Origin: a virus
Lineage: Duplodnaviria > Caudoviricetes
Strand: one strand, 5' to 3'
DNA length: 62,942 bases
Virus record (IMG/VR): IMGVR_UViG_3300038314_001058
Location: 1 to 62,942 of that record
Shown here piece after piece: positions 1 to 62,942 of the stretch. Made by a program: the position numbers and the translations under genes. The notes under the pieces are model-generated. The model saw only the letters and a list, made by a program, of their open reading frames with translations. It did not search any database and was not told the origin of the DNA. Each line of letters begins with the position of its first letter. Positions within the stretch are counted from its first letter, which is position 1.

Positions 1-98
1 TGCTCGCATCGATATCTCGAACCCTCAGGGTGACGCAAAGTTCATCGGCGTGAACAGTGACGGCCTGAGCGAGCAGCGTGAGGCCCTCAAGGAGGACC
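1..98. repeat. Terminal direct repeat, left copy (assembly overlap of a circular/permuted genome)
   Basis: 1-98 identical to 62844-62941; the final base 62942 mismatches position 99. Confidence 0.95.
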
Positions 99-571
99 GG
101 GCACGAGCAAGCTCCATGGGTGCTCAGACGGCTGACACCGTGAGCCGTGAGCGGGAGAGCGGCAAGTCCCTCGGCATCCGCCTCAGCAGCCGCACGGCAG
201 ACCTGAACACGATTGCTGACGTCGGCGCTGCTGGGCTTGAGAACATCCTCAAGATCGCCGCTGAATGGATGGGACTCAACCCCGAAGAAGTCAGCGTCAT
301 TCCGAACAAAGAGTTTGGCGAGACCGAACTCACCGGCCAGACGATGGTCGAACAGCAGACTGCCCGGAACCTCGGCTTCCCGATTTCCGCCCGCAGCCTT
401 CACAAGCGAGCCCGCGACAAGGGCCTCACGGACATGTCGTTCGAGGAGGAGACCGCCGCTATCGCTGAGGAGGAGAAGAACCCGGTCCTGAAACGTGACC
501 CTTCTGGTGACCGCAATGGTGATCAGAAGAACAAGACCGGCAACCCCGCAAACCCTGACGAAACAAACTAA
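1..571 (+). CDS. Portal protein, C-terminal part (continues from 61927 across the junction)
   Basis: Frame from position 2 is continuous with the ORF starting at ATG 61927; joined product about 495 aa; lies between terL and scaffold. Confidence 0.85.
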   Translation, partial: ARIDISNPQGDAKFIGVNSDGLSEQREALKEDRARASSMGAQTADTVSRERESGKSLGIRLSSRTADLNTIADVGAAGLENILKIAAEWMGLNPEEVSVIPNKEFGETELTGQTMVEQQTARNLGFPISARSLHKRARDKGLTDMSFEEETAAIAEEEKNPVLKRDPSGDRNGDQKNKTGNPANPDETN

Positions 572-583
572 GAGGAAAGATCG

Positions 584-1417
584 ATGGCGATCGAACTCAC
601 ATACGAGAATCGTTCTGCTCTGCCGGAAGCATTCCAGAACGATGACGTGTTCAACGAAATCTTCACTGAGAACGCCGACGGCACCGTGACGGTGACTGGC
701 GTCACCGGCATGAAGACGCAGAAGGACGTGGATTCCGTGAGCGAGGCTCTCCGCAAGGAGCGCAACGACCACAAGGAAACCCGCGAAAAGCTGCGCCCGT
801 GGGGTGAACTGGATGCGACCGAGACGCTGGCTCAGCTGGATCGCATCAAAGAACTCGAGGCCGCTGCTGGCGGCAAGCTCGACGACGAAGCGATCAACAA
901 GATCGTGGAAGGCCGCATCACCCAGCGTGTCGGCCCGATCGAGCGCAACCTGACCACGGTCACTGAGGAGCGCGATGCAGCGGTCGCAGAGCGTGATGCT
1001 CTGAAGAACCAGATCGTGACCCGTGATCGCAATGACACCATCCGTGAAGAGGCGACCAAGATCAAGGCGCACTCGACCGCGATCCCCGACATCGAGATGG
1101 CTGCGAGCGTCATGCTCGAGCAGAACGAGCAGGGCGAGTGGATCACCAAAGACGGCATCAACGGCATGACCCCCGGCCTGAAGGTCGACGGCTGGCTCCG
1201 GGAGATGCAGAAGATGCGTCCCCACTGGTGGCCCGAGACCGAGGGCAGCGGTGCCGGTGGTGGCGGTCCCTTGGGCAATGGTGCTGCGAACCCGTTCTCG
1301 GCGAAGAACTGGAACCTCACCGAGCAGGGCAAGATCTATCGTGAGAACCCGGTCCTCGCTGACCAGCTTGCGAAGTCTGCTGGCACGAAGGTCGGCGGTC
1401 CCAAGCCGGCGAAGTGA
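584..1417 (+). CDS. Capsid scaffolding protein
   Basis: Coiled-coil acidic protein with Gly-rich linker and NPF...WNLTEQ tail, between portal and MCP; SD GAGG. Confidence 0.75.
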   Translation: MAIELTYENRSALPEAFQNDDVFNEIFTENADGTVTVTGVTGMKTQKDVDSVSEALRKERNDHKETREKLRPWGELDATETLAQLDRIKELEAAAGGKLDDEAINKIVEGRITQRVGPIERNLTTVTEERDAAVAERDALKNQIVTRDRNDTIREEATKIKAHSTAIPDIEMAASVMLEQNEQGEWITKDGINGMTPGLKVDGWLREMQKMRPHWWPETEGSGAGGGGPLGNGAANPFSAKNWNLTEQGKIYRENPVLADQLAKSAGTKVGGPKPAK

Positions 1418-1426
1418 AAATAACAC

Positions 1427-1455
1427 TTGCACCGCATCTCTGAACGGGGTACGGT
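1427..1455 (+). promoter_or_regulatory. Sigma70-like promoter for the MCP, embedded in an inverted repeat
   Basis: TTGCAC-17-TACGGT; ACTTGCACCG...CGGTGCAAGT. Confidence 0.5.
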
Positions 1456-1555
1456 GCAAGTATCCGCTGGTCATGGGACCAGCCCTACCGACCGAGCAGG
1501 GGCTCACTGTCGGATCCTCCCAAACATTATCGGCCCACGCTGAAAGGAGCAAATC

Positions 1556-2614
1556 ATGGCAGCAGGCCCCGCAACTCGTGTGAGCGACGTCGTCGTTCCC
1601 GAGATCTTCACGAGCTACGCCCAACAGCTGACTGAAGAGAAATCCCGCATCATCCAGTCGGGCATGGCAGTCCGTGATTCCCAGATGGACGACCTTCTGG
1701 CTGGTGGTGGTCTCACCTTCAACCTCCCGTCCTTCGACGACCTGGACAACGATCCCGAACGCGTCAGCAACGACAGCTCGGCACCGTTCGACACCGCTGA
1801 CGCTTCCGTCAACGCCGCCGGTTCCGGCACCTCGCCCGAACGTCCGCCGGACCCGAAGAAGATCACCACGCTGACCGAGATCGGCGTCCGTATGAACCGG
1901 AACCAGTCCTGGTCCTCGATGCGTCTCGCCGCCACCCTCGCCGGTGTTGACCCGATGAACGCAATCGCCGACCGCGTCGCTGCCTACTGGGCTCGCCGCC
2001 TCCAGGCCGCTTTCGTGGCAACCTGGAATGGCGTGATCGCTGACAACGTCGCCAACGATGCCGGCGATCTGGTCAACGACATCTCTGGTGCCGGTTACTC
2101 GGCCGGTGTGACGGACTTCTCGGCCGAGGCCTTCATCGACACCGCCCTGACGATGGGTGACTCGATGGAAGACCTGACCGGCGTGATGATGCACTCCGTC
2201 GTCTACGCCCGTGCCCAGAAGAACAACCTGATCGACTTCATCCCGGACGCCCGTGGTGAGATCATGATCCCGACCTTCCTTGGTCGCGAAGTGGTTGTCG
2301 ATGACGGTATGCCCCGGACCGGTTCGGTCTACGACACGTGGCTCTTCGGCGGCGGGAACACCCGCATCGGCGTCGGCGCCCCGGCTGTCCCGACTCAGGT
2401 GCAGGACATCCCCGGCGCTGGCAACGGCGCAGGTCAGGAAGTTCTCTACAACCGTGTCGAGTGGATGATCCATCCCAACGGTCATGCCTACACCGGTGTC
2501 ACGCCCGATGGTGGCCCGGCGAACTCCGACCTGGACGACGCCGCTTCCTGGAACCGGGTCTTCACCGAGCGCAAACAGATCAAGTTCGCGCGGCTGGTCA
2601 CCCGCGAGGCATGA
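1556..2614 (+). CDS. Major capsid protein
   Basis: 352 aa, T-x-x-S-D-V-V-V-P-E-I-F N-terminus typical of phage coat proteins; strong SD AAGGAG; strongly biased codons. Confidence 0.9.
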   Translation: MAAGPATRVSDVVVPEIFTSYAQQLTEEKSRIIQSGMAVRDSQMDDLLAGGGLTFNLPSFDDLDNDPERVSNDSSAPFDTADASVNAAGSGTSPERPPDPKKITTLTEIGVRMNRNQSWSSMRLAATLAGVDPMNAIADRVAAYWARRLQAAFVATWNGVIADNVANDAGDLVNDISGAGYSAGVTDFSAEAFIDTALTMGDSMEDLTGVMMHSVVYARAQKNNLIDFIPDARGEIMIPTFLGREVVVDDGMPRTGSVYDTWLFGGGNTRIGVGAPAVPTQVQDIPGAGNGAGQEVLYNRVEWMIHPNGHAYTGVTPDGGPANSDLDDAASWNRVFTERKQIKFARLVTREA

Positions 2615-2679
2615 TCTGTTGAGGGGGCGGCTTCCGGCAGCGGTCGCCCTCTCACCACCCCAACCGTAGATACGGAGAA

Positions 2680-3381
2680 GTGACCATGTCGAAAGAAAAG
2701 ATTCAAGAAGTCCTCAGCAGCATGGACACGCTCGATGAAGAGCAGTGGACCGCTGATGGAAGCCCGAAGGTGGACTATGTTCGCCGCGAGGCCGGTGATG
2801 ACAGCATCAGTCGTCACAACATCTTCGAAGCCGCCCCGTCGTTCAGCCGCGAGAACCCGGTGATCACGCCCGTCGGCAAGGAGACCGAGGAGACCGAGGA
2901 GACCGAGGAGACCGAGGAGACCGACGCTCCTGAGGAGCCGAGCGTTCCCGAGGAACCCGAGGAACCCGAGGAACCAGAGGTTCAGGAGGACGACTCCGAC
3001 GACAAGGATGAAGAGGTCGACACCTATATGTCGCGCGCCGAGTTCGTCCGGCATCTCGCCGAGGTGCCCAAGGAGGATCTCCAGGCTCTCGAGGATACCC
3101 TCAAGGAGCGCCGCAACGAGATCAGTCTCGAGATCGACCGTCTCAAAGATCTGTTCGACCGCGCCGGTCATGCAGTTCAGCTGACCCGCGCTCGCCGGCT
3201 CCGGGAGATTCCCGAGATGACCGATCAGGAGGCTCGTCAGCTCTTCATCAAGAAGCAGAACGAGCAGCGCATGGCCCGGTTCGCCAAGCTCGAGAAGTCG
3301 GCCAAGTCGCCTCTCGATCAGGCAATGTCCCGCAAGAACCCTCGCGGTCAGAATCGCCCGGCCCGCACCATCCAGAAGTGA
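2680..3381 (+). CDS. Acidic hypothetical protein after MCP (possible head-associated protein)
   Basis: SD GGAG; Glu/Thr/Pro repeats in the middle; start may be 2686. Confidence 0.6.
   Translation: MTMSKEKIQEVLSSMDTLDEEQWTADGSPKVDYVRREAGDDSISRHNIFEAAPSFSRENPVITPVGKETEETEETEETEETDAPEEPSVPEEPEEPEEPEVQEDDSDDKDEEVDTYMSRAEFVRHLAEVPKEDLQALEDTLKERRNEISLEIDRLKDLFDRAGHAVQLTRARRLREIPEMTDQEARQLFIKKQNEQRMARFAKLEKSAKSPLDQAMSRKNPRGQNRPARTIQK
2881..2925 (+). repeat. In-frame 9-bp tandem repeat (GAGACCGAG x4 plus GAGACCGAC)
   Basis: Read directly; encodes ETE repeats; a CCCGAGGAA triplet follows at about 2948-2979. Confidence 0.9.
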
Positions 3382-3388
3382 GAACCCA

Positions 3389-4792
3389 ATGCCCCGGTTC
3401 GCCAGCCTGAGAAGCTCCACTGCCGTCGCCCGGACCCTCCGGGCGGCGCTTTACTATGCGAGGAAGAATCGTCTCGAGAAGCTGGGTGGCGACGTGGCTC
3501 CTGAGCCTGTAGATCCCCTCTTGGCTCCTGAGAATTTCTTCACTGAGGCTCAGTCCACTTTCGATGATACCGCTCACATCAATTTCCGCTCCAACTGGGA
3601 AGTGGATGTTGATGGATGGCTCTCCCATACTGGTGGAAACCCCGGTCAGGCCGCTCGTCTCTCACTCGACGAGCCAATCACTCCTGGGCATGCTCATTTC
3701 ATCCACTTTGATCACGAGATCACTGCTGGTTCCCTGAGAGCCCGTTTCGCTTCTCCAGGTGTTACGAACAGCCGACAACTCATTGTCAACTACATGGACT
3801 TTGAGTATGTAACAGCGGCTGAAGCGGCCAACGCGGCGACACGTATCGATCTCCAACCTTCTACCGACTACGCCGGTCGTGTCGACAATATCGCCGCTTA
3901 CGATCTGTCCACCGTCGATCCGAACATAGTTGCTTGCGATGTGATCATTGTTGCTGGTGATAGCAACGCTGCGAACGCTACGTCTGAACGATTTGGTGAT
4001 GAACCGGGTGACATCCCGACCAGTGCTCGTGAGACGGCCTACGATCCTCGCATCTGGTATATGCCGTGTCTTCGGGCTTCTGGCACCTATCCGACCACCG
4101 ACAGCACTCGCCACATCCCTCAGCCCTGTATCGAGCCGGTCGCCTCGGTTGAAGCCCGCCGTATGTCTCCCACCCACGCCGTCGGCGGTGAGATCGTCGG
4201 CTGGTCTGCAAATCGTGGTCGCCCTCTCCTGATCATGGCGCTTGGTGATCCCGGCTCCGGGCTTTCTAACACAGAGGACTGGGTCAAAGGATCTACTGCT
4301 GAAGTCAATGGTCAGCAAACTGGCTCTCGCATGTATGACGAGATGGTCGCCATGAAGGCTGCTGTCGACGCCCTTGGGCCTGCTCACGAAATCGTCGGCG
4401 CGGTCTGGTCCCTAGGGGCCAATGATCTGTATGGTGGGGACTACACCATTCCGGGTCAGTGGATGGAGAAGATGGTTGAGCTCATCAACAATGTTCGCAC
4501 TGATATCGCTGATGTTCCGATGGTTCTGTGGACGATTGGTGAGCATTATGAGCCTACTGACCAGAATGACGGGCGCGGAGCGGCTATGATCGCTGCTCAA
4601 CAGTTGCTGGATCAGGACAGTGGTGACGCGACGTGGTCACAGGATCGTTTCAATGTGATCGTCCCGGACACCGGAAACCAACTGACCGATGCAGATGACC
4701 CGCATTATACTGCTCATGGGATGCAAGAGAATGGCCGTGACGCGGGTCAGTCTCTACTCAGTCTGCTGATCGCAGAGAATCCCCCGACCTAG
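3389..4792 (+). CDS. SGNH/SASA-family (sialate O-acetylesterase-like) carbohydrate esterase, probably virion-associated
   Basis: Block motifs VIIVAGDSNA, GAVWSLGAND and DDPHY. Confidence 0.7.
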   Translation: MPRFASLRSSTAVARTLRAALYYARKNRLEKLGGDVAPEPVDPLLAPENFFTEAQSTFDDTAHINFRSNWEVDVDGWLSHTGGNPGQAARLSLDEPITPGHAHFIHFDHEITAGSLRARFASPGVTNSRQLIVNYMDFEYVTAAEAANAATRIDLQPSTDYAGRVDNIAAYDLSTVDPNIVACDVIIVAGDSNAANATSERFGDEPGDIPTSARETAYDPRIWYMPCLRASGTYPTTDSTRHIPQPCIEPVASVEARRMSPTHAVGGEIVGWSANRGRPLLIMALGDPGSGLSNTEDWVKGSTAEVNGQQTGSRMYDEMVAMKAAVDALGPAHEIVGAVWSLGANDLYGGDYTIPGQWMEKMVELINNVRTDIADVPMVLWTIGEHYEPTDQNDGRGAAMIAAQQLLDQDSGDATWSQDRFNVIVPDTGNQLTDADDPHYTAHGMQENGRDAGQSLLSLLIAENPPT

Positions 4793-4822
4793 CCATAGGC
4801 AACTCAACCACACGGAGCAGCC

Positions 4823-5719
4823 ATGACCATCAAAGTCGAAACAGGCATCGGCATCTACGGAGCGAACTCCTATGTTCCAGCTCAGTACGTCACCGACTAT
4901 CTCACGGCCCGTGGTCGCGAGACCGAGAACGAGTGGTCTTCGGCATCGCAGGAAGAGCAGGAAGAAGCCTGCATCGAGGCAACCGACTACATCGAGAAGA
5001 ACTTCGGCAGTCGTTTCCGTGGAACTCCTCTGACCTCGTTCGAGACCACCTACGCCGAGGCGACCGTCTCTTTTCTTGGGCTTCCCCTCACTGGCGAGAC
5101 GCTGACCGTCGGTGATGATGTCTACACTTTCGTGTCCGCCCTGACCGGTGAACCGTATGAAGTGCTGATCGGGGCGGATGCAGCGGCTACGAGTGCCAAT
5201 TTTGTAGACGCTCTGATGGGCGTGGTGCTGCAAGCCGGGGTAACGCACGGCGCAGCAACGCCAGCCAGCCGCCACAGCACGGCCACCAGCGCGGCGGGCG
5301 TTGCCACCCTTACCGCTACCGCCCCCGGCGCAAGCGGGGCCTACACGGAGCTCTCAGGGTCGCTCACAAACGTCACAATTACGGCGTTCACCGGCGGCAC
5401 GGACGGTGGCTCCCAGCCCCTGTCGTTTCCCCGGACCGGCATCTACGATCTTCGTGGCAACCGCATCCTTGGTGTCCCTGAGAAGATCAAACAAGCGACC
5501 GCCGAGTACGCCGTTCGCGCCCATGCTGCCCTTCTGATGCAGGACAGTGCTGCTGACGCCTCTGGTGGCCCGATCCTTCTCCGCCGTGAGAAGGTGGGTC
5601 CGATCGAAGAAGAATATGAATATGGAGGTTCCGTGTCGATCCAACGGTATCCTGCTGCCGATCGCCTGATCCGCGCCTTCACCGTGGCCGGTGCTGGGGG
5701 AGGCGTAATCCGTGCCTGA
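4823..5719 (+). CDS. Head-tail adaptor (DnaT-like family) with internal insertion
   Basis: ANSYV...YLTARG, ATDYIE, QPLSFPR, EKVGPIEEEY motifs; synteny. Confidence 0.7.
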   Translation: MTIKVETGIGIYGANSYVPAQYVTDYLTARGRETENEWSSASQEEQEEACIEATDYIEKNFGSRFRGTPLTSFETTYAEATVSFLGLPLTGETLTVGDDVYTFVSALTGEPYEVLIGADAAATSANFVDALMGVVLQAGVTHGAATPASRHSTATSAAGVATLTATAPGASGAYTELSGSLTNVTITAFTGGTDGGSQPLSFPRTGIYDLRGNRILGVPEKIKQATAEYAVRAHAALLMQDSAADASGGPILLRREKVGPIEEEYEYGGSVSIQRYPAADRLIRAFTVAGAGGGVIRA

Positions 5720-6113
5720 ATTCTACGAAAGGATGGCAGCAACTGCCAATCGCTTGATTACGAAACGTGGACGGGACCTTAGACTCGTTCGCTTGGACCA
5801 GGATGCTGGTGATACTCAGCGTCCATGGTGGGGGCCGGGGGACAATCCGAATGAACAGTTTCTCCCCCTGAAGGGCGTGTTCGTTCCTCCTGGAACCGTC
5901 CGGCAGTTCGGACTTCAGTCCCTCGGCCTCGGCACCGAGATCGAAGACATGATCGCCTGGAGCGAGCAGATCATCATCGTAGCCCAAGGGGAGAACGACC
6001 TTCGCCTCTACAAGGAGGTCGATGATGGTGGTGTCCGCTGGGGAGTCGTCGCTTCGCAGATCCTCAAGCCGGGGACGACCACCCTCCTGGGCTTCATAGG
6101 AGTTCGCCGATGA
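5712..6113 (+). CDS. Head closure protein
   Basis: FYERMAATANRLITKRG N-terminus; size and synteny. Confidence 0.6.
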   Translation: MPEFYERMAATANRLITKRGRDLRLVRLDQDAGDTQRPWWGPGDNPNEQFLPLKGVFVPPGTVRQFGLQSLGLGTEIEDMIAWSEQIIIVAQGENDLRLYKEVDDGGVRWGVVASQILKPGTTTLLGFIGVRR

Positions 6114-6529
6114 GTCTCACGTTCGAAGAATCGTATGATTCCATTTATGGTCTTTTCAAGGCTGCATGGGACCCCACCTCCTATCCTGCCTATTACGAGG
6201 CAGTTGACAAAGACCGTATGCCTGATGATCAGCCGTGGGTCTGGGTCAGTATCGAACACGCAGGTGGGAGACAGGCAAGCCTCAGTTCTGGGACTGGTCA
6301 AGCCCGCTTTGAACGGAACGGCATCTTTACTGCTCGCATTTTTGTGGCGGCAGGAAAGGGCTTGCAAGATGCTCTGCCTTTGGCTAAGGTGGTCGCAGAC
6401 GCTTTCGAGGGTAACAGCGCTCCAGGGGGAGTGTGGTTCAGGAACGTGAGGATGAATGAAGTCGGCCGTGATGGCAAGTTCTTTCAGGTGAACGTTCTTG
6501 CAGAATTCACATACGATGAAATCAAGTAA
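6110..6529 (+). CDS. Tail terminator protein
   Basis: 139 aa directly upstream of the tail tube gene; PWVWVSI...G.FTARIF pattern. Confidence 0.65.
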   Translation: MSLTFEESYDSIYGLFKAAWDPTSYPAYYEAVDKDRMPDDQPWVWVSIEHAGGRQASLSSGTGQARFERNGIFTARIFVAAGKGLQDALPLAKVVADAFEGNSAPGGVWFRNVRMNEVGRDGKFFQVNVLAEFTYDEIK

Positions 6530-6540
6530 AGGAGCGCCAC

Positions 6541-8055
6541 ATGGCACAGGTCGCAAAGATCGACTCCAACTCCACCGGACTCGCCTACGCTGAGGAAGCC
6601 TCCCTCAAGACGCTGAGCTCGCCCGTCTGGAAAGGTCTGGAGCCGAACAGCTACGGGGACTTCGGCAGCGATATCACGACTGTCGCACCCGCCCCCATCA
6701 CCGACACCCGTTCGCGCAAGAAAGGTTCCGTCACGGACCTTGACGCGTCTGGTGGTTTCAACCAGAACCTCACCCTCTGGAACTTCGAAGACATCATGCA
6801 GTCGCTGATGTTCTCGAACTGGGAGCGCAAGGGTCTTGAAGAAGTGACGGCTGTCACTGGCACCGTCTACGAGATGGCCTCCACGACTGGCTTCCTGGAC
6901 GGCAGTCTCGTGAAAGGCTTCAAGTTCTCCAATGCTGCGAACAACGGCATGGGTCTTGTCACCGCTGTCACCGCTGACACCTCCATTGCAGTCGCTGGCC
7001 TGACGGCCGAGGGTTCGCCTCCGACCGGTGCCTATGTTCAGGTCGTCGGCTTCCAGGCCGACGCTGGCGACATCGACGTCGACATCTCGGGTGACTTCCC
7101 GACCCTTACCTCGACGACCCTGGACTTCACCACTCTTGGGCTCATCCCCGGTCAGTGGATTTTCCTCGGCGGTGACACAGCGATCACCGAGTTCACCAAT
7201 GCTGTGAACAACGGCTTCAAGCGGGTCCGGTCGATCTCGGCGAATGCTCTGGTCCTCGACAAGTCCGCCGCTGCAATGGTCACCGAGGCGACCACCACCG
7301 AGACGATCCAGATCTTCTTCGGTGACGTCCTTCGTAACCGCACCGGCACCGACATTACGCGCCACACCTATCACCTCGAGCGTCTCCTCGGCGTTCCTGA
7401 CGACGCCCAGCCCGCTCAGGTTCAGTCGCAGGTCCTCCAGGGCATGGTCTGGAACGAAGGTGCCTTCAACATCCCGACGGCAAACCTCGTGAACGTGGAC
7501 GCGACTTTCGTCGGCCTTGATGAGCTTCTCCGCACCGCGGCCGAGGGTCCGTTGCAGACGAACGTTCAGGCACCGATGTCGGCTGACGTCTACAACACGA
7601 GCTCGGACTTCAACCGCCTGAAGATTGCTCAGGTCACCTCGGCAGACGAAGCTCCGGTGCCGCTGGCGACCTACGTGACTGAGATCACGGTCAACGTCAA
7701 CAACAACGTGACCGCCAACAAGGCCGTCGCGGTTCTCGGTGGTTTCGATCTCACCGCTGGCATCTTCCAGGTCAGTGGCTCCGTCACCGCCTACTTCAAC
7801 AACGTCTCCGCAATCGCGGCCGTTCGCAACAACGCCGATATCACGATGGACGCTATCATCGTGAAGAACAACGGTGGTATCGCAATCGATATCCCGCTGA
7901 TCGCCCTCGGCGATGGTCGCCTGAACGTGGAGGCAAACGAGCCGGTGACCATCCCGCTCGCAATGGATGCAGCAGAGGGTCTGGACGCCTACAGTGGCTT
8001 CTCCCACACTCTGCTGTGGACGTGGTTCGCATACCTGCCGGATGCAGCCGAATAA
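6541..8055 (+). CDS. Major tail tube protein
   Basis: 504 aa; KIDSNSTGLAYAEE and LEPNSYGDFG motifs; upstream of chaperone and TMP. Confidence 0.8.
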   Translation: MAQVAKIDSNSTGLAYAEEASLKTLSSPVWKGLEPNSYGDFGSDITTVAPAPITDTRSRKKGSVTDLDASGGFNQNLTLWNFEDIMQSLMFSNWERKGLEEVTAVTGTVYEMASTTGFLDGSLVKGFKFSNAANNGMGLVTAVTADTSIAVAGLTAEGSPPTGAYVQVVGFQADAGDIDVDISGDFPTLTSTTLDFTTLGLIPGQWIFLGGDTAITEFTNAVNNGFKRVRSISANALVLDKSAAAMVTEATTTETIQIFFGDVLRNRTGTDITRHTYHLERLLGVPDDAQPAQVQSQVLQGMVWNEGAFNIPTANLVNVDATFVGLDELLRTAAEGPLQTNVQAPMSADVYNTSSDFNRLKIAQVTSADEAPVPLATYVTEITVNVNNNVTANKAVAVLGGFDLTAGIFQVSGSVTAYFNNVSAIAAVRNNADITMDAIIVKNNGGIAIDIPLIALGDGRLNVEANEPVTIPLAMDAAEGLDAYSGFSHTLLWTWFAYLPDAAE

Positions 8056-8070
8056 TCGACAACCCAAGGA

Positions 8071-8526
8071 GTGACCAAAATGTCGATGTATGATATGTTC
8101 GCCGCCGATGAACACCTGGAAGCCGAAGGCGTCTGGGTGGACTATGGTGATTTTCGTGTCCTTCTTGCTCGTGCCGGCGGTGCGAACAAGAAGTACACGA
8201 AATACATGGAGACGAAGTCGAAGCCCTTCCGTCGCGCGATCCAAGCCGGTGCAATGCCGGAGAAGCGCAGCCGGGAGCTTCTGTTCGACGTCTACGCCAC
8301 CACGGTCATCAAGGACTGGGAAGTCAACTCCGGCGAGGCCGAGGATGGCTCCACTGTCTGGGAACGCGGTATCCACATGCCCGACGGGTCCGTCGGCGAG
8401 TACTCGAAGGACAACGTCATGTTGACCTTCCGCAAGCTGCCCGATCTGTTCTTCGATCTGCAGAAGCAGGCCGATGGCATCGCAATCTTCCGCAAGGAAG
8501 AGATGGAGGAAGATGCAAAAAACTGA
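8071..8526 (+). CDS. Tail assembly chaperone (gpG-like)
   Basis: Position before TMP; ends in slippery A AAA AAC TGA. Confidence 0.8.
   Translation: MTKMSMYDMFAADEHLEAEGVWVDYGDFRVLLARAGGANKKYTKYMETKSKPFRRAIQAGAMPEKRSRELLFDVYATTVIKDWEVNSGEAEDGSTVWERGIHMPDGSVGEYSKDNVMLTFRKLPDLFFDLQKQADGIAIFRKEEMEEDAKN
8517..8523 (+). other. Programmed -1 frameshift slippery site A AAA AAC
   Basis: The -1 frame is open from 8523 (CTG ACA GAG...) into ORF 8577-8846. Confidence 0.8.
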
Positions 8527-8846
8527 CAGAGGTCCTTCTCTATAACCTCGTAAGGGGTGACGTAGAGGTAAGGATCATGACCGAAGCCCTGAGGGACGGG
8601 CTTGAGATCCCAGAAGAGATATCCAATGCTCCGGAGCTTGCAATGGGGCTAGAGCTCTACTATAATGGGTTCATGGATATCTCTGATAGCCGCCAGATTG
8701 GGATGGGTCTTGGTCCTATTCCGTGGGTCGTCGTCCACGAGTACTGTAATGCGCTCGAATTGGACGACGACCAGCGGGAAGCCATGCATCATCACATTCG
8801 AGCTATGGATGGGGCCTTCCTGGAGCACAATCGCAAGAAGAGCTAG
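8523..8846 (+). CDS. Tail chaperone frameshift extension (gpT-like)
   Basis: R.IGMG.GPIPW motif; reached by the -1 frameshift. Confidence 0.75.
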   Translation: MTEVLLYNLVRGDVEVRIMTEALRDGLEIPEEISNAPELAMGLELYYNGFMDISDSRQIGMGLGPIPWVVVHEYCNALELDDDQREAMHHHIRAMDGAFLEHNRKKS

Positions 8847-8850
8847 CGTC

Positions 8851-9315
8851 ATGGCAACAATGATCCAATTTGGTCGCAATATGCGGAAGCGGGCTCTTCG
8901 TATGGAAAACGCTTCCGTTGACATGACCAAGAGGGTCGCCAAGCGAGCTCTCCGCGCCCTAGTTGAAGGGACTCCGGTCGATAAAGGTGTGGCCCGCTCG
9001 AACTGGCGGGCCTCCATCTACAACCCTACGAGAGCAGTCATCCCCGCCTACTCACCGGGTAAGAACCTCGGTCGTGGTGAGCGGGCGAATGCAAGAGCGG
9101 CGATCGCTGCCGGTATCGCTCAAATTGATCAGCTGAAGGTTGGTCTTCAACGTGGCACCGGCCAAGCCGGTCGCACAGTCTACCTGACCAATGCAATCCC
9201 CTATCTCCAGAAGCTGCGGAATGGGTACTCCAGTCAACAGACAAACGACTGGGTCCAAACCGCTCTTCTCGAGGCGAGGGGCGAGATCGCAACCACGAGA
9301 CTTCTAGAGCGGTAA
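8851..9315 (+). CDS. Tail completion/neck protein (HK97 gp10-like)
   Basis: TPVDKGVARSNW and YLTNAIPY..KL.NGYS.Q motifs; start reassigned to ATG 8851. Confidence 0.7.
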   Translation: MATMIQFGRNMRKRALRMENASVDMTKRVAKRALRALVEGTPVDKGVARSNWRASIYNPTRAVIPAYSPGKNLGRGERANARAAIAAGIAQIDQLKVGLQRGTGQAGRTVYLTNAIPYLQKLRNGYSSQQTNDWVQTALLEARGEIATTRLLER

Positions 9316-9316
9316 C

Positions 9317-12300
9317 ATGGCAACAGAGAATCTAGACATTGTCATCCGTGAGCGCGGAGCCCGTGTCGTACGTCGCAGGATCGAGGATATCGGTAGCACG
9401 GCCAGCCGTGCCTCCAAGGGTATCCATCTTCTTCAGCAAGCTGTGTTCGCTCTCGGTGCCGCTGGTACGGTCGCCTCCCTTGGGCGTATGCTGGACAGCC
9501 TGACGAACTTCGAGAACCGCCTCCGCCTCGTGACCAATAGCACGGCTGAGCTTGAAGCGGTTCAACAGTCTCTGTTCGGTATTGCCGAAAGGACGAGGTC
9601 TGAGTTCGAGTCAGTATCCGAGACCTATACGAGAGCGGCCCTTGCCCTCCGATCTCTCGGTTACACTCAGCAAGAGGTCCTCAACTACACTGAGCGACTG
9701 AGTAAGGCAGTGATCCTGTCTGGTGCGAGCGTTCGTGAAGCAAACGCCGCCATGATCCAGCTGTCGCAGGGTATGGCCTCTGGTCGCCTGAACGGTGAAG
9801 AACTTCGCTCTGTCTTGGAACAGCTTCCGTATGTCGCTGACGTCATCGGTCAAGAACTGGTGCGAATCGGTGAGATCTCCCGAGGCTCCTTGGGCGAGGA
9901 TGCCGTCATCAATGCCCAGACGCTGACAGAGGCAATGATCAATACTCGTGGTGAAATGCGAGCTCTTGGTGCCGACGGCAAGATCACTTCGCAGGTTATC
10001 ATTGATGCCTTCCGCAATGCTGGTGTTGAAATTGATTCTGCGTTCGCCCAAACCCAATCGACCATCGGTCAGGCGATCAGCGTTCTTCGTACGAACCTGC
10101 TCAGTACCCTAGATTCATTCGATGACGCAACCCAGTTCTCGGCCAGTCTGGCTGATGCGATCAGGGCGGTCTCCGATTCTCTCGATGTCCTTCTTCCACT
10201 GCTCGCAGCCTATGGTGTATCTGTGGCCGCAAGGTTCAGCGGAAACATCCTCCGTTCGACTATCAACGCTACCCGTCAGGAGCTTGCGTATCAGGCCGCT
10301 GTCCGGAATGGATCTGCCATTGTTCTCGGCTCTGTCCAAGCGAACGAAGCCAAGGCTGCGGCAGTCCTCGCTGAATCAAGAGCCAAGGCTGGTCTTGAGG
10401 CTCAGACAGTGAGGTATCTCACGACTCAGAAGGCTGAGATCGCTGCTCAGCTTCAGGCCCTCCGTGCTGATCAGGCGAGCATCGCTATCGACCGGTCGAA
10501 GCAGACTGCCGTCAGCACCCTTACCGGCCGGACGATCGAATATGACACCGCAGTCCGTCGCAACCTTCAGACGACGCAGGCTATCAACATCGCTGAGCAG
10601 AACCTTGTCTCCACCAAGCGCGCTCTGATCGCGGCGATGGGCGCTCAACGGAATGCGGCTATCACTCTGGCAGCAGATCAATCAAGAGCAGCGGCTGCGA
10701 CGGCGGCGGCGAACACCTTCGGTCAGCGTTTGATCCGCATCGTGCCGGGTCTCTCGCTAGTGGCCGCTGGTCTCAGGACCATCGTCTCCCTTCTGGGCGG
10801 TCCTGTCAGCGCCGCCTTTATCGCTGTGATCGGCATCATGGCCGTCTGGAGAAGCCGCTCCGAAGTGATCGAAGCCTCCACGAGAAGGCTGGAGTCGATT
10901 GCCAATGATGTCCGTGAGGCCTACGCTGGGGTCAACGGCGAGGTCGGAAATATCGCTGATAAGCTCAGCACGATCACTCGTGTTGAGGCTATGAGAGAAC
11001 TGACGAACCAGACGAATATTCTGAAATCCTCTCAAAGTGCCCTTGCTGCTGAACTCCAGAATGTCGGCGCGAGCTACGTGGCTCTTGGCGATCAGTATTT
11101 CGTGGAGCAGTTCCGAAACATGGCAGAGGAGGTTCGCAACGGCACGGCAAACCTCGATCAGCTTCGCAATCGCCTCTCTGGAATTGCGGAGACCTCTCCG
11201 TTCGAAGAGATCATCGTTGGTGCTATTGAGGCCAGCCGGGAGACCAGCACGGCAGAAGAGAACTTCCGCCTTGCCGAAGCGATTCTGGCAGTCCTGGATG
11301 GCACGGCCACAGGGGCGCAGCGCGCCCTCCTTGGGCTTAGTTCCGGAGCAGACACCGCCGCTGGCTCTGTTCGCAATCTGGGAAGTGCAGCCCTCGCAAG
11401 CATCAACGCTCTTCGCCAGCTGAAGGGTTTCATCCCCGAGCTTGACAAAGCCGCTCGTATGCAGGAGGATCTTGCAGAGGCCCAAAACCTATATACGATC
11501 GGTGTCAACCAAGCCCAGGAGAGGCTCGACTCCGGGGTCGGCAGTCTCGATCAGTATGCGGCAACTGTCGCAGAACTGGAGGAGACCTACAAGCGAGCTC
11601 GTGCAGAGATCGATGGCACCGCTGAGTCACAGCGTGAAGCCAACAAGGTCTTCGAAGAGTACAGCAACGACACCAACCTCCAGCTGATGGACGACCGGGC
11701 TCGTGCGATTCAGCTTGAGAAAGACAGCTACAACGAAGTTCGTGAAGCGATCGAAGGAACCGCTGGTGCTACCGAGCGGCTCGCAGCGCTTGAGTCCCAG
11801 CACTCCCAGCGTCTCCAGCAGATCAACAAAGACTTCGATGAAATGGAGGCGAAAGCTGGTGGTGGTGGCAAGAAAGGTGCCTCGGCGGCTGCTAAGAAGC
11901 TGAAAGAAGAACTCAAGGAGGTGAACAGCGTCCTCGAGTCCATCAAGGGTCCTGCTGATAACTACAACAGGACTCTGGAGATCCTGGACGAGCTTCTTGA
12001 GAAAGGAAAGATCAGCCAAGCGGAGTTCAACACAGCTACTCGTGACTCCCGCATCGCCTTCCTTGAGTCCCAGACCACGATGCAGGCTGGCTTCGAAAGC
12101 GGCTTCCTGAAGATCATTCAGAAGACCGAGGACGCTGCCTCGCAGATGGAGAACATCATCACCTCGGCCTTCGATGGGATGTCTAAGTCGATTGCTGATC
12201 TGGTGGTTGACGGTGAAGCAGACTTCAGCAGCCTCATCAAGAGCATCAACAAAATGATCATCCAGCTGGTGGTTTCGCAAGCCTTCCAGCAACTCTTCGG

Positions 12301-12673
12301 TGATCAAGCTGGTGTGAACGGAGGCGGCTTGTTCTCTAGCTTCTCCAGTGCCTTGGGTGGCATTGTGGACAGCGCCTTTGCGGGCCTCAGCGGAGCGCCC
12401 GGTGCGGCGGCTGGTGGCTCCTTTACTGTGGGTGCAGGGCAGGGCTTCGGAGGCCTGAGGGGCCACGACGACCGGCTGGTGCCGCTCCGTCTGAAGACCG
12501 GGGAGCACGTCGACATCACTCCGCGAGGCCAAGAGCCAAATCGTGGCGGTGGGGAGACCCATGTTCATAACTGGAACATCACCACTCCGAACGCTGAGTC
12601 GTTCCAGGCAAGCAGATCGCAAGTTTCGGCCCGTGCAGCACGAGCCGTCAGTATTGGACGGAGAAATATGTAA
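9317..12673 (+). CDS. Tape measure protein
   Basis: 1118 aa Ala-rich helical; tape-measure N-terminal motif QLSQGMASGRLNGEELRSVLEQ. Confidence 0.95.
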   Translation: MATENLDIVIRERGARVVRRRIEDIGSTASRASKGIHLLQQAVFALGAAGTVASLGRMLDSLTNFENRLRLVTNSTAELEAVQQSLFGIAERTRSEFESVSETYTRAALALRSLGYTQQEVLNYTERLSKAVILSGASVREANAAMIQLSQGMASGRLNGEELRSVLEQLPYVADVIGQELVRIGEISRGSLGEDAVINAQTLTEAMINTRGEMRALGADGKITSQVIIDAFRNAGVEIDSAFAQTQSTIGQAISVLRTNLLSTLDSFDDATQFSASLADAIRAVSDSLDVLLPLLAAYGVSVAARFSGNILRSTINATRQELAYQAAVRNGSAIVLGSVQANEAKAAAVLAESRAKAGLEAQTVRYLTTQKAEIAAQLQALRADQASIAIDRSKQTAVSTLTGRTIEYDTAVRRNLQTTQAINIAEQNLVSTKRALIAAMGAQRNAAITLAADQSRAAAATAAANTFGQRLIRIVPGLSLVAAGLRTIVSLLGGPVSAAFIAVIGIMAVWRSRSEVIEASTRRLESIANDVREAYAGVNGEVGNIADKLSTITRVEAMRELTNQTNILKSSQSALAAELQNVGASYVALGDQYFVEQFRNMAEEVRNGTANLDQLRNRLSGIAETSPFEEIIVGAIEASRETSTAEENFRLAEAILAVLDGTATGAQRALLGLSSGADTAAGSVRNLGSAALASINALRQLKGFIPELDKAARMQEDLAEAQNLYTIGVNQAQERLDSGVGSLDQYAATVAELEETYKRARAEIDGTAESQREANKVFEEYSNDTNLQLMDDRARAIQLEKDSYNEVREAIEGTAGATERLAALESQHSQRLQQINKDFDEMEAKAGGGGKKGASAAAKKLKEELKEVNSVLESIKGPADNYNRTLEILDELLEKGKISQAEFNTATRDSRIAFLESQTTMQAGFESGFLKIIQKTEDAASQMENIITSAFDGMSKSIADLVVDGEADFSSLIKSINKMIIQLVVSQAFQQLFGDQAGVNGGGLFSSFSSALGGIVDSAFAGLSGAPGAAAGGSFTVGAGQGFGGLRGHDDRLVPLRLKTGEHVDITPRGQEPNRGGGETHVHNWNITTPNAESFQASRSQVSARAARAVSIGRRNM

Positions 12674-13305
12674 TGGCCTTTCACGAGGTACAGTTCCCGA
12701 CATCTGTCAGCCGAGGGTCCACTGGTGGTCCTCGGCGTATGACTGACGTCATCGTCCTCCGTAGCGGTTTCGAGCAGCGCAACTCTCTTTGGGCGAACTC
12801 CCTCCGTCAGTATAACGCCGGTCTCGGGCTTCGCAGCATGGACGATCTGTATGCGACCCTTGACTTCTTCGAAGGTCGTCGCGGCCGTCTTCACGGGTTC
12901 CGGTTCAAGGACTGGGCTGACTACAAGTCTGTGAGTCCTCTGTCAACTATCACCAACCAAGATCAGCTTCTTGGAACAGGTGATGGCAGCGTGGTCAGTT
13001 TCCAGCTCAGGAAGCAGTATGATGCTGACGAGAACCCGTGGTATCGTAACATCACAAAGCCGATTGAAGGTAGTGTGGTCGTTGCCCTGAACTTCGCAGC
13101 CCAAGTGGAGGACACAGATTATACCGTCGACTACACGACCGGCGTCATCACCTTCGCGACCCCTCCTGCTGCCGGGGTCGCCGTCCGGGCTGGCTTTGAG
13201 TTCGATGTCCCGTGTCGTTTCGACCAAGATGAGATCATGGTAAACGTGGAGCTCTTTAGTTCCGGCAGCGTTCCTGACATCAACATCAAAGAGATTCGCA
13301 TATGA
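12673..13305 (+). CDS. Distal tail protein, RcGTA g12/DUF2460-like
   Basis: MAFHEVQFP...GGP...SGFEQRN..W and AGFEFDVPCRFD. Confidence 0.9.
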   Translation: MAFHEVQFPTSVSRGSTGGPRRMTDVIVLRSGFEQRNSLWANSLRQYNAGLGLRSMDDLYATLDFFEGRRGRLHGFRFKDWADYKSVSPLSTITNQDQLLGTGDGSVVSFQLRKQYDADENPWYRNITKPIEGSVVVALNFAAQVEDTDYTVDYTTGVITFATPPAAGVAVRAGFEFDVPCRFDQDEIMVNVELFSSGSVPDINIKEIRI

Positions 13306-14765
13306 CCAAGGATATCTCGACAGCACTTCAGGATCACCTCAACAGTGGAACCACGACGATGGTTCACTGCTGGAAGCTCACTCGCGATGTTGTGGCAGCG
13401 GCCTTCTTCCCTCCTGACTTCTCTGGAGCTCTCCTTCATCCCCTCAACGTGGCTGGAAACCCGGCCCCGAATTATTCCGGAGGTGTGACCCCCGGCGAGG
13501 GGTGGAAGATCCAGAGCCTCTTTGCAAATCCCGATTTCGAGAACGACATCGTTCTTGATCCATATCTTCTCAACCTTCAGGACAACTCTGAAGGATACTG
13601 CGCCAGCTTTGATATCGATCTATCTGAAGTTCCACTCGGCACTGTTTTCGATTTCAGCTTTCTCCAGACGAACACAGCGAACGTCGGAACTGTCGTGGAC
13701 GCGCAGAGCTATCTTCGTGTCTATACACAGGCCGATCTTGACGGCGCGACCCTCGGCGGTCTTCGTGTTGATGACTGGACCACCGTATCCAGCATCGATC
13801 TGGACTTCGGGACACCGAGCACCTACACTCACAATCACACCTTCACCCACAGTGATCCGAACCATATCATCCTGCGTCTGATGATCATTCTCGACAACAA
13901 GGGCAGTGACTTTGTCAATCGTCAGGCGCGGTACGACACCCTCAACATGACAGCCGATCCCAGCCTCGATGGTGACACCACGGCTGTTCTTGGCTTCACT
14001 GAGTGCGACATTCCTCTGACCTTCGATGATCTGACCTACGAGCCGACCTCCGGCTTCACTGCCTCCAAGGTGGACGCCTCTCTTGGGCTTGCAGTCGACA
14101 ACCTGGAAGTGGAGGGCATCTTTCGGTCTGACGCTATCACTGAAGAAGCTTTGGCCCGAGGTGACTTTGACGGGGCGACTGTTGATCTGTATTGGGTGAA
14201 CTTCGAAGACGTTAGTCAGAGGACCCTGCTCAGTTCCGGAACCCTCGGTGAGATTCGTCGTACCGAGTTTGGCTTCACAACTGAGATCAGGTCCAAAGCC
14301 CAGAAGATGCAGCAGCAGACCGGTCGGCTCTACTCCAAGACCTGCGATGCGGTGTTCGGGGATGAGCGCTGTGGTTACAACGTAGAGAACGCCACCTCAG
14401 GGGGATCGGTGGTATCCTCGACAGGCGACCGGGTGCTGACAACGACTGGTGTCTCTGACGATGAGAACGATGTCTATACGTTTGGTCTGCTTACCTTCAC
14501 CTCTGGTCAGAACAGTGGCAAGAGCTTTGAGGTCAAGAACCATACGACTGGCCGGGTCGCCCTCTGGGAGAAAACCCCGTTCCCTATTGCTGATGGTGAT
14601 ACATTCTCTATTCGCCAAGGATGCAACAAGTATGCGAGCACCTGCGCCTCGAAGTTCTCAAACATCAGGAACTTCCGGGGGTTCAACTATATCCCTGGAA
14701 GCGACACCCTCACAAGGAGCGCCAAGAAGGACGGCTCTCAGAAAGGCCAGAGTATCTACAAATGA
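13302..14765 (+). CDS. Baseplate hub, RcGTA g13/DUF2163-like, with a ~199-aa insertion
   Basis: CWKLTRD...VLGFTECD, GLAVDNLEVEG, CDAVFGDERC, GCNK..STC..KFSN..NFRGF. Confidence 0.85.
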   Translation: MTKDISTALQDHLNSGTTTMVHCWKLTRDVVAAAFFPPDFSGALLHPLNVAGNPAPNYSGGVTPGEGWKIQSLFANPDFENDIVLDPYLLNLQDNSEGYCASFDIDLSEVPLGTVFDFSFLQTNTANVGTVVDAQSYLRVYTQADLDGATLGGLRVDDWTTVSSIDLDFGTPSTYTHNHTFTHSDPNHIILRLMIILDNKGSDFVNRQARYDTLNMTADPSLDGDTTAVLGFTECDIPLTFDDLTYEPTSGFTASKVDASLGLAVDNLEVEGIFRSDAITEEALARGDFDGATVDLYWVNFEDVSQRTLLSSGTLGEIRRTEFGFTTEIRSKAQKMQQQTGRLYSKTCDAVFGDERCGYNVENATSGGSVVSSTGDRVLTTTGVSDDENDVYTFGLLTFTSGQNSGKSFEVKNHTTGRVALWEKTPFPIADGDTFSIRQGCNKYASTCASKFSNIRNFRGFNYIPGSDTLTRSAKKDGSQKGQSIYK

Positions 14766-15175
14766 ATGAACGCCTGAATGAGATTGCCCGTAGCTGGATC
14801 GGGACACCCTACCGGCATCAGATGAGTAAGAAGGGCGTAGGTTGCGACTGCCTCGGACTTCTGACCGGTTGCTGGCGGGAGTACTACACAGGGTCGGACC
14901 CTGAGTGGGTCCCGCCATACAGCCCGACATGGGGTGAGCACCGGCGGGACGACCCGTTTCTTGCTATTGCCAAGAGACACATGGACGGGGTAAGCTGCCT
15001 GGAGCAAGCGGACGTTCTTATCTTCCGTATGCGCCCGTCTGTCGCAATCAAACACGTCGCTGTCTACACAGGAAACGGAACGATCATTCACGCCTACAGT
15101 CGCCACGAGGTGCGTGAAGAACCGTATACCAGATTCTGGTCGTCAAAGATGGCAGGGAAATTCAGGTTTAGATAA
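14762..15175 (+). CDS. NlpC/P60 peptidase, RcGTA g14-like
   Basis: ARSWIGTPYRHQ...GCDCLGL, KHVAV, IIHAY. Confidence 0.9.
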   Translation: MNERLNEIARSWIGTPYRHQMSKKGVGCDCLGLLTGCWREYYTGSDPEWVPPYSPTWGEHRRDDPFLAIAKRHMDGVSCLEQADVLIFRMRPSVAIKHVAVYTGNGTIIHAYSRHEVREEPYTRFWSSKMAGKFRFR

Positions 15176-18100
15176 TGGCAACTCTGCTCCTCACTTCAGC
15201 CGTCGCTGCATCGAGCCTGACCGGCTTTTCACTATTCGCAGCAAGTCTGGCGGCTGGTGTGGTCGGGAGTTTCATTGACAACCGCCTGTTCGCACAGAAC
15301 TTCGAACAGGAAGGTCCCCGCCTTGAGAATATGAACCTCTCTGTGTCTACAGAGGGGACCCCCATCAAGAGGCTATTCGGCAAAGCGCGAACAGGTGGGA
15401 ACATCATCTGGGTGACTCACTTTCGTGAAAAGAAGAACAAGAAGAAGGAGTCTGGTGGTAAGGGTGGAGGTGGAAGCTCGACCACGATCACGACCTACAC
15501 CTACTTCATCAACTTCGCTGTGGCCTTCTGCGAGGGTAGAGAGGGCGTCTCCCTCGGGCGTATGTGGGCTGATGGTGAGCTCATGGACACCAGCGATGTG
15601 ACCTTCAGGTTCTACGATGGATCTGAGACCCAAGAGCCTGATCCCCTCATCCAGTCGATTGAGGGTTCGTCGGAAGTCTCTGCCTATCGAGGGACCGCCT
15701 ACGTCGTGTTCGAAGACCTCGCTCTCGCGAAGTATGGCAATCGCATTCCTCAGATCACTGCTGAACTGAATGTTCCTCTGCTCGAGGAAGGGACCATGGA
15801 AACGCTGATCGAGAGCGTCAACCTGATCCCGTCTACTGGTGAGCAGGCATATGGCGTAACTCCAGCCTTCCGCGAGTCTGGTGGTGAGGTCGTGTTCTCC
15901 AACACCAACCTGAATTCGGAGAAGAGTGACTTCGTAATTTCCATGGAGCAGCTTCGTGCTGGGCTCCCAAACACTGACAGCCTCAACCTTGTTATTTCGT
16001 GGTTCGGTACTGATCTCCGGCTCGGTTCTTGTAGGGTACTGCCCAAGGTGGAGTTCTACCCCTCCCTTGGTGATTCCGCTTTCGGTCAAATTCTGATCGG
16101 CGGTCTCTACGGAGTAAAAGGCAATCAGGACGAAGACACTTGGGATGTTAGTGGTGTCACTCGGGCTACCGCTCAGCGGGTCTCCTATGACCCTGATGGA
16201 AATCCCTACTTTGGTGGCACACCGACTGACTGGTCCGTGGCGGAGTGCATCCAGCACACGATGGATGTCGAAGACATGGGGGTCCATTTCTACCCGTTCA
16301 TTCTCATGGACATTCCGCCGAATAACAGTCTTCCCAACATCGATGGGGTCGGATCGTCCCAGCCAGCCTTCCCGTGGCGCGGTCGCATGTATACTTCCAC
16401 CCCTTCGGTTGACCAGACCTCTGATGCCGCCGACGAGATGGATGCTTTCTTCGGCAACGTGACGCTCAGTGATTTCACTGTTACGGTAGTCGATGGGATT
16501 CCTCTTCCTATCTACACCGGCCTTGCTGTAGATTTCGGTTATCGGCGAATGGTTCTCCATTACGCTCTCCTCTGCGCTTTGGCTGCTTCTGAGTCACAAA
16601 ATCCACAGAACCTCAAGACCTTCTACGTTGGCACCGAACTGGTCGGCATCAACAGGGTTCGTGACGAGAATGGTGTCTATGTTGGAACGGCTCATCTAAA
16701 CACACTGATTGATGAGGTGCGAGCCCTCTTCGACAGCTATGGCCTCACCGATACCGAGGTTAGTTATGCTGCCGACTGGAGTGAGTATCATTCTCACCAA
16801 GACGGCACTGGTGATCTGAACTTCCCGTTGGACACAATCTGGTCGAACCCGAACTGCGGTCACATTGCGATTGACAACTACCTCCCGATCAGTGATTGGA
16901 GAGACGGAACTGATCATGACGACTACGGGACCGGTGTCGATGTCTATGGTCGGCCCAAGGCTGTGACCATCTACGATCTGGCATATCTCAAAGGTCAGGT
17001 CGAGGGTGGTGAATACTACGACTATTTCTACGCCAGCCAAGCTGACCGTGAAGCGCAGATTCGCACTGACATCTTCGACGGGACCTACGGTAAGGACTGG
17101 GTCTTCCGCACGAAAGACATCAGCAACTGGTGGACCAATCTGCACTACGAGCGTGTCGCGAACGTGGAGAACAGCACTCCCACCGGCTGGACCCCCGGTC
17201 TGAAGCGAATCCGCTTCTCTGAGTTTGGTTGCGCCTGTGCCGATAAGACCACCAACCAGCCGAACGTCTTCGTTGACCCGAAGTCCTCGGAGAGTTTCCT
17301 GCCGTACTTCTCCAACGGCAATCGTGACGACAAGATTCAACGTCTGTACTACAAGGCGATGATCGAGTATTGGCGTGACAATTCGCCCTCCTTGGGCGGG
17401 GTGACTATGCTGGTTCCAAACGAGATGTGCGCATGGACATGGGACGCTCGTCCCTACCCTGTGTTTCCCTTCCGTCAAGACATCTGGTCGGATGGTGAGA
17501 ACTGGCGTCTTGGGCACTGGCTCAATGGACGAGTCGGTGCTAGCTCGGTCGCGAAAGTGGTCAAGGAGATCTGCTCTTGGGTCGGTCTCACTGAAGACGA
17601 CATTGATGTCTCTGAACTGGAATCGCGTGGCGGTATCGTTAGCGGCTATGTGGTTGACTCTCAGATGTCTCCCAGGAGCGCCATTGATCCTCTAAGCAAT
17701 GCTTTCATGTTCGACTCTTTCGAGAGTCAAGGTAAGATCAAGTTCAAGCTCCGCGAACTGGTGGAGTTTGAAGAACTGTCACCTGAAGATTTCGTGGCAA
17801 AAGACCAGATGCCGTCTGGATATGAGATCACCCGTCGTCAAGAAGTCGAGCTCCCCGCGACCGCTTCTGTTTCGTTCATCAATGAAGCAGACGAGTATCA
17901 GGTCGGCACCGCAACAGGTAGTCGTCAGAACACCATCAGCAAGACTACAGTGGAAACCCGGTATCCAATCGTATTTACGGTTGCAGAAGCGAAAGTTCTG
18001 GCTGAGACGATCATTCAGGAAACATGGGCTGCTCGTGAGAGTATCACCTACTTCCTGCCGCCGAGTTACGTCTACCTGGATCCCGGAGACGGGGTAGAGA

Positions 18101-19182
18101 TCACGATTAATGGCAACGAGAACAAGTTTCGCCTCACTGGTACGACCAAGGGCGAAGACTTGGAAATGAATGCCGATAAGATCGATACCACGATCTATGA
18201 CGCTGTCGCACCAGCCTATGAGACCAACTCCACCCAGACTGTGACCACGATGGGTCGCACCACTGCATACTTCATGGACCTGCCTCTCGTGACAGGTGAT
18301 GAGCCTCGCCCTTGGGCTCCTCGTGTGGTTGCCACTCAAGATCCGTTCCCAGAATCTGTGGTCTTCTATGAGGTGCTGGACGGAGGGGACACTCTGGTTG
18401 AGACGCTTCAGATCACAGAACCCGCTGGAACTGGTGTTCTGACGCAGGTCCTCCCTCGGGGACCTCATGAGATCCTTGACGAGGGTAATGTGCTCACCGT
18501 CGAAATGTTCGCCACCAGTGAGGCCCCTGTCAGTCTTTCTGAGACCGAGGTTCGCAATGGGGCAAACGCGATCGCTGTTCAGACGAGCAGCGGTCAGTGG
18601 GAGATCATCAAGTACATCGAAGCCCAAGGGACTGGAGGCAACGTCTACGAGTTGACTCGCCTCTTCCGGGGTCAGCTTGGCACTTGGCCGATCATGGATG
18701 ACGAGATCGCTATCGGTGCCCCTGTGGTGTTCCTGGACGAGGAGACGATCAGTGTTCTGCCGCTGCCCTCCGAGAGAAAGCTGGATGTCACTGAATGGCG
18801 CTATGGGCCGAACACCTACGGCCCTGCGAGCTCTTACTACAAGAACACCGTCCACGAGGGCCTGCCGGTCGCCGAGCTTCCCTATCCCGTGGCCGACGTT
18901 CAGTTCCAGCGCATCACGATGAATGACACTCGGATCACCTGGAAACGCCAGACCAGATATGGCGGTGGTGACTTCGATCTCGCCACGGTTCCTCTTAACG
19001 AGGATGAGGAGCGCTATGAAATTGATTTACTTACGTCCGGTGACGTGCTAATTGATACCGTAGAGGTCACGTCTCCTCAGTACACCTTCGTTGGAGCGCC
19101 TGCCAACTTCAAGGCGCGAATCTATCAAATGTCACTCTCTGTTGGTAGAGGGCGACCAGTGACCGAGCAGAGTCCGTTCTAA
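15175..19182 (+). CDS. Baseplate multidomain protein (megatron), RcGTA g15-like with GTA TIM-barrel
   Basis: EGPRL, AYRGTAYVVFEDL, SYAADWSEY, IDNYLPISDWRDG, WTWDARPYP, GHWLNGR. Confidence 0.92.
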   Translation: MATLLLTSAVAASSLTGFSLFAASLAAGVVGSFIDNRLFAQNFEQEGPRLENMNLSVSTEGTPIKRLFGKARTGGNIIWVTHFREKKNKKKESGGKGGGGSSTTITTYTYFINFAVAFCEGREGVSLGRMWADGELMDTSDVTFRFYDGSETQEPDPLIQSIEGSSEVSAYRGTAYVVFEDLALAKYGNRIPQITAELNVPLLEEGTMETLIESVNLIPSTGEQAYGVTPAFRESGGEVVFSNTNLNSEKSDFVISMEQLRAGLPNTDSLNLVISWFGTDLRLGSCRVLPKVEFYPSLGDSAFGQILIGGLYGVKGNQDEDTWDVSGVTRATAQRVSYDPDGNPYFGGTPTDWSVAECIQHTMDVEDMGVHFYPFILMDIPPNNSLPNIDGVGSSQPAFPWRGRMYTSTPSVDQTSDAADEMDAFFGNVTLSDFTVTVVDGIPLPIYTGLAVDFGYRRMVLHYALLCALAASESQNPQNLKTFYVGTELVGINRVRDENGVYVGTAHLNTLIDEVRALFDSYGLTDTEVSYAADWSEYHSHQDGTGDLNFPLDTIWSNPNCGHIAIDNYLPISDWRDGTDHDDYGTGVDVYGRPKAVTIYDLAYLKGQVEGGEYYDYFYASQADREAQIRTDIFDGTYGKDWVFRTKDISNWWTNLHYERVANVENSTPTGWTPGLKRIRFSEFGCACADKTTNQPNVFVDPKSSESFLPYFSNGNRDDKIQRLYYKAMIEYWRDNSPSLGGVTMLVPNEMCAWTWDARPYPVFPFRQDIWSDGENWRLGHWLNGRVGASSVAKVVKEICSWVGLTEDDIDVSELESRGGIVSGYVVDSQMSPRSAIDPLSNAFMFDSFESQGKIKFKLRELVEFEELSPEDFVAKDQMPSGYEITRRQEVELPATASVSFINEADEYQVGTATGSRQNTISKTTVETRYPIVFTVAEAKVLAETIIQETWAARESITYFLPPSYVYLDPGDGVEITINGNENKFRLTGTTKGEDLEMNADKIDTTIYDAVAPAYETNSTQTVTTMGRTTAYFMDLPLVTGDEPRPWAPRVVATQDPFPESVVFYEVLDGGDTLVETLQITEPAGTGVLTQVLPRGPHEILDEGNVLTVEMFATSEAPVSLSETEVRNGANAIAVQTSSGQWEIIKYIEAQGTGGNVYELTRLFRGQLGTWPIMDDEIAIGAPVVFLDEETISVLPLPSERKLDVTEWRYGPNTYGPASSYYKNTVHEGLPVAELPYPVADVQFQRITMNDTRITWKRQTRYGGGDFDLATVPLNEDEERYEIDLLTSGDVLIDTVEVTSPQYTFVGAPANFKARIYQMSLSVGRGRPVTEQSPF

Positions 19183-20288
19183 TGGCAACAGCGAACCTCA
19201 ATCTCCCTGAACTTGGTGCTTCTCAGAACCAGAAGTATCTCACGGTGAACACCGCGTTCAACTATCTGGATGGCCTGATCCAGCTGTCCGTTCTGAGCCG
19301 CACGATCAACATTCCCCCGGCAAGCCCAAGTGAAGGCGACCGGTACATCATCGGTCCCGCACCGACTGGCATCTGGTCTGGGCTGGCTGGCCGAGTGGCG
19401 ATCTTCATCGGCACCGCTTGGCAGTTCTTCACGCCTCAGGATGGTTGGCAGGCTTTCGATATCGCTGCCGGTGAGTATCTGCTCTATCAGGGGACATGGC
19501 AGTCCATCGGGAACTTCCTCAGCGGGACTTTCATGCCTGTCGGTGGCACCACGATCACGGCCGACTTCACAGTGACATACGGTTCCAGCGTCTTTGAACT
19601 GAATGAGTTCGGCTTGGGCCTCAATGCCTCAGCCGATGCTTCGAACCAGTTCACCTTCTATGGGCAGAACGTCCTCTTCAATTCGCCCGACAGCATTTCT
19701 CAGGTGTTCAACAAGAACGGAGTGGGTGACGACGCGAGATTCACTTTCCAGCAGGGTTTCACGACATACGCTCTGATGGGCCTCCTTGGTGATAATAACT
19801 TCACAATCAAGGTCGGAACCAGTGGGGCCACGGCCCTCATCGCCCATGAGGAGACAGGTGCAGTCGAATTGCCACAGAACCCGAAGTTCGAGGGGAACTG
19901 CAATTACGATCAATACAACGCTGCTGACGTGTGGTTCAAAGTTGACATCAACAACATGATCCACAACGATTGGTCTGCTGTCACGACCGGCGTGTTCACT
20001 GCTCCCCATGCTGGATACTACAACTTCGGCGGTGGGATCACCCATAAGCTGAACGGGACTGCTCCGACCTATATGGCTGTCGGGATCAGCATCAACGGGG
20101 CGGCTCCGGTCGGTCGCACCATTCAGAAGTACACCGCAGATATGACCGATGGGGAGGCATCGGTTCAAACGACTGCACTTCTTAAGCTCGCTGCAAACGA
20201 TACAGTGGAGCTTCAAGCCTTCTTCGCAACGAATGACGGATACGTCGAAGCGAGCACGAACTACTTCTGGGGCTTCGAAGTACCTTGA
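19182..20288 (+). CDS. Tail fibre/receptor-binding protein (DUF2793 N-terminus, C1q-like C-terminus)
   Basis: LNLPEL..SQNQKY.TVN.A...LDGL.QL; C-terminal GVFTAPHAGYYNF...LKLAANDTVEL. Confidence 0.8.
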   Translation: MATANLNLPELGASQNQKYLTVNTAFNYLDGLIQLSVLSRTINIPPASPSEGDRYIIGPAPTGIWSGLAGRVAIFIGTAWQFFTPQDGWQAFDIAAGEYLLYQGTWQSIGNFLSGTFMPVGGTTITADFTVTYGSSVFELNEFGLGLNASADASNQFTFYGQNVLFNSPDSISQVFNKNGVGDDARFTFQQGFTTYALMGLLGDNNFTIKVGTSGATALIAHEETGAVELPQNPKFEGNCNYDQYNAADVWFKVDINNMIHNDWSAVTTGVFTAPHAGYYNFGGGITHKLNGTAPTYMAVGISINGAAPVGRTIQKYTADMTDGEASVQTTALLKLAANDTVELQAFFATNDGYVEASTNYFWGFEVP

Positions 20289-20442
20289 CCCGCCAAGGTG
20301 CGACCCCTCAGACGCCCTTACAGTGCAACCTTACGCTACCGGGCGGGGTTGTACCTGTAAGGCACCAGTATAGCACCAGCGGCCCGCTCAGAGCGCCTGC
20401 AAACGTGTTTGACAGCTAACCAACGGCACCACGGGGGCTAAC

Positions 20443-20760
20443 TTGAAATTTCTAATCGATTGGGTGCTAGACAACGTATGGATGATCGGTGCTGTCATGG
20501 GAGGCATCATCGTCTCTATCCTAACCAGTGAGGATCACACCTTGAAAATGGCCCTCGTCCGTGTCGTCACCGGTTGTTTCTGTGCGATATTCCTCACTCA
20601 CCCGCTGCTCGATATTCTGGGACGTGATCCCGCAATCTATGGCAATGCTGTCGCTGGACTTCTGGCGATGACTGGCTATGCAATTGCGAAGAATCTCGCT
20701 CATCTTACTGGTGCGCAACTCGCTGAATGGGTTGCAATTGTTTTAGGGAGGAAGAAATGA
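20443..20760 (+). CDS. Putative holin
   Basis: 105 aa with about three hydrophobic segments and a basic C-terminus, upstream of endolysin; TTG start uncertain. Confidence 0.6.
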   Translation: MKFLIDWVLDNVWMIGAVMGGIIVSILTSEDHTLKMALVRVVTGCFCAIFLTHPLLDILGRDPAIYGNAVAGLLAMTGYAIAKNLAHLTGAQLAEWVAIVLGRKK

Positions 20761-21200
20761 CTAAGCCATATGTGAGCGACAAGATTTTCGGGATTATGTT
20801 GCTCATCTCCTGGGCTGCAATCCTCTCTGTCAAACCGCTCGCAGAGGTGTGGGACGACCGACCTTCCCAGAGGCCGTGGATCAACGTTGATTTGAGTATC
20901 GAGGGTGAGGATGTGGTCTACAGCCGTGTCATCAAGCGAATGATGCGTGGGGAGTGGACCTCCTATGTTCAATTGCGGTTCGGGGATTCCTGGAGGTCCT
21001 ACTGCTATGGTTCGGGGGACTGGACCTATCGTCCTGAGACGACCGGTGAAATCAGGATGAGCTTTCTAGACTTCACCGGAGGCTGTGTCCAGCCGACAAC
21101 CGAGCATCGGACCTGCGTCGAATACATGATGACCGACATGAACAATCGCCGACGGCCTTTCGGTCCTTTCTGCTCGCCGTCTTATAATCCGAGGAAATGA
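20757..21200 (+). CDS. Membrane-anchored lysis-cassette protein
   Basis: One N-terminal TM helix followed by a soluble domain with 4 Cys; ATGA overlaps on both sides. Confidence 0.55.
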   Translation: MTKPYVSDKIFGIMLLISWAAILSVKPLAEVWDDRPSQRPWINVDLSIEGEDVVYSRVIKRMMRGEWTSYVQLRFGDSWRSYCYGSGDWTYRPETTGEIRMSFLDFTGGCVQPTTEHRTCVEYMMTDMNNRRRPFGPFCSPSYNPRK

Positions 21201-21937
21201 CCATGCCTTTCACTGCAAAAGACAACAGCGCACTCACGCCCAAGGAGGTCCGCACCATCCAGGAGCGGCTCGTCGTTCACGGCTTCGACCCCGGTCCGAT
21301 CGATGGAATCTATGGCCCTCGCACCTCGTCTGCGATCATTGCCTTCAAGCGTTCGATCGGCTATCGTCAGCGGCCATTCGTCGGTGAGCTCACCATGCGC
21401 GAGCTCATGAAAGACCCGGCCTCTGGCAGTATGATCTTCTCTGAGAATCCGCCGTGGATCGACGAGGGCCGCAAGTATCTGGGGATGCACGAGGTCTACG
21501 ACAACAGCGAACTCCGCGAGTTCATGTCCAGTGACGGCAAGCATCTCGGCGATCCGGCCGTCTTCCCGTGGTGCGGAGACTTCGTGGAGACCTGCATCAA
21601 GCTGGCCCTGCCGAATGAGCCGTTCCCCGGCGCTCTTGGGCAGAATCCCTACTGGGCCTTGAACTGGAAGCTCTTCGGGATCGAGAGCCTTCCTTGTCTC
21701 GGCGCGCCCTTCGCTATCAGTCGCAATGGTGGTGGTCACGCCGGGTTCCTCGTCGGAGAGGACGAACATCGCTACTACTCGCTCGGTGGGAACCAGTCCA
21801 ATCGGGTCAGCATCGCTCCGATCCTCAAGTCCCGCTTCGATCACGATTCCATTCGCTGGCCCTCCACCTATTCTGGGCCGAAACTGGCGCTTCCGCGCTA
21901 TCACTCCACGGCATCTGCCGAATCCAACTTCGCCTAA
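21197..21937 (+). CDS. Endolysin: peptidoglycan-binding domain plus CHAP/NlpC-like (TIGR02594-type) domain
   Basis: IQERL..HGFDPGPIDGIYGPRT; PWCGDFV, GHAGF, LGGNQSN. Confidence 0.85.
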   Translation: MTMPFTAKDNSALTPKEVRTIQERLVVHGFDPGPIDGIYGPRTSSAIIAFKRSIGYRQRPFVGELTMRELMKDPASGSMIFSENPPWIDEGRKYLGMHEVYDNSELREFMSSDGKHLGDPAVFPWCGDFVETCIKLALPNEPFPGALGQNPYWALNWKLFGIESLPCLGAPFAISRNGGGHAGFLVGEDEHRYYSLGGNQSNRVSIAPILKSRFDHDSIRWPSTYSGPKLALPRYHSTASAESNFA

Positions 21938-21946
21938 GGAGGCATC

Positions 21947-22141
21947 ATGACCCCGCTCTCTGGTTACAAGACCTATATCATCGTTGCGATCTATCTGCTC
22001 TGCATCGGTGCCGAGAAGCTGCTCGGCTTCGACATCCCCGGTTTCGAACCGACTGACGACTGGCTCGTCTACGTGCTGAACGCTCTCGGCCTCGGCACCC
22101 TGCGCGCTGGCATCACGAAAGCCGCCAAAGGCATTTTCTGA
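21947..22141 (+). CDS. Small membrane protein (holin-like)
   Basis: LSGYKTYII...ALGLGTLRAGI; SD AAGGAGG. Confidence 0.65.
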   Translation: MTPLSGYKTYIIVAIYLLCIGAEKLLGFDIPGFEPTDDWLVYVLNALGLGTLRAGITKAAKGIF

Positions 22142-22460
22142 TGACTGGTCCTTGCTGGCTTTACTTAGACCGTAAGTAGAGTCAGCAAGGTTCAAGCGTA
22201 CCTCATTAAGCCTTTGTTTTAAAACGGTTTTAGACCGGACGGTTCCCTGACTTTACTGGCACCACAGCCCAAGTTGCACGGTAAACCGGCCCAAGGTGGG
22301 CGCAAACCGTGGAGCGTAGCGAGGCAGCAAAACCGGTAGAGTAAGTGGAGTATGTAGTGTTATTACTCTTATTATATAATAAAAACAAAAGGTTAAGGCA
22401 ACCCGGCTTGGCTTCGGCTGGCTCTACTTAGACCGTTTTGACTCTACTTGCAGTTTAAGA
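22142..22460. other. AT-rich non-coding region with repeated CTCTACTT/AAGTAGAG motifs; candidate replication origin A
   Basis: AT tract at about 22350-22390; motif copies at about 22173, 22422 and 22442. Confidence 0.45.
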
Positions 22461-22463
22461 CGC

Positions 22464-22492
22464 TTGTTCTCGCGCCCCACTTGGGTTATACT
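22464..22492 (+). promoter_or_regulatory. Sigma70-like promoter
   Basis: TTGTTC-17-TATACT. Confidence 0.6.
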
Positions 22493-22519
22493 GCCTCCGT
22501 GACCATCTAGGAAGCTGCC

Positions 22520-22735
22520 ATGCCCATCAAAGTAAGTGAAGCCGAGCGACGGCGAGTTCAAGAGAACAGAAAGACCCACCATCGCGTGAAGATCTCCCAC
22601 ACAGCGAACGGTCGCTATCCGATCCGTGTCGATGGGGAAGTGATCATGGTGGCAGACAACCATCTGGAGGCCCGAACGATGAAGAACGCCCTCCTCCGCT
22701 ACCTCGACCATCTCGACATGAAAGCCGGTAAATGA
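22520..22735 (+). CDS. Hypothetical protein
   Basis: SD AGGA, downstream of promoter, overlaps helicase start. Confidence 0.6.
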   Translation: MPIKVSEAERRRVQENRKTHHRVKISHTANGRYPIRVDGEVIMVADNHLEARTMKNALLRYLDHLDMKAGK

Positions 22736-24231
22736 ACGCTATAACTCCCGACAACTATGAGCATTCAATCGATCCCTTTGATCACCAGAAGGATCACCTC
22801 GAGAAGCATTGGCGCGACACAGCCTACGGCCTGCTCTGGGAGCAGGGAACGGCCAAGACCAAGCCGATCATCGACACTGCTTCCCTTCTTTACCTGAACA
22901 ACGAGATCGACGGCCTGCTGGTCGTTGCCCCTCCCGGCGTCGAGCGCAACTGGCGAAGCGATGAGATTCCCAAGCACATGCCAGCTGATGTCGCGCTGGA
23001 CGCTATGGTGGAGGTCTTCCAAACCGCCAAGAAACATACGAAGAATCACAAGGCGCTCATGGAGCGGCTGGTGAAGCATGACGGCCTCGCTGTCTGTCTG
23101 ATCAGCTACAACGCTTTCATGACCAAGGACGGCAAGAACTTCGTCTGGAAGTTCCTTCGCCACCGCCGCTGCCTCTATGTTCTCGATGAAGCGCACAACA
23201 TCAAGTCGCCCGGTGCGAAGCGGACCAAGAGTATCATCGCCTCTGGCAAGTATGCGACGCACCGTCGCATCCTCACCGGCACTCCGATCGCTGTCGGCCC
23301 GTTTGACATCTATGCACAGATCCGTTTCCTTGACGAGAACTTCTGGAAGCGCAAGGGGATCGGTGGTGCGCTGGAGTTCCGGAAATACTTCGGCGAGTGG
23401 CTGACTCGTGAAGAATGTCAGCGGGAGCTCGGCTACGATCCAGGCTTCGATCAGCTTATTCGCTACAAGAACCTCGACAAGCTCGAGCAGTGGATCACGG
23501 AGATCACCGACCGGGTGCTCAAGGACGACGTGCTGGACCTGCCTCCCAAGCTCTACTCCAAGCGCTACTTCGAGATGACCAAGGAGCAGAAGGCGGTCTA
23601 CGACCAGCTTGCTAACGAATACATGGTGGAGTTCGACGACGGCACTATTCTTGACGGTGAGCTTCCGATTGTTCGTCTTCTCCGCTTCCAGCAGATCCTC
23701 TGCAACTACATCCCGGTCGTGGACCTCGAAGACCCCGACTCCGCCACCTATCGCACCTTGGGCGATAAGAACCCCCGCCTCAATGCCATGGAAGAAATCC
23801 GCGACGAGGTCTACCAGCCGACCATCGTTTGGGCTCGGTTCCGACAGGACGTCGACCAGCTGATGGACCTCCTGGGCAAGAAGGCCGTTCGCTATGATGG
23901 CTTGCTCACTGACGATGAGGCTGAGCGATCCAAGCTGGCGTTTCAGGCCGGCGATGCAGACTGGTTCGTCGGGACAGCCCAGAAGGGAGGACCCGGCCTC
24001 ACGCTGACACAGGCCAAGAATATGGTCTACTATTCGAACAGCTTCAAGCTGATCGACAGGCTCCAGTCAGAGGACCGCGCTCACCGGGCAGGCATGGACG
24101 AGCACCCCGTCAACTACATCGACATCTGCTGTTCCAACGGCCATATCGATGAGAACATCATCACCAATCTCCGTGAGAAACGTGTGATCAGTTCTCAGCT
24201 GCTGCGCGACGAAATGAAAAGTTGGATTTGA
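22732..24231 (+). CDS. SNF2-family (SF2) helicase
   Basis: WEQGTAKT, VLDEAH, ILTGTP, GGPGLTLT, QSEDRAHRAG. Confidence 0.9.
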   Translation: MNAITPDNYEHSIDPFDHQKDHLEKHWRDTAYGLLWEQGTAKTKPIIDTASLLYLNNEIDGLLVVAPPGVERNWRSDEIPKHMPADVALDAMVEVFQTAKKHTKNHKALMERLVKHDGLAVCLISYNAFMTKDGKNFVWKFLRHRRCLYVLDEAHNIKSPGAKRTKSIIASGKYATHRRILTGTPIAVGPFDIYAQIRFLDENFWKRKGIGGALEFRKYFGEWLTREECQRELGYDPGFDQLIRYKNLDKLEQWITEITDRVLKDDVLDLPPKLYSKRYFEMTKEQKAVYDQLANEYMVEFDDGTILDGELPIVRLLRFQQILCNYIPVVDLEDPDSATYRTLGDKNPRLNAMEEIRDEVYQPTIVWARFRQDVDQLMDLLGKKAVRYDGLLTDDEAERSKLAFQAGDADWFVGTAQKGGPGLTLTQAKNMVYYSNSFKLIDRLQSEDRAHRAGMDEHPVNYIDICCSNGHIDENIITNLREKRVISSQLLRDEMKSWI

Positions 24232-24243
24232 GAAACAAAACGC

Positions 24244-24272
24244 TTGTCTGCCGCCCCTGTGGCGGCTAGGGT
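24244..24272 (+). promoter_or_regulatory. Sigma70-like promoter
   Basis: TTGTCT-17-TAGGGT. Confidence 0.6.
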
Positions 24273-24491
24273 GCCTTTACCCCGGCTTATGGGTAACGGC
24301 GCGGCGGCGGCTATGCCATAGGGTCGCTGTCGCGCCGCTCATAAAGCGCCACTCACGGACTCATCCATGAGTCGGGGTCAGAGCCCACCGGAGGCCAAGT
24401 GAACGGAGAAGCGAGCATGAATCAACGAACCGGCTGGCCTAGCCGTTACGAAGAGGCCCGTTTCCTCGTTCAATTGGAACAGGAGATGACC

Positions 24492-25055
24492 ATGACTTCC
24501 CCAGACATTCCCGACTATTCTGACTTCAAGGAAGAGTCGCCCATTGCGGGCGACAACCTGATGAAGTCGCTTATGGCTCTTGCTGATGAGCAGGAAGCCG
24601 CAGAAGCAGAGGTTGACCGCCTCAACGCACTGATGGACGAGGCCAAAGCGAACCTCAAACGCATCAGTGAACACGAGATTCCCAAGCTCCTCGACGGCAT
24701 GGAAGGCAAGATCTCTCTGCCGGACGGCCGGTCCATCACGCTGAATGAGAAGATCCGCACCAGCGTCAGCGGTGAACGTAAGGAGCGGGCCTTTGACTGG
24801 ATCGAGAAGCAGGGCTTCGGTTCGATCATCAAGCGCCGCATCAACATCGACATCGGCAAGGACCAGGAAGCCCTCTCCGACGAGATCAAGGGCAAGCTGG
24901 CCGAGATCGACAGCGCCGTGATCTACAAGGAGGAGCGCAACGTTCCTTGGCAGACCATGGACGCCTTCGTCAAGGAGAAGCTCGGCCAAGGGGCAGACGT
25001 CCCGCTTGAGCTCTTCGGCGTCTACCACCAGCGCACGACCAAGATCAAGAGATAG
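24492..25055 (+). CDS. Conserved replication-module hypothetical protein
   Basis: SD AGGAG 6 nt upstream; coiled coil then AFDWIEKQGFGSIIK; start reassigned. Confidence 0.7.
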   Translation: MTSPDIPDYSDFKEESPIAGDNLMKSLMALADEQEAAEAEVDRLNALMDEAKANLKRISEHEIPKLLDGMEGKISLPDGRSITLNEKIRTSVSGERKERAFDWIEKQGFGSIIKRRINIDIGKDQEALSDEIKGKLAEIDSAVIYKEERNVPWQTMDAFVKEKLGQGADVPLELFGVYHQRTTKIKR

Positions 25056-25213
25056 GCACGGAGGCCTGATCAGCCGAAGTTTTCCAGGGAAGCTGGCTCT
25101 ATGAATGTCCTGGACGCAATAGGGGTTGGACCCCTTAGTTGAGAGAAGTCAGCGCCTACGATTTCCCGGAGCGGCGGGGTTACAGCCGCATCAACAGAGC
25201 AAGGAGCCAAGAG

Positions 25214-26071
25214 ATGGCAAAAACTGAAGTTGCAGAAGTCGAAGAGAAGAATACCGTTGTCGGGTCGTACGACTACGGTGAAGATGCTGGCACTGGCTTT
25301 GAGGATACGAAATCCTCCGACCTGTCCATTCCGTTCATCAACGTTCTCCAGTCGAACTCGCCTGAGATCGAAGAGGAACAGATCCCCGGTGCCAAGGTCG
25401 GCGACATGCTGAATACGGTCACCGGCGAGCTGATCAAGGCCGACAAGGGCTTCTGCTTCATCCCCTGTCACAAGCAGGAAGCATGGGTCGAGTGGGTTCC
25501 GCGTGTCCGTGGCGGCGGTTTTGTTGGGCTTCACGATCCGGCCGGCGAACTGGTCCAGGGTGTGATCAAGGCCAATGGTGGCTCCCGCATCCCTCCCAAG
25601 GGGAGCGACGGCAAGCGCATCAGCTTCAAGAACGGGCCGAACGAGCTGATCGAGACGTACTACGTCTACGGCCTGATCTGCAACGCCGAGGGCACCGAGG
25701 TCGAGGGCTTCGCCGTGATCTCCTTCTCGTCGACCAAGATCAAGCCGTATCGTGACTGGCTCACCTCGATGTTCATCATCAAGGGCAAGCCCCCGATGTT
25801 CGCCAACCGTGCGGTGATCAAGACCGTCAAGCAGAAGAACGAGTCCGGCACCTTCGCCAACTTCTCGATCAGCCCGCTCAAGGAGACGTGGGCCAAGTCG
25901 CTCATCAATCCGTCGACCGAGCGCAACCTGCTCGAAGAAGCTCGTGACTTCCGCGAGATGGTGATCAGCGGCGTTGCCCGTGCTGACTTCCAGCAGCAGG
26001 ACGCAGGCGGTGCCGAAGGTGGTGCCGGTGGCGGTGCTGGTGGCGGCGACACGGACGAAGCGCCCTTCTAA
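25214..26071 (+). CDS. Putative single-stranded DNA-binding protein
   Basis: DLSIPFINVLQSNSP motif; Gly-rich acidic tail ending DTDEAPF; SD AAGGAG. Confidence 0.7.
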   Translation: MAKTEVAEVEEKNTVVGSYDYGEDAGTGFEDTKSSDLSIPFINVLQSNSPEIEEEQIPGAKVGDMLNTVTGELIKADKGFCFIPCHKQEAWVEWVPRVRGGGFVGLHDPAGELVQGVIKANGGSRIPPKGSDGKRISFKNGPNELIETYYVYGLICNAEGTEVEGFAVISFSSTKIKPYRDWLTSMFIIKGKPPMFANRAVIKTVKQKNESGTFANFSISPLKETWAKSLINPSTERNLLEEARDFREMVISGVARADFQQQDAGGAEGGAGGGAGGGDTDEAPF

Positions 26072-26175
26072 TTCGAAGGGGTCAGCCCCCCATCCGCCCC
26101 TTCGAAGTCAGGCCCCATGCATCCCCAGGAGTGATCCTGCATGGGGTCTGACCCTTTCCCAAGCCGGAGAACAAC

Positions 26176-27411
26176 ATGCTATGGAGTCCTCAACAGGAAG
26201 ACGCACTATCCCAAGTGAGCCGCTGGCTCAAGTCGGGTAATGAGCAGGTCTTCCACCTTTTCGGTTACGCCGGTTCCGGCAAGACCACTATGGCAAAAGA
26301 CATCGCTTCCAAGGTGAACGGCCGAGTGATCTTCGCTGCCTTCACCGGGAAAGCCGCCTACGTCCTTCAGACCAAGGGCTGTGACGGCGCAACCACCATT
26401 CACTCGCTGATCTACAACTCCCGCGACAAGGGGACAAAGACCCTGAAGGAGATGGAAACTCAGCTGAAGACCCTGATCGATGAGCTCCGCGAAGATGGCA
26501 TGAGCCAGTCCGCGATTGACATCCACCCTCGGGTCCGTGACCTCACCATCCAGATCAAGGCCGAGCGCGAAGACGTGCAGCGGCCTTTCTTCGTTCTGAA
26601 CGAGGAGTCGGAGATCCGATCTGCCAAGCTGGTCATCATCGACGAATGCTCCATGGTCGACGCCAAGATGGGAGAGGACCTCCTCTCCTTTGGGGTTAAG
26701 GTCCTCGTCTTGGGCGATCCTGCTCAGCTTCCACCGATCGGTGGGGCAGGGTATTTCACCAACATCGAACGGCCTCAGGTCATGCTGGAAGAGATTCACC
26801 GGCAGGCTGAAGAGTCACCGATCATCCGCATGGCGACCGAAGTTCGCAACGGCCAGAAGCCCAAGATTGGGAGCTACGGCGAAGGCTGCGAATATGTCGA
26901 CTTCGGTGATTCGAAAATGCCAGCCGAGCTCGCCCTCCAGTTCGATCAGATCTTGGTCGGCAAGAACGCCACCCGCTTCGCGACCAACCGGCGGGTTCGC
27001 AAGCTGAAGGGCATCGAGGACAAGTATCCCATCGCTGGCGACCGTCTGGTCTGCCTGAACAACAATCACGATGAGGGCCTGCTGAACGGGGCAATCTACA
27101 ACGTGATGAACGTGATGGGAGTCATGGACCAGAAGGTCCACATGGATATCGTGCCTGAAGATTCCAAGCGCGGTATGTCGGTCATGGCTCACGAGCAATA
27201 CTTCCTCGGCGAAGAGCCCTCGTGGTTCGAAAAGCGTGAGGCAGAGTGCTTCGACTTCGGCTATGCCCTGACCGTCCACAAGTCACAGGGTTCTCAGTGG
27301 GACAGTGTCCTCCTGTTCGACGAGTCGTTCTGCTTCCGCAAGGACAAGTGGAAATGGCTCTACACTGGGATCACCCGTGCCGCCAAGAAGATCACAGTCG
27401 TGAGGATGTAA
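26176..27411 (+). CDS. RecD/Dda-like SF1B helicase
   Basis: GYAGSGKTT, IIDECSMV, LGDPAQLPP, YALTVHKSQGS, YTGITRA. Confidence 0.92.
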   Translation: MLWSPQQEDALSQVSRWLKSGNEQVFHLFGYAGSGKTTMAKDIASKVNGRVIFAAFTGKAAYVLQTKGCDGATTIHSLIYNSRDKGTKTLKEMETQLKTLIDELREDGMSQSAIDIHPRVRDLTIQIKAEREDVQRPFFVLNEESEIRSAKLVIIDECSMVDAKMGEDLLSFGVKVLVLGDPAQLPPIGGAGYFTNIERPQVMLEEIHRQAEESPIIRMATEVRNGQKPKIGSYGEGCEYVDFGDSKMPAELALQFDQILVGKNATRFATNRRVRKLKGIEDKYPIAGDRLVCLNNNHDEGLLNGAIYNVMNVMGVMDQKVHMDIVPEDSKRGMSVMAHEQYFLGEEPSWFEKREAECFDFGYALTVHKSQGSQWDSVLLFDESFCFRKDKWKWLYTGITRAAKKITVVRM

Positions 27412-27725
27412 TGGATCAAAAGCAGTTTGCCAGTCAACTCCAAGAAGCCTACGTCAAGGCTGGGGAGGACATGGGGAAGCAGATGGCAGCGACGATCGTC
27501 GCGCTCATCAGCGAAATGTCTGCCGGGGTTGGTCATCCGAAGTTGTTCGGGTTTCCAATCGCAGATGCACCTGCCCAACTCTTGGGCTTCATTCCTGAAG
27601 ATAAGCTGGAGGAAGCGTCGTGGGTGTATATCGTGGCGGAAGACGTGGAAGACATTCCACTGACGTCGCTTCAAATCGCTTGGACCGGCCACCTGACCAG
27701 CGGCCACCGAGTAGTCCTGATATAG
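27411..27725 (+). CDS. Hypothetical protein
   Basis: TAATG coupling to the helicase stop. Confidence 0.55.
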   Translation: MDQKQFASQLQEAYVKAGEDMGKQMAATIVALISEMSAGVGHPKLFGFPIADAPAQLLGFIPEDKLEEASWVYIVAEDVEDIPLTSLQIAWTGHLTSGHRVVLI

Positions 27726-27739
27726 GACAAACACTGGAG

Positions 27740-27774
27740 AGAGGCTTTGCTCACATATGCAAGGCCTCTTTTCT
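27740..27774 (+). terminator. Possible intrinsic terminator
   Basis: AGAGGCTTTGC...GCAAGGCCTCT followed by TTTCT. Confidence 0.45.
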
Positions 27775-27872
27775 CGTTGTAACGATGATTGTCAAGCGGA
27801 AGTATTGGCGATCAGACATGGCGAGGGCACTCCACCATCTGGAGAAAGCCCAAGAAGAACTAGGAGAACTTC

Positions 27873-29669
27873 ATGATCGGACCTCAGGTTCAAGCGAGTG
27901 ACATGGTTCACGCGGAGAAGTATCGTGGCGAGGGTGAGACCTTCCGCGAGGCTTGCAACCGTGAAGCATCAGCACTCCAGGATTCGCACGAGCATTACAT
28001 GGCGTATCGCGATGCTCGCCTTCACATGCGTTACATGTCCGCTGGTCGCGTTCAGGCAGCGATGGGTTCGCTGAAGAACATCACCCCGTACAACTGTTTC
28101 GTGATGCCGAGGATTCACGACAGTTTCACTGACGGCCCGTCGCTCGAAGAGCTCGAGATGCTGTCCGAGTACGAACACCCACCTCTCTCGATCATGGACA
28201 CCGCCAAGTCGGCAGCGATCACGATGCGTCAGGGTGGCGGCGTGGGCTATGACATCACCCCGCTCCGGCCGCGCGGTGATCTGATCAAGGGTGTCCAGTC
28301 CTTCACGGATGGGCCGATGGCCTTTGCTCCGATCTATAATGCGGTCTGCAATGCGACGGCATCGGCTGGCAACCGGCGCGGGGCTCAGATGCTGGTTATG
28401 CGCTGTGACCATCCGGACATCGAGATCTTCATCCGTGCGAAGCAGGGCGTGGCTCACATTCCCTACGAGTACCGTCCGCTCCGTGGCTTCAACATGTCCG
28501 TCGCCGTGACCGACGAGCTCATCGAGTGCGTCCAGTCCGGCAAGCCGTTCCCGCTCAAGTGGGGCGGGCAGGTCTACCGTGAGGTCGATCCCCACGCCCT
28601 GTGGGAAATGATCATGCGTGGGACGTACGACTGGGCCGAGCCGGGTGTCCTGTTCATCGACACGATCAACCGGATGAACAATCTCTGGTACTGCGAGACC
28701 ATCGCCGCGACGAATCCCTGTGGTGAGCAGCCCCTTCCTCCCTACGGTGCCTGTCTCTTGGGCTCGATCAACCTGCCGCGCTATCTGCACAAGAACGCTG
28801 CCGGTCAATACGAGTTCCAGTGGGAGCTCCTCGCCGCTGATATCCCGAATATCAACAGGGCCATGGACAACGTGATCGATCGCGCCCGGTATCCGCTGCC
28901 GGAGCAGAAGGCGGAAGCCCAGAACAAGCGTCGCATCGGCATCGGTGTCACCGGTCTGGCGAACTGCATCGAGGCTCTCGGCCACCTTTACGGGACACCC
29001 GGCTTCCTTGAACTCGAGGACAAGATTCTCAAGTTCATCACCAGGAACCTCTATATCTCTTCCGCCATGCTGGCGAAGGAGAAGGGTTCGTTCCCGTTCT
29101 ACGACGAGGAGAAGTACCTCGCCAGCGAATTCATCCAGACTCTGGACAGCGACGTTCAGGACTTGATTCGCAAGTATGGCATCCGCAACTCGCACCTGAC
29201 ATCGATCGCTCCGACAGGCACCATCAGCTTCACTGCTGACAACGTGTCCTCCGGATGTGAACCGGTCTTCGGCTATACCCAGTCCCGCCGGGTGATCATG
29301 CCCGAGGGTCGTATCACGGTCGAAGTGCCCGACTACGGTGCCTCTGTCTTGGGCGTCAAAGGCAAGCGGGCGATGGATGTCACAGCCCAAGAGCATGTCG
29401 CCGTCCTCTGCACTGCTCAGCGTCATATCGACAGTGCGGTCTCCAAGACCTGCAACGTTCCCTCGGACTATCCCTACGACAAGTTCAAGGATCTCTACAT
29501 GCAGGCGTTCGAGGGTGGTGCGAAGGGTTGCACGACCTACCGGCCGAATGGGAACTACGAGGACGTTATCACCTCTGCTGACAAGGCTGAGGAAGGTGAT
29601 TCCCAGGAGGCCGAGGCTTGTGGCTTTGATCCGGTGACGGGTCAGCGGACTGGCGCTTGCGCTGAATAA
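27873..29669 (+). CDS. nrdJ: Class II (B12-dependent) ribonucleotide reductase
   Basis: NCFV, GGGVG, RRGAQM, TNPCGEQPL, SIAPTGTIS, C-terminal Cys pair; no beta-subunit gene seen. Confidence 0.88.
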   Translation: MIGPQVQASDMVHAEKYRGEGETFREACNREASALQDSHEHYMAYRDARLHMRYMSAGRVQAAMGSLKNITPYNCFVMPRIHDSFTDGPSLEELEMLSEYEHPPLSIMDTAKSAAITMRQGGGVGYDITPLRPRGDLIKGVQSFTDGPMAFAPIYNAVCNATASAGNRRGAQMLVMRCDHPDIEIFIRAKQGVAHIPYEYRPLRGFNMSVAVTDELIECVQSGKPFPLKWGGQVYREVDPHALWEMIMRGTYDWAEPGVLFIDTINRMNNLWYCETIAATNPCGEQPLPPYGACLLGSINLPRYLHKNAAGQYEFQWELLAADIPNINRAMDNVIDRARYPLPEQKAEAQNKRRIGIGVTGLANCIEALGHLYGTPGFLELEDKILKFITRNLYISSAMLAKEKGSFPFYDEEKYLASEFIQTLDSDVQDLIRKYGIRNSHLTSIAPTGTISFTADNVSSGCEPVFGYTQSRRVIMPEGRITVEVPDYGASVLGVKGKRAMDVTAQEHVAVLCTAQRHIDSAVSKTCNVPSDYPYDKFKDLYMQAFEGGAKGCTTYRPNGNYEDVITSADKAEEGDSQEAEACGFDPVTGQRTGACAE

Positions 29670-29789
29670 AATCCGCGTTGCATGAAAAATAACAGTTGCT
29701 CGGCGTTTGTGGATATGCCATAAGTAAACCACTGGCGGCACAATGCCGAGCAATTGACCAACCTACAGTGACCCAAGAAAGGTAGAACA

Positions 29790-30560
29790 ATGCCCGAAGA
29801 AAAGATTGAATTTCAGGGAATGGCCTATGACGAGGCGACCCTCAAGCAACTCGACGATCAAGCCCTTCTGTCCCTCCGCAATCTCGTCGCCGCCAACATG
29901 GGCGTCTCCGCGATCAAGTCGTTCAAGGACCACGATCAGGCCGTTGCCTCGACCTGGAAGGCCCTTCAGAAGTACGACGCGGCCATGACCGAAGAAGAGA
30001 CCGAGACCGCCAGCGACGGCAAGGCCAAGGAGACCAAGGCGCCGAAAGAGCCCAAGGCTCCGAAAGAGCCGTCGAAGTCGTCCGGTCCCAAGCCGGTCAA
30101 GCGGCCGACCCGGCAGATGTTCCGGACCATCCACAAGCTGGTCGACCAGCCGTCGAACCGTGCCCTCCGCTGGGACAACTACAAGGACGGCATGACCCTG
30201 CTCCAGATCCGCGAAGGTGAGGGCATGGATCACCTCGACATCGGCTTCTACGTCAACCACGGCGACATGAAGCTGATCGAGCCGACCGAGGAAGAGTTCC
30301 AGTCGGGCCTCGCCGCGTGGTACGAGGCCAACGGTCTCGAGAACCCGGCGCTCGAGAAGGAGCGCAAGGCCAAGGAGCGCGAAGAGGCCAAGGCCGCGAA
30401 AGCCGCCGAGCGCGAAGCCCTCAAGGCCAAGAAGGAGGCCGAGAAGAAGGCCAAGGCCGAAGCCGCTGCCAAGGCCAAGGCCGAGAAGGAAGCCGCCGCC
30501 GCGAAGGCCAAGGCCGACAAGGAGGCAGCGAAGGCCGCTGCCGAGACCGCCGAGGGCTGA
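29790..30560 (+). CDS. Putative DNA-binding protein with Lys/Ala/Glu-rich tail; paralog of 57708-58205
   Basis: Histone H1-like tail; Y.DGMTL...G.DHLD..FYV.HG core shared with the minus-strand early gene. Confidence 0.65.
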   Translation: MPEEKIEFQGMAYDEATLKQLDDQALLSLRNLVAANMGVSAIKSFKDHDQAVASTWKALQKYDAAMTEEETETASDGKAKETKAPKEPKAPKEPSKSSGPKPVKRPTRQMFRTIHKLVDQPSNRALRWDNYKDGMTLLQIREGEGMDHLDIGFYVNHGDMKLIEPTEEEFQSGLAAWYEANGLENPALEKERKAKEREEAKAAKAAEREALKAKKEAEKKAKAEAAAKAKAEKEAAAAKAKADKEAAKAAAETAEG

Positions 30561-31507
30561 TGCTCCAGTCGGTCATTGTCTCCCGCTTCTTCGACTACAT
30601 GAAGGAGCGGGAGGCGATCCGCCTCCGCAAGGAAGCCGATCGCATCGCACTCCTGGAGTTTGAAGACCCTCAAGGTCCACCGTGGACCGACGACCCCATC
30701 CTCCGCGAGTACAAGTTCACCAACGTCCGCCGTCACCATGACTGGACATCGGACATGCTCCGCTCCACCTTCTACAGCGACCACTTCAACGATGATCCCA
30801 AGGACATCATCATGATGTGCGCCTTCGCTCGCTACTTCGGCCGGTTCGAGTTCATCGAACACATGGGGTGGATCACCTACGACATGTGGGCCGATGGCTG
30901 GTTTGACGCGGTCAAGGATGAAGCCCAGGACTGGATCAACAAGCGCGAGAAGGTGTTCACCGGCGCTTATGTGATCACCAACCAAGGCATCATCGCTCCG
31001 AAGTATGAAGTGGTCGTGGACCATTTCCTCACCGACCTTCACGCAGCAGTTCCTGCGATTTTGGACATCGTTCAAAAGACAAGTTCGTGGGAGCATACCG
31101 CACGGGCCATGTCCGTGATCAAAGGCTTCGGTGGCACCGGCTTCATGACCAAGGAGATTCTCCTGGACACCATGATGACGGGCTTCTGGGGCGGCGACGT
31201 CGTCACCCAAGACGAGCGCAGCTTCACCTATCCGAGTGACTACTGGTCGTGGACCCCGATCGGTCCCGGTGGTGTCCGTGGTGCGGCCCGCCTCCTTGGG
31301 CATGAGGACCCCGGTTCTGCACGGATGAAGAAGGACGAGCCGATGTATGTCATCCTCGACCTTGTCCTGCAACAAGAAAACTACTGGCCCAAGGAATACG
31401 GGAAGCTGTCGCCGACCGACATCCAGTTCCAGCTTTGCGAGTTCGACAAGTACGAACGGGTCCGGCTGGGTCAGGGTCGCCCTCGCAGCAAATACAAGCC
31501 GAGATAA
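30560..31507 (+). CDS. 5-hydroxymethyluracil DNA kinase-like protein (aGPT-Pplase1 family)
   Basis: ERE.IR..K, PWTDDPILREYKFTNVRR..D, GAY.I, LCEFDKYER...G.GRPR..Y; start at TGATG overlap. Confidence 0.8.
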   Translation: MLQSVIVSRFFDYMKEREAIRLRKEADRIALLEFEDPQGPPWTDDPILREYKFTNVRRHHDWTSDMLRSTFYSDHFNDDPKDIIMMCAFARYFGRFEFIEHMGWITYDMWADGWFDAVKDEAQDWINKREKVFTGAYVITNQGIIAPKYEVVVDHFLTDLHAAVPAILDIVQKTSSWEHTARAMSVIKGFGGTGFMTKEILLDTMMTGFWGGDVVTQDERSFTYPSDYWSWTPIGPGGVRGAARLLGHEDPGSARMKKDEPMYVILDLVLQQENYWPKEYGKLSPTDIQFQLCEFDKYERVRLGQGRPRSKYKPR

Positions 31508-31521
31508 CGAAAGGAAGTCTC

Positions 31522-32526
31522 ATGTATCGTCAGGGAAACCCCTATTGCATTCAGGTCGAGTTCGTGGAGGGCTGCAATCTTCGCTGCACCTTCTGCGGCC
31601 TGAACGGCATCCGGGGCAAAGACAACAACTACAAGATGATGACTCTCGAGACAGCCGAACGGGTTGCCAGCGAGATGAAGCGTCTCAAGTGGAACAGCCG
31701 TCTGGAGTTCGCCATGCACGGCGAGCCGACGATGAACCCCGCTGCCCCTGCCCTCGTTCGGACTTTCCGCCAGCATCTGCCGAAGGCATATCTCCTCATG
31801 GAAAGCAACGGCGGCGGCATCATCGGCAAGAACTCGGCCGAAAATGTCAAGACGCTCTTCAGCGAGGGTCTCACGACTCTGGCCTTCGACGAATACCAGA
31901 ACGTCAAGCTGGTGCCGAAAATTCTCGACAGTCTGATGCAGATGGACCCGATGTTCATGCGCCAGACCGGCGACGTACTGTTCGAAGATGACGGCTTCCC
32001 CGTGGTGTTCTACGACTATCCGTCGTGTGGCAACGCCGGGAACCCGCATCAGCGGAACAAGGTTCGCCGACTGGTTCACATCCGACCGATCGACGTTTCC
32101 ACCTCTGGCACCCACGCCTCCTTGGGCAATCATGCCGGGGCTGGAGCGCCCAAGAATGATCGGGCGATGGGTAAGCGGTGCGCGAAACCGTTCCGTGAGA
32201 TGAGCATCCGCTGGGATGGCTCTGTCAGCATCTGCTGCAACGACTGGCGTGGCGAAATGCCGGTCGGCAACGTCCACGAGATGGACCTTGATGAGATCTG
32301 GCATTCCGATCGCTTCTACGCCGCACGTCACAAGCTCTACCACGGGCAGCGTGACTTCGGTGCCTGTGACGGGTGTGACCACCTGTCCTATCGCCCCGGC
32401 ATCCTGCCGGATCACCTCGGTAAGGAGGAACTGCCGGAACCTTCTGCCGATCACCTTCAGGTCATCGAGGAGATGCTCAAAGAAGGGCCTCTCACCGAAC
32501 CTGTCCTCCGCCCCTGGGAGTTCTGA
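31522..32526 (+). CDS. Radical SAM enzyme with SPASM/twitch domain
   Basis: CNLRCTFC, HGEPTMNP, C.KPF...IRWDGSVSICCNDW...GNV, CDGC. Confidence 0.9.
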   Translation: MYRQGNPYCIQVEFVEGCNLRCTFCGLNGIRGKDNNYKMMTLETAERVASEMKRLKWNSRLEFAMHGEPTMNPAAPALVRTFRQHLPKAYLLMESNGGGIIGKNSAENVKTLFSEGLTTLAFDEYQNVKLVPKILDSLMQMDPMFMRQTGDVLFEDDGFPVVFYDYPSCGNAGNPHQRNKVRRLVHIRPIDVSTSGTHASLGNHAGAGAPKNDRAMGKRCAKPFREMSIRWDGSVSICCNDWRGEMPVGNVHEMDLDEIWHSDRFYAARHKLYHGQRDFGACDGCDHLSYRPGILPDHLGKEELPEPSADHLQVIEEMLKEGPLTEPVLRPWEF

Positions 32527-32528
32527 TC

Positions 32529-33512
32529 GTGACCAAGATCATCAACCTCTTCTACCTGACGCCGAACACGACCGGCGGCTGGGTGACCTACCTGTCCCAC
32601 CTCATGAAAGGCTTTCGTGAGGCTGGGGTCCAGGTCAATCTCTACAAGGTCGGCAACAACACCGAGCGGAAGACCCGTCCGTTCGGCTATGGTGAGGTCT
32701 ACCGCAACCTCTGCCGTGACGATGCTCTCGACAAGACGATGGAGCATCCCACACTGATCGTCGCTGTCGGCAAGAAGTTCGCTGAGGTGGCCGAGGACCT
32801 GATCTTCGCCGGCGCGAAGCTGGTGGTTCACGACCCGACCGAGCTCAAGAACCTGCCTGCAATGGGCGATGGTGAGGACTGCGTGATCATCCGCAAGTCC
32901 GGCCACAAGTTCCTGCCGGGGGCGACGTTCATCCCGCATCCGTATCAGCGGATCAAGCCCAATGGGGAGGCCGTGGAGCATCGCCGGTGCGTCAGCATCA
33001 GCCGCATCGACTTCGACAAGCACACCGAAATCCTGCTGGACGCCAACCGCATCCTCAAGGCAGAGGATGAGGAGGAGATCGTCATCCGTGGCTTCGAGAA
33101 CCGACTCTACACCCGGTTCAAGATTTGCCCGCACTATCCCGAGTGGACGCAGTCAGTGGCGGCGTATCCACGGGAGCATGATGCGGCCTTCAACATCCTG
33201 CGCGGCTTCGACTTCATGGCTGACATGTCGATCATCAAGGGCGACGGCGGCGGCACCCAGTACACGACGCTTGAAGCGTGGGACGCTGGTGCAATCCCGA
33301 TCATCCAGGCAGACTGGCTCCAGCCCGATGGGGAAATGGTCGGCGACATCAACTGCCTGAGCGTCGAAGACGCCGAACACCTCGCCTTGCTCCTTTCCGG
33401 AGGGCTCAGTCCCACTGCCATGGACCGTATGCGGGAGGAAGGGCTCAAGTCTCTCAAACAGCATGATGCGGCGATGATCGCCGGTCAGTATCTCGACTTC
33501 ATGGAGGGTTAA
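32529..33512 (+). CDS. GT-B fold glycosyltransferase
   Basis: N-terminal GGWVTY, ISRIDFDKH, GGTQYTTLEAWDAGAIPI (GT4-like nucleotide-sugar binding region). Confidence 0.75.
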   Translation: MTKIINLFYLTPNTTGGWVTYLSHLMKGFREAGVQVNLYKVGNNTERKTRPFGYGEVYRNLCRDDALDKTMEHPTLIVAVGKKFAEVAEDLIFAGAKLVVHDPTELKNLPAMGDGEDCVIIRKSGHKFLPGATFIPHPYQRIKPNGEAVEHRRCVSISRIDFDKHTEILLDANRILKAEDEEEIVIRGFENRLYTRFKICPHYPEWTQSVAAYPREHDAAFNILRGFDFMADMSIIKGDGGGTQYTTLEAWDAGAIPIIQADWLQPDGEMVGDINCLSVEDAEHLALLLSGGLSPTAMDRMREEGLKSLKQHDAAMIAGQYLDFMEG

Positions 33513-34565
33513 ATGAAGTTCATCGAAGTACCGAACGTCGGGGAAGCTCTGGCCTACATGGGCGCGACCCTTCAGGAGTGGGGCATTCCCCGCGACAGCC
33601 GCAACGGAGAGGTGTTCGTAGCCGATGGGCCGGTTACGACCATGTACCACTATCCCACACAGCGGGTCATCTTCGACCCGGCACGGGATGCCAACCCGTT
33701 CTTCCACTTCATGGAAGGTCTGTGGATGATCGCCGGCCGGAACGATGTCGCGTGGCCGGTGCAGTTCAACTCCACCTTCGGCCAGTTCTCCGATGATGGT
33801 GAGACCTTCCACGGTGCCTATGGCTATCGCTGGATCAACCACTTCAGCGAGCAGATCGATGTGATCGAGCCGAACGAGGAGATCGATGAGATCAAACTCC
33901 AAGGCAAGGTCTGGGCACCGATGAATCAGCTTGCCCACGTCGTGGAAATGCTGAAGGCGAACCCGGATGAGCGGCGGGCGCTGGTGACCATGTGGTCGCC
34001 GGAGGATGACCTCGGTTACAAGGGCAAGGATGTCCCCTGCAACCTGAGCATCCTGTTCAGCATCAGTGTTCATGGCAAGCTGGACATGACCGTCACCAAC
34101 CGCTCCAATGACATGATCTGGGGCGCATACGGTGCGAACGCCGTTCACATGTCGATGCTCCAGGAATACATGGCAGCATGGATCGGAGTGCCGGTCGGTC
34201 GCTACTGGCAGGTATCCAACAACTTCCATGTCTACACCAAGACCATGGACAAGGTGACGCCGACCCTTGAATACCAGGATCCGTACCTCAGCGAGGTCAA
34301 GCCGTTCCCGATGGTCAACACCGACATCGAGTCATGGGGGATGGACCTGTCCCTGTTCATGGAGGTCGGGCCGGTGCCGAACTTCCAGGACAAGTTCTTC
34401 CGCAAGGTTGCCTCACCCATGTGGGAGACGTGGTTCACCTGGAAGGACGCCAGCGGCGGTCGCACCAAGAGCCAGCGGGCGCTCGCCGCTCTGGACGTGG
34501 CAAAGAACATCGCCGCCTCTGACTGGCGCAAGGCTTGCACCGAATGGCTGGAGCGTCGGGTATGA
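33513..34565 (+). CDS. Thymidylate synthase-family protein, probably dUMP hydroxymethylase
   Basis: RDANPFFH, GAYGYRW, DVPCN, NRSNDMIWGAYGAN (Asn = dUMP specificity); context with 5hmdU kinase. Confidence 0.82.
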   Translation: MKFIEVPNVGEALAYMGATLQEWGIPRDSRNGEVFVADGPVTTMYHYPTQRVIFDPARDANPFFHFMEGLWMIAGRNDVAWPVQFNSTFGQFSDDGETFHGAYGYRWINHFSEQIDVIEPNEEIDEIKLQGKVWAPMNQLAHVVEMLKANPDERRALVTMWSPEDDLGYKGKDVPCNLSILFSISVHGKLDMTVTNRSNDMIWGAYGANAVHMSMLQEYMAAWIGVPVGRYWQVSNNFHVYTKTMDKVTPTLEYQDPYLSEVKPFPMVNTDIESWGMDLSLFMEVGPVPNFQDKFFRKVASPMWETWFTWKDASGGRTKSQRALAALDVAKNIAASDWRKACTEWLERRV

Positions 34566-35110
34566 GCTACAAGCTGGAAACCAAAGTCCAGCGGGTGAAG
34601 TTTGCTCGTGAAGCGGGGGCGGTTCGCCGCCTCCACATCCACCGCATCATCGGTGAGTATGACGTGGGTCAGCATACCTACGGAGCTCTCTGTCTTCTAA
34701 GAGTCTTGAACCCGTCTGCCGCCGCCCGCCTCATTTGGGCTGTCCTTTCACACGACAAGCCAGAGCGCCTCACTGGCGATATCCCTTCGCCAGCGAAGAA
34801 TGAGACCCACTGGTTCTGCGCAAGCCACTATGCTGAGCACGAAAACCAGATCCTCACGGATACCGGCTTCGACTGGGATGAGCTCACTGAGGAGGAAGAG
34901 CAATGGCTGAAGGCGGTCGATGCTCTTGAGTTCTTCTTGTTCTGTCTTGATCAAGAGATGCTTGGTCATCAGGGGCTCTGGAAGCCTAAGAAGAAAATCA
35001 TGTCGTACATCGAGGGACAGCTTGAGGTCTGGCCTACCGGGGTCCGGCATTTCTATGAAGACCTTCTCGTCTCCGAATGGGAGATGTGCGATGAACTGGG
35101 AGAAAACTGA
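34562..35110 (+). CDS. HD-domain nucleotidase (YfbR-like)
   Basis: V.R.H...VGQH, LSHDKPERLTGDIPSPAK, LKAVD.LE. Confidence 0.8.
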   Translation: MSYKLETKVQRVKFAREAGAVRRLHIHRIIGEYDVGQHTYGALCLLRVLNPSAAARLIWAVLSHDKPERLTGDIPSPAKNETHWFCASHYAEHENQILTDTGFDWDELTEEEEQWLKAVDALEFFLFCLDQEMLGHQGLWKPKKKIMSYIEGQLEVWPTGVRHFYEDLLVSEWEMCDELGEN

Positions 35111-35727
35111 TGAGTGGCACTTTCGTTGCCCAAGAAGGAGGCGACCACTACCAAGCTGAATATCAGCATTGGGACTGGGTCATCGACTTGAACCTCCACT
35201 ACCTTCCAGCGACCGCGACCAAGTACGTCGCACGTTGGCGGAAGAAGAATGGCATCCAGGATCTCCGCAAGGCGGTGACCTACATCGAGAAGTGGGAGAA
35301 GGCTGGTCTGCCCTCCAACTCCCGCTCGCACCAGTACATCCAGAACTCCTATCCGCTGACGATGGCATTCAACGCCAGCGCCAAGCTGGACGATCTGGAG
35401 GCCGACTTCATGTTCGCCGTCGTGCTGGTGGCCGTCAGCAACGCCAAGGGAGAACTGGACGAGGTTAAGGCCATTCTCCAGAAACTTTTGGCCTTGGCAG
35501 AGACCGCTCAGAGCGCCACACAGGGGCAAGCGCCCGCTGGCGGCGGCAACCCTACCGGCGCGGCCACCAGCGCGCCACAGGCGGCGCATTTGGGGGCTGC
35601 TGGCGGTGTAGCAGGGCAGGGCGCGGCCACCAGCGCGGCCACAGGGTCCATCCCGGTCCTGGATATGCACCCCCGGCCGGATAATACCGGCCAGAAACAC
35701 CCGTTCGGGTATAACGAGGAGGACTGA
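35110..35727 (+). CDS. DUF3310/SaV-like protein (putative nucleotide kinase) with Ala/Gly-rich insert
   Basis: QEGGDHY, KYVARWRKKNGIQDLRKA..YI. Confidence 0.7.
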   Translation: MSGTFVAQEGGDHYQAEYQHWDWVIDLNLHYLPATATKYVARWRKKNGIQDLRKAVTYIEKWEKAGLPSNSRSHQYIQNSYPLTMAFNASAKLDDLEADFMFAVVLVAVSNAKGELDEVKAILQKLLALAETAQSATQGQAPAGGGNPTGAATSAPQAAHLGAAGGVAGQGAATSAATGSIPVLDMHPRPDNTGQKHPFGYNEED

Positions 35728-37823
35728 TGGCTAAGAAACCTGACACCAAAGTCGCTGATCGTGGAGGGCCGATGCAACTCGGCTTCTTCACCCCGGACAG
35801 CGACTGGAAGCCTCGTCAGGTCAGTACCCTTCCTTCGTGGGAGGGTATTGACCGGGTTGGGTTCGACTGCGAAACCCGCGACCCGGACCTCCGCTCTCTT
35901 GGGCCTGGACCTCGGCGCGATGGATACACCACCGGATACAGTGTCGCCCTTGAGAAAGACGGCAGGATCGTTGACAGCTTCTACCTGCCCAAGAGACATG
36001 AAGGAGGAGACAACCTACCTGAGCAGGAAGTTGATCGCTACCTTGCGGACAACTTGAAGAAGTTCAAAGGGGAGTATGTAGGTGCGAACCTCTCTTACGA
36101 CATTGATTATGCGACCGCTGGTGACGGCTTCAAGTTTCATCCGGATGCGCTTTTCCGCGATGTTCAAATCGCTGATCCGCTCATCTATGAGCTTCATATG
36201 TCGTATTCTCTCAAGAACATCGGCGACCGCTGGGGGCTCGAGTCGAAAGACAACAAGGTCCTCGTCCAAGCGGCGCGGTCAATGGGGGTCGATCCGGGAG
36301 CAGGGATGTGGCGACTCCCGGCGCGGTATGTCGGGGCCTACGCGGAGCGAGACTGCGAATCGCCGCTGGAACTCTACGCCAAGATGAGGAAGAAGATCGA
36401 CGAGAACAATCTGTGGCAGGTCTTTGATTTGGAGACACAGCTACTTCCCGTTCTCGTTCGTATGAGGCAGCGCGGCGTTCGGATTGATCAGGACCGGCTG
36501 GCTCAGATTGAGCAGCGAGCCCTCCGAGAAGAGATCGATCTGCTGGCCTTCATCAAGGACAAGACTGGCGTCAATGTCGGGCTCGGTGACGTTTGGAAGC
36601 CCGACGCTCTTGAGCCTGCCCTGACCGCCACCGGATTCAAGGTCGGCCGCACGGCAACCGGCAAGCCGCAAATCGATGCAGACATGCTGGAGAGCCTGAA
36701 CGACCCGGTCGCCAAAGCGATCTCCCATGCTCGCAAGGTGAACAAGCTGCGGACTACCTTCGCCGCTTCCATGCGGACCCACATGGTCAACGGTCGCATC
36801 CACTGCACGTTCAACCAGATTGCCCGTGAGGACGAGAAGGGTGAGCAGAAGGGTGTTCGCTACGGCCGACTGTCAGCGGTTGACCCCAACCTTCAACAGC
36901 AATACTCTCCCGACCGGGTGGGGCCAGATGATCCGCAGATCATTCTGGAGTGGCGTAAGATCTTCATTCCTGAGGAAGGGGCGATCTGGGGCTGTAACGA
37001 CTACTCTCAGCAGGAGCCCCGTTGGACGACTCACTTCGCGGCGGTCCTGGACTTGCCCAAGGCGGCGGAGGCAGCGCGCCGCTACCGTGAAGACCCGTCC
37101 ACCGACAACCACGATATGATGACCCGCCTGATTCACGGCGACGATCAGGTCGATGAATGGCTGGCGCTCAAGAAGGACGGTGACACCTCCTACAAGGTGA
37201 ACCGCGGTCACGCCAAGGGTATCTTCCTCGGCAAGTGCTATGGTGAAGGCGGTGTCAAGCTCTGCATGGACATTGGTCAGCCGACCCGCTGGGCTCACAT
37301 CATTGGCTGGGGTCGCAACAAGACCATCGAGTATTTCGAAAGCCGTCACGAGGCTTGGAAAGCACGAGGGTCCTCAGGTCAAGGCTTCGTCAAAGAGATG
37401 GCGGGTGCAGAGGGTCAGGCGATCATGGATCACTTCGACCAAGAGATTCCCTACATCAAGGGTGTCGCTGACAAGGCGAGTGAGCGCGCCGCCTCCTTGG
37501 GCTATGTTCGCACCGTCATGGGCCGGAGGCTGCATTTCCCGACCCGTGAGGATGGCTCCTATGACTGGACCCACAAGGCCCTGAACCGGGTGATCCAGGG
37601 TTCTTCGGCGGACCAGACCAAGAAGGCTATCATCGACTTGGACCGTGCCGGTCATTTCATCCAGCTACAGGTCCACGACGAAACAGACGGCAGCTTCGGT
37701 TCTGTGGCCGAGGCAACCGATGCAGGCAATATCATGCGGGACAGCATCCTTGATGTCTGCACCCCGCTCGTGCCTTTCAAGGTCGACACTGAGTGCGGCC
37801 CAAACTGGGGAGAGATCAAATGA
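35727..37823 (+). CDS. polA: Family A DNA polymerase with 3'-5' exonuclease
   Basis: FDCET, GRLS..DPNLQQ, DYSQQEPR, K...LG..YG, ALNRVIQGSSAD, QVHDE. Confidence 0.93.
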   Translation: MAKKPDTKVADRGGPMQLGFFTPDSDWKPRQVSTLPSWEGIDRVGFDCETRDPDLRSLGPGPRRDGYTTGYSVALEKDGRIVDSFYLPKRHEGGDNLPEQEVDRYLADNLKKFKGEYVGANLSYDIDYATAGDGFKFHPDALFRDVQIADPLIYELHMSYSLKNIGDRWGLESKDNKVLVQAARSMGVDPGAGMWRLPARYVGAYAERDCESPLELYAKMRKKIDENNLWQVFDLETQLLPVLVRMRQRGVRIDQDRLAQIEQRALREEIDLLAFIKDKTGVNVGLGDVWKPDALEPALTATGFKVGRTATGKPQIDADMLESLNDPVAKAISHARKVNKLRTTFAASMRTHMVNGRIHCTFNQIAREDEKGEQKGVRYGRLSAVDPNLQQQYSPDRVGPDDPQIILEWRKIFIPEEGAIWGCNDYSQQEPRWTTHFAAVLDLPKAAEAARRYREDPSTDNHDMMTRLIHGDDQVDEWLALKKDGDTSYKVNRGHAKGIFLGKCYGEGGVKLCMDIGQPTRWAHIIGWGRNKTIEYFESRHEAWKARGSSGQGFVKEMAGAEGQAIMDHFDQEIPYIKGVADKASERAASLGYVRTVMGRRLHFPTREDGSYDWTHKALNRVIQGSSADQTKKAIIDLDRAGHFIQLQVHDETDGSFGSVAEATDAGNIMRDSILDVCTPLVPFKVDTECGPNWGEIK

Positions 37824-38047
37824 TGAACATCTGGCGTCACAAGAAGACTGGAGGGCTCTACACGGTCCTGGCTGATGACCTCCGCATCGAGGCGACGAAT
37901 CAGCGTGGGGTGCTGTATCAAAGCCTCATCGATCAGAAGAAGTGGGTTCGCCCTTATGGTGAATTCTATGATGGTCGGTTCGAATCGTTGGCTGGGTATA
38001 TCAACCACGATGACGAGACCACCCTCCGTTTCACGGCTCCGTTCTGA
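37820..38047 (+). CDS. DUF1653-like protein
   Basis: WRHKKTGGLY.V...VLYQSL...WVRP..EF.DGRF. Confidence 0.7.
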   Translation: MMNIWRHKKTGGLYTVLADDLRIEATNQRGVLYQSLIDQKKWVRPYGEFYDGRFESLAGYINHDDETTLRFTAPF

Positions 38048-38247
38048 TGGCTGATTTCTGCAAGCAATGCTCCATCGAGATCTTCGGCGAAGACTGTGGT
38101 GATATGAAAGGACTCGGTGACGGCAGCAAGCTGGAACCGGGCTTCGGTTGGGCCTGCCTCTGCGAAGGGTGTGGTCCAACCGTTGTGGACGACGAGGGGA
38201 CCTGCATCAGCATGGTCTGTGACAAAAAGCATGGAGAAAAGAAATGA
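38047..38247 (+). CDS. Small Cys-rich (Zn-binding) phage protein
   Basis: FCKQC...LCEGCG...C....C..H; TGATG coupling. Confidence 0.65.
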   Translation: MADFCKQCSIEIFGEDCGDMKGLGDGSKLEPGFGWACLCEGCGPTVVDDEGTCISMVCDKKHGEKK

Positions 38248-38756
38248 ATGAACCGAAACTTCAGGATGAAGTCTGGAACTGGGCCTACAACCAGTTCTTT
38301 GTGAATAACCCGGTCACGCTCGCCATTCGTGGCAACAAGGAGATGGCTGAGCTTATCCAGGAACTGGAGAAAGCGGCCTTTGAACGTGAGGATCTGGCCT
38401 TCGAGTGCGCCGACATCACCTTCTTCCTTCTCCAGATCGCCCAGTGCCTCAAGTTCGATCTGTTCGAATGGGCTGGTGACTTCAGCAAGGAACACGGCCT
38501 TGCTTCGCAGTTCACCCCCGGTCGGCTGGCAGCAGACTCCAACGTTCAATTCGCCAAGGTTCTCCAGCTTCTGCAGACCGCCCCTAACAAGACGGGGGAA
38601 ATTCGCACGGAGATGGCGTCGATCACCTTCAATCTCGGCCTTGTCTGCCTCCTCTTGGGCTTCGACCTAAAGGAGATGGTTCGCCGCAAACTGATCATCA
38701 ATCAGGCTCGTACCTGGGAGATGGCAGAAGATGGGTCGCATCAGCATGTGGGATGA
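38244..38756 (+). CDS. MazG-like nucleotide pyrophosphohydrolase
   Basis: E..EL, ECADI, RKLIINQARTW. Confidence 0.7.
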   Translation: MNEPKLQDEVWNWAYNQFFVNNPVTLAIRGNKEMAELIQELEKAAFEREDLAFECADITFFLLQIAQCLKFDLFEWAGDFSKEHGLASQFTPGRLAADSNVQFAKVLQLLQTAPNKTGEIRTEMASITFNLGLVCLLLGFDLKEMVRRKLIINQARTWEMAEDGSHQHVG

Positions 38757-39156
38757 GCGCTTCCTGAAACTGGCCGCTCACATCGCTGAGTGGTCAAAGG
38801 ACCCGTCTACGAAAATCGGCGCGGTCGTTGTCAAGGATCGGAAGATCCTTGGCACCGGCTACAACGGCTTCCCGACCCGTATCGATGACGATATCGATCT
38901 TCTGGAGAATCGTGAGGAGAAGTATCCTCGTGTCGTTCACGCTGAGGTCAATGCGATCATCAATGCCAAGACTGATCTCTCTGGTGCAACGCTCTACACG
39001 ACGCATATCCCATGCTCGTCGTGTGCTGGCGTTATCATCAACGCTGGTATCCATCGGGTCTTCACCTATACACCTGACGATGAGTTCCAGAAGCGCTGGC
39101 CCGTCCTTGGGCATGTGATGCTCGTCCAAGCCGGTCTGCACGTAGTTTTGTATTAA
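38746..39156 (+). CDS. dCMP deaminase
   Basis: SKDPSTKIGAV, GYNGFP, HAEVNAI, PCSSC. Confidence 0.92.
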   Translation: MWDERFLKLAAHIAEWSKDPSTKIGAVVVKDRKILGTGYNGFPTRIDDDIDLLENREEKYPRVVHAEVNAIINAKTDLSGATLYTTHIPCSSCAGVIINAGIHRVFTYTPDDEFQKRWPVLGHVMLVQAGLHVVLY

Positions 39157-39173
39157 GACCGGACACTTAGCGG

Positions 39174-39202
39174 TTGTCATTTGCCCTCTGAAGGGCTAGG
39201 GT
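39174..39202 (+). promoter_or_regulatory. TTGTCATTTGC-class promoter 1
   Basis: TTGTCA-17-TAGGGT. Confidence 0.75.
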
Positions 39203-39215
39203 GGGGTTTCACAGT

Positions 39216-39632
39216 ATGTCTGAAAACAAACAGACTAGGGGAGAGCTTGTGAAGGCTCTCCGGTCTTTAAACGCAATACCGGTAGAGAACCGCGTAAGAA
39301 GCGGGACACCGGACGTCAACTATGCAGGCGGATGGATTGAATGCAAAAGACTAGGGCGCTGGCCCAAGGGAGCGGACACCAACCCGGTGAAGTTCCCGCA
39401 CCCCCTCTTGCAGACCCAGAAGATATGGATCGCCAAGCGTTGCGCTATTGGCGGAACAGTCTTCATCTGTGCTCAGGTGGGAGGCGAGTGGTTCTTCTTC
39501 CGGTGTCCGGAAGGCTTGTCACTCTTCGAAAGGATGACGCGGCCGGAGATGCACGAGAAGGCGGAGTTCTACATGAAGACCATGCAGAAGGAAAGGCTGG
39601 TGGAATGGTTGAGATCAGCATCGAAGGGCTGA
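39216..39632 (+). CDS. PD-(D/E)xK nuclease, probable Holliday junction resolvase
   Basis: VEN...GTPDV...WIECK, Q..W. Confidence 0.7.
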   Translation: MSENKQTRGELVKALRSLNAIPVENRVRSGTPDVNYAGGWIECKRLGRWPKGADTNPVKFPHPLLQTQKIWIAKRCAIGGTVFICAQVGGEWFFFRCPEGLSLFERMTRPEMHEKAEFYMKTMQKERLVEWLRSASKG

Positions 39633-39961
39633 GCAACAGCGAGAAGCTGCTGATCGCCCGTCGGCGCTCAAACTTCACGCAGGAAGCAATGGCTGCGATC
39701 TATGGCGTCAGCCGCAACGTCTACGGTGAGATGGAGCGGGGACAGCGAGAGGTCAAGGACTATCGCGAAGGAAATGTTGAGCCGCTCAAAGATCATGAGA
39801 AGCTACTGATCGCCAGACGGCGGGCAGAACTGAAACAGGAAGACATCGCAGAGGAGATTGGGGTCACCAGATACTGGCTGAACAGAATGGAGCTTGGTCA
39901 CGTGCCGCTCTGCAAGGAGTTCGTCATGTTCTGGGAGGACTACTATGCAAGGGGACAGTAA
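39605..39961 (+). CDS. Tandem XRE-type HTH regulator
   Basis: Two repeats of EKLLIARRR...Q...A...GV.R......ME.G. Confidence 0.8.
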   Translation: MVEISIEGLSNSEKLLIARRRSNFTQEAMAAIYGVSRNVYGEMERGQREVKDYREGNVEPLKDHEKLLIARRRAELKQEDIAEEIGVTRYWLNRMELGHVPLCKEFVMFWEDYYARGQ

Positions 39962-42314
39962 GCTCTCTATTGACTTCCTGAAGAAGTTCGCGCCGAACTC
40001 GCCTTGGGTTCTTACAGCGATCCAGATCGATAAGAAACGTATCGAGACCAGGACATTCTCACCTGACAATGCGTCGGACTGTCGCTACTGGATCGACAAA
40101 TATAACGGCGAGCGAAACATCTACTTCCACGTCAATGAAGTGATGAAGGAGATGAAGTCCAAGGCTCACAAGGAAGATATCAAGGCCGCGCATTGGCTCC
40201 ACATTGATATCGACCCAGCGGCGGGGCAAGACCTCGACGAGGAGCGCGAGCGCGCCCTCGGGCTTCTGACCGACGGCCTGCCGAAAGGCATACCGAAGCC
40301 GACCGTGATCGTGTTCTCTGGTGGTGGTTATCAGGGATTCTGGCGTCTCAAGTCTCCGGTGCTGGTGGATGGTGACGTCAAGAAGTGCGAGGACTTCGAG
40401 CTCTACAACAAGAGACTGGAGCAGGTCTTCGGCGGCGACCACTGTCATAACATCGACCGAATTATGCGCTTGCCGGGTACGATCAACGTGCCGGACGCGA
40501 AGAAGCGTAAGGCCGGTCGTACTGAAGAGATGGCGATCTGCCTCGACTTCAACAAGAACAGATACGATCTGTCTGACTTCCGCAAAGCCCAAGCGGTGCA
40601 GATTGATGGACATCAGGGCGGCGAGTACGGGGTCACTGTCAACATCCCCGGCAACGTGGAGCGAATCCAGGACCTGTCTGAGCTCGACGAGTGGAGCGTC
40701 CCGGACCGGGTGAAGATCATCATCGCCCAAGGGAGGCACCCTGACCAACCGAAGGAGGGTGACAACTCCAGATCGGCATGGGTCTTTGACTGCATCTGCC
40801 AGCTTTTCCGGGCCGGTGTTCCTGATGAGGTTGTCTACTCCATCTTTACGGACCCAGACTGGGCGATCTCTGAAAGCATCCTCGAGTCCAAGAACCCTCA
40901 GCGTTACATCACCCGTCAGATGACACGGGGCAAGGAGCAGGTCGAAGACCCGAACCTTCGCATGATGAACGAGCGTCACGCAATCATCGGTAACATTGGC
41001 GGGAAGTGCCGCGTTATCGAAGAGGTGGAAGACGAGGTCATGGGCCGCTCCAGGCTGACGATCTCCTCCTTCGAAGATGTCCGCAACCGCTACTCACATA
41101 TGAAGGTGAAGGTGGCTGTCGACAAAGAAGGCAACGACGTGATGAAGCCGCTCGGCAAGTATTGGCTTGATCACCCCATGCGACGCCAGTTCGATTACAT
41201 GCGGTTCATGCCGCAAGGTGACCGACCGGGCGTCTACAACCTCTGGAGGGGATTCAGTGTTGAACCCAAGCCGGGAAACTGTGACCTTTATCTCAACCAC
41301 CTGCGCGACAACGTCTGCGGAGGAAGACAGGAGTACTACGAGTATCTCATCAAGTGGATGGCGCGGGCAGTGCAGAACCCAGCTTCGCCTGGAGAAGTCG
41401 CCGTCGTTATGCGAGGAGGTAAGGGCACGGGTAAGTCGATCACTGCAAGCGTCTTTGGAAAGCTCTTTGGCCGACATCATCTCCACGTCGCAAACCCCTC
41501 CCACCTCGTCGGAAACTTCAACGCTCACCTACGAGATGTTATCTGCCTGTTTGCCGATGAAGCGTTCTTCGCAGGCGACAAGAAGCACGAGTCCGTCCTC
41601 AAGATGCTCGTCACCGAAGACAGCATCCCAATCGAACAGAAAGGGGTCGATGTCGAGACATATCCCAACTATGTTCACCTCATCATGGCAGCCAATGACC
41701 CGCATGTCATCCGGGCATCAGGTGATGAGCGACGCTACTTTGTGCTAGAGGTCCTGAAGAACAATCAGCAGGATGCAGACTACTTCGGCAAGCTGATTGA
41801 CCAGATCAACAACGGTGGACTGGAGGCCCTGCTCTTCCATCTTCAAGGGATTGATCTCAGTGACTTCCAGGTCCGTAACGTGCCGCAGACAGATGCACTT
41901 CAAGAACAGAAGCTGCTGTCCATGTCGGTCGACGAAGAATGGTGGTTCCGGAAGCTCCAGAACGGCAGGCTGTTGGATTCTGACAGTGAGTGGACCGGGT
42001 CCGTTCCCTGTGACAGCATCGTTAGCGACTTCACTGCTTATGCCGAGAAGTGGCGTTTCAACCGACGCGGTAACGAGACTGCCCTTGGGCGATTCCTCAG
42101 CCGGGTCTGCCCTCACGTTGGTCGCCAACAACGACGCGTCACGGTCGATGTGTTCAATGAAGACGAGATGCGGCAGGAGCGCAAGAAGCGCCGTGTCTAC
42201 TTCTACGACTTCGGCTCGCTGGAAGCCTGCCGCGAGGCTTGGGAAAAGACCTACGGCAAGGTGAAGTGGGAAGAGGTGCAAGATGGAGAAGAACTCATCC
42301 AAGACCCCTTCTGA
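39945..42314 (+). CDS. Primase-helicase (RepB'-like primase plus SF3/DUF5906-like helicase)
   Basis: HIDID, FSGGGYQGFW, RIMRLPGTIN; GGKGTGKS, FADEA, ERRYFVL. Confidence 0.88.
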   Translation: MQGDSKLSIDFLKKFAPNSPWVLTAIQIDKKRIETRTFSPDNASDCRYWIDKYNGERNIYFHVNEVMKEMKSKAHKEDIKAAHWLHIDIDPAAGQDLDEERERALGLLTDGLPKGIPKPTVIVFSGGGYQGFWRLKSPVLVDGDVKKCEDFELYNKRLEQVFGGDHCHNIDRIMRLPGTINVPDAKKRKAGRTEEMAICLDFNKNRYDLSDFRKAQAVQIDGHQGGEYGVTVNIPGNVERIQDLSELDEWSVPDRVKIIIAQGRHPDQPKEGDNSRSAWVFDCICQLFRAGVPDEVVYSIFTDPDWAISESILESKNPQRYITRQMTRGKEQVEDPNLRMMNERHAIIGNIGGKCRVIEEVEDEVMGRSRLTISSFEDVRNRYSHMKVKVAVDKEGNDVMKPLGKYWLDHPMRRQFDYMRFMPQGDRPGVYNLWRGFSVEPKPGNCDLYLNHLRDNVCGGRQEYYEYLIKWMARAVQNPASPGEVAVVMRGGKGTGKSITASVFGKLFGRHHLHVANPSHLVGNFNAHLRDVICLFADEAFFAGDKKHESVLKMLVTEDSIPIEQKGVDVETYPNYVHLIMAANDPHVIRASGDERRYFVLEVLKNNQQDADYFGKLIDQINNGGLEALLFHLQGIDLSDFQVRNVPQTDALQEQKLLSMSVDEEWWFRKLQNGRLLDSDSEWTGSVPCDSIVSDFTAYAEKWRFNRRGNETALGRFLSRVCPHVGRQQRRVTVDVFNEDEMRQERKKRRVYFYDFGSLEACREAWEKTYGKVKWEEVQDGEELIQDPF

Positions 42315-42530
42315 GGACGACCCGCACGACGATTGGACCGCTGACCTTGCCAACCTAAGACCCTCAGGGAGCCATACAGGGCAACCAATGGGCCAAGGGG
42401 CAAGGGCAGCGCCACAGGGCAACCCGGCCACCAGTGCGGCGCTCAGCGGCCCCTCAGAGGCACCTGAAACAAAGGGTTAGCACCCACCAGCGCGGCGGGT
42501 TACAATGTGGGGGCAATTAAGGAGGCACCT

Positions 42531-42719
42531 ATGGCAGACTGCATTTCTAAGAACCCCTGTAAACTGGCTTTCATCGTGGAAAACCTCAGAGACCTGTTCT
42601 CTGAGGCCAAGCCGGAGGTCGATGCTGAACAACATTGCATTGACTGGCTGGAGACCCAGGACGACCTGATCGACAGCGGTGACTCCCTTGACTATGACGG
42701 CCCTCTCACTTGGGCATAA
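42531..42719 (+). CDS. Hypothetical protein
   Basis: SD AAGGAGG; TACAAT -10 box at 42501. Confidence 0.65.
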   Translation: MADCISKNPCKLAFIVENLRDLFSEAKPEVDAEQHCIDWLETQDDLIDSGDSLDYDGPLTWA

Positions 42720-42734
42720 CATGGAGACTATGGT

Positions 42735-43043
42735 ATGAAATACATAATGTTTGAGGATGACATTGGTGGGAAATATCCTGTCATCTTCCCCGAGAGCTTC
42801 GTACACGCTGACGTCGCACAGACCATGCGTCGGATGAAGTTCGGCAAGCTGAAGCCGGTCAACGCTGGCTTCCTCTGCAACAAGAACGGCAAGACCTATG
42901 GGACCAGCGAGTCCATGGGTCTCGGTTCCAAGCCTTCGGATGGTGACTACATCCTCCTGGGCGAAGCTGTCCGGTTCATGGACGAAGCCCAAGTGGTGTC
43001 GCTCGCTGCACTGTATCGCGAAAAGTATGGAGTAGAGCAATGA
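42735..43043 (+). CDS. Hypothetical protein
   Basis: MKYIMF...PVIFP...H; SD GGAG. Confidence 0.65.
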   Translation: MKYIMFEDDIGGKYPVIFPESFVHADVAQTMRRMKFGKLKPVNAGFLCNKNGKTYGTSESMGLGSKPSDGDYILLGEAVRFMDEAQVVSLAALYREKYGVEQ

Positions 43044-43345
43044 ACAAGACCTTCCGTGAACACGTCACCAGCACGAAGTTCGCACTGACGCTGTCCAAGT
43101 CGATGATCTTCCATCTGCTCTGGTTGTCAGAATCACAACACGTCTGCGGAAGGAGTCATCTGACGCTGGCAGGCCTCACCGATACCACGGTCCCGACCCG
43201 TGGTCGTCTGGCGGCGCGCGGTCTGGTCTACTCACCAGACCCGAACTTCCCCGGCAACTACAAGCTGACCCGCGCCGGTGAGCTCGTCGTCGAGCTGATC
43301 AAGGAAGCTGGTCTTGATGAAGAGTTTAAGGAAGTGATTGAATGA
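43040..43345 (+). CDS. Hypothetical protein, possibly winged-helix
   Basis: L.ARGLV...YKLTRAG..V; ATGA coupling. Confidence 0.55.
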   Translation: MNKTFREHVTSTKFALTLSKSMIFHLLWLSESQHVCGRSHLTLAGLTDTTVPTRGRLAARGLVYSPDPNFPGNYKLTRAGELVVELIKEAGLDEEFKEVIE

Positions 43346-44340
43346 AACCAATGCTCGCCGGGAAGTACGTTCCCGAGAAAGTGGAGAAGCTTCTCCCTGT
43401 CTACGCTCAGCTGAAGTTTGACGGCATTCGTGTCTTCATCCGTGATGGGGTCGCCTACACCCGGTCGTTGAAACCGGTGCGGTCCGAGCAGATTCAGTCC
43501 ATGGTCGCCAACAACAAGTCGCTGGAGGGCTACGACGGAGAGCTCATCTGCGGTGATCCTGCGGCTCACAACTGCTATCAGCGGACCATGTCTTCGGTGA
43601 TGGCGTTCAACCAGCCGGATGATGATGTTCGGTTCTATCTGTTCGACAAGTGGGATGAGCCGAATCCCTTCAAGCTCCGCCTGCTGACGATCATCGACGA
43701 TTCCGAGATGGGTCGCCTCCCTTCTTGGGCTATCCCCGCCGAGACTCTACTGATGCAGACCATCGAGGAGATCGACGACTACATGATGGAGAAGTTCGCC
43801 GAAGGTCACGAGGGCATCATCCTCAGGAACCCGGAGTCCTTCTACAAGTACGGTCGTGGAACGCCGACCCAGTGCGAACTGATCAAGGTCAAGGACGGTC
43901 GTTGGATCGACACCGAGGGCGTGGTCATCGGCAAGCGAGAAGAGATGGAGAACACCAATGACGCAGAAATCAACGCGCTGGGATACACCGAACGAAAAGG
44001 CGGGCAGGCTGGTCTCGTCGGGAAAGGCAGTCTTGGCTCAGTCCAGGTCCGGGGCACCTTTGGCACTGACGATCTTATCCCGGCTCACGTACGAGGAACG
44101 GATTATGAATGCAGTATCGGTTCCGGATTCGATGCAGCCCAACGAGAAGAGCTCTGGCAAGAAGATCTGACAGGTCGGATCGTCAAGTTCAAGTTCTTCA
44201 CCTCCGGCATCAAAGACAGACCACGCTTCCCCATCTTCATCGGCTGGCGTGACCCTGATGACATGGACCCCGGCGCGGCCGAGCAAATGAACCTGTTCGA
44301 CGGAGAAGACTTCTTCTACGATCCAGACGGAGCGTTCTAA
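43342..44340 (+). CDS. ATP-dependent DNA ligase
   Basis: KPMLA, KFDGIR, DGEL, EGIILR, YKYGR, IGSGF, PRFP. Confidence 0.92.
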   Translation: MKPMLAGKYVPEKVEKLLPVYAQLKFDGIRVFIRDGVAYTRSLKPVRSEQIQSMVANNKSLEGYDGELICGDPAAHNCYQRTMSSVMAFNQPDDDVRFYLFDKWDEPNPFKLRLLTIIDDSEMGRLPSWAIPAETLLMQTIEEIDDYMMEKFAEGHEGIILRNPESFYKYGRGTPTQCELIKVKDGRWIDTEGVVIGKREEMENTNDAEINALGYTERKGGQAGLVGKGSLGSVQVRGTFGTDDLIPAHVRGTDYECSIGSGFDAAQREELWQEDLTGRIVKFKFFTSGIKDRPRFPIFIGWRDPDDMDPGAAEQMNLFDGEDFFYDPDGAF

Positions 44341-44513
44341 TGGCTGACAACGATTATGTTCTAGAAGACAGGGTGACTTCTGTTCTTTCCATGCTGCTGG
44401 TCATCAACAATCGTCTGTTACAGGTGGCTTTCAAGCGTAAGATGTCGGACAACGTGAAGAACGAGATCATCAACCTCCTTCGATCTTGTATTGACCACCT
44501 GGAGCGTATCTGA
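44340..44513 (+). CDS. Small hypothetical protein (57 aa, absent from the ORF track)
   Basis: TAATG and TGATG coupling at both ends; MADNDYVLEDRV...HLERI. Confidence 0.55.
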   Translation: MADNDYVLEDRVTSVLSMLLVINNRLLQVAFKRKMSDNVKNEIINLLRSCIDHLERI

Positions 44514-44782
44514 TGTATGGTCGTCCCAGCGGACCGGTCTACACGCCGGAACTCATCAAGCATCCGTGGAAGCGGAGTGGGAAGCGTGTGGTTGTCATTC
44601 CAAACGATGACAGCTTCTGTAAGGACTTAGTCGGTCGGGAGGGAGTTGCCGTCGGGCCGAACGGTCCTGGCAGACAGCTTGTCTATTTCGACAACTACAT
44701 CGACCTCAACATCGAAGAGAAATTTCTCGCTCCGATCCCTCAGGGTGAACACTTGTTCATCACACGCAACCGCTCAGGCTGA
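44513..44782 (+). CDS. Hypothetical protein
   Basis: Coupled ORF. Confidence 0.55.
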   Translation: MYGRPSGPVYTPELIKHPWKRSGKRVVVIPNDDSFCKDLVGREGVAVGPNGPGRQLVYFDNYIDLNIEEKFLAPIPQGEHLFITRNRSG

Positions 44783-44792
44783 AACTTTACGG

Positions 44793-44821
44793 TTGTCATT
44801 TGCACCTGCCGTGCCTATGGT
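44793..44821 (+). promoter_or_regulatory. TTGTCATTTGC-class promoter 2
   Basis: TTGTCA-17-TATGGT. Confidence 0.8.
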
Positions 44822-44858
44822 GGGTGCATAAGTAAACCCCCAAGCCTATGAGGATACT

Positions 44859-45164
44859 ATGGCAAGAACTCCCGACGCGAAGACCATCTATGCAGATGAG
44901 GCCCCGAACTTCAAACGTCTCTATGAGATGAAGGGCGATGCAGAGATGTCCCGCATGATGGGCCTGTCGGCCTGTGCGAAGATGCTCCGGGACAACAAGG
45001 TGCGTCCCGCCTACGAAATGGCAGCGGCCCATCTGCTGGCTCAGATGGAAGAGCCCGCCAAAGAGAGCTTGGCGATCGTCGTCAATGGCAAGCCCGAAGC
45101 GATGGAGCCGGTGCTGGCTGTCATCAAGGCAATGAACCTTCTTTACCTGGAGTTGGACCTGTGA
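44859..45164 (+). CDS. Hypothetical protein
   Basis: SD GAGG and ACTATGGC start context. Confidence 0.7.
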   Translation: MARTPDAKTIYADEAPNFKRLYEMKGDAEMSRMMGLSACAKMLRDNKVRPAYEMAAAHLLAQMEEPAKESLAIVVNGKPEAMEPVLAVIKAMNLLYLELDL

Positions 45165-46270
45165 CCAAACACCTCGTATTCGTGACCCCCGGCCTCATCG
45201 ACCTGCGGTCGTTCAACACCTTCGGCTTCAATGCAAAACCGAACACGGAGAACCCAATCGGGTTCTTCGGCACCGGCCTGAAGATCAGCGTGGCGGTCAT
45301 CGCCCGCTTGGGCTGTAAGATGACCGTCCTGATCGACGGTGTGGAGCACGAGTTCTACACCTCCAAGACCGAGTTCCGTGGCAAGGAATTCGATGCAATC
45401 CAGATGCGGAAACGCAAGGGACTGATGTCCCGCTGGAACTACACGAAGATGCCGTATACGACCGAGCTTGGCAAGAACTGGGAGCCGTGGCAGGTCTACC
45501 GCGAACTCGAGTCCAACACGCGGGACGAGGGTGGGCACACAGAGATCGTCGATGACGAGGATCCTCATGGTATGTCGTTCCTCAACGACGACCACAAGGG
45601 CAAGACGGTCATCATCGTCGATGAGCCCTCGATCGTCGCCGTTCATGAGCAGCGAGACAAGATCTTCCTGCCCAAGGAGGAGCTGGAGCTCATCGCCGAG
45701 AGCGGGCGGTTGGAGATCTACGACGCCCCGTCCAGTCACATCTACTATCGCGGGATGCGGGTGCTGGACCTGGACAAAGAGTCCGAGCTCACCTACAACA
45801 TCACGTGTGAGCAGCGGCTGACTGAGGATCGTACCCTCTACTCCTGGAACGCCCTGTGGGAGATCCGCAACTTCTTCACGGTGGTCTGCGAGGATACCGA
45901 TCTCCTTCGGCGGGTTCTCAAGCTGGACGAGTCCAAGTGGGAATCGAACATCGAGTTCGACAACACCTTCACCACGATGGGTGATGTCTTCCGCAAGACC
46001 ACCGACCGCATGGTCGCCGCTGGAGAAGTGATCCTGCCACGCGTCATCACGCTTCGTGAACGCTACGTCCGGGCCGAGTCAACTGAGCCTGAGACGTCAG
46101 TCACGATGAAGGACAGTGAGTGGCAGGCTCTCCGGAAAATTCTGGGAGAATATGACTCAGTTGAGATGTCTGTTCGCCTTGGCTGGGCCGAAGACGATCC
46201 CCGTCTGAAGGTGGTCGACAAGCTGATCGGTCTGATCCCGGACGACGTCGAAGACGAGATCGAGTTCTGA
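45161..46270 (+). CDS. GHKL-like ATPase domain protein (apparently permuted)
   Basis: NPIGFFGTGLK precedes RELESNTRDE. Confidence 0.6.
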   Translation: MTKHLVFVTPGLIDLRSFNTFGFNAKPNTENPIGFFGTGLKISVAVIARLGCKMTVLIDGVEHEFYTSKTEFRGKEFDAIQMRKRKGLMSRWNYTKMPYTTELGKNWEPWQVYRELESNTRDEGGHTEIVDDEDPHGMSFLNDDHKGKTVIIVDEPSIVAVHEQRDKIFLPKEELELIAESGRLEIYDAPSSHIYYRGMRVLDLDKESELTYNITCEQRLTEDRTLYSWNALWEIRNFFTVVCEDTDLLRRVLKLDESKWESNIEFDNTFTTMGDVFRKTTDRMVAAGEVILPRVITLRERYVRAESTEPETSVTMKDSEWQALRKILGEYDSVEMSVRLGWAEDDPRLKVVDKLIGLIPDDVEDEIEF

Positions 46271-46536
46271 TGGGAAGAGCCCCGTATCAGGACCTGCCGC
46301 CGAGGGGTGATCTCCCTCGGCGCGAATTCCGGAAGCCCATCGGTAGGAAGTGGTCTGAGTTCATCTTCGGTCGGAGGCTCAACATCGCTCATTTCAAGAA
46401 GTATGGCTGGGTCCGGGTCCGCGCCTATCGTCTAGATGACGGCCGTATCTTCTACACTGACCCAGTCCGTTGCGGGAGCCGTTTCACTGGGCAGAACAGC
46501 CGATTCGTCGGAGAGTACCTTATCAAGAAGCGATAA
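46270..46536 (+). CDS. Basic hypothetical protein
   Basis: TGATG coupling. Confidence 0.5.
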   Translation: MGRAPYQDLPPRGDLPRREFRKPIGRKWSEFIFGRRLNIAHFKKYGWVRVRAYRLDDGRIFYTDPVRCGSRFTGQNSRFVGEYLIKKR

Positions 46537-46543
46537 ATAGCGG

Positions 46544-46572
46544 TTGTCATTTGCACGGCTGGCCGCTATTAT
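46544..46572 (+). promoter_or_regulatory. TTGTCATTTGC-class promoter 3
   Basis: TTGTCA-17-TATTAT. Confidence 0.8.
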
Positions 46573-46599
46573 GGGGTCATAAGCTAAGGAGGCTTTACT

Positions 46600-46842
46600 A
46601 TGGCAGTTCGTTATCTCTCTGCTGAGACTATGTCTCAAGACGACTTCGGCGTTCCCTTCACCCACAAAGAGGGTGAGATTGTCTGGGACGCGAAGACTAT
46701 CTACGGTTCCTGGGCTACTATGACCCAGAAGTCCTTCAATCAGCACGCTCACGTCTCGGTCCGCCAGAACGGCCCGAAGCAGGGCCTCGGCCAGAAGTAC
46801 CGGCGCGCGGCCGACGGCACCTTGCCCAAGGTGGGAGGCTGA
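46600..46842 (+). CDS. Hypothetical protein
   Basis: SD AAGGAGG; DAKT..GSWA.M...GLGQKY. Confidence 0.7.
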   Translation: MAVRYLSAETMSQDDFGVPFTHKEGEIVWDAKTIYGSWATMTQKSFNQHAHVSVRQNGPKQGLGQKYRRAADGTLPKVGG

Positions 46843-46843
46843 T

Positions 46844-47035
46844 ATGGTCGAGCTCCTGATCAAGATCTGTGTCTTCTTCCTCTCCTCAGCAGTCGGCGTG
46901 ATGATCATCATGATCATCCTGGAGATCGGCGGTGACTCTTCGACCGACTGGTTCCGACGTGGGGCAGTCAACGCAAGCGCAATCGTCGGCACATTCTTCG
47001 GAATTGCCGCCCTCATCCTGTCGCTGTTCCTATGA
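46844..47035 (+). CDS. Small two-TM membrane protein
   Basis: Two hydrophobic segments; SD GGAGG. Confidence 0.6.
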   Translation: MVELLIKICVFFLSSAVGVMIIMIILEIGGDSSTDWFRRGAVNASAIVGTFFGIAALILSLFL

Positions 47036-47262
47036 CTGTGTTCACTGGAAAAGAAGGCGTTCAGACCTTCCGCGCTGCCGCCCTCAAGGCAGGCATTCGT
47101 CTCTACATCCGTACCGGCATGAAGCCGAATCGGGCGTGGACCATCACCAACATGCTGCGCGCCGCTGGTGAGATCACCGGCAAGAAATACAAGCGTGGTC
47201 AGGGCGAGCAAGCCATGACCGACCTTGAGGCGTGGCTCGAAGAGAACGGAACAGCAGGATGA
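47032..47262 (+). CDS. Hypothetical protein
   Basis: GMKPNR....ITGKKYKRG; coupled. Confidence 0.65.
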   Translation: MTVFTGKEGVQTFRAAALKAGIRLYIRTGMKPNRAWTITNMLRAAGEITGKKYKRGQGEQAMTDLEAWLEENGTAG

Positions 47263-47567
47263 TCCACACGTTTCCTTTCATCCGTTGGTATCGTGACCGC
47301 CGTGGTGACAGCGACTGCGATACCTGCACCCTGATCATCGATGAAGAGCAGAACGGCGTCGAGGTTCGCGAGACCTACTCGACCGATGATTATCAACGGC
47401 TGGCACGGGACTTCCCGCGCCGCAAGTTCCACACGATCACGCTGGTCCACGATCAGGACAGCAATCGCACGGTCTCCAACCAAAAGACCGATAACCTCAA
47501 ATCCCTGCGCCCGGACCTCTGGGACAGGATCAACAAGTTCTACCCGTTCGAGGAGAAGCCGAAATGA
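47259..47567 (+). CDS. Hypothetical protein
   Basis: ATGA coupling. Confidence 0.55.
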   Translation: MIHTFPFIRWYRDRRGDSDCDTCTLIIDEEQNGVEVRETYSTDDYQRLARDFPRRKFHTITLVHDQDSNRTVSNQKTDNLKSLRPDLWDRINKFYPFEEKPK

Positions 47568-48112
47568 ACCTGTTCGTCACCCATACCGACCCAGAGATCT
47601 GTGCGCAGAACCTCGACGACAAGCGCGTCGGCAAGCTGCTCATGGAAGCGAACCAGATGCTGTCGCTGGCGATCAAGGTCAGGCTCGACTCGAAACACTG
47701 GGAACCATTCGTCGGACCAGGAATGCTGACCGCTGGCCTGTCGCACAAGAACCATCCGGTTTCGATCTGGGTTCGCGATTCGTTTGGCAACTTCGGCTGG
47801 ACCCTCCAACACGCCATGTTCCTGGGCAGGGAGTTCGAGCATCGCTTTGGTAAGAAACATGACAGTGCGAGGCGAACCTCGTTCATATATGATTCTGGGT
47901 TGTCCGCATTTCTCTTCAACGTCATGTCGAAGGATGACCCAAAGACGGAGGAGATGACGCCGTTCCAGAACAGCGCTCGCCATGGAGGTCTCGGCATCGA
48001 CTTCACACACCTGCCGGTTCCGGAGTCGTATCAAGCCTATCTCCGCAACCGTTGGCAGGGCGACGCTCGTGCGCCACGCTGGACCAACCGCGAAGTTCCG
48101 GAGTGGGTGTGA
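47564..48112 (+). CDS. Pyrimidine-dimer DNA glycosylase/DenV-like family protein
   Basis: MNLF....DP..CA..LDDKRV.K...E..QMLS, HKNHP...W, EF..RFGK.H. Confidence 0.7.
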   Translation: MNLFVTHTDPEICAQNLDDKRVGKLLMEANQMLSLAIKVRLDSKHWEPFVGPGMLTAGLSHKNHPVSIWVRDSFGNFGWTLQHAMFLGREFEHRFGKKHDSARRTSFIYDSGLSAFLFNVMSKDDPKTEEMTPFQNSARHGGLGIDFTHLPVPESYQAYLRNRWQGDARAPRWTNREVPEWV

Positions 48113-48324
48113 TGCTCGTACCTCGCAAGTCTTCGCTTTATATCTCGATGGATGCCCGTCCGCCGAGATTCAACCTCTTCAAGTGGTTTCGCTGCAAACA
48201 TGAGGAGAAGATGGAGATTTCCTGGACCGATTATCGTAGTGGTCCAGGGTGGATGAGTGATTCATATGAGGCCTGTGTCTGCAAGAATTGCGGTGCAGCC
48301 CTGAGCAAGAGGAGAACATACTGA
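48112..48324 (+). CDS. Small hypothetical protein, Zn-ribbon-like
   Basis: FRCKH...CKNCG. Confidence 0.5.
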   Translation: MLVPRKSSLYISMDARPPRFNLFKWFRCKHEEKMEISWTDYRSGPGWMSDSYEACVCKNCGAALSKRRTY

Positions 48325-48683
48325 TGCTGATTCCTGATCCGGTCATCATCGGTTACCCAGCGCCTCGACATCCTCTGGTGATTGGCAAGCTCTCTGGGCA
48401 TGACCTCAAAGAAGAAGTGATCTATGGTCACCGGATCATCTACAGCACATTCGACGGGGACGCAGTGTTCGCCGTCCAATGCTCGTGGGTTCCTTCCAAT
48501 CCCAAGCGGCAGGAGCTCGTGACCATCCTTCGTCCCGATGGACCTATCCCCGATGAACTCTGGGAGTGCGTCGGCTTCGAACGGATCAAGCCCAAGGGAG
48601 ACGGGCGGACCCCGCCCACTCCATGCCCCGAATCCTTTGTGGACTACCTTGCAAGAAGGAGAAGAGAACGTGTACACCCTTGA
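48324..48683 (+). CDS. Hypothetical protein
   Basis: SD AGGAG; TGATG coupling. Confidence 0.5.
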   Translation: MLIPDPVIIGYPAPRHPLVIGKLSGHDLKEEVIYGHRIIYSTFDGDAVFAVQCSWVPSNPKRQELVTILRPDGPIPDELWECVGFERIKPKGDGRTPPTPCPESFVDYLARRRRERVHP

Positions 48684-48918
48684 CGCGATGCGTGAGACAG
48701 TGAAGGTCGCCAATGAACGCGGCTATGCTGACGTCGAATACGAGACCGCCTCGGTCGACATGAATCATCTGGAGGACATGCTCTTCCAGATGGAGACAGG
48801 AGTGTTCAGCGAGGGCAAGATCAACCGCTGGCTCGGCTACGCTCAGGGCGTGTTGGTCGCCAACGAGATCCTGACGCTCGAAGACGCCATGGAGATCAAC
48901 AAGAAACACGCCGACTAG
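48670..48918 (+). CDS. Hypothetical protein
   Basis: HL..M...KINRWLGYAQGVL motif; GTG start. Confidence 0.6.
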   Translation: MYTLDAMRETVKVANERGYADVEYETASVDMNHLEDMLFQMETGVFSEGKINRWLGYAQGVLVANEILTLEDAMEINKKHAD

Positions 48919-48929
48919 AAACTTGGCAG

Positions 48930-48958
48930 TTGTCATTTGCCCTGCCCCGTGCCATTAT
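48930..48958 (+). promoter_or_regulatory. TTGTCATTTGC-class promoter 4
   Basis: TTGTCA-17-CATTAT. Confidence 0.7.
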
Positions 48959-49001
48959 AAGGCATGGGGCATTTTGCCTTTTTAGAAAGAGGATACAATC
49001 T

Positions 49002-49208
49002 ATGGCACGTGAACTTGCAGTCAACTCGTCCGCGATCGAGTCTGCCACCTACGATCTCACCAGCGGTGACCTCGTGGTCAACTTCCACAGCGGTGCGACG
49101 ACCACCTATGGCAACGTCCCGCCCGATGTTGTCCTTGAGCTTGAGGTTGCGCCGTCGTCCGGCCGCTACTTCAACCAGAACATCCGCGGCCAGTTTCCGG
49201 AGAAGTGA
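49002..49208 (+). CDS. KTSC domain protein
   Basis: VNSSAIES..YD....L.V.FHSG...Y.NVP......L..APS.GRYFN.NIR. Confidence 0.85.
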   Translation: MARELAVNSSAIESATYDLTSGDLVVNFHSGATTTYGNVPPDVVLELEVAPSSGRYFNQNIRGQFPEK

Positions 49209-49209
49209 C

Positions 49210-49395
49210 GTGGCGACTCCGGAAGAAGTTATCAGCATCATCCGCAAGGAGAATGCCAAGCTGAAGCGCCGACGCGTCTATCGCTGGTTCGGCCAGAAGC
49301 TGAACATCATGCTGGACGGAGCCATCTCCGCCCTTCTCTTCTTCGGGCTTCTTAAGTTGCTCGGAGCAGAGTTCACTTTTACCTTCGGAGGTTGA
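49210..49395 (+). CDS. Small membrane protein
   Basis: GTG start with SD GGAG; C-terminal TM segment. Confidence 0.5.
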   Translation: MATPEEVISIIRKENAKLKRRRVYRWFGQKLNIMLDGAISALLFFGLLKLLGAEFTFTFGG

Positions 49396-49396
49396 A

Positions 49397-49771
49397 ATGA
49401 CCAAGTGGGACTTCTATATCAACGGTCAGGGTCGGTGCGTCGGCACCATCGTTTCCGGCACTCTAGAGCAGCGTGAGCTCATGCGGCCACTGGCTGAGGA
49501 ACTCGAAAAGGTGACGCTGGTCAAGCCGGCGATCCTTCGCGAAGCCGAATGCTGGCTGGCCTCGGCCGTGGACTGGCAGTCCATCATGTGGGATGACATG
49601 CCAGAGATCCAAGACCTGGAGGGCGACGACCTCGGGCGGTGGTACGACAACCGGATGTACGAGATTGTCGACCTGCTCTTCAGCGCTCTCGACGACCTCG
49701 CTCCCGAGGGCTATCACTTCGGCGCCCATCCAGGCGACGGCTCGGACTTTGGCTGGTGGAGGGCCGACTGA
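49397..49771 (+). CDS. Hypothetical protein
   Basis: SGTL...L; LF.AL...APEGY.FGAHPGDGSDFG.W; SD GGAGG. Confidence 0.7.
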   Translation: MTKWDFYINGQGRCVGTIVSGTLEQRELMRPLAEELEKVTLVKPAILREAECWLASAVDWQSIMWDDMPEIQDLEGDDLGRWYDNRMYEIVDLLFSALDDLAPEGYHFGAHPGDGSDFGWWRAD

Positions 49772-50262
49772 TGCCCTGCACCTACACCGGGTCGCTCAGC
49801 GGCGACCGCATCATGTCGCTTGAGGGTCAGTTGAAACATGCTCACGCTGAGCTCGACAGGCTGACCCAGATGCTCTGCGCCACCTATCGGCACTTGGAAC
49901 GGCTCCACGGTGCGGATGAGGCCAATGTCTTCGCTCTGATCGCTGGTGAGAACTCGGAGGGCCTTGGGTCGACTGACATCTTCAACTGGTGGCAGGACCA
50001 CAAGAAGGAAGATGCCAAGCGTGACACCGAGAAGGAGGCGATGGATTACCACGCCAAGACGCTGATCGAGCCAAAAGAAGATCGGGACAGCGTCGACTTC
50101 CTCCTCCACAACCTGATCGGCGGTGGTTCCATGATGATCGTCAGCGAGGACGATGTCTTCAAGCTGGTGGCACCGGTCCCGGCCGGCGATCCAGAGGTCC
50201 TCGTGGAAGCCTCCACTTGGGCTGAGTTCCTCATCCTTTGCTCGGAGTACCACGATGTCTGA
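49771..50262 (+). CDS. Hypothetical protein
   Basis: TGATG coupling; MPC...LC...WW..HK..D. Confidence 0.6.
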   Translation: MPCTYTGSLSGDRIMSLEGQLKHAHAELDRLTQMLCATYRHLERLHGADEANVFALIAGENSEGLGSTDIFNWWQDHKKEDAKRDTEKEAMDYHAKTLIEPKEDRDSVDFLLHNLIGGGSMMIVSEDDVFKLVAPVPAGDPEVLVEASTWAEFLILCSEYHDV

Positions 50263-50812
50263 TGGTCCTATCCAGCCCGTTCTATTCTACAATCCGCCGG
50301 GGGTTTATCCTCCGGCTCCTGTCTTCGTCAAGAACAAGTTTGGTGATGACAGGCCGATCCTGGTCATCGGCAATACAAAGCTGGAGACGAAGGTATTCGA
50401 AGAGCATGGCTTCACCAGCATGTCAGCCCAAGAGATGCGGAAGCGGGAGCCGATGAAGTCGCAGTTCAACGTCTGCACGAAGGCAGCTTTCCGGACCCGT
50501 GGTGATGTCGATATCGTAGTCATGGAGCCGACCATGATCTCCAGCATGACGACCAAGATCTCCAAGAACATCCGCCGATGCCCCGGCCAGAAAGTTTGCT
50601 TGTTCACGAACCTTGAACCGAAAAAGGCATTCTGCGTTCTTCACAATCTCGGCGTTGTCAAGGACATCTGGCCTTCGTACGCTGCCTTCTGCTCCCACTT
50701 CGTCTGCATGAATATGCCGAACGGGGTGGTCATACCGAAGAGCGTTCGGGATGGTGAGGTCGAGAACCTCAACCGTCTTCTGAAACCCTATGTGGAGATG
50801 CTCCATGGCTGA
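50255..50812 (+). CDS. Hypothetical protein
   Basis: SD GGAG; overlapping neighbours. Confidence 0.55.
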   Translation: MSDGPIQPVLFYNPPGVYPPAPVFVKNKFGDDRPILVIGNTKLETKVFEEHGFTSMSAQEMRKREPMKSQFNVCTKAAFRTRGDVDIVVMEPTMISSMTTKISKNIRRCPGQKVCLFTNLEPKKAFCVLHNLGVVKDIWPSYAAFCSHFVCMNMPNGVVIPKSVRDGEVENLNRLLKPYVEMLHG

Positions 50813-51377
50813 TGCCTACAAGGTAGTCTGGTTAGACTACGGGAAAAGCTGGTTCGAAGCTCGCCTGACGGGCAACGCAACATCAGAGAAATACCACCAC
50901 GAAGACGAGGTGCAGCGCCTTGTCGCAGAAGCGCGGGCGGAGCGCGTGACCGTGAGGCCGCTGGAGTGGTCGCACAAACCCGAAGATCCTCAGGGGTACA
51001 CCTGGAGCGCCCGGAAACCGTTTGGCTCGCGCTATTACCTGCACGAGCGTGACGGCCTGCACTCATGGAGAGGCGATTATGTTTCCCTCTCCGACGCCAA
51101 AGCCGCCGCACAGGCAGACTACGAGCGGCGCATTCTCAGCGCCCTCTCCGACGCCCCACCCCGGCAGGTCACGCCGCAGGAGGCCGCGAAGGTGCTGCTG
51201 GCGGAGTGGGGGGATCACGGCGAGGGACCTCTTGGGGAGTTGGTTTGTTACACGCTTTTCCACAGCGACGACAGACCATCCTACCTCCAGCCCTGCATCG
51301 ACGGAGACCTAGTGAAGTTCAGCGAACTTGAGGCCGCTCTACGCGCCCTTGCCAATGGTGGTGACATCGATGAGTGA
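50805..51377 (+). CDS. Hypothetical protein
   Basis: VRPLEW...AKAAAQADYERRILSAL motif common in alphaproteobacterial phages. Confidence 0.6.
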   Translation: MADAYKVVWLDYGKSWFEARLTGNATSEKYHHEDEVQRLVAEARAERVTVRPLEWSHKPEDPQGYTWSARKPFGSRYYLHERDGLHSWRGDYVSLSDAKAAAQADYERRILSALSDAPPRQVTPQEAAKVLLAEWGDHGEGPLGELVCYTLFHSDDRPSYLQPCIDGDLVKFSELEAALRALANGGDIDE

Positions 51378-51912
51378 TCTAAAGAAGCGCGAGGTTCGCT
51401 TCGCTCAGCTCGAATGCCACGAGCATATCTTCCGCCCGTCTGGCTACAAGTTCTTCACAACTGAGAAGCACGGCCGGATCGGCCGGTTCCTCGGTCGCCT
51501 CGCTTGGGCTTTCCTGAAGAAGTATCGCTTCCTGGAGCCTTACTACTTCAAGGAGACGATCTACTCCTACGGCGAGAGTGAGCGCTTCGGGGCTCAGGAA
51601 CACTTCACCGATCAGCTCTGGCTCATGTGGCATGGGGTGGTGGAGAAGGGTGGCTCCCCGAGTGACTTCTGCTTCCTGCTCGGCGGCAAGCAGTTCCATG
51701 ATCTTGTCCGGGGTTGGACCTCGCACGATGCAGGGGTTCTTGAGATCTGGAGCGATAGTCTCAAGATGAACGGTCCCGGTTACTCCGGCCGATACTTCGG
51801 ACTGCCGATCTACGTCGTGCCCAGCATGGACGGGGCGATCATCGTGCCCAAGGTGGTCGTGGAGCGACAGGCTCGTCCAGACGAACTAGACTACATCAAA
51901 AGGATCATTTGA
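51370..51912 (+). CDS. Hypothetical protein
   Basis: Overlapping ORF in operon. Confidence 0.55.
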   Translation: MSDLKKREVRFAQLECHEHIFRPSGYKFFTTEKHGRIGRFLGRLAWAFLKKYRFLEPYYFKETIYSYGESERFGAQEHFTDQLWLMWHGVVEKGGSPSDFCFLLGGKQFHDLVRGWTSHDAGVLEIWSDSLKMNGPGYSGRYFGLPIYVVPSMDGAIIVPKVVVERQARPDELDYIKRII

Positions 51913-52118
51913 TGAGAACTGTCATCCAACCGCACCACCTCGGTGATGGAGCCTACGTGTCTCGTGGGGTTGATCACTCCTACCAGTTCGGCGCCAACCA
52001 TCACGAGAATGTCTCCGTCGTGATTCAGCGTGAGGACATGGTCAGTCTCATGCAGTATATCGCCCAGAACGACCCGGCGCTCGCCTCCGTCATGGCAAAC
52101 CAAGTTCACAAGGAATGA
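51912..52118 (+). CDS. Hypothetical protein
   Basis: HLGDGAYV; TGATG coupling. Confidence 0.55.
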   Translation: MRTVIQPHHLGDGAYVSRGVDHSYQFGANHHENVSVVIQREDMVSLMQYIAQNDPALASVMANQVHKE

Positions 52119-52318
52119 CAATGAGCAACGTGATCCACATCCGCTTCCACGAAAATCTGGTAGGCGTTACCCCGGAGCAGACCCGTATGCTGAACAAGAT
52201 GCGATACGGCATGGAGCTCAGGGCGTGGAAACTTCGGCGAGATGCGGCTGAAGAGGAAGGTCGGTACGAGGATATGGACCGGCTGGCGGTTGAGTACGAG
52301 ATGATCGGCCTGCCTTAA
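52115..52318 (+). CDS. Hypothetical protein
   Basis: SD AAGGA. Confidence 0.55.
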   Translation: MTMSNVIHIRFHENLVGVTPEQTRMLNKMRYGMELRAWKLRRDAAEEEGRYEDMDRLAVEYEMIGLP

Positions 52319-52479
52319 GACCCTGTGGCCGCGCTGGCGCTAGGGGCTTGCCCTACCATGCACCCAGCGCGGCCACAGCGCGCCGCTGGTGGGCCTTGCC
52401 GGGGTTGCCGGGTAGGGTAGTGGCCGCGCGGCGCTGGTGGCCCTGTATGGCGCGCATATTGGGGCGCGAAACTTAGCCG

Positions 52480-52508
52480 TTGTTCGCAACTTGGCGCGGT
52501 GCTAGGTT
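52480..52508 (+). promoter_or_regulatory. Sigma70-like promoter
   Basis: TTGTTC-17-TAGGTT. Confidence 0.55.
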
Positions 52509-52534
52509 TGTGGTGTAGCAACTATGGTGATAAA

Positions 52535-52816
52535 ATGAAACCGAATCTTACTATGCCTCACATTCTTGGTATGATTACCAAGGGTGAGTTCCACCCGATG
52601 AACAGCCAGGACTTTCAGGAGTTTCCCGACTGCTCGACGGTAGCTCTGATCAAAAGGTTCTCTCTGCCGTCGGTGCCCGACTTGGGCTATGAAGCTCAGT
52701 CCGGCGTTATCATCGTGGACGCTGAGAAGGAAGAGCTCATCGTTCACGCATACTTCACCGGTGATACCTCGGACGACAACTGGGAACTCACCAAAGACGG
52801 CTGGAAGGAGCTCTGA
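52535..52816 (+). CDS. Hypothetical protein
   Basis: Downstream of promoter; start uncertain. Confidence 0.55.
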   Translation: MKPNLTMPHILGMITKGEFHPMNSQDFQEFPDCSTVALIKRFSLPSVPDLGYEAQSGVIIVDAEKEELIVHAYFTGDTSDDNWELTKDGWKEL

Positions 52817-52817
52817 T

Positions 52818-53132
52818 ATGAACTATCGCACCCTGGAGTCCAACAAGATTGGCGGTTTCTACATCGACCTGATTCTTTGCAAGAGTCGCTATGAAATCCT
52901 GTTCCACGACTCGTTCGGCGACCCGGATGAGAGCCAGGACCTCGGCATCTGCGGCAAGACCGCTCGCAAGGAGTACGCCAAGTTCTGCGAGACCCAGCGC
53001 TCGCTCCCTGCGAACCGGGCGGTGGACTACGGCCCCGACTGGGAAGCCCAAGCTGCGTACGACGCAGCGCATGGGACTGTCAACGGCCATGATCCCGCCA
53101 TCCTGGAGTATCGCGAGTTGGTCGGCGAGTAG
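52818..53132 (+). CDS. Hypothetical protein
   Basis: SD AAGGAG. Confidence 0.6.
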   Translation: MNYRTLESNKIGGFYIDLILCKSRYEILFHDSFGDPDESQDLGICGKTARKEYAKFCETQRSLPANRAVDYGPDWEAQAAYDAAHGTVNGHDPAILEYRELVGE

Positions 53133-53160
53133 ACCGGCGGTCGTCCCCGACTCATTAAGG

Positions 53161-53189
53161 TTGTCATTTGCCCTGCCGCCTGCTATGGT
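53161..53189 (+). promoter_or_regulatory. TTGTCATTTGC-class promoter 5
   Basis: TTGTCA-17-TATGGT. Confidence 0.8.
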
Positions 53190-53212
53190 GGTGGGGTAAA
53201 TAGGAGTGTACT

Positions 53213-53620
53213 ATGGCTGACCTTTCCTTTATCAAGAATGTTTCCCACGCGCCTTGCGAGTGGGCGGACTGGATGACCGAGTGGACGTTTGATTTCGATC
53301 CGTCCGCAACCGACATGATTCGTGAGCGCCTGATCTCTGAGCTCCACCACTTGGGCAGCATCTGGCGCGATGAACTGAAATGCATGATGATCCCAGCGCA
53401 GGGCGAGTGGGATGAGGATCTGGACTGCGGCTGGTGCTACATGGCGGGATTCGAGGAACTGCCGCTCTCGGTGGACTGCAAGAAGCACGAGTTCACCATC
53501 ACCATCTACAACAAGCCGGAGGGCGACGACGCCCTGGACCCGATGCACGAACACTTCACCAGCCCCAACCCCCACCAGTGGATTGAAGCACTGGCAGCAG
53601 TACGGGAGATTTTCAAATGA
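53213..53620 (+). CDS. Acidic hypothetical protein
   Basis: SD AGGAG and ACTATGGC start context. Confidence 0.7.
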   Translation: MADLSFIKNVSHAPCEWADWMTEWTFDFDPSATDMIRERLISELHHLGSIWRDELKCMMIPAQGEWDEDLDCGWCYMAGFEELPLSVDCKKHEFTITIYNKPEGDDALDPMHEHFTSPNPHQWIEALAAVREIFK

Positions 53621-54009
53621 CCGAGTACCTCTTCAAATGGGCCGATATCGGCGGCGACCGCTACGAGCAGGTGAACCGTGCCTGTGACCTCCTGAACGAG
53701 GCCATCCACTTCTGGGCTTTCAACTGGCTCCCTGATTGGAGCCAGTTGGAGTACGTGCGGGTCTACAATGCTGACGGAGCGCTGATCGCCTGCATGATTC
53801 CGAACTACGGTGTCGAGCCGGGCGAGGAGATGATCGAGTGGCTCAGCACCATGGAACAGGAATGGGACGGCGACGATTCCGGCATCACCATTCTGGATGC
53901 CTCCGGCGACACGGAAAAGGATCAGGTCGGTGCTCCTCAGGACTTCGTGTTCTGCGATGAACCCGGCGGCAACTTCTTCATCCTCGATAAATCGGAGGTG
54001 TGGCAATGA
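53617..54009 (+). CDS. Highly acidic hypothetical protein
   Basis: ATGA coupling; Asp/Glu-rich. Confidence 0.65.
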   Translation: MTEYLFKWADIGGDRYEQVNRACDLLNEAIHFWAFNWLPDWSQLEYVRVYNADGALIACMIPNYGVEPGEEMIEWLSTMEQEWDGDDSGITILDASGDTEKDQVGAPQDFVFCDEPGGNFFILDKSEVWQ

Positions 54010-54227
54010 CCAAAGAATATGACCTAACTCCCATAGAGTATGGGAGTCATGTCTATAAACTCGAGGTTCAGCGAATCCTTGAAATGGAATCCTACGGTGT
54101 CAACACCGCCCGAGCCTGGAACCGCCTGAACGAACGCACCATCCGTCGGAGACTGGTTCCTCTCCCTCTCACCCTTCTGGGCCTCATCGTCATTGCGATC
54201 ATTGGGGTCGCCCTGCTTCTCGTCTAA
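54006..54227 (+). CDS. Small protein with C-terminal TM helix
   Basis: SD GGAGG; hydrophobic tail. Confidence 0.55.
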   Translation: MTKEYDLTPIEYGSHVYKLEVQRILEMESYGVNTARAWNRLNERTIRRRLVPLPLTLLGLIVIAIIGVALLLV

Positions 54228-54237
54228 GGAGACTACT

Positions 54238-54603
54238 ATGTGCAAGATCTGTGAACTCAAAGCCCAAGTGAACGAGGCGGTCGCCAAGGGCAAGCTCCTG
54301 AAACTCGACATGGACCACGTCAGCAAGAAGCTGGAGCTCCACATCCGTTCCGGCGGGGTAGCCGGTGATCGTGAGTATCAGGCTCTGGAAGGGCAGGCTG
54401 TCGATCTCATGCGCAAGATCATGGAGAACACCGCCTCCTCGATCGCCCTCCAGGCTCAGGTTGAGCAGTTCGCCCAGGAGAAAGCAGCATCGTCACTGGA
54501 GCGAATCTTCCAGATTCTCAGCGGGGAGCCTTCAGGCGAAAAATCTGCAGAGGGTGATTTTGGTTCGGGGGATTCGGCTCGCCTTCGTCGGCGTATGAAC
54601 TGA
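54238..54603 (+). CDS. Coiled-coil hypothetical protein
   Basis: SD AAGGAG; MCKIC start. Confidence 0.65.
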   Translation: MCKICELKAQVNEAVAKGKLLKLDMDHVSKKLELHIRSGGVAGDREYQALEGQAVDLMRKIMENTASSIALQAQVEQFAQEKAASSLERIFQILSGEPSGEKSAEGDFGSGDSARLRRRMN

Positions 54604-54648
54604 CCGGGTTCGGCGGGTTCGGTGGGTCCCGGCTCGTCGGGTAGTGTT

Positions 54649-54686
54649 CCGGGGCACCCCTTCCTGAAGGAAGAGGGTCCCCCGGA
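54649..54686. terminator. GC-rich hairpin between convergent genes
   Basis: CCGGGG.ACCCCTTCC...GGAAGAGGGTCCCCGG; no clear U tract. Confidence 0.35.
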
Positions 54687-54690
54687 CGAT

Positions 54691-55212
54691 TCACATCCAG
54701 CGCCACATTCTTTTTCGACTGAACTCTTCAATGAACTGTTGTTCATCCTCACTGGTCATGTCCCTGAGAATTTCAAACTCCTCCCTGTAACTGGCCTCCG
54801 TGAGCTCCTCGTCCCACTCCTTCAAGGCGCAGGTCATCCACGAGCTCACCATAAGATGTTCCAGTCCGTACTGCGGGTCTTTAGGCGAACGCCAGCGCCA
54901 GTGCATCGATCCTGTGAAATTGTTGGAGGGCCTTGGATTCTCCTGGAAGCTCATCTTATACGGGACAGCCTTTCCAAGAGCTCTGCCGACCGAATGTTTC
55001 GTCACGTGCGGAGCATCACGGAAGAGTGTCCCCATGAGATCGTCCTTGTCAACGGAGCCTGGACCTGACTCTTGGGCTCTGAACCACCGCCACAGTCTCG
55101 CCACTATAAGGATATTCGTCTCGGTGCAGGGGTCATATTTTGGCATCGGCCATTTGAACGTTTCTCTATAGTAGAGCCGGACTTCGCCATCCATTTTTGG
55201 AGTATGGTACAT
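54691..55212 (-). CDS. Hypothetical protein
   Basis: 173-aa minus-strand ORF with phage-like codons; the overlapping plus ORFs look like shadows. Confidence 0.55.
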   Translation of the reverse strand: MYHTPKMDGEVRLYYRETFKWPMPKYDPCTETNILIVARLWRWFRAQESGPGSVDKDDLMGTLFRDAPHVTKHSVGRALGKAVPYKMSFQENPRPSNNFTGSMHWRWRSPKDPQYGLEHLMVSSWMTCALKEWDEELTEASYREEFEILRDMTSEDEQQFIEEFSRKRMWRWM

Positions 55213-55590
55213 CTTCAGGTTGCATCCTGTGTTAGTTAAAGAAAAACGGCATTTGTTGAACTAACTATACTAAATCATCGGACGCTCCGCAAGTGCTTGA
55301 TTTCATTAACTTGTGTCACGTTAATAGGGCGTATGGGGTAGTAACACCACCAGCCGCAAGTTGCTCAGGGCGCGCGGGCGGCGGTCGTTTGTCGCGTTTC
55401 TCTGGCGGCTGCCGGGTGCCCAGAAGAGAGGGAGGCCCTGCTGGAAAGCCGTGGCGGCAAGTAGTAGTGTTATTTATTTATTATTATTATTAATATAAAA
55501 TAAAAGAATATAAACTGTTGGTTTCGCTGCGCTTTTTCCGTGTCAGTTTGGAAGCATAAGATCACAGCTGACTCTACTTAGATATTCGCG
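55213..55590. other. AT-rich non-coding region related to 22142-22460; candidate replication origin B
   Basis: GTAGTGTTATT plus AT tract at about 55464-55514; GCTGACTCTACTTA at about 55567. Confidence 0.45.
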
Positions 55591-55661
55591 CTTGCATTGG
55601 GCTTCTGAGATGGGCTACGATACACGGGCGAAATAGAATCTTAGGCTCGCGAGCCGGCGCA

Positions 55662-56354
55662 ATGGAGCAGCTGACCATGACAGAAAATACGCGGAAATAT
55701 CACAGAGATCCGTCCAAGCCTCAGAATGGATTCAAGAGCAACCGATTCATCGCCGAGGAGGTCACGCTCCGCGATGGAACGAAAGAAGTTCGGATCCGTT
55801 CGGTCAACGGCACGTTCACGCCTGACCTCTGGGATGTCTTCCTGGACAACTACCGCGAACACGGGATGATGAAGAAGGCCGCTGCCGCTGCCGGAGTTTC
55901 TGCATCCGCCGTCCGCCGGGTGATCACGAAGAATAAGGAGTTCGCCGAAGCCTGCCTGGAGGCGGAAGAAGAATATCGCGACAAGGTCGTCGCGCATGTT
56001 CAGAATCTGGCGCTCAATGGCACGGTGCGGAAGAGCTATGATCGTCAGGGCGCGCTGATCTCGGAAGAGCAGGTGTTCATGCCGAATATCGTTCTGGCAG
56101 AAGCCCGCCGCGTGGAGGAAGGATATCGCGATAAGCGAGAGGTTGCTATGAACGTGAGCGGCGGCGTGCTGGTCGCTCCTTCTGGGCTGAACTCCATTGA
56201 CGACTGGGAATCCAAATACGGCGATGGAGAGACGATTGAGGGCAAAGCCCAAGAAGTGGAGCCGGAAACTCCGACCGATCGAATCTCCAATCATAAGCCG
56301 ATCCGAGGCGGCGTAACACCGGAGATGCTCCGAGACCACAAGACGGACGACTGA
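55662..56354 (+). CDS. terS: Terminase small subunit
   Basis: FL..Y..HG....AA.AAGVS HTH, FAEAC.EA, A.NG, YRDK..V.MN..GGVLVAP; upstream of terL. Confidence 0.7.
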   Translation: MEQLTMTENTRKYHRDPSKPQNGFKSNRFIAEEVTLRDGTKEVRIRSVNGTFTPDLWDVFLDNYREHGMMKKAAAAAGVSASAVRRVITKNKEFAEACLEAEEEYRDKVVAHVQNLALNGTVRKSYDRQGALISEEQVFMPNIVLAEARRVEEGYRDKREVAMNVSGGVLVAPSGLNSIDDWESKYGDGETIEGKAQEVEPETPTDRISNHKPIRGGVTPEMLRDHKTDD

Positions 56355-56388
56355 ATATCTTTCTTCCAGATCCCTCCTCTTTGTCCAC

Positions 56389-56423
56389 AAAAAAAGCCCG
56401 CCATGTCCGAAGACAGGCGGGCT
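56389..56423 (-). terminator. Intrinsic terminator of the inverted early operon (possibly bidirectional)
   Basis: Minus strand GCCCGCCTGTC-TTCG-GACATGGCGGGC-T7. Confidence 0.85.
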
Positions 56424-56445
56424 CATTTTCTTGGGCTTGTGGTTC

Positions 56446-56712
56446 TCAGAAGATGCGCTCTTCTTCCAGATCCCTCGTCATACCCCGAATGTTTCCGGTA
56501 TGAACGATGATGGTCCAGGTCTGGTCGTAGACCGTCTCCCACGGCTTGTCCTCATGCTGGATCCAGCGAGGGGCGACCGTGTTCTTGATCTCAAGGAAAT
56601 CTCCACGGGTCGGTGTGATGACCCGCTTCAGCGATTCGGTCAGAACGACCATCTCAGCTGCGCTATCACAGCAGAAAGGGATCGTGGACAGAGGTGCGAT
56701 ATCGTGTGCCAT
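56446..56712 (-). CDS. Putative early hypothetical protein
   Basis: AAGGAGAGAACTATGGC start. Confidence 0.7.
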   Translation of the reverse strand: MAHDIAPLSTIPFCCDSAAEMVVLTESLKRVITPTRGDFLEIKNTVAPRWIQHEDKPWETVYDQTWTIIVHTGNIRGMTRDLEEERIF

Positions 56713-56722
56713 AGTTCTCTCC

Positions 56723-56944
56723 TTAACGATTGACCCAGTGGCATTCTTCGGTGATCGGGTCACCCTCGTAGCCACTGGCACAGAAGTCGTAGTAGTTGCT
56801 TCCCGGTGATTTGAAGACCGGAGCCGCCTGAAGACCGGGGTCGGCTTCCAGGGTCAGCGTCCAGCCACACAGGTAAATCGGCCGGAACGAATTGGCGCAG
56901 AGCATAGCCTGAGCGACGATCGGCGATACGGGAGGTGTTGCCAT
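56723..56944 (-). CDS. Putative early hypothetical protein
   Basis: AAGGAGAGAACTATGGC start. Confidence 0.7.
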   Translation of the reverse strand: MATPPVSPIVAQAMLCANSFRPIYLCGWTLTLEADPGLQAAPVFKSPGSNYYDFCASGYEGDPITEECHWVNR

Positions 56945-56964
56945 AGTTCTCTCCTTGGTGGTGA

Positions 56965-57010
56965 AGTCCACCGGATGCCAGCCTCCGGAGAGGCTGGTCA
57001 CCGCTAGACT
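56965..57010 (-). promoter_or_regulatory. Intergenic long hairpin H1 (candidate RNase III site)
   Basis: Near-identical to 57437-57482. Confidence 0.65.
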
Positions 57011-57078
57011 TACTTGAAGGCATGGTATATCGTGAGGACGATGAACGCTATGCCTAGGATAGTTAGAAACGAACCCAT
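57010..57078 (-). CDS. 22-aa single-TM peptide MGSFLTILGIAFIVLTIYHAFK
   Basis: Fills the gap between the 57084 stop and hairpin H1. Confidence 0.55.
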   Translation of the reverse strand: MGSFLTILGIAFIVLTIYHAFK

Positions 57079-57083
57079 GCCGA

Positions 57084-57410
57084 TTATCCGGCGTTGTTGA
57101 CCGCCTGACGAATGCGCGCCATGAGCGACAGCTGGATTGCCTTGTCCACGAGTTCCTCGAAGTCGCCGTCCGACAGATACAAGGTGTCCTTGATCTGGTG
57201 GAACGGCTCCAGGTCCAGAAGATTGGCCGAGTCATGCATGGGATCATGCACGACGACGATGCGGCCGGAATCCTGGATGACGCGCAGGCCCAGACGATTG
57301 AGTTCCTCGAAGTCGATGACGACATGGGGAGTGCTCTTCGGCATGGCGTTGTCCTCCAGAACGAGGTCAACGGAGCGGCGGGTCTTGGGAGCGGATTTCG
57401 CGATTGCCAT
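57084..57410 (-). CDS. Putative early hypothetical protein
   Basis: AAGGAAAGTACTATGGC start. Confidence 0.7.
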   Translation of the reverse strand: MAIAKSAPKTRRSVDLVLEDNAMPKSTPHVVIDFEELNRLGLRVIQDSGRIVVVHDPMHDSANLLDLEPFHQIKDTLYLSDGDFEELVDKAIQLSLMARIRQAVNNAG

Positions 57411-57436
57411 AGTACTTTCCTTTCGAATGGTGGGGA

Positions 57437-57482
57437 AGTCCACCGGATGCCAGCCTGGAGACAGGCTGGTCACCGCTAGACT
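57437..57482 (-). promoter_or_regulatory. Intergenic long hairpin H2
   Basis: AGTCTA-G-CGG-TG-A-CCAGCCTG-TCTC-CAGGCTGG-CA-T-CCG-G-TGGACT. Confidence 0.65.
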
Positions 57483-57634
57483 CACTGTTTCTTGAACTCC
57501 TTCCGCTGGCGAGCGACTTCCAGTCGCGTTCCGATGCTTGCCTCGTTGCCCTTGGCAAGCGCCGGAGGACACTTGGTGACCTGACCACCATTGGCGAGGA
57601 ACTCATTGATGAGGTCGATTTCATACTGTGCCAT
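57482..57634 (-). CDS. Small putative early protein (50 aa)
   Basis: AAGGAATATACTATGGC start; I.EFLANGG.VT.CP motif. Confidence 0.7.
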   Translation of the reverse strand: MAQYEIDLINEFLANGGQVTKCPPALAKGNEASIGTRLEVARQRKEFKKQ

Positions 57635-57660
57635 AGTATATTCCTTTCTGGTGTAGTGCA

Positions 57661-57710
57661 TAAGCGCACTGGATGGGAGCCTGTTTCCAGGCTCCGCACC
57701 AGTATGCTCA
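57661..57710 (-). promoter_or_regulatory. Intergenic long hairpin H3
   Basis: Same architecture as H1/H2 with compensatory changes and a GAAA loop. Confidence 0.6.
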
Positions 57711-58205
57711 GGAGGCCTTAGCTTCCTCCTTGGGCTCAGCCTTGGCGGCTTTCGCCTTGAGCCAAGCGTCCTCAGCCGCTTTGAACTCTTCGTCGGTTGC
57801 CTCACGGAGTTCCATGAGGCCGTGGTCCACGTAGAACAGCACGTCCAGGTGATCCAGACCGCCGGTCAGCTTGCAATCCTGAAGGGTCATGCCCTCACGA
57901 TACAGGTGGAACCGGCGGATACGCAGGGCCTTGCCGGGATGCTCGTTGATCTTGGTGATCACGCGGAGCATTTTCCGTTGCGGCTTGGCCTTGGCGACGT
58001 GAGCGGCTGCGCAGTTGCGGATCTTGGCCTCGTTGGCCTGGAATTCCGCGAACTCGATTTCCGCCTTGGTCGGCCCAAGAACTTCCGCCTCGGGAACTTC
58101 CGGGGTTTCCGGAGTTTCCACGGCCGGAGTTTCCACCACAGCGGCGTCCTTAGCAGCTGCATTCTTGCGGGTGGTGTTCTTGCGGGTGGTGTTTGCGTTT
58201 GCCAT
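57708..58205 (-). CDS. First gene of the inverted operon; paralog of 29790-30560
   Basis: ACTATGGC start; YREGMTL...GLDHLDVLFYVDHG. Confidence 0.75.
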   Translation of the reverse strand: MANANTTRKNTTRKNAAAKDAAVVETPAVETPETPEVPEAEVLGPTKAEIEFAEFQANEAKIRNCAAAHVAKAKPQRKMLRVITKINEHPGKALRIRRFHLYREGMTLQDCKLTGGLDHLDVLFYVDHGLMELREATDEEFKAAEDAWLKAKAAKAEPKEEAKAS

Positions 58206-58218
58206 AGTTTTAACTTTC

Positions 58219-58610
58219 CCATAAAGCGCAACCGGGATTGGTTGCCCAAGACCGTGCCCAAGGAGGGCACGGCTAAGGGCAAACAACCCGACCCAATAGG
58301 GACAGGTTACTTGCGTAGGAAAGGATTGGCGTTTTGCTGGTGTTTGCTACCCCTGCCGCCCCAGAACTTAGCGTGGCCCGGTAGTGGTTACAGCGGCCCT
58401 TGCGAGGCGCACTACTGGCGGACGCTGCCCAACGGCAGAGTGTACGCTGGAAACCAGAGCGGGTTGCAGGAGCGGACCAAGTGCCACCGTGCCCTGCATT
58501 GCCGCCCACACTTGCGCTTGGGCGAACCCGACCTACCAGCCGTGGCCCCTATATGCCCGACCCCCGTAGGGGTGGGAAGGGCTAGGCACCGGAGCAAGCC
58601 CCCGTGCCAT
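58219..58610 (-). ncRNA. Candidate ~400-nt structured leader RNA
   Basis: Lies between promoter 58617-58645 and the first gene; several hairpins including a UACG loop; no convincing ORF. Confidence 0.45.
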
Positions 58611-58616
58611 GCAGTT

Positions 58617-58645
58617 ACCTTACATTTGCACTAGCGACCTCGCAA
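58617..58645 (-). promoter_or_regulatory. Promoter of the inverted operon
   Basis: Minus strand TTGCGA-17-TAAGGT. Confidence 0.6.
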
Positions 58646-58772
58646 CAACAAAATGTCCAATGGGGCAAATTAATTGCGAGCGGACGTAGCCTCCCCTCAG
58701 CCGTCCGCTCAGCGGAGCGGTCCTCGGCGGACCCTGCCCTAGTGGGACAGCCATAGGTGCGACCCTGCCGGA

Positions 58773-58929
58773 CGCCACAGGGGCAGGGGCAGGGCAGGGC
58801 AGGGCAGGGCAAGGCCACAGGGGCACCACAGGGCGCGCCACAGGGGCAGGGCAGGGCAAGGGCAGGGCAAGCCCCTGCCACCGGCCACAAGGGCACCACA
58901 GGCCACGCCACAGGGCTGTGGCGCGCTGT
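58773..58929. repeat. Low-complexity GGGCA and (G)CCACAGGG repeat array
   Basis: Tandem AGGGC units and at least five CCACAGGG copies. Confidence 0.85.
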
Positions 58930-59241
58930 CCACCGGCCACCCCACCCCACCGACGGGTCAGGGGCAGTCGGGCGGGGTGCAGGCCCCGTGCCCATCCATC
59001 TCGGCCAGACATACGGGATCACATGCAAGATAGCATATGACCAAGAGCAGACGACAAAGGACCGAGGACCGAGGACAAAGGACAGACGACCTCCTCCAGA
59101 GAACGAAGGATAGGAGAACCACTGACGAAGATCCTCCCACCCACAAAATAATAAAATAGAACAGAGACCTGGATGCAAAAGACAACGTAGAGTCAATGGA
59201 GTCAGTAGAGGCGGCGCACAATCACGCGTGAAACAGCGACC

Positions 59242-59270
59242 TTGTCATTTGCCGGTCGGCATGGTACAGT
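59242..59270 (+). promoter_or_regulatory. TTGTCATTTGC-class promoter 6
   Basis: TTGTCA-17-TACAGT. Confidence 0.7.
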
Positions 59271-59317
59271 GGACAAAATACGACCATACCCCTTTTGTGA
59301 GAAGCGATGCGCGCTCC

Positions 59318-59569
59318 ATGCACGAATTAGAGCTATCTGCGGCACGAGCCGCGTGGAAGGCCGCTGGTGCGACTGTGAAGAAGGCTCCGGAGACCATGGA
59401 CGATGGTGTCCGCTATTTGCAGTTGTATGAGGAAGAGCCCAAGACGAGGGCGGGGTGGAATCAGTTCAGGAAGGCTGCGAAGGTACTTGCTGACGAGCTC
59501 CCGGACGAGCATCATCCTTTTGATGTCTACATCCTCTCCCTTGGGCTTTGTTGGGAGATGATCAAATGA
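59318..59569 (+). CDS. Hypothetical protein
   Basis: ORF downstream of promoter; start uncertain. Confidence 0.5.
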   Translation: MHELELSAARAAWKAAGATVKKAPETMDDGVRYLQLYEEEPKTRAGWNQFRKAAKVLADELPDEHHPFDVYILSLGLCWEMIK

Positions 59570-59814
59570 GGTGCGGGAATGCCGGGGAAGACGCAACAAA
59601 TATCGTGAGGTTCGACATTTCGGAGTATGATCGTTTGGATCCGGCGCTCCGAAAGATGCTTCGGATGGCTCCGGTCCCGATTGATCCGGTGTCGTTCTAT
59701 AGAGCGTACCTGGAGAATGGTGCGAATATGTATGTTTTCCAAGGTGAATTTGATAGATGGCTGAAGCGAGAATATCCAGACTACGATCCCACTGATCTGG
59801 TAAATCGCGAATGA
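59566..59814 (+). CDS. Hypothetical protein
   Basis: ATGA coupling. Confidence 0.5.
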   Translation: MRCGNAGEDATNIVRFDISEYDRLDPALRKMLRMAPVPIDPVSFYRAYLENGANMYVFQGEFDRWLKREYPDYDPTDLVNRE

Positions 59815-59883
59815 GGTAAGTGAAAATTTGCGCTTGCCAGACAAGCCCAAGTGAGGCAACATCGGGGTGAAAGGACCACTCCG

Positions 59884-60123
59884 ATGAATGACCACGATCA
59901 AGAGCACAAAACAGGCCCACAACTCGTCAAGTTTCCCTCAACAGAAGACGGTATCCGCTCAGTCGAAGAGACGCTGGAGAAGGCGAAGAAACGCGGACTG
60001 ACCGAGGTTGTCGTCCTGGGCTTCGATGAAGACGATGAGCATGTCGTCCTCGCGTCAACGATGCTGAACAAGGACATCCTCTGGCATGGTGAGCTCCTTC
60101 GCAAGTTCGCGCTTGGGGACTGA
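59884..60123 (+). CDS. Hypothetical protein
   Basis: SD AAGGA; L.EVVVLG.D motif. Confidence 0.65.
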   Translation: MNDHDQEHKTGPQLVKFPSTEDGIRSVEETLEKAKKRGLTEVVVLGFDEDDEHVVLASTMLNKDILWHGELLRKFALGD

Positions 60124-60125
60124 GC

Positions 60126-61646
60126 ATGAACGACTTCCCTGACAACGTCATCTGGAAACCGCAGGCTGGATCGCAGGAGGCTTTTCTTGCGTCCACACCT
60201 ATCTTCGAGGTTCTGTTCCAAGGGACACGGGGCGGTGGTAAGACTGACTGTCTTCTCATGTCCTATGGTCAGTTCGTTGGACGAGGATTCGGAGCAGGGT
60301 GGAAAGGCATTCTGTTTCGGCAGACCTATAAGCAGCTGACCGACGTCATTACCAAGACCAAGAAGTGGTTTCCACAGATCTGGCCTCAGGCGAGGTTCAA
60401 CGGTTCGGAGCATAAGTGGGTCTGGCCGACTGGTGAAGAACTGCTTCTGCGACAGTTCAAGAAGGACGATGACTACTGGAACTATCACGGTCACGAGTAT
60501 CCCTGGATCGGATGGGAAGAGCTCTGCAACTGGCCGACTGATGCTGGATACAAGCGAATGTTCTCGTGCTGCCGGAGCTCGACGCCCGGTATGCCTCGTA
60601 TGGTCCGTGCAACGACGAACCCGTATGGTCCCGGCCACAACTGGGTGAAGATGCGGTTCCAGCCGCAAAATATGAACATGAAGGTCCGCCGTGGCCTGAT
60701 TGACGAGCAGGGTCTGGAGGAGCCGCCTCGCCTCTCCATCTTCAGCCGACTTGACGAGAACAAGATCCTGCTGAAAGAGGACCCGGACTACATCAACAAG
60801 ATCGCTGCGTCGGCGAGGAACGAGGCTGAGCGAAAGGCTTGGCTGGAGGGTTCCTGGGACGTTGTCGCTGGCGGTATGTTCGACGACGTGTGGGATCCCA
60901 AGTACAATCTCATCAAGCCATTCGAGATTCCGTGGAACTGGCGCATCGATCGGAGCTTCGACTGGGGTTCGTCCAGACCATTCTCTGTCGGCTGGTGGGC
61001 AAGGTCCAACGGTGAAGACGTCAAGCTGGCGAGCGGTCGTTGGGCTTCGACTGTGAAGGGTGATCTTTTCCGTATCAATGAATGGTACGGGTGGACCGGG
61101 AAGCCCAACGAGGGCGTCCAGATGCTGGCGACTGACATCGCTCGTGGTATCGTGGAGCGTGAGATCCAGATGGGTCTTCGGGTTCAAGGCGACGGTGGGT
61201 ATTGTCGTGTGAAGCCTGGTGTAGCCGACAGCCAGATCTTCGCTGCGGAGAACGGCAACTGCATCGCTGTCGACTTCAAGTCAAAGGTTCGTCTCGACGA
61301 TGGCATTCAGTACAAGGGCATTCAGTGGCTTGAAGCAGACAAGCGCCCCGGTTCACGCGCTACCGGCTGGGTGCAGATGCGCCAGATGCTCAAGAATGCT
61401 CACCCGACCGTCTTGGGCGAGAGGGACGATGGGTCTCTCATCCTTGGGCCTCGGGAGAAGCCCGGTCTGTTCATTTTCAGCAACTGCGACAATTGGGCGA
61501 GGACTGTTCCTGTTCTGCCCAGAGACGAAGACAACCCGGATGACGTCAACACTGATACCGAGGATCACATTGCTGACGAGACGCGATACAAGGTCCGATC
61601 GGTCGGTGTGTCTGTCAGTGGCGGTACAGTCAGCGGCCAACACTAG
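60126..61646 (+). CDS. terL: Terminase large subunit
   Basis: WKPQAGSQ, GTRGGGKTD, WIGWEEL, RATTNPYGPGHNWVK, SFDWGSSRPFS, EDHIADETRY. Confidence 0.93.
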   Translation: MNDFPDNVIWKPQAGSQEAFLASTPIFEVLFQGTRGGGKTDCLLMSYGQFVGRGFGAGWKGILFRQTYKQLTDVITKTKKWFPQIWPQARFNGSEHKWVWPTGEELLLRQFKKDDDYWNYHGHEYPWIGWEELCNWPTDAGYKRMFSCCRSSTPGMPRMVRATTNPYGPGHNWVKMRFQPQNMNMKVRRGLIDEQGLEEPPRLSIFSRLDENKILLKEDPDYINKIAASARNEAERKAWLEGSWDVVAGGMFDDVWDPKYNLIKPFEIPWNWRIDRSFDWGSSRPFSVGWWARSNGEDVKLASGRWASTVKGDLFRINEWYGWTGKPNEGVQMLATDIARGIVEREIQMGLRVQGDGGYCRVKPGVADSQIFAAENGNCIAVDFKSKVRLDDGIQYKGIQWLEADKRPGSRATGWVQMRQMLKNAHPTVLGERDDGSLILGPREKPGLFIFSNCDNWARTVPVLPRDEDNPDDVNTDTEDHIADETRYKVRSVGVSVSGGTVSGQH

Positions 61647-61655
61647 GAGAGCTCA

Positions 61656-61865
61656 ATGAGAGTGGAAGCAGGAGACATAAATTCCCGTTTGGTGGAGGCA
61701 GTCTACCTTGATGGGAAACGAATCGACAAGGCCACTGCTTTTGATGACGAGGAGTGCTGGGTCGAGGTCCTTAAGATGACCCCGGACGGTAACTACGAAA
61801 TCAAAGATGACTGCATCGTCCGCGAAAAGCTGTATGGGAACGTTACCGTCTCCTGGAAGAAATAA
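61656..61865 (+). CDS. Hypothetical protein
   Basis: SD AGGAG; VYLDG...A.DDEE.WV...GNVTV. Confidence 0.65.
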   Translation: MRVEAGDINSRLVEAVYLDGKRIDKATAFDDEECWVEVLKMTPDGNYEIKDDCIVREKLYGNVTVSWKK

Positions 61866-61870
61866 AACGC

Positions 61871-61899
61871 TTGTGTGAAATTCCTTCTGGGGCTATGTT
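61871..61899 (+). promoter_or_regulatory. Promoter for the head operon
   Basis: TTGTGT-17-TATGTT. Confidence 0.55.
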
Positions 61900-61926
61900 G
61901 CCCCTCAGCTGACCAGTGGAGCTACC

Positions 61927-62942
61927 ATGCCGATTGAGATCTCTTCCCACCATCCTGAGTATGTCGCGATGTCGCCCGATTGGACGCTCATGCGTGATGC
62001 TCATAAGGGTGAGCGTCAGGTGAAGTCCAAACGCACGGCCTACCTTCCTGCAACAGATGGTCAGATCGCCCTCGGCATGAACAACCCGACAGACCGTGGC
62101 TTCAAGTCGTATCTCGCATACCTTACTCGCGCTCGCTTCCCGAACTACGTGAAGGAGGCCGTGTCGACCGCTGTCGGTATGATGCACTCGGAACCGCCGG
62201 AGATCAGCCTTCCGGCCGGTATGGAGGGCATTCGCTCGGCCAAGGGCGAATCCATGCCGCAGCTTCTGCGTCGCATCAACGAGGAGCAGCTGATCACTGG
62301 TCGTATCGGGTTGCTCGCTGACCTTCCTGTTCGTGGCGGGACGATCCCCTATATCGCCACCTACTCGGCTGAACGCATCATCAACTGGGACAATGGCACG
62401 GTGCAGGGTCTGGTCCCTCAGGTGCTGAATCTGGTGGTGCTCGACGAGACGGAACACGTTCGCTCCTCGACCGGCTTCGACTGGGATCTTGAGACCAAGT
62501 ATCGTGTTCTTCAGATCGGAGGTCTGGAAGAGAACGAACCGTCGGGTATCTATCGGGTGGGTATCTTCAGCGAAGACGAGACGGGAGGCTATGACCCGAG
62601 CCAGATGAGAGCTCCGGGTATCCAGGGCCGAACACTGGACAAGATTCCGATGGTGATCATCAATTCGACCGATCACGTGCCCGAGCCACAGGACCCGGCC
62701 CTGCTCGATCTCGGCAATCTGTGCATGACCATCTACCGTGGGGAGGCGGACTACCGCCAGAACCTCTTCATGCAGGGTCAAGACACCCTCGTTGTGATCG
62801 GTGGTGCTCATGACGAAGACGACGACCTTCGCACCGGTGCTGGTGCTCGCATCGATATCTCGAACCCTCAGGGTGACGCAAAGTTCATCGGCGTGAACAG
62901 TGACGGCCTGAGCGAGCAGCGTGAGGCCCTCAAGGAGGACCA
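61927..62942 (+). CDS. Portal protein (DUF4055-like), N-terminal part; runs off the window end and joins 1-571
   Basis: MPIEISSHHPEY...W.LMRDAHKGE..VK....YLP, YL.RA.FPN; missed by the ORF track. Confidence 0.88.
   Translation, partial: MPIEISSHHPEYVAMSPDWTLMRDAHKGERQVKSKRTAYLPATDGQIALGMNNPTDRGFKSYLAYLTRARFPNYVKEAVSTAVGMMHSEPPEISLPAGMEGIRSAKGESMPQLLRRINEEQLITGRIGLLADLPVRGGTIPYIATYSAERIINWDNGTVQGLVPQVLNLVVLDETEHVRSSTGFDWDLETKYRVLQIGGLEENEPSGIYRVGIFSEDETGGYDPSQMRAPGIQGRTLDKIPMVIINSTDHVPEPQDPALLDLGNLCMTIYRGEADYRQNLFMQGQDTLVVIGGAHDEDDDLRTGAGARIDISNPQGDAKFIGVNSDGLSEQREALKED
62844..62941. repeat. Terminal direct repeat, right copy
   Basis: Identical to 1-98. Confidence 0.95.

Follow-up and report, generated by a model that had tools for sequence, protein, structure and literature searches.

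What function, if any, does the heptamer GCCCAAG/CTTGGGC serve throughout the genome of a tailed phage? The window, by which we mean the whole 62,942-nucleotide stretch analyzed here, is a complete 62.9-kb marine siphophage genome of the YuA/M6/PaMx11 type, and the phage was found in marine metagenomes only. The heptamer occurs 75 times in the window, between positions 1270 and 61449, with 36 copies of GCCCAAG on the + strand (F sites) and 39 of CTTGGGC on the + strand (R sites). An earlier interpretation made from the letters alone (hereafter the sequence-only reading) had counted 36 and 38, respectively. All 23 of the positions that it gave as examples carry the word assigned to them.

Enrichment of the heptamer at the DNA level

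The genome-wide over-representation noticed in the sequence-only reading is confirmed, with 8.7 to 19.2 copies expected across the null models against 75 observed. Dinucleotide shuffles (n = 100) gave 8.74 ± 3.10 copies and 18 at most. Markov models of orders 0, 1, 2 and 3 predicted 11.1, 9.1, 12.8 and 13.5 copies, and at each order the heptamer ranked first among 7-mers. Permuting codons within genes (1000 shuffles) gave 15.5 ± 3.0 copies (maximum 26). The enrichment also survives the within-gene permutation of synonymous codons (1000 shuffles; 19.2 ± 3.2 copies, maximum 32), under which the heptamer is still the top 7-mer (z = 16.8). The loss of enrichment under such a null, which the sequence-only reading had named as refuting it, therefore does not occur. 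The exact word is enriched 5.6-fold, and none of its 21 single-base variants exceeds 2.5-fold.

Most copies (68) lie within called genes, 37 antisense and 31 sense; the other seven are intergenic or at gene edges, and intergenic DNA carries its proportionate share of the excess. Relative to the synonymous null, 17 copies occupy antisense frame 0 (2.1 expected), 15 antisense frame 2 (1.4 expected), 14 sense frame 0 (2.2 expected), 15 sense frame 2 (3.5 expected) and 2 sense frame 1 (0.24 expected). Because the word is in excess in both orientations and in five of the six orientation-by-frame classes, the enrichment is a DNA-level signal, real and genome-wide. The further suggestion that the copies force codons otherwise avoided by this genome was partly right: TTG makes up 7.1% of Leu codons (15 of 111 TTG lie inside the motif) and CTT 18% (18 of 281), while GGG accounts for 16.7% of Gly codons (18 of 263) and CAA for 22.9% of Gln codons (14 of 157).

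One may ask whether the word is simply a functionless by-product of codon-pair or peptide bias, or of CCWGG decay, in which 5mC deamination turns CCTGGGC into CTTGGGC. The synonymous null (19) exceeds the dinucleotide null (9), so the encoded proteins contribute something; moreover, a single C-to-T change, the very one that CCTGG deamination would produce, separates the window's word from the GCCCAGG of relatives, and CCWGG is depleted in the window. However, neither bias nor decay accounts for the spread of the excess over five of six classes and, proportionately, over intergenic DNA, for a flank that is independent of orientation, or for the retention of sites above background in close relatives. 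A true peptide artefact, AGGCCAAG in phages with a different replication block (type-2, see below), behaves differently, being sense-only, 3-periodic and clustered. The sites are also not relics of an ancestral CCTGGGC, because their positions are not common to relatives at 71% identity. A by-product origin is largely refuted, and we give it next to no chance.

The fuller motif is A-GCCCAAG-RRRR, with an A before the word and a run of purines after it. In the window, 36 of 75 sites have A at -1 and 59 of 75 have a purine at +7. A pool of 136 sites from 13 IMG/VR relatives has purines at +7 to +10 in 87, 94, 79 and 93% of cases, and sense and antisense sites both show the bias. Across lineages the A after GCCC is invariant; the two purines that follow it can be AG, GG, GA or AA. 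A purine-run 3′ flank is as would be expected of a purine-initiated primer beginning beside the heptamer. To our knowledge, no primase that can be cited requires four purines in a row after its start.

Site conservation depends on evolutionary distance. In close pairs, measured at 82 to 93% identity, sites are kept in 7 of 7 cases from L013 to L018 (background 0.27), 12 of 12 from L017 to L004 (background 0.63) and 6 of 7 from L014 to L016 (background 0.41). When the window is aligned with relatives at 71% identity, 5 to 13 sites can be compared and just 1 to 3 of them persist, a level equal to the background (0.10 to 0.14). These comparisons show purifying selection on the sites at short evolutionary range and turnover at long range.

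A replication block with a RepB′-like primase-helicase

An 806-aa protein encoded at 39894..42314 on the + strand (the true start may be 39945) is the candidate reader of the motif. The sequence-only reading had called it a RepB′-like primase-helicase, and this identity is upheld. The protein matches PHROG 1829 'DNA primase' (E = 3e-81), Pfam RepB_primase (27.1 bits; cut-off 24.3) and DUF5906 (76 bits), and its residues 485-700 match PDB 6k9c/6k9e (E = 3e-7). In a structural model (pLDDT 86), a disordered linker (219-227) separates the catalytic domain from a helical domain (244-344), and by fold the model comes closest to the S-2L PrimPol (E = 4e-9) and RepB′ (3h20, E = 2e-7; 3h25, E = 9e-6). 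An N-terminal RepB′-like AEP primase domain is thus joined by the linker to the helical domain, beyond which lies a DUF5906/VapE-like helicase of the NrS-1/D5 type.

Several other genes accompany it, all of the following on the + strand. A gene for a small PD-(D/E)xK-like protein (39201..39632), homologous to YuA gp24 and Pam3 gp60 (blastp E = 1e-14 to 1e-20), lies directly upstream of the primase gene in all type-1 relatives (phages with this RepB′-like primase-helicase replication block). From its conserved ...PDVN...ELK pattern, we take it to be a putative nuclease. By tblastn it was found in all 36 IMG/VR loci and in the seven named type-1 phages searched, with no match in three type-2 phages or in the temperate Synechococcus phage Ssp-JY40. 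Next comes a tandem-HTH protein (39605..39961; Pfam HTH_3 and HTH_31 in two stretches), homologous to YuA gp25 and PaMx11 gp58. The family A DNA polymerase (PolA; 35727..37823) belongs to the same replication block. An ATP-dependent DNA ligase (43342..44340) is also encoded, as are a co-inherited Dda/RecD-like helicase (26176..27411) and a co-inherited SNF2-family helicase (22732..24231). Thymidine-hypermodification genes occupy 30563..34565 and encode a 5-hmdU DNA kinase (HMUDK) helical domain (30563-31507), a radical SAM/SPASM protein (31435-32526) and a dUMP-hydroxymethylase-like thymidylate synthase homologue (33513-34565). The products of 29790-30560 and 32529-33512 have no Pfam match.

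We propose that a protein of the phage replication block may read the heptamer as the core of a replication signal distributed over the genome, and that the primase-helicase would be its most likely reader. The primase would bind the GGGC(T) part of a single-stranded template 5′-YYYY-CTT-GGGC(T)-3′; opposite the adjacent T it would place A as the first primer base and then copy the pyrimidine run, the primer thus reading 5′-A-A-G-R-R-R-R. That the sites are where this enzyme initiates purine primers, from the A after GCCC, is the reading that we tentatively favor, at slightly less than an even chance; the identity of the reader, the template strand and the start position of the primer are what we infer. 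The available text on RepB′ describes a base-specific primer start, with dATP opposite T (PMC8567376), and that on the NrS-1 primase places the start, with some latitude, on the base immediately 5′ of its site (PMC8718748). The sequence-only reading had also held the NrS-1 genome to be enriched in TTTGGTTA. The same available text does not bear this out, saying only that GTG sites there far outnumber TTTGGTTA sites (PMC8718748).

Enrichment among relatives

We measured enrichment as the Markov-3 observed/expected ratio for GCCCARG, using IMG/VR loci of at least 12 kb with a type-1 primase and named phages. The sequence-only reading had suggested a comparison of related phages with primase phylogeny. 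The ratio reaches 1.8 or more in 35 of 36 type-1 IMG/VR loci (some of them near-duplicates) and lies between 1.8 and 2.5 in YuA, PaMx11, MW2, PhiJL001, Pam3 and RHph_I65; for the three family relatives with a different block (type-2) it is 0.8 to 1.4. Sonora, also type-1, has a ratio of 1.4 but 35 copies of GCCCAGA versus 10.4 expected. Pam3 and RHph_I65 are myophages, and common to them is only the replication and nucleotide block. Enrichment thus follows the replication block with this primase, independently of the host.

This pattern bears on the possibility that the phage mimics a host signal, such as a RecBCD/AddAB Chi site, an uptake sequence or the site of another host factor. Chi enrichment is known in some phages, which counts in its favor. 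However, an excess of the same GCCCARG core occurs in phages whose hosts are Pseudomonas, Bordetella, Stenotrophomonas, Rhizobium, a marine alphaproteobacterium and Pseudanabaena. Furthermore, PA_LZ02, one of the three type-2 relatives, infects P. aeruginosa PAO1, as do several type-1 Pseudomonas phages with this primase, yet shows no enrichment (30 versus 26.8 and 4 versus 16.7). A host Chi site is largely excluded as an explanation, and host signals as a whole strike us as barely credible.

The hypermodification genes suggest another role, in which the heptamer is the preferred context of the 5-hmdU DNA kinase or of an hmU-to-T enzyme and spreads protective modified bases evenly. The window encodes the HMUDK helical domain, the radical SAM enzyme and the dUMP-hydroxymethylase-like enzyme, and the complementary strand offers T's in CTTGGGC and in the pyrimidine flank. 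In the available text of PMC5889632 and PMC8989533, hmU is said to be converted 'in a sequence-specific fashion', by motifs not known. However, up to half of the T's are modified in such phages (PMC8989533), and the context of hypermodification would therefore be far shorter than seven bases. Against this role also stands G001/L088, a complete genome (direct terminal repeats, CheckV completeness 100%) in which HMUDK had no match and the thymidylate synthase homologue a weak one only. Its coding regions hold 31 copies of GCCCAGG, 2.8-fold more than the 11.2 ± 2.6 of the synonymous null (maximum 17 of 200). Because enrichment persists there, the motif is not tied to hypermodification, whose genes are not required for it. 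Conversely, phiW-14 hypermodifies T with T4-like replication and has a ratio near 1 (14 versus 18.2 and 25 versus 18.5). We consider a modification context very unlikely.

The link to the replication block does not single out the primase. G001/L088 has the SNF2 helicase, the Pam3 gp34-like protein and the Dda-like helicase, and locus L088 has PolA and the nuclease-like protein; any of these could therefore be the reader. On the sequences compared, the primase is not separable computationally from the co-inherited SNF2 helicase, Pam3 gp34-like ATPase, Dda-like helicase, PolA and PD-(D/E)xK-like nuclease. One relative, L092/G004, carries the type-1 primase, nuclease, HTH protein, PolA, SNF2 helicase and Dda-like helicase, and shows no enrichment (8 versus 7.9) and no other strong word.

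In Ssp-JY40, the sole similarity found is to the N-terminal domain of the primase, of which it has a distant copy, with no match to the nine other window proteins searched. GCCCAAG occurs there 30 times versus 12.0 ± 3.2 expected (maximum 22 of 300), mostly in sense orientation (frame 2, 16 versus 4.7) and with flanks that have neither A at -1 nor the purine run. Codon-pair effects could explain this excess, and the phage lends weak extra support to the primase link.

Strand symmetry, spacing and divergent pairs

Density is even along the genome, with mean gaps of 1748 bp between F sites and 1614 bp between R sites. Regularity of spacing, for which the sequence-only reading had proposed a test, is only mild: the coefficient of variation of the gaps is 0.82 for all sites versus 0.98 for random placement (P = 0.05), 0.66 for R sites (P = 0.003) and 0.87 for F sites (P = 0.28). 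A genome-wide search for a strand bias or switch point found none (39 versus 36 sites, flat cumulative skew), so the pattern of a lagging-strand-only signal from a single origin is absent. Symmetric enrichment is also what a protein binding double-stranded DNA would give. If the primase reads the heptamer, forks travelling either way would find priming sites for discontinuous synthesis about every 1.7 kb on each strand. The earlier claim that this primase primes at the heptamer is partly supported: it is strengthened by the replication-block link and the purine flank, and weakened by L092, by the inseparable co-inherited proteins and by the lack of a strand switch.

Adjacent sites are arranged in a preferred order. 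R-then-F pairs within 400 bp number 15 in the window versus 6.8 expected (P = 0.0004), and F-then-R pairs 6 versus 6.8. The threshold was picked after inspecting the window; other genomes were tested at the same threshold and at 200 bp. The R-then-F excess recurs in 21 IMG/VR loci (37 versus 19.9), in 13 AGG-type genomes (148 versus 120.3) and in 4 other genomes (33 versus 17.8). DNA between the paired sites is not AT-rich (0.555 versus 0.573 for the genome). Such divergent pairs (CTTGGGC...GCCCAAG within 400 bp) would have the geometry of two outward leading-strand starts and resemble the inverted ssiA/ssiB pair used by RepB′ in RSF1010. RepB′ acts on two inverted sites in leading-strand mode, according to the available text of PMC8567376.

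The heptamer might instead be a double-strand binding site of another phage DNA-binding protein from the early/replication block, such as a helicase loader, a chromatin-like organizer or a replication-transcription coordinator. Its symmetric enrichment across strands would fit, as would an extended consensus of 11 to 12 bp, a typical protein footprint, and the co-inheritance of conserved proteins (Pam3 gp33-like and gp34-like proteins, the SNF2 helicase and the products of 29790-30560 and 32529-33512). However, divergent pairs are preferred to convergent ones, with spacings that vary from 27 to 400 bp, which speaks for a directional process more than for simple binding, and the flank needs purines rather than particular bases. 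The obvious candidate, the tandem-HTH protein, is missing from nine motif-enriched relatives (L056, L085, L086, L088, L091, L096, L099, Pam3 and RHph_I65) and was rejected as a necessary reader. We judge this explanation unlikely, albeit a real contender.

Pair order could also reflect a Chi-like polar signal for a phage helicase-nuclease, for example the Dda/RecD-like helicase with the PD-(D/E)xK-like protein, where the word would halt degradation, or initiate recombination, at breaks in phage DNA under replication. The word is short, non-palindromic and position-independent, its sites turn over with conserved density, and both proteins are conserved in the clade. Short R-to-F and long F-to-R intervals would flank breaks with correctly oriented sites, and the F-to-R interval fraction is raised in three groups of relatives (0.379 versus 0.258, 0.309 versus 0.246 and 0.332 versus 0.250, by label shuffles). 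However, the window's own fraction is not significantly raised (0.291 versus 0.252, P = 0.23), the purine flank has no known role in Chi, and L092/G004 carries both proteins without enrichment. We know of no phage-encoded Chi-recognizing enzyme, which also counts against this reading, and we hold it to be improbable.

Under the favored primase reading, each divergent pair in the window would be a candidate place for two outward starts. The pairs lie at 18311..18628 (R at 18311 and F at 18622, 311 bp apart), 26709..26865 (150 bp), 29348..29391 (37 bp), 31295..31393 (92 bp), 32121..32154 (27 bp), 35898..35993 (89 bp), 42709..42993 (278 bp), 45307..45676 (363 bp), 50216..50432 (210 bp), 51503..51852 (343 bp), 52681..53052 (365 bp), 57729..58079 (344 bp) and 59540..59851 (305 bp). 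A further pair (27581..27854, 267 bp) falls in the intergenic gap 27412-27872, and another (39106..39368, 256 bp) is immediately upstream of the nuclease, HTH and primase genes.

A heptamer is enriched in the window at the level of the DNA

The plus strand of the window carries 39 copies of CTTGGGC and 36 copies of its complement, GCCCAAG (hereafter R and F sites, respectively). A sequence-only reading had proposed that this heptamer is over-represented genome-wide and is a candidate primase recognition site. The 23 positions that it listed were all correct, and the enrichment survived the codon-preserving nulls. The expected number of copies was 8.7 ± 3.1 (maximum 18) in 100 dinucleotide shuffles and 9.1 to 13.5 under Markov models of orders 0 to 3. 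It was 15.5 ± 3.0 (maximum 26) when codon order was permuted within genes and 19.2 ± 3.2 (maximum 32) when synonymous codons were permuted within genes (1000 permutations each), against the 75 copies observed. The heptamer was the top 7-mer under every null model used, with a four- to eight-fold enrichment depending on the null. We dropped a ranking based on maximal-order Markov models for these lower-order and codon-aware nulls because stop-codon words dominated it.

Most copies (68 out of 75) lie in genes, 37 of them antisense and 31 sense, and the other seven are intergenic or at gene edges. Relative to the synonymous null, five of the six orientation-by-frame classes were enriched 4- to 11-fold, and none of the single-base variants of the heptamer was enriched to a comparable degree. 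The null models, the frame classes and the variants together indicate that the enrichment is real, exact and a property of the DNA rather than of the proteins. A by-product of coding or mutation is hardly credible for a word enriched in nearly all of these classes.

A restriction-modification or methyltransferase target was rejected because the word is enriched, not avoided, and Pfam or PHROGs scans of 40 window proteins showed no methyltransferase family. A function of GCCCAAGGAGG as an SD-like element was also rejected, as the inspected sites were intragenic and half of them antisense.

Relatives share a core word that varies at its sixth base

GCCCAAG was in excess in all 16 IMG/VR loci retrieved by a search with the whole window primase (for example, 19 copies against 2.7 expected and 11 against 1.4). 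Among named phages, CCTGGGC/GCCCAGG was the top 7-mer in Simon (132 against 31.9), PaMx11 (120 against 40.4) and RaNi (116 against 42.3), while YuA and MW2 showed a moderate excess of both GCCCAGG and GCCCAAG. Other words in excess were GCCCAGA in Sonora (35 against 10.4), AGCCCAAG in PhiJL001 (15 against 1.5), GCCCAAA in RHph_I65 (22 against 4.2) and GCCCAGG in Pam3 (51 against 19.2). Under synonymous shuffles these excesses shrank but did not disappear, and they were seen in each orientation and in several frames. Simon, for instance, had 12 copies against 0.6 in antisense frame 0 and 6 against 0.2 in sense frame 2.

We call type-1 those phages and loci with a replication block like that of the window, including its RepB'-like primase-helicase, and type-2 those with a different block. 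For a second IMG/VR scan we aligned the N-terminal domain of the primase and used this alignment as the query; its 286 matches yielded 80 loci, many of them fragments and some near-duplicates. GCCCARG was present at 1.8 to 4.2 times its expectation in 35 of the 36 type-1 IMG/VR loci of at least 12 kb, with Markov expectations that are rough for the loci of 12 to 21 kb. The one exception, locus L092, had a ratio of 1.0. For six of the seven named type-1 phages the ratio was 1.8 to 2.5; it was 1.4 in Sonora, which has GCCCAGA instead.

The choice between AGG and AAG tracks CCWGG density across the relatives. The ten AGG-dominant loci have at least 3.5 CCWGG per kb, AAG-dominant loci have at most 2.6, and one locus with 3.7 (L055) carries both words. 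The clade-wide signal is thus (A)GCCCARG, in which a further constraint determines the sixth base.

In the window, CCWGG words were strongly depleted relative to the synonymous null (CCTGGC, 4 against 42; CCAGGG, 14 against 47; CCCAGG, 18 against 53; ACCAGG, 9 against 39), and so were CAGCTC (10 against 52) and GCACGC (2 against 30), which suggests restriction-site avoidance. In Pam3 the strongest words were GCGATCC/CGATCC and CCCGAG/CTCGGGG rather than GCCCARG. The former resemble part of the cyanobacterial HIP1 palindrome and may be a host composition effect.

The word follows a conserved replication block

The gene order of the window is that of YuA and Sonora. It codes for a Dda-like helicase, a ribonucleotide reductase, PolA, a ligase, a thymidylate synthase homologue of the dUMP-hydroxymethylase-like kind, the helical domain of a 5-hmdU DNA kinase (30563-31507) and a radical SAM/SPASM enzyme. 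By this hypermodification gene set, the window is a thymidine-hypermodifying phage of the YuA/M6 kind.

The type-2 phages PA_LZ02, Xoo-sp2 and Mallos, which are kin by taxonomy or by structural genes, match the window primase over its helicase half only, and none of them has the window-type PolA, the nuclease-like protein or the hypermodification genes. A review also describes two kinds of N-terminal part among the primases of the family (PMC11946847). In these three phages GCCCARG showed no excess (ratio 0.8 to 1.4). A different word, AGGCCAAG, is over-represented in all three (31 against 4.3 in PA_LZ02 and 21 against 3.5 in Xoo-sp2) and was considered as a sister word of type-2 phages. Its copies are nearly all in sense, follow a 3-base period and cluster in a few genes (in PA_LZ02, for example, at 10.6-12.4 kb and 42.09-42.23 kb), which points to a repeated Glu-Ala-Lys coding pattern. 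We rejected it as a coding artefact and a false DNA motif.

The word might also be a signal read by the host, such as host Chi. Against this, phages that together infect six genera of different classes share the core, and it is absent from PA_LZ02, whose host, P. aeruginosa PAO1, is also the recorded host of several type-1 phages. A host signal is accordingly among the least probable explanations. A search of genome contigs with the window primase, aimed at finding the host, returned no relative.

The virion module and the hypermodification genes can be separated from the word in the same way. Pam3 and RHph_I65 are myophages whose virion genes differ and whose replication and nucleotide block is common to the clade, and both show the excess. 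phiW-14, a thymidine-hypermodifying phage with T4-like replication proteins, has no excess. L088 is a complete genome of 69,649 bases with direct terminal repeats. It has no match to the 5-hmdU DNA kinase and matches the thymidylate synthase homologue only weakly (a 277-aa ORF), and it retains the SNF2 helicase, gp34-like protein, Dda-like helicase, PolA, nuclease-like protein and primase. GCCCAGG was found 31 times in its coding regions against 11.2 ± 2.6 expected. L088 may therefore carry unmodified thymidine and is a natural control on hypermodification. That the word is a sequence context for hypermodification would suit the gene content of the window, and is very unlikely in view of phiW-14 and L088.

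Taken together, the comparisons with type-2 phages, phiW-14, the myophages, L088 and relatives devoid of the tandem-HTH protein encoded upstream of the primase show that the word tracks the conserved replication block; neither the host nor the virion module governs where it occurs, and the same holds for the HTH protein and the hypermodification genes. The link to the primase that the sequence-only reading had drawn stands in part. The word is present with the type-1 primase and absent in the three type-2 phages, but other genes of the block co-occur with that primase, and presence or absence cannot single it out within the block. The word could instead be a site for another conserved early protein, a reading that we consider unlikely. 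As a necessary reader, the tandem-HTH protein was rejected, being missing from nine enriched relatives.

One genome departs from this association. L092 (60,896 bases) has the whole type-1 block apart from the kinase, yet GCCCARG is not enriched in it and we found no strong word of another kind. Its top word, AGCGCGG, was rejected as a coding effect (sense frame 1, 16 against 15.0). The gp34-like gene of L092 has an in-frame TAA. The temperate phage Ssp-JY40 resembles the window only in a distant primase N-terminal domain. GCCCAAG is 2.5-fold over the synonymous null in this phage. The excess lies largely in sense copies and lacks the flank, and it lends weak support to a role of the primase.

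Sites have a purine flank and favor divergent pairs

The base before the heptamer (position -1) is A in 36 of the 75 window copies, and the base after it (position +7) is a purine in 59. Across 136 sites from 13 IMG/VR relatives, purines make up 87, 94, 79 and 93% of positions +7 to +10, where the share of T is only 1 to 9%. The bias is equal in sense and antisense copies. The flank is a demand on composition and has no fixed bases.

Site density is even across the window genome. Where replication has a single origin, one may expect a lagging-strand bias with a strand switch. We looked for both and found neither (39 against 36 copies, with a flat cumulative skew). The regularity of spacing was only slight. 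The coefficient of variation of all gaps was 0.82 against 0.98 for random placement (P = 0.05), and regularity was evident on one strand (0.66, P = 0.003) but not on the other (0.87, P = 0.28).

Site orientations alternate above chance (49 runs against 38.4 ± 4.3), and adjacent divergent pairs (CTTGGGC...GCCCAAG) less than 400 bp apart number 15 against 6.8 under label permutation in the window (P = 0.0004), whereas convergent pairs number 6 against 6.8. The 400-bp threshold was picked after inspection of the data, and the excess of divergent pairs was repeated at both 200 and 400 bp in relatives. We counted 37 such pairs against 19.9 in 21 AAG-type IMG/VR loci, 148 against 120.3 in 13 AGG-type genomes or loci, and 33 against 17.8 in four other phages. 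Intervals running from F to R also cover more of the relatives' genomes than shuffles give; in the window this excess was not significant. A bias in gene position was unsupported as the cause of the pairing (F sites lie at a mean relative position of 0.49 and R sites at 0.59; P = 0.23). No AT-rich unwinding elements were found between paired sites.

Sites are kept over short distances and replaced over long ones

When the window was compared with relatives of 71% nucleotide identity, only 1 to 3 of 5 to 13 aligned sites were kept, which equals the background for any 7-mer (0.10 to 0.14). Between relatives at 82 to 93% identity, pairs that are not all independent, retention was 7 out of 7 (background 0.27), 12 out of 12 (0.63), 6 out of 7 (0.41) and 10 out of 11 (0.61). 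Sites are thus maintained in the short term and replaced in the long term while their density is held, which is the pattern of a distributed, position-independent signal. A derivation of the window sites from an ancestral CCTGGGC by C-to-T change was rejected, since the positions are not common to relatives.

Such turnover with density kept is also a property of Chi, DNA uptake sequences and KOPS, which likewise are short, non-palindromic, over-represented, polar and position-independent words. Those words are read by host machines, are specific to host lineages and are usually strand-skewed, whereas the window word is strand-symmetric and goes with a replication block of phages whose hosts belong to different classes. 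A Chi-like signal that a helicase-nuclease of the phage itself reads would fit the polar arrangement of the sites too; we regard it as improbable.

The primase-helicase resembles known site-specific primases

The primase-helicase is encoded on the plus strand at 39894-42314 and was assigned from Pfam, PDB and fold matches. It is 48 to 51% identical to the proteins of phage Simon, of the Pseudomonas phages YuA, M6, PaMx11 and Ab18 and of Bordetella phage MW2, and 74 to 79% identical to those of uncultured IMG/VR contigs. Residues 84-218 match Pfam RepB_primase (PF16793; 27.1 bits, cut-off 24.3) and residues 506-614 match DUF5906 (76.1 bits), with a VapE-like match of 26.2 bits. The helicase part (residues 485-700) matches PDB 6k9c/6k9e (E = 3.1e-7), which we take to be NrS-1 entries.

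We modeled residues 1-440 with AlphaFold, using 26 sequences taken from the window and from IMG/VR loci (mean pLDDT 86). The model has a mixed alpha/beta domain, a low-confidence disordered linker (219-227) and a helical domain (244-344). Foldseek ranked the AEP domain of cyanophage S-2L PrimPol first (6zp9_A, E = 3.9e-9, TM(target) 0.74), followed by full-length RepB' (3h20, aligned over 355 columns with an rmsd of 12.8) and the RepB' catalytic domain with initiator DNA (3h25_A, E = 8.7e-6, TM(target) 0.62). H86, D88, D90, S125, G126, G128, D165, H168 and D171 are invariant in the 26 primase sequences and are putatively catalytic. The window protein thus has a RepB'-type AEP primase fold and a P-loop helicase of the NrS-1/D5/VapE kind. 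The primase of relatives is often labeled 'integrase' in public records. Just upstream, 39201-39961 encodes a conserved PD-(D/E)xK-like small protein and the internally duplicated tandem-HTH protein. Their homologues (YuA gp24/gp25, PaMx11 gp57/gp58 and Pam3 gp60) have public labels that vary from 'DNA helicase' to 'recombination protein U' and 'repressor'.

A close precedent is plasmid RSF1010, with its RepB' primase and the initiation sites ssiA and ssiB. RepB' is described as site-specific, acting at two inverted sites on opposite strands in a leading-strand mode, and as starting base-specifically with dATP opposite T (PMC8567376). The window primase shares the RepB_primase match and a RepB'-like fold, and in the model a low-confidence linker and a helical domain follow the catalytic domain, an arrangement that may correspond to that of RepB'. 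The window sites favor divergent inverted pairs, and they have an invariant A after GCCC. There are also differences. Each strand of oriV holds a single ssi site, a 40-nt hairpin, whereas the window has 75 genome-wide copies of a word of 7 to 8 nt that is flanked by purines and forms no hairpin. The window primase is also joined to a helicase of the SF3 type, and the phage itself encodes a PolA and a ligase.

NrS-1 likewise joins a phage AEP primase to a homologous helicase domain and uses a long recognition word. Its template sites are TTTGGTTA and GTG, and the primer begins at the base immediately 5' of the site, give or take a few bases (PMC8718748, where pRN1 is mentioned as well). The sequence-only reading had taken the 8-mer to be enriched in the NrS-1 genome; the passages of PMC8718748 consulted here do not show such an enrichment. 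The NrS-1 enzyme is itself the replicative polymerase, whereas the window has a separate PolA and an AEP domain closer to RepB' and S-2L PrimPol.

Shorter words serve other primases. T7 gp4 reads GTC-based pentamers and pRN1 ORF904 reads GTG, in each case a short, partly cryptic template word beside a purine start. To our knowledge, these words of 3 to 5 nt are not strikingly enriched, while the window word is 7 to 8 nt long, enriched and paired.

The sites as proposed starts for the phage primase

We rank first, tentatively and at a little under an even chance, the reading that the word marks initiation sites for the phage primase. It accounts for why the word goes with the replication block, why GCCC is invariably followed by A and why sites lie on both strands. 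The purine run fits as well, since the primer would consist of purines copied from pyrimidines, and so do the per-strand spacing of ~1.7 kb and the divergent pairs. Under the template strand that we chose, divergent pairs would point outward like leading-strand starts. L092 is not explained by it, and we leave a small probability to an explanation outside those considered here.

A broader and less likely proposal, which we put forward as a speculation, is that genomes across the clade (YuA/M6/PaMx11-like siphophages and Pam3-like myophages) are seeded with dozens of RepB'-type priming units, giving many primase-defined replication starts and not one origin. Each unit would be a divergent pair of AGCCCARG-purine sites launching two outward leading strands, and single sites would serve lagging-strand synthesis. 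The sequence demand of the primase would then act as a selective force on codon and even amino-acid choice genome-wide, and the word would drift between AGG and AAG with the need for CCWGG avoidance.

Sequence-specific primases are already known. In the full-text literature, we found nothing relevant on CTTGGGC/GCCCAAG, GCCCAGG/CCTGGGC or over-represented phage primase motifs, and no report of a clade-wide word of 7 to 8 bases, enriched about five-fold on both strands, with a flank and paired geometry. The words 'motif' and 'overrepresented' do not occur in the Mesyanzhinovviridae review PMC11946847. If the sites do serve the primase, these phages, several of which are candidates for Pseudomonas phage therapy, gain a directly testable replication model, a replication enzyme constrains coding sequence genome-wide, and the word becomes a sequence signature for finding the replication module in metagenomes. 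If they do not, the signal would still point to some conserved and polar transaction on the DNA of these phages.

Other features of the window genome

The assembly of 62,942 bases lies entirely in the window and has a GC content of 57.3%. Genes in the window and in unannotated relatives were called with a codon-usage caller written for this analysis. A 529-codon ORF spans the record ends (61927-62942 joined to 1-571), so the assembly is circular or permuted. Based on its position right after the large terminase (60126-61646), this ORF is probably the portal gene. The public sequencing runs with the window are marine metagenomes, kept as contigs.

Nearly every gene is on the plus strand. A small cluster at 56400-58300 breaks this pattern, and five of its minus-strand genes have a common start context (aaggagaga-ACT-ATGGCA), which explains the enriched 9-mer ACTATGGCA. 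Enrichment of the KOPS-like word GGGCAGGG was rejected because a single tandem pentanucleotide repeat of GGGCA/GGGGCA units (58781-58870) accounts for it; a called minus-strand ORF (58615-59196) overlies this repeat.

Between the lysis and tail genes and the early genes lies a 378-bp intergenic region (22142-22519; 49% GC) with an AT-rich core (ttattatataataaaaac) and repeats of tacttagacc-like words. Two same-strand copies of the heptamer, 22 bp apart, occur inside it (22267 and 22289). We take it for a probable early regulatory region that might also be an origin.

Follow-up and report, generated by a model that had tools for sequence, protein, structure and literature searches.

A TC/GA-free patch within the head-tail adaptor gene of a siphovirus: a candidate site of unmodified DNA in a phage with predicted thymidine hypermodification

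A dinucleotide missing from part of a gene

In an uncultured marine tailed phage, represented by a window of 62,942 nt (the whole stretch of DNA analysed here), 132 consecutive nucleotides within a structural gene contain neither TC nor its reverse complement GA, although outside such islands TC/GA is the commonest step of the genome. The locus raises the question of what could keep a dinucleotide out of a coding sequence over so great a length, and at the expense of which residues of the protein.

The first-pass annotation, made from the sequence alone, had placed a TC/GA-free island at 5217-5348, against a background of one such step per 5-6 nt, and had noted an abrupt change in codon usage. 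All three observations hold, with slight adjustment. The patch (MGVVLQAGVTHGAATPASRHSTATSAAGVATLTATAPGASGAYT, plus strand) occupies 5216-5347, i.e., codons 132-175 of the gene at 4823-5719; it is bordered by GA at 5215-5216 and by GA at 5348-5349 as the next TC/GA, so that 133 nt separate the two. The window as a whole has 10177 TC+GA over its 62942 nt, or one per 6.18 nt, and the adaptor gene outside the patch has 16.7 per 100 nt. All four Ser codons of the patch are AGC, while TCN accounts for 67% of Ser genome-wide; GTC (48% of Val genome-wide) and CTC (37% of Leu) are absent, the codons used include GTA, GCA, GGG, CAA, and CCA, and the encoded segment lacks Asp, Glu, Phe, and Ile.

The gap ranks fourth in the window, after those of 158 (58771), 149 (52319), and 136 nt (35511), and the next ones measure 77, 77, 74, and 63 nt. 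When the genome is simulated 200 times with a first-order Markov model, the longest gap averages 45 nt and is at most 66 nt, and none of the other reverse-complement dinucleotide pairs has a comparable set of runs in the window. A codon-shuffled null, named by the first-pass annotation as one check on its claim, leads to the same result: none of 20000 resamplings by genome codon usage reaches 133 nt in the adaptor gene (maximum 100), and neither does any of 20000 shuffles in which synonymous codons were exchanged within the gene (maximum 92). Further permutations (5000 each for the window and the related loci L023-L028 and L043) likewise gave no case. Given the protein and the genome codon usage, the exact probability of zero TC/GA in these 44 codons is 3.3e-7; for the adaptor islands of the related genomes G001 and G002 it is 9.2e-7 and 4.7e-8, respectively.

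The adaptor and its middle domain

The gene at 4823-5719 (plus strand, 298 aa) matches PF20557 (DnaT_2; E=2.2e-23, 83.4 bits against a curated cut-off of 27) and phrog_477 (E=3.9e-37). It lies between the capsid genes and the head-closure, tail-terminator, and major tail genes, in an order shared with G001, G002, PhiJL001, and M6. By profile score and gene position its product is predicted to be an Ad1 head-tail adaptor, and homologues and an AlphaFold2 (AF2) model point to an extra conserved middle domain (residues ~65-190). The Pfam and PHROG matches cover residues ~1-60 and 190-294, skipping ~60-190, and short Ad1 adaptors, such as M6 gp24, are devoid of this domain; in ~300-aa homologues it is present and alignable throughout (314 proteins, E<=0.001). 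The AF2 model has a pLDDT of 91 overall and of 98 for residues 70-200, a predicted well-folded domain. A fold search of the model against the PDB gave no match at E<=0.001, the best rows being weak (phage tail-sheath and connector chains, TM about 0.25).

These data contradict the initial view of the patch as a dispensable Ala/Thr/Gly-rich insertion, which an alignment of homologues was expected to reveal: the patch sits in the conserved, confidently folded domain that the ~300-aa homologues have in common. Among 69 aligned sequences (the window and 68 homologues), 18, mostly the nearer ones, have no Asp or Glu in the 44 patch columns, and distant homologues have 3-10 in the same columns. The Ala/Thr/Gly-rich composition is thus a result of the purge.

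Conservation of the patch in relatives

Thirty-nine adaptor loci were examined, and a TC/GA-free run at the same offset was seen in IMG/VR relatives with 45-60% protein identity. Six loci with 57-60% amino acid identity (L023-L028) have runs of 137-139 nt from gene offset 393, and L043 (46% identity, 43% GC) has a 134-nt run at gene offset 376. The run is split in L022 (91+48 nt). Nine loci at about 50-54% identity (L029-L033, L036, L038-L040) have runs of 46-75 nt, which in six of them are paired (75+46 or 64+53), and none is seen in the remaining 21 loci, whose identity ranges from 51% (L034) to 37%.

The purge is retained in spite of considerable divergence. Of the 44 codons, 20 are identical, 11 synonymous, and 13 non-synonymous between the window and L023; the corresponding numbers for L043 are 10, 6, and 27. 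Among close relatives, the rate of synonymous differences is 0.19-0.33 in the island vs 0.17-0.23 in the rest of the gene, and conservation of the island sequence beyond coding needs was not found across the relatives. Selection thus acts on the dinucleotide step and not on any particular sequence: lineages with the purge differ from one another at 24-33 of the 44 codons, synonymous drift is ordinary, and all Asp and Glu residues are lost. A DNA-level constraint overprinted on the coding sequence, as first suggested, is borne out by the low probability given the protein and by the persistence of the run at one offset in diverged relatives.

Other TC/GA-free islands in the genome

The phage has about ten TC/GA-depleted zones, with four runs of 133-158 nt among them. 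The zones are stretches of 60-290 nt at conserved, mostly intergenic places, and G001 and G002 have them in synteny. The structural operon of roughly 24 kb has no island other than the adaptor patch in any of these three genomes. Within the islands T is followed by A, G, or T at normal or raised frequency, and TC alone is missing. The purge is strand-symmetric and purely dinucleotide-level, and noncoding islands are affected whichever the orientation of the genes.

A second coding island (35512-35647, plus strand, 136 nt) falls in the gene at 35110-35727, which encodes a DUF3310 protein and lies just upstream of the DNA polymerase gene. The island corresponds to a C-terminal extension rich in Ala, Gly, and Thr and has syntenic counterparts in G001 and G002. 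A 77-nt island lies between genes at 20312-20388. The SNF2 helicase gene has one island upstream (22250-22312), which is syntenic with the island at 3028 of G002 and can in part be aligned to it, and another downstream (24248-24324). Two islands with direct repeats (74 and 56 nt within 42370-42522) occur just downstream of the primase-helicase gene, again syntenic in G001 and G002, and the 149-nt island at 52320-52468 contains 15-nt perfect inverted repeats. A large noncoding depleted zone upstream of the terminase genes (58128-59000) includes the 158-nt free run at 58772-58929, which is built of GGGCAGGG / GCCACAGGG repeats. The genomes G003 and G004, which encode the same kinase subfamily (see below), have only 3 and 5 weak zones. 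No published description of such islands was found in the literature.

Thymidine-modification genes

The phage encodes the gene pair for hypermodification based on 5-hydroxymethyldeoxyuridine (5-hmdU), i.e., a thymidylate-synthase homologue and a 5-hmdU DNA kinase. The kinase (HMUDK_hel, PF18723, E=3.5e-26; 30560-31507, plus strand) shares 51-63% identity with those of G001-G004 (57% for G003 and 51% for G004) and <30% with that of any cultured phage. The thymidylate-synthase homologue (PF00303, E=9.9e-23; 33513-34565, plus strand) is a candidate dUMP hydroxymethylase, with presumed hydroxymethylase rather than methylase activity. A radical SAM/SPASM enzyme (31435-32526, plus strand) adjoins the kinase gene, and is itself adjoined by an ORF at 32529-33512 (327 aa), which was considered for the transferase that would add the final group (aGPT-Pplase or similar) and has no Pfam or PHROG match and a homologue in G004 only. 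An HD phosphohydrolase and a dCMP deaminase are also encoded. Profile searches of the phage found no TGT/DpdA and no D12 or N6_N4 methyltransferase genes, and both 7-deazaguanine and adenine methylation at GA were rejected on these grounds. A Tet_JBP search had no match in the phage, but its control likewise matched nothing.

Palindrome avoidance as an indirect test of the modified context

Strong avoidance of 6-bp palindromes is seen in the window and three relatives, but only for palindromes that lack TC/GA. The median observed/expected ratio (O/E) with vs without TC/GA is 1.00 vs 0.63 in the window (p=8e-4), 0.98 vs 0.50 in G001 (p=2e-5), 0.91 vs 0.78 in G002 (p=0.011), and 0.92 vs 0.60 in G003 (p=0.0014), the last of which has the signature without strong islands. 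Stratification by GC content retains the difference (permutation p of 0.005, 0.0014, 0.017, and 0.005, respectively), although for the window this stratified test gives CG a score no weaker than that of GA/TC; as the four genomes are related, their signatures are not independent. CCCGGG, for example, occurs 0 times vs 16.6 expected and TGGCCA 0 vs 13.0, while non-palindromic 6-mers have an O/E of 1.0 with and without TC/GA. A point against the TC context is that TCGA is under-represented despite its TC and GA, with an O/E of 0.90 in the window and between 0.53 and 0.81 in G001-G004.

Two positive controls behave as expected from chemistry. The test picks TG/CA in both M6 (0.94 vs 0.08, p=5.5e-6) and SH-Ab 15599 (0.94 vs 0.70, p=9e-4), and TG is the experimentally reported modification context of the two phages in the available excerpts of PMC6449724 and PMC13458397.

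A patch probably kept free of modification

The best explanation, to which we assign a probability of roughly 0.55, is that modification is directed to TC and that the patch is maintained without it. The phage would replace thymine through a 5-hmdU pathway, with T probably hypermodified in the 5'-TC-3' context, to which about 38% of T belongs here. Because TC reads GA on the opposite strand, a duplex without TC and GA would have no modifiable site on either strand. Selection in this lineage has cleared the central part of the adaptor gene of TC/GA over about 135 bp, by means of the permitted synonymous codons and, because GAN codons cannot be recoded, by replacement of all Asp and Glu residues; the same purge has taken place at about nine other, mostly intergenic, syntenic places. 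The patch is presumably kept TC/GA-free to stay ordinary DNA. At best guess, it could be the place that a DNA-binding or DNA-tracking protein recognizes or loads onto, and late transcription, replication/recombination, or the modification machinery itself are candidate users.

A bolder version, which we hold only tentatively and at somewhat worse than even odds, is that this marine siphovirus lineage encodes a map of unmodified DNA by deleting the TC step at ~ten conserved places, that the constraint reaches protein evolution, and that the adaptor patch is a true cis-acting site. To accommodate the patch, a folded virion-protein domain would then have given up all acidic residues along a stretch of 44 positions. 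The patch could be a loading or recognition pad for a DNA-tracking machine unable to start on hypermodified DNA, be it that of late transcription, of recombination-dependent replication, or of the modification itself.

Islands free of their own context were found in neither of the TG-context phages: the longest TG/CA-free run is 79 nt in M6 vs about 71 expected, and 43 nt in SH-Ab 15599 vs about 66 expected. Therefore, islands are not a general consequence of context-specific hypermodification. A requirement for unmodified promoters is also argued against. The phage sigma-70-like promoter motif TTGTCATTTGC (6 exact copies) has TC in its -35 hexamer, and a TC/GA-free stretch of 30-54 nt follows it in only 4 of the 6 copies.

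Alternative explanations

The alternative that survives best, although we consider it improbable, is that the TC/GA step is read rather than written: a factor in the cell would cut, nick, deaminate, or bind duplex DNA at TC/GA (e.g., a host or phage dsDNA deaminase or nuclease with a preference for TC), and the islands would be stretches that have to escape it entirely, with or without a part for the thymine pathway. A strand-symmetric, dinucleotide-only purge suits any duplex reader of the step, and hypermodification alone does not call for islands, as other hypermodifying phages are without them. However, with TC/GA at about one per 6 nt elsewhere, unprotected sites would ruin the genome under a destructive reader, so that the sites would need TC-specific protection again, and protection of TC/GA-containing sites is what the palindrome signature indicates. 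Since TT and AA are not enriched in the islands, there is no footprint of TC-to-TT deamination, and APOBEC-like decay was rejected. Moreover, no candidate reader gene is exclusive to the island-bearing genomes, which share only one gene that is absent elsewhere, a 76-aa ORF (47032-47262, phrog_19182).

Somewhat less likely still is that the patch acts in cis through a specific sequence (an iteron or protein-binding site such as GCCACCAGCGCGGC, or a Chi-like sequence, as CCACCAGC is the reverse complement of GCTGGTGG), with the absence of TC/GA as a by-product of motif composition. The patch contains GGCCACCAGCGCGGCGGG (5281-5298, plus strand, read in frame as (T)ATSAAG), and the near-identical sequence that the first-pass annotation had claimed at ~42483 was located as CCCACCAGCGCGGCGGG at 42483-42499. 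The core GCCACCAGCGCGGC recurs with <=1 mismatch at 35563, 35626, 42427, and 42483 (+) and at 52428 (-), all 6 copies being inside TC/GA-free islands, and at up to 3 mismatches it has 30 matches vs 9.9 expected. Relative to a second-order Markov model of the islands, 8-mers such as GGGCAGGG, GCCACAGG, and CACCAGCG are in excess, and GGGCAGGG falls inside islands in 10 of 15 occurrences in the window, 5 of 7 in G001, and 4 of 5 in G002. With both the protein and the absence of TC/GA held constant in the null, the 16-nt exact match between the adaptor island of the window and another island has p=0.023. A 12-nt word common to the adaptor island and other islands of G002 has p=0.024.

Several observations stand against the motif as the cause of the purge. 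It spans 18 of 132 nt, and the remaining patch is equally TC/GA-free; it is not present in the adaptor islands of relatives, and that of G001 shows no word sharing with other islands (p=0.47). In both coding islands the motif is simply in-frame Ala-Thr-Ser-Ala written in permitted codons, and the synonymous sites of the island diverge at the same rate as elsewhere, with the codon differences given above accumulating despite the shared purge. An exact-word scan of IMG/VR for CCAGCGCGGCCACAGGG returned 15 unrelated single matches. Of the cis-acting DNA element originally proposed, the DNA-level constraint is thus upheld, but a specific shared element is at most weakly indicated.

It is very improbable that the constraint acts on RNA (the mRNA avoiding GA and UC for reasons of RNase cleavage or structure) or reflects a second coding frame, even though small ORFs run across the region (5122-5307 on the minus strand and 5301-5537 on the plus strand). 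The fold energy of 5205-5360 is ordinary (z=+0.40; equalled or bettered by 121 of 200 shuffles), the missing words are mutual reverse complements, as would be natural in a feature of the duplex but not in one of a single strand, and noncoding islands carry the same purge in both gene orientations. No Rfam family or tRNA was found in the window. Avoidance of CRISPR PAMs and a pac site were also considered on general grounds and set aside.

Accidental absence of TC/GA from an Ala/Gly/Thr-rich, acid-free segment of a GC-rich gene can practically be dismissed: the lack of Asp, Glu, Phe, and Ile does remove many obligatory or favoured TC/GA codons, but the codon resampling, the permutations, and the exact probabilities in the window, G001, and G002, calculated for that very protein, refute it, the purge is repeated in lineages that differ in sequence and GC content (43-57%), and distant homologues of the same fold do have acids in the segment.

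Relation to known systems and significance

The gene kit of the phage (thymidylate-synthase homologue, 5-hmdU DNA kinase, radical SAM enzyme, and dCMP deaminase) matches that of known 5-hmdU hypermodifiers, namely M6 from Pseudomonas (5-NedU), ViI from Salmonella, phiW-14 from Delftia, and SH-Ab 15599 from Acinetobacter (alpha-dapT). Hypermodification is tied to dinucleotide context, TG or TG/TC, in the available excerpts of PMC6449724, PMC13458397, and PMC8989533, and no such islands are described in those excerpts. The context suggested for the present phage is TC rather than TG. This lineage keeps about ten stretches purged of that context, whereas neither M6 nor SH-Ab 15599 has any that lack its own. 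Elsewhere hypermodification guards against type II restriction, and the palindrome statistics obtained here mirror such protection. That a phage enzyme can choose T in a TC context after replication is indicated by the thymine dioxygenase 5mYOX97, which prefers NTC according to the available part of the report (PNAS 2026, PMC13229309); 5mYOX97 belongs to another enzyme family, whereas the present phage is predicted to make 5-hmdU at the nucleotide level.

Avoidance of restriction sites and short motifs in phages is likewise a DNA-level selection against words, but here the avoided word is one dinucleotide step, avoided only locally and the commonest step elsewhere. By analogy only, the islands resemble the CpG islands of vertebrates, which are local exceptions in the density of the mark-carrying dinucleotide and occupy conserved, often regulatory positions. 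CpG islands retain the modifiable step and phage islands remove it; chemistry, organisms, and origin differ, and no common descent is implied.

If TC is the modified context, the plain-DNA sites of a hypermodifying phage could be read from its sequence, which would point to possible origins, promoters, or loading sites in phages that are not in culture and would provide a clear case of a DNA-modification rule shaping the amino acid composition of a protein. Relief of palindrome avoidance could serve as a simple genomic test for the modified dinucleotide context from sequence alone. As it recovered TG for M6 and SH-Ab 15599, it could predict contexts in thousands of metagenomic phages, and such prediction before chemistry might help the choice of restriction enzymes, sequencing protocols, and phage-host pairings.

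Transcription signals around the patch

A promoter and terminator scan of 4700-6200 found nothing inside the island, and no sigma-70 -35/-10 hexamers with 16-18 nt spacing occur in 5216-5347 on either strand. The phage is present among the metatranscriptome contigs of four RNA-library runs, X12, X14, X15, and X17 (positions 1-20000 compared). The contigs of X14 do not cover 4670-5336, contig cover giving no transcript levels, and one contig of X12, in a data type that gives no transcript starts, ends, or levels, ends at 5189.

The TC/GA gap in the adaptor gene

The window is a complete virus record (62,942 bp, IMG/VR) of a siphovirus whose relatives are the Alphaproteobacteria phage PhiJL001 and, at a greater distance, the M6/YuA group. 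TC and GA, the two readings of one duplex step, occur in it 10,177 times, i.e., once per 6.18 nt. Within the gene at 4823-5719, a gap of 133 nt separates the GA at 5215-5216 from the GA at 5348-5349, which bears out the run of about 132 nt reported in the first-pass annotation; the patch comprises codons 132-175. The gap ranks fourth in the window, after those of 158 nt (58771), 149 nt (52319), and 136 nt (35511), and is followed by gaps of 77, 77, 74, and 63 nt. In 200 simulated first-order Markov genomes, the longest gap averaged 45 nt (maximum 66), and in the window the nine other dinucleotide classes form no comparable sets of runs.

In the codon-shuffled nulls proposed by the annotation, with the protein fixed, the 133-nt gap was reached in 0 of 20,000 resamplings (maximum 100) and 0 of 20,000 within-gene permutations (maximum 92); the exact probability of 44 patch codons without TC/GA under genome codon usage is 3.3e-7. 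The abrupt codon shift is equally real: all four Ser codons are AGC, GTC and CTC are unused, and the rare GTA, CCA, and CAA are present. The observation is confirmed and much stronger than a first reading could reveal.

The adaptor protein

The patch-bearing protein is a head-tail adaptor Ad1 (PF20557, 83 bits; phrog_477, E=3.9e-37). Both profiles cover residues ~1-60 and ~190-294 only and the M6 adaptor has 172 aa, which indicates an extra middle domain in the window protein. Among 314 database homologues (E<=0.001), the best 120 are nearly all 282-318 aa long, and homologues can be aligned across the middle domain, where blocks such as SRHxxA and APGxSG are conserved; judging from these alignments, the domain is common to the homologues and not particular to the window phage. 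An AlphaFold2 model (69 sequences) has a mean pLDDT of 91, and 98 over residues 70-200; the patch is predicted to form a helix end, a loop, two strands, and a short helix. No clear structural relative was found with Foldseek against the PDB. The suggestion that the patch occupies a dispensable insertion is unsupported, because the middle domain is widespread, alignable, and confidently modelled. Asp and Glu codons always contain GA. Among 69 aligned sequences (the window and 68 homologues), 18, mostly nearer ones, have no Asp or Glu in the 44 patch columns, and distant homologues have 3-10; the Ala/Thr/Gly-rich appearance of the patch is therefore the price of the purge.

Conservation of the purge

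The survey covered 39 IMG/VR loci in which the adaptor gene is complete. The nearest to the window by adaptor identity (57-60%), L022 excepted, are L023-L028, in which the TC/GA-free run measures 137-139 nt and starts where it does in the window gene (offset 393); in L022 a run of 91+48 nt is interrupted by one Glu codon. L043, from a 43% GC genome (46% identity), has a 134-nt run at offset 376. Nine loci of about 50-54% identity (L029-L033, L036, and L038-L040) have runs of 46-75 nt, arranged as 75+46 or 64+53 nt in six of them. In the remaining 21 of the 39, PhiJL001 among them, identity falls from 51% (L034) to 37% and no run exceeds 40 nt. Codon permutation gave 0 of 5000 in the window, in every locus from L023 to L028, and in L043, p=0.0004-0.016 in six intermediate loci, p=0.056 in L033, p=0.09 in L029, and p>0.3 in L034, L035, and L048.

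Lineages that keep the purge differ in between 24 codons (window against L023) and 33 codons (window against L043) out of 44. Synonymous differences among same-residue codons of close relatives amount to 0.19-0.33 in the island vs 0.17-0.23 elsewhere in the gene. It is the lack of the TC/GA step that is conserved, and not the sequence.

Genome-wide islands

A sliding count finds ten TC/GA-depleted zones in the window, of which two are coding (the adaptor patch, 5216-5347, and 35512-35647, which encodes part of a DUF3310 protein's C-terminal extension) and the others intergenic. The same count gives 7, 8, 3, and 5 zones in four related IMG/VR genomes compared as whole genomes (G001-G004, respectively) and none in PhiJL001 or M6. 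Runs reach 179, 167, 144, and 137 nt in G001 (51% GC) and 290, 164, 144, 134, and 133 nt in G002 (43% GC); G003 has only 65, 64, 64, and 57 nt, and G004 a single run of 87 nt. Islands are syntenic among the window, G001, and G002, lying within the adaptor gene, at the DUF3310 C-terminus, 3' of the primase-helicase gene, on both flanks of the SNF2 helicase gene, and in the large non-coding stretch ahead of the terminase genes; in none of the three does the long structural operon hold an island other than the adaptor patch. At the patch, a single dinucleotide step has been purged from both strands, and this purge is conserved; it overlies the coding of a folded protein domain, which has lost its acidic residues in return, and the patch belongs to this syntenic set. 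A full-text literature search found no published description of such islands.

The islands vary in composition. The longest in the window (58772-58929, non-coding, before the terminase genes) consists of GGGCA / GGGCAGGGGCA repeats and GCCACAGGG words, a strong G-quadruplex-type sequence. That at 55445-55506 is extremely AT-rich (TTATTTATTTATTATTATTATTAATATAAAATAAAA), whereas the others are GC-rich; a similar AT-rich island lies 5' of the SNF2 helicase gene in G001 (35135-35187). The largest depleted zone of G001 contains CAATAGG five times beside a perfect 12-bp palindrome and adjoins ~14 tandem copies of the 13-nt unit AATAGGGATTAGG (60838-61035, locus L108); this region looks like an origin or packaging region.

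Palindrome avoidance and the proposed thymine modification

The window encodes a thymidylate-synthase homologue, a 5-hmdU DNA kinase, a radical SAM/SPASM enzyme, an HD phosphohydrolase, and a dCMP deaminase, the gene kit of thymidine-hypermodifying phages; no TGT/DpdA and no adenine or N4 methyltransferase was found in it. Passages of the published accounts describe resistant restriction sites rich in TG/TC in M6, ViI, and phiW-14 and action of the M6 kinase on TG (PMC6449724), alpha-dapT at TG in SH-Ab 15599 (PMC13458397), and an NTC preference of a phage thymine dioxygenase (PMC13229309). The window kinase is 51-63% identical to those of G001-G004 and <30% to that of any cultured phage, which makes it plausible that its context differs. 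Just 5' of the kinase gene, the ORF at 29790-30560 has a Lys/Ala/Glu-rich low-complexity tail, also present in G002, whose coding includes a 174-nt run without AC/GT (30343-30517; 284 nt without AT). Another ORF (47564-48112), common to the window, G001, and G003 only, weakly matches a pyrimidine-dimer DNA glycosylase (PF03013, E=5e-5; phrog_624).

Restriction sites need not be avoided where they hold a step that bears a protective mark. Observed/expected ratios (O/E) of 6-bp palindromes under a maximal-order Markov expectation have a median of 1.00 with TC/GA (n=16, minimum 0.59) and 0.63 without in the window (MWU p=8e-4; CCCGGG 0/16.6, TGGCCA 0/13.0, GGGCCC 0/9.4, AAGCTT 2/20.1, and CTGCAG 3/21.2 observed/expected, all without TC/GA). 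The ratios are 0.98 vs 0.50 in G001 (p=2e-5), 0.91 vs 0.78 in G002 (p=0.011), and 0.92 vs 0.60 in G003 (p=0.0014), with no difference in G004 or PhiJL001. Permutation within GC classes gave p=0.005, 0.0014, 0.017, and 0.005 for the window, G001, G002, and G003, respectively, and non-palindromic 6-mers have an O/E of 1.0 with and without TC/GA. When all ten steps were tested, TG/CA was singled out in M6 (0.94 vs 0.08, p=5.5e-6) and SH-Ab 15599 (0.94 vs 0.70, p=9e-4); this is their experimentally known context. We regard these results as fair, indirect support for protection of TC/GA-containing sites in the window lineage. Restriction-site avoidance as such is extreme: the window lacks CCCGGG, TGGCCA, GGGCCC, GTGCAC, and GGTACC altogether (expected 4.5-16.6) and nearly lacks GCATGC, AAGCTT, and CTGCAG, and GTAC occurs 0 vs 80 expected times in G001.

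The most likely cause of the purge, to which we assign slightly better than even odds (about 0.55), is that TC would be the context of the phage's thymine hypermodification, so that TC/GA-free stretches would stay unmodified; our best guess for the adaptor patch is a putative recognition or loading site. In islands, the thymine steps TA, TG, and TT are as frequent as elsewhere or more so, and TC alone is missing. Several results speak against this explanation. TG/CA-free islands are lacking in M6 and SH-Ab 15599, hence a context-specific mark alone is not enough to yield islands. G003 has the palindrome signature with weak islands only, G004 has the kinase and neither of these, and the genomes with the signature are relatives and thus non-independent samples. 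TCGA is under-represented (O/E 0.90 in the window, 0.53-0.81 in G001-G004), and in the window's stratified test CG reaches a score equal to that of GA/TC. The word TTGTCATTTGC, a probable sigma-70-type promoter of the phage's early or middle class, has TC in its -35 hexamer. Its six exact copies (39174, 44793, 46544, 48930, 53161, and 59242) all lie on the + strand in front of genes, with a TATGGT- or TATAAG-like hexamer 17-18 nt downstream; in only four of the six does a TC/GA-free stretch of 30-54 nt follow.

Shared motifs and other repeats

A sequence-specific element in the adaptor patch, as first proposed, is improbable, even though GCCACCAGCGCGGC occurs six times at <=1 mismatch in the window, always in islands, and GGGCAGGG and like words are enriched in islands of the window, G001, and G002. 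The patch shares a 16-nt exact match with another island (p=0.023 with the protein kept and TC/GA forbidden), and sharing tested in this way has p=0.024 in G002 but p=0.47 in G001; the motif is absent from the relatives' adaptor patches, and in both coding islands it is an in-frame Ala-Thr-Ser-Ala written in permitted codons. The shared-motif evidence is weak. Neither an unusual RNA fold (z=+0.40) nor a promoter or terminator pattern was found at the patch. What stands of the overprinted cis element is a conserved DNA-level purge on coding sequence, without the specific sequence or the dispensable insertion. A deamination footprint is ruled out, as TT and AA are not enriched in islands.

Outside islands, the octamer GCTGGTGG, which we take to be identical to E. 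coli Chi, has 14 window sites, 12 on the + and 2 on the - strand, a bias that may simply follow from + strand coding. GCCCAAGGAGG has 22 copies at <=1 mismatch on both strands of the window (1.6 expected), e.g., at 3066, 21238, 45670, and 58256 (+) and 11326, 17387, 31291, 32117, 37492, and 57725 (-); about half are antisense to genes, which rules out simply a ribosome-binding site. A 9-nt tandem repeat (AGGAGACCG and variants, ~10 copies) occupies 2879-2980 in a structural-region ORF, and one metatranscriptome contig carries a length variant of it.

What the first reader, a model, noticed from the sequence alone, without database searches (positions are those of the whole stretch)
5217..58929. 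Proposed system: dispersed modification-free windows in a T-hypermodified genome
Seen: runs without TC or GA at ~5217-5348, 20313-20388, 22251-22312, 24249-24324, 35513-35647, 42371-42443, 52321-52468 and 58773-58929. Most carry CACCAG(C/T)G and/or GCCACAGGG (e.g. CCAGCGCGGCCACAGGG at ~35630 and its reverse complement at 52321). Islands at 5.2, 20.3, 35.5 and 52.3 kb are 15-17 kb apart, about a quarter genome each. Weaker look-alikes occur near 12.4 and 27.7 kb. Established: phage 5hmdU DNA kinases act post-replicatively on only a subset of 5hmdU, depending on sequence context. Inference: this phage hypermodifies T in TpC, and the islands are selected to stay unmodified on both strands as landing pads for host or phage proteins (RNAP, replication, packaging/ejection or genome organisation). 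I am not aware of this being described.
Basis: partly seen in the sequence, partly recalled or inferred. Interest (0 to 1): 0.9.

Follow-up and report, generated by a model that had tools for sequence, protein, structure and literature searches.

The report
GA/TC-free DNA islands in phage
A marine phage and its uncultured relatives keep short stretches of DNA, and in relatives whole small genes, completely free of the base step GA/TC at the same genome positions, which most likely marks places that must escape a TC-targeted chemical change of the phage DNA.

Summary
All eight GA/TC-free runs sit at the stated coordinates (63-158 nt; expected maximum about 52). No other dinucleotide class behaves this way. 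Two islands lie inside genes. There Asp/Glu are absent and codon choice avoids GA/TC (0 of 100,000 synonymous resamples reach zero).

The islands recur at the same genome slots in 12 of 12 uncultured relatives of one clade, although their sequences differ. In relatives the island between terS and terL grows to 573-1128 nt. It then holds complete genes for proteins without any Asp or Glu.

The phage has thymidylate-synthase-like, Pplase1-like, radical SAM and weak glycosyltransferase-like genes. I found no P-loop 5-hmdU DNA kinase. Relatives with the canonical kinase pathway (M6, Sonora, G015, G016) have no clear islands (G016 has one marginal 85-nt run). The TpC context is inferred only from the avoidance pattern.

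The 15-17 kb spacing comes from choosing four of eight islands. The 27.7 kb look-alike is not real.

Best reading: a TC-specific DNA modification, with islands kept unmodified for protein access or early expression. I found no description of this in print.

The parts
5216..5348 (.). GA/TC-free island (133 nt) inside the DnaT_2-like virion gene 4823-5719 (+)
   Evidence: The homologous 44 codons are GA/TC-free in the window and G001 but carry Asp/Glu and normal GA/TC in G002. Synonymous resampling expects 10.1 GA/TC, and 0 of 100,000 resamples reach zero.
12394..12447 (.). Weak island (runs of 26 and 28 nt split by one TC) in the 3' end of ORF 9317-12673
   Evidence: It is syntenic with islands just after or inside the homologous gene in G004, G007, G009, G010 and G013.
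20312..20388 (.). GA/TC-free island (77 nt) after gene 19182-20288; contains a long hairpin
   Evidence: fold z -1.5. It lies 2.3 kb upstream of the SNF2 gene. That slot is occupied by islands in G006, G007, G008, G010, G012, G011 and G002.
22250..22312 (.). GA/TC-free run (63 nt) in the 378-nt gap upstream of the SNF2 operon; a second, A+T-rich run follows at 22368-22414
24248..24324 (.). GA/TC-free run (77 nt) starting inside a sigma-70-like promoter-like site (CTTGTC... at 24244)
   Evidence: repeat family D11.
35512..35647 (.). GA/TC-free island (136 nt) in the 3' part of the DUF3310 gene 35110-35727 (+), 80 nt before polA
   Evidence: Relatives L005-L009 have 136-144 nt islands at the same slot with different sequence. 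The slot is filled in 8 of 12 island genomes. Resampling expects 8.3 GA/TC, and 0 of 100,000 resamples reach zero.
42370..42522 (.). Two GA/TC-free runs (42370-42443 and 42467-42522) between the primase and the next operon; the second holds a TTAGCA-N18-TACAAT promoter-like site read by eye
   Evidence: The slot is syntenic in G001, G006, G007, G009, G010 and G011 and in L005-L007, L009 and L014.
52320..52468 (.). GA/TC-free island (149 nt), intergenic; 71% identical in reverse orientation to the 35512 island
   Evidence: E 5e-7; long hairpin, z -1.8. No counterpart in G001.
58095..59052 (.). About 1 kb of low GA/TC density between terS and terL, including the 158-nt island 58772-58929 of (GGGCA)n and GCCACAGGG repeats
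   Evidence: On the + strand, 58218-58640 has no TC at all. This is the slot of the 196-693 nt GA/TC-free blocks in whole relatives and of blocks up to 1128 nt in shorter TerL loci.
57711..58205 (-). Gene for a 165-aa protein with a basic N-terminal tail (MANANTTRKNTTRK...) and a possible winged-helix domain; its C-terminal domain has a paralog in p29790
   Evidence: AF2 mean pLDDT 67; best structural match is the PriA winged-helix region at Z 5.2, which is weak. Full-length orthologs occur only in G001, G011 and G002.
29790..30560 (+). Conserved protein (N-terminus like M6 gp49) with a Lys/Ala/Glu repeat tail, directly upstream of the Pplase1-like gene
30560..31507 (+). Pplase1-like protein (homolog of M6 gp55 and Sonora gp42; Pfam PF18723 HMUDK_hel)
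   Evidence: E 3.5e-26; 28% identity to Sonora gp42; 47-57% identity in 12 clade genomes.
31435..33512 (+). Radical SAM/SPASM enzyme (31435-32526) and a 327-aa protein (32529-33512) whose G002 ortholog gives weak GT4 hits
33513..35110 (+). Thymidylate-synthase-like enzyme (candidate dUMP hydroxymethylase) and an HD-domain hydrolase
43342..44340 (+). ATP-dependent DNA ligase; co-occurs with the island clade
   Evidence: Present in 11 of 12 island genomes and in G011; absent from G006, G002, G014-G016, Sonora and M6.
44793..44850 (+). One of seven TTGTCA-N17-TATGGT-type promoter-like sites (others at 39174, 46544, 48930, 53161, 59242 and 6362). At least four (44793, 46544, 48930, 53161) are followed by a GA/TC-free run of 30-54 nt that starts right after the TC of the first hexamer
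   Evidence: families D3, D10; runs at 44797, 48934, 53165, 46548.

Best explanation
The phage DNA carries a post-replicative chemical change at the duplex step 5'-TC-3'/5'-GA-3'. The most likely form is a bulky modification, perhaps glycosylation, of a 5-hydroxymethyl-dU that replaces T when C follows. Most of the genome is densely covered with such sites.

At a handful of fixed genome slots, selection removes every GA/TC from both strands, so that 60-160 bp (in relatives up to 1.1 kb) stays chemically plain. The slots are the terS-terL gap, just upstream of polA, after the primase, inside a head-tail gene, upstream of the SNF2 operon, after the tape-measure-like gene, and the core of sigma-70-like promoters.

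These plain patches would serve proteins that cannot adapt to the adduct. The first candidate is the host RNA polymerase at promoters and on the one or two genes between terS and terL. Replication or packaging proteins are also possible.

**Shown:** the avoidance, its two-strand symmetry, its action on codons and amino acids, and its conserved positions.
**Inferred:** that a modification is the cause, that T in TpC is the target, and what binds there.
For: 1. **Specificity and strength.** Only GA/TC shows the effect, in the window and in relatives. Among 80 TerL-centred loci, 37 have a GA/TC-free run with P<1e-4. No other class exceeds 5 of 80.

2. **Duplex symmetry.** GA-free and TC-free runs share their borders to within tens of bases. 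This fits a feature of double-stranded DNA.

3. **Nucleotide-level selection over protein.** Two coding islands have 0 GA/TC where synonymous resampling expects 10.1 and 8.3. The homologous segment in G002 keeps Asp/Glu.

4. **Position conserved, sequence not.** Six syntenic slots are shared across 12 genomes. Window and G001 islands are only 55-67% identical and their repeat motifs differ.

5. **Whole transcription units without GA/TC.** In relatives these include promoter-like sites, GA-free ribosome-binding sites (AAGGGG, TAGGGG) and terminator hairpins.

6. **Gene content.** ThyA-like and Pplase1-like genes are in 12 of 12 island genomes. A GT-B-like gene is in 11 of 12 island genomes and in 0 of 7 genomes with none or only weak or marginal runs.

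7. **Precedent.** Dinucleotide-specific T modification is documented elsewhere: TG or TC (PMC6449724), TG (PMC13458397) and NTC (PMC13229309); passages read.

8. **T context.** In the islands 0 of 232 T (both strands) are followed by C, against 38% genome-wide.
Against: - There is no chemical or sequencing evidence of any modification. Only assembled contigs were available, and they were identical across runs.
- The canonical sequence-selecting enzyme, the P-loop 5-hmdU DNA kinase, was not found.
- The glycosyltransferase assignments are below Pfam cut-offs. The window itself lacks the GT-B-like gene that tracks the islands.
- G002 has the same modification genes as the window but only one 87-nt island.
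- Known T-hypermodified phages show no such islands: M6, and the first 50 kb of 143 kb of the TG-specific SH-Ab 15599.
- The conserved first hexamer TTGTCA of the phage's promoter-like sites itself contains TC, so promoters are not fully TC-free.
- Ordinary early genes have normal GA/TC density, so the adduct cannot simply block transcription.
Confidence: 0.45

Rival explanations
1. Cleavage or nick immunity. A phage- or host-encoded DNA nuclease, nickase, or glycosylase/AP-lyase acts at sites that contain the GA/TC step. The islands are segments that must never be cut or nicked, for example an early transcription unit that has to be read before the phage ligase seals the genome.
For: An ATP-dependent DNA ligase is present in 11 of 12 island genomes plus G011, and absent from G002, G014-G016, Sonora and M6. 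A Pyr_excise-like glycosylase (47564-48112, E 5e-5) is present in part of the clade. The two-strand symmetry also fits a duplex-cutting enzyme.
Against: G006 has nine islands but no ligase hit. The ligase and glycosylase patterns may only reflect shared ancestry. No nuclease with such specificity was identified. A dinucleotide is far shorter than known nuclease sites. The ligase gene itself has normal GA/TC content.
Confidence: 0.15
2. RNA-level immunity. Transcripts from the islands lack GA (and UC) so that they escape an endoribonuclease, or avoid Shine-Dalgarno-like GGAG/AGGA motifs. The closest parallel is the T4 RegB enzyme, which cuts GGAG; this parallel is from my own recall and comes from no call.
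For: Whole transcription units in relatives are GA/TC-free and use GA-free ribosome-binding sites. On the sense strand the GA-free stretch extends 100-400 nt beyond the two-strand block in G004, G005, G006 and G010.
Against: TC is absent as completely as GA, and the run borders coincide. Island orientation and strand composition flip between relatives: G-rich in the window, C-rich in L005-L009. The 133-136 nt patches inside long genes cannot protect an mRNA whose remainder is full of GA.
Confidence: 0.1
3. Protein-binding or G-quadruplex repeat arrays. The islands are simply arrays of short G+C-rich motifs (GCCACAGGG, CACCAGCG, GGGCA) that happen to lack GA/TC.
For: GCCACAGG occurs 9 times inside and 2 times outside the islands. 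The 58772 island is a (GGGCA)n tract.
Against: G001 islands at the same slots use other repeats (CTGGCAGG, CCTATTG, GCCCTGCC) yet are equally GA/TC-free. A+T-rich runs (55445, 22368) and protein-coding islands obey the same rule. Base-composition shuffles almost never lack GA/TC. Blocks of 573-1128 nt that encode folded proteins are not repeat arrays.
Confidence: 0.04
4. Replication control. The islands lack recognition sites of the phage primase or another replication enzyme, giving zones without priming, or origins.
For: Slots flank replication genes (polA, primase, SNF2). Iteron-like TC-only repeats lie next to the block in G010.
Against: No evidence on primase specificity. Islands also lie in virion genes and at promoter-like sites. 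Complete absence of a dinucleotide on both strands over 1 kb is not needed to avoid trinucleotide priming sites.
Confidence: 0.05

Closest known systems
Sequence-context-specific thymidine hypermodification in phages (M6, ViI, phiW-14, SH-Ab 15599)
   Same: Thymidylate-synthase-like enzyme, dCMP deaminase, HD hydrolase and a Pplase-family protein clustered with polA. In those phages only T in certain dinucleotides (TG, TC) is modified (PMC6449724 and PMC13458397, passages read).
   Different: No P-loop 5-hmdU DNA kinase and no aGPT-Pplase2/amino-acid:DNA transferase were found. M6 and the first 50 kb of SH-Ab 15599 have no dinucleotide-free islands. No paper I searched or read describes modification-free islands.
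Vertebrate CpG islands (from my own knowledge; no call)
   Same: Discrete islands of a few hundred bp at regulatory positions that stay free of the genome's DNA modification and are open to DNA-binding proteins.
   Different: CpG islands are rich in the target dinucleotide and are kept unmethylated by trans-acting factors. Here the target dinucleotide is deleted from the sequence itself, even at the cost of removing Asp/Glu from proteins.
Restriction-site or palindrome avoidance in phage genomes (from my own knowledge; no call)
   Same: Selection removes a short word from DNA because of an enzyme that acts on that word.
   Different: Avoidance is normally genome-wide and concerns 4-8 bp sites. 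Here the word is a dinucleotide that is over-represented genome-wide (o/e 1.3) and removed only in fixed islands.
Base J (glucosyl-hydroxymethyluracil) in kinetoplastids (from my own knowledge; only a search listing was seen)
   Same: A glycosylated hmU placed at particular genome regions, with effects on transcription. The clade carries glycosyltransferase-like genes next to hmU-pathway genes.
   Different: Base J is made by a dioxygenase plus a glucosyltransferase at a small share of T. No dioxygenase was seen here, and the chemistry is unknown.

Membership tests
M6-type thymidine hypermodification pathway | dUMP hydroxymethylase (thymidylate-synthase fold) | tested here: inconclusive
   33513-34565 matches PF00303 at E 9.9e-23 and is 45% identical to the M6 homolog. 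Sequence alone does not tell a hydroxymethylase from a thymidylate synthase.
M6-type thymidine hypermodification pathway | P-loop 5-hmdU DNA kinase (M6 gp54 type) | tested here: not met
   tblastn with M6 gp54 and the Sonora kinase gave no hit at E<=1e-3 in the window or in G001-G014. Hits came only in G015, G016, Sonora and M6. A Walker-A scan of my 87 ORFs finds only the helicase, the primase and TerL. A very divergent kinase cannot be excluded.
M6-type thymidine hypermodification pathway | aGPT-Pplase2 / amino-acid:DNA transferase (M6 gp51 type) | tested here: not met
   No tblastn hit in the window or in G001-G014.
M6-type thymidine hypermodification pathway | Pplase1-like protein (M6 gp55 type) | tested here: met
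   30560-31507 matches PF18723 at E 3.5e-26. It is 26-28% identical to M6 gp55 and Sonora gp42 over about 300 aa.
Glycosylated-hmU DNA (base-J-like) | DNA glycosyltransferase in the modification cluster | tested here: inconclusive
   The GT-B-like 417-426 aa proteins of G006 and G001 hit Glycos_transf_1 and Glyco_transf_4 at E 1e-3 to 2e-2, below the cut-offs. The G002 ortholog of window 32529-33512 hits GT4 at E 3e-4. The window protein itself has no Pfam or PHROG hit. TAGT (PF20691) is clear only in G014.
Sigma-70-type promoters | Two hexamers with 16-18 nt spacing upstream of genes | tested here: met
   Seven copies of TTGTCA-N17-TATGGT-like sites. Two of them were scored by the scan in 52000-59400, where 5 sites were found against 2.9 expected. 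These are consensus matches only; no transcript starts were mapped.
Genome-wide restriction-site avoidance | The word is depleted over the whole genome | tested here: not met
   GA and TC are over-represented (o/e 1.30 and 1.34) and are absent only in islands.
Winged-helix DNA-binding proteins (acid-free protein of relatives; window p57708) | Helix-turn-helix plus beta wing fold | tested here: inconclusive
   The acid-free family model has pLDDT 79.5. Foldseek against PDB found nothing at E<=0.001. VIA-align top rows are winged-helix domains at Z 6.5-4.2. The p57708 model has pLDDT 67 and a best Z of 5.2. The tool's own notes say Z values this low are common by chance.

The most novel reading that the evidence does not exclude
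A clade of marine phages writes selected DNA in a 14-dinucleotide alphabet. These are regulatory patches and, in relatives, complete genes with their promoters, ribosome-binding sites and terminators. Leaving out GA/TC lets these segments escape a TC-directed hypermodification of the rest of the genome. The result is a hard-wired, sequence-encoded map of modified and unmodified DNA, which sets apart a permanently 'plain' early or regulatory compartment. As a side effect it forces a family of DNA-binding-like proteins to evolve with no aspartate or glutamate at all.
Probability: 0.35. Interest if true: 0.95.

Novelty: categorically new. Interest (0 to 1): 0.86.

Why it matters
**A purely computational marker.** Dinucleotide-free islands at conserved slots would reveal both the presence and the sequence context of an unknown DNA modification in uncultured viruses.

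**A new principle of genome organisation.** Phages would not only modify DNA to evade host nucleases. They would also encode, in the primary sequence, where the modification must not go.

**Natural proteins without acidic residues.** The Asp/Glu-free genes are a natural experiment in protein evolution under a nucleotide-level ban on four codons.

**Testable questions.**
- What does the hypermodification do to transcription, replication and packaging?
- Which proteins need plain DNA?

**Practical use.**
- GA/TC-free cassettes could serve as modification-immune parts in engineered phages.
- The enzyme that reads TpC would be a new sequence-selective DNA-modifying tool.

Tried and rejected
**Dead ends and negative results**
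- **Public reads.** The phage is present in many marine metagenome runs from six studies, 2014-2018. All runs are held as contigs. There were no raw reads, no variants, and no molecule ends. RNA-library contigs cross the 58.8 kb island, but DNA carry-over cannot be excluded. Nothing could be learned about modification or expression.
- **RNA and structure.** Rfam gave 0 matches and the tRNA scan gave 0. Single-strand folding of seven islands gave z-scores from -1.8 to +1.0, which is not unusual.
- **Border motif.** GCGACCCTCAG, seen beside several islands, is not enriched: 30 matches at up to 2 mismatches against 31.4 expected. At two borders it is coding (..LRPS..).
- **Generality.** M6, Sonora and the first 50 kb of 143 kb of SH-Ab 15599 have no dinucleotide-free islands of any class. 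The idea that every context-specific T-hypermodifying phage has islands for its own dinucleotide is not supported so far.
- **The acid-free protein.** Foldseek against PDB found nothing and the ESM Atlas gave no named cluster. The search for homologous proteins returned 9 unnamed proteins.
- **Cultured hosts.** No cultured phage in the phage collection has the GT-B-like gene. The best TerL hits listed are 56-58% identical.
- **Mutational origin.** I rejected an APOBEC-like TC-to-TT origin because the islands are G+C-rich (60-77%), not AA/TT-rich. I rejected TC-to-CC decay because the amino-acid replacements are not the ones it predicts.
- **Not looked at.** I did not open the supplements of PMC6449724 and PMC8989533. 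They hold the full restriction tables and enzyme assays and may contain more on sequence context.

Full report
**What the window is.** The 62,942-base window is a whole IMG/VR virus record. The first 98 bases are repeated at the end, so it is a circular assembly of about 62,843 bp. It is 57% G+C. Nearly all genes lie on the + strand.
- By DNA it is only distantly related to Stenotrophomonas phage Sonora of the Mesyanzhinovviridae.
- Contigs identical to it occur in marine metagenome runs from six studies, 2014-2018.

**The observation.**
- GA/TC is the commonest step in the genome. It starts at 16.2% of positions, with o/e 1.30 and 1.34.
- A geometric model expects a longest gap of about 52 nt. 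Eight gaps exceed that, and four are 133-158 nt. The model is conservative, because in this and 18 other genomes mid-sized gaps are rarer than geometric.
- With each island's own base composition, 0 of 20,000 shuffles lack GA/TC for six islands, 3 for one and 1 for one.
- All 14 other dinucleotides occur in the islands. No other strand-symmetric class gives a family of outliers.
- In the islands 0 of 232 T (both strands) are followed by C, against 38% genome-wide. TG makes up 58%.
- GA-free and TC-free runs share borders, so the unit is the duplex step.

**Selection acts on nucleotides, even inside genes.** Two islands are coding.
- 5216-5348 lies in a DnaT_2-like virion gene, and 35512-35647 lies in a DUF3310 gene just before polA.
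- I kept the amino-acid sequence and drew codons from the phage's own usage. This gives 10.1 and 8.3 GA/TC on average, and never zero in 100,000 draws.
- In an alignment of the DnaT_2-like protein, the 44-codon segment is GA/TC-free in the window and in relative G001. The same segment in relative G002 has Asp/Glu and ordinary GA/TC.
- So the ban has rewritten the protein.

**Relatives.**
- A PolA search found IMG/VR loci at 75% protein identity and 50% G+C. They carry 136-144 nt GA/TC-free islands at the same place before polA, and 49-78 nt islands after the primase. Their sequences are different and C-rich rather than G-rich.
- A TerL profile search gave 80 loci. Of these, 37 have a GA/TC-free run with P<1e-4 and 28 with P<1e-8. 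No other class exceeds 5 and 1.
- The longest runs lie 1-2.5 kb upstream of terL: 1128, 785, 721, 693, 677, 648, 622, 593, 590 and 573 nt.

**Whole genomes.** I fetched 16 whole records.
- Twelve genomes have runs of 90 nt or more: the window, G001, G003-G010, G012 and G013.
- G011 has three runs of 64-65 nt. G002 has one of 87 nt and G016 one of 85 nt.
- G014, G015, M6 and Sonora have none.
- The islands occupy six recurring slots:

| Slot | Island genomes with it (of 12) | Also seen in |
|---|---|---|
| terS-terL gap | 12 | – |
| In or beside DUF3310, before polA | 8 | – |
| After the primase | 6 | G011 |
| Inside the DnaT_2-like gene | 3 | G011 |
| 0.4-2.6 kb upstream of the SNF2 gene | 6 | G011, G002 |
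| Just after or inside the tape-measure-like gene | 5 | weakly, the window at 12.4 kb |

- Window and G001 islands are 55-67% identical and use different repeat motifs.
- Position and the ban are therefore conserved, while sequence is not.

**Whole genes without GA/TC.** The long blocks between terS and terL are not junk.
- They hold promoter-like sites, ribosome-binding sites such as AAGGGG or TAGGGG, one or two ORFs, and a terminator hairpin, all free of GA/TC.
- The main ORF belongs to one family of 120-160 aa, seen in 12 loci. It has a Lys/Ala/Pro/Thr-rich tail and a conserved globular part.
- By necessity it has no Asp or Glu. Some database homologs do have them (P0006 and P0010).
- Its AlphaFold model (pLDDT 79.5) has no Foldseek match. 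It resembles winged-helix domains only weakly, at Z 6.5-4.2.
- The window lacks this gene. In the same gap it has, on the other strand, p57708 (57711-58205). This protein has a similar N-terminus and a possibly winged-helix domain, best Z 5.2. Beside it lie about 1 kb of GA/TC-poor DNA and the 158-nt island.

**Which chemistry?** The window encodes the following:
- a thymidylate-synthase-like enzyme
- an HD hydrolase
- a dCMP deaminase
- a ribonucleotide reductase
- a radical SAM/SPASM enzyme
- a homolog of M6 gp55 and Sonora gp42 (Pfam HMUDK_hel)
- a DNA ligase

I found no P-loop 5-hmdU DNA kinase and no aGPT-Pplase2 in the window or in G001-G014. They are present only in M6, Sonora, G015 and G016, which are genomes with no clear islands (G016 has one marginal 85-nt run).

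Next to the Pplase1-like gene, 11 of 12 island genomes (not the window) carry a 417-458 aa GT-B-like protein. The window and G002 carry a 327-332 aa protein instead. The glycosyltransferase hits are weak and below cut-off. G014 and G011 have a TET-associated glycosyltransferase.

A glycosylated hmU is therefore a reasonable guess, but no more than that.

**Literature.** The papers I read in passages show that T hypermodification is context-specific in other phages.
- TG or TC was inferred from restriction resistance in M6, ViI and phiW-14 (PMC6449724).
- The M6 kinase converted about 23% of hmU, and 'sequence-specific contexts' are mentioned (PMC8989533).
- TG was reported in SH-Ab 15599 (PMC13458397).
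- NTC was reported for a phage T-dioxygenase (PMC13229309).
- None of them, and none of my searches, mentions modification-free or dinucleotide-free islands.

**Explanation and rivals.**
- **Best fit (confidence 0.45).** A TC-directed DNA modification, with islands kept plain for proteins that cannot adapt. It accounts for the duplex symmetry, the specificity for one step, the gene content, the promoter-linked runs and the whole GA/TC-free units.
- **Weaknesses.** There is no chemical evidence and no identified context-reading enzyme. G002 has the same modification genes but almost no islands. M6 and SH-Ab 15599 have no islands. The promoter hexamer TTGTCA itself contains TC.
- **Nuclease or nick immunity (0.15).** This is suggested by the ligase distribution.
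- **RNA-level immunity (0.10).** This is suggested by the GA-free ribosome-binding sites and by the sense-strand GA-free extensions.
- **Repeat arrays alone (0.04).** Contradicted.
- **Replication-site avoidance (0.05).** Cannot be excluded.

**Verdict.** The finding is real, conserved and, as far as my searches reach, undescribed.
- The enzyme named (a 5-hmdU kinase) and the quarter-genome spacing are not supported.
- The phenomenon is wider than reported, because it includes entire Asp/Glu-free genes in relatives.

Noticed in passing
window 1-98 and 62844-62941: An exact 98-nt terminal overlap shows the record is a circular assembly of about 62,843 bp. Run X1 holds it as one 62,857-nt contig.
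   Followed up: partly
window 30344-30517: A 174-nt stretch without AC/GT (and 284 nt without AT from 30277). It is the Lys/Ala/Glu repeat tail (KAKEREEAKAAK...) of p29790, and the only non-GA/TC outlier in the window.
   Followed up: partly
G010 1182-1477 (loci L135/L048); also G004, G005, G006: Directly upstream of the GA/TC-free block lies a 100-300 nt stretch that has many TC but no GA on the terL-sense strand. In G010 it carries iteron-like direct repeats (CGTCGTATTCATCATCCTCTAT x2). The window has the mirror image at 58218-58640 (no TC on the + strand).
   Followed up: partly
window 3389-4792: A 467-aa ORF between virion genes has no tblastn match (E<=1e-5) in any of the 18 other genomes compared, while its neighbours are conserved.
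   Followed up: no
window 42283-42480: A small ORF overlaps the primase stop in another frame. It shares a DW..(L/V)..LRPS motif with G001 and runs into the 42370 island. It may be a primase C-terminal extension or frameshift product.
   Followed up: no
window 56388-56395: Contigs of an RNA-library run (X11) and of a 2018 DNA run (X8) both break here. One X11 contig has an extra A behind 56388, and depth differs on the two sides in X8 (25.7 against 43.1). This suggests co-existing strains that share the 56.4-60 kb segment.
   Followed up: no
window 47564-48112: A weak match to pyrimidine-dimer DNA glycosylase (PF03013, E 5.4e-5). Homologs are present in 7 of the 11 other island genomes, and in G011 and G014.
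   Followed up: partly
whole genomes G000-G016, M6, Sonora: Outside the islands, GA/TC gaps of 20 nt or more are much rarer than geometric. The observed/expected ratio is 0.17-0.50 in the 12 island genomes and G011, 0.32 in G002, and 0.38-0.59 in G014-G016, M6 and Sonora. This may mean GA/TC is kept dense wherever it is not banned, but codon usage confounds it.
   Followed up: partly
window 55445-55506 and 22368-22414: A+T-rich runs (TTATTTATTTATTATTATTATTAATATAAAATAAAAG and a related one) are also GA/TC-free and share a GTAGTGTTATT start (repeat family D9). Their function is unknown.
   Followed up: no
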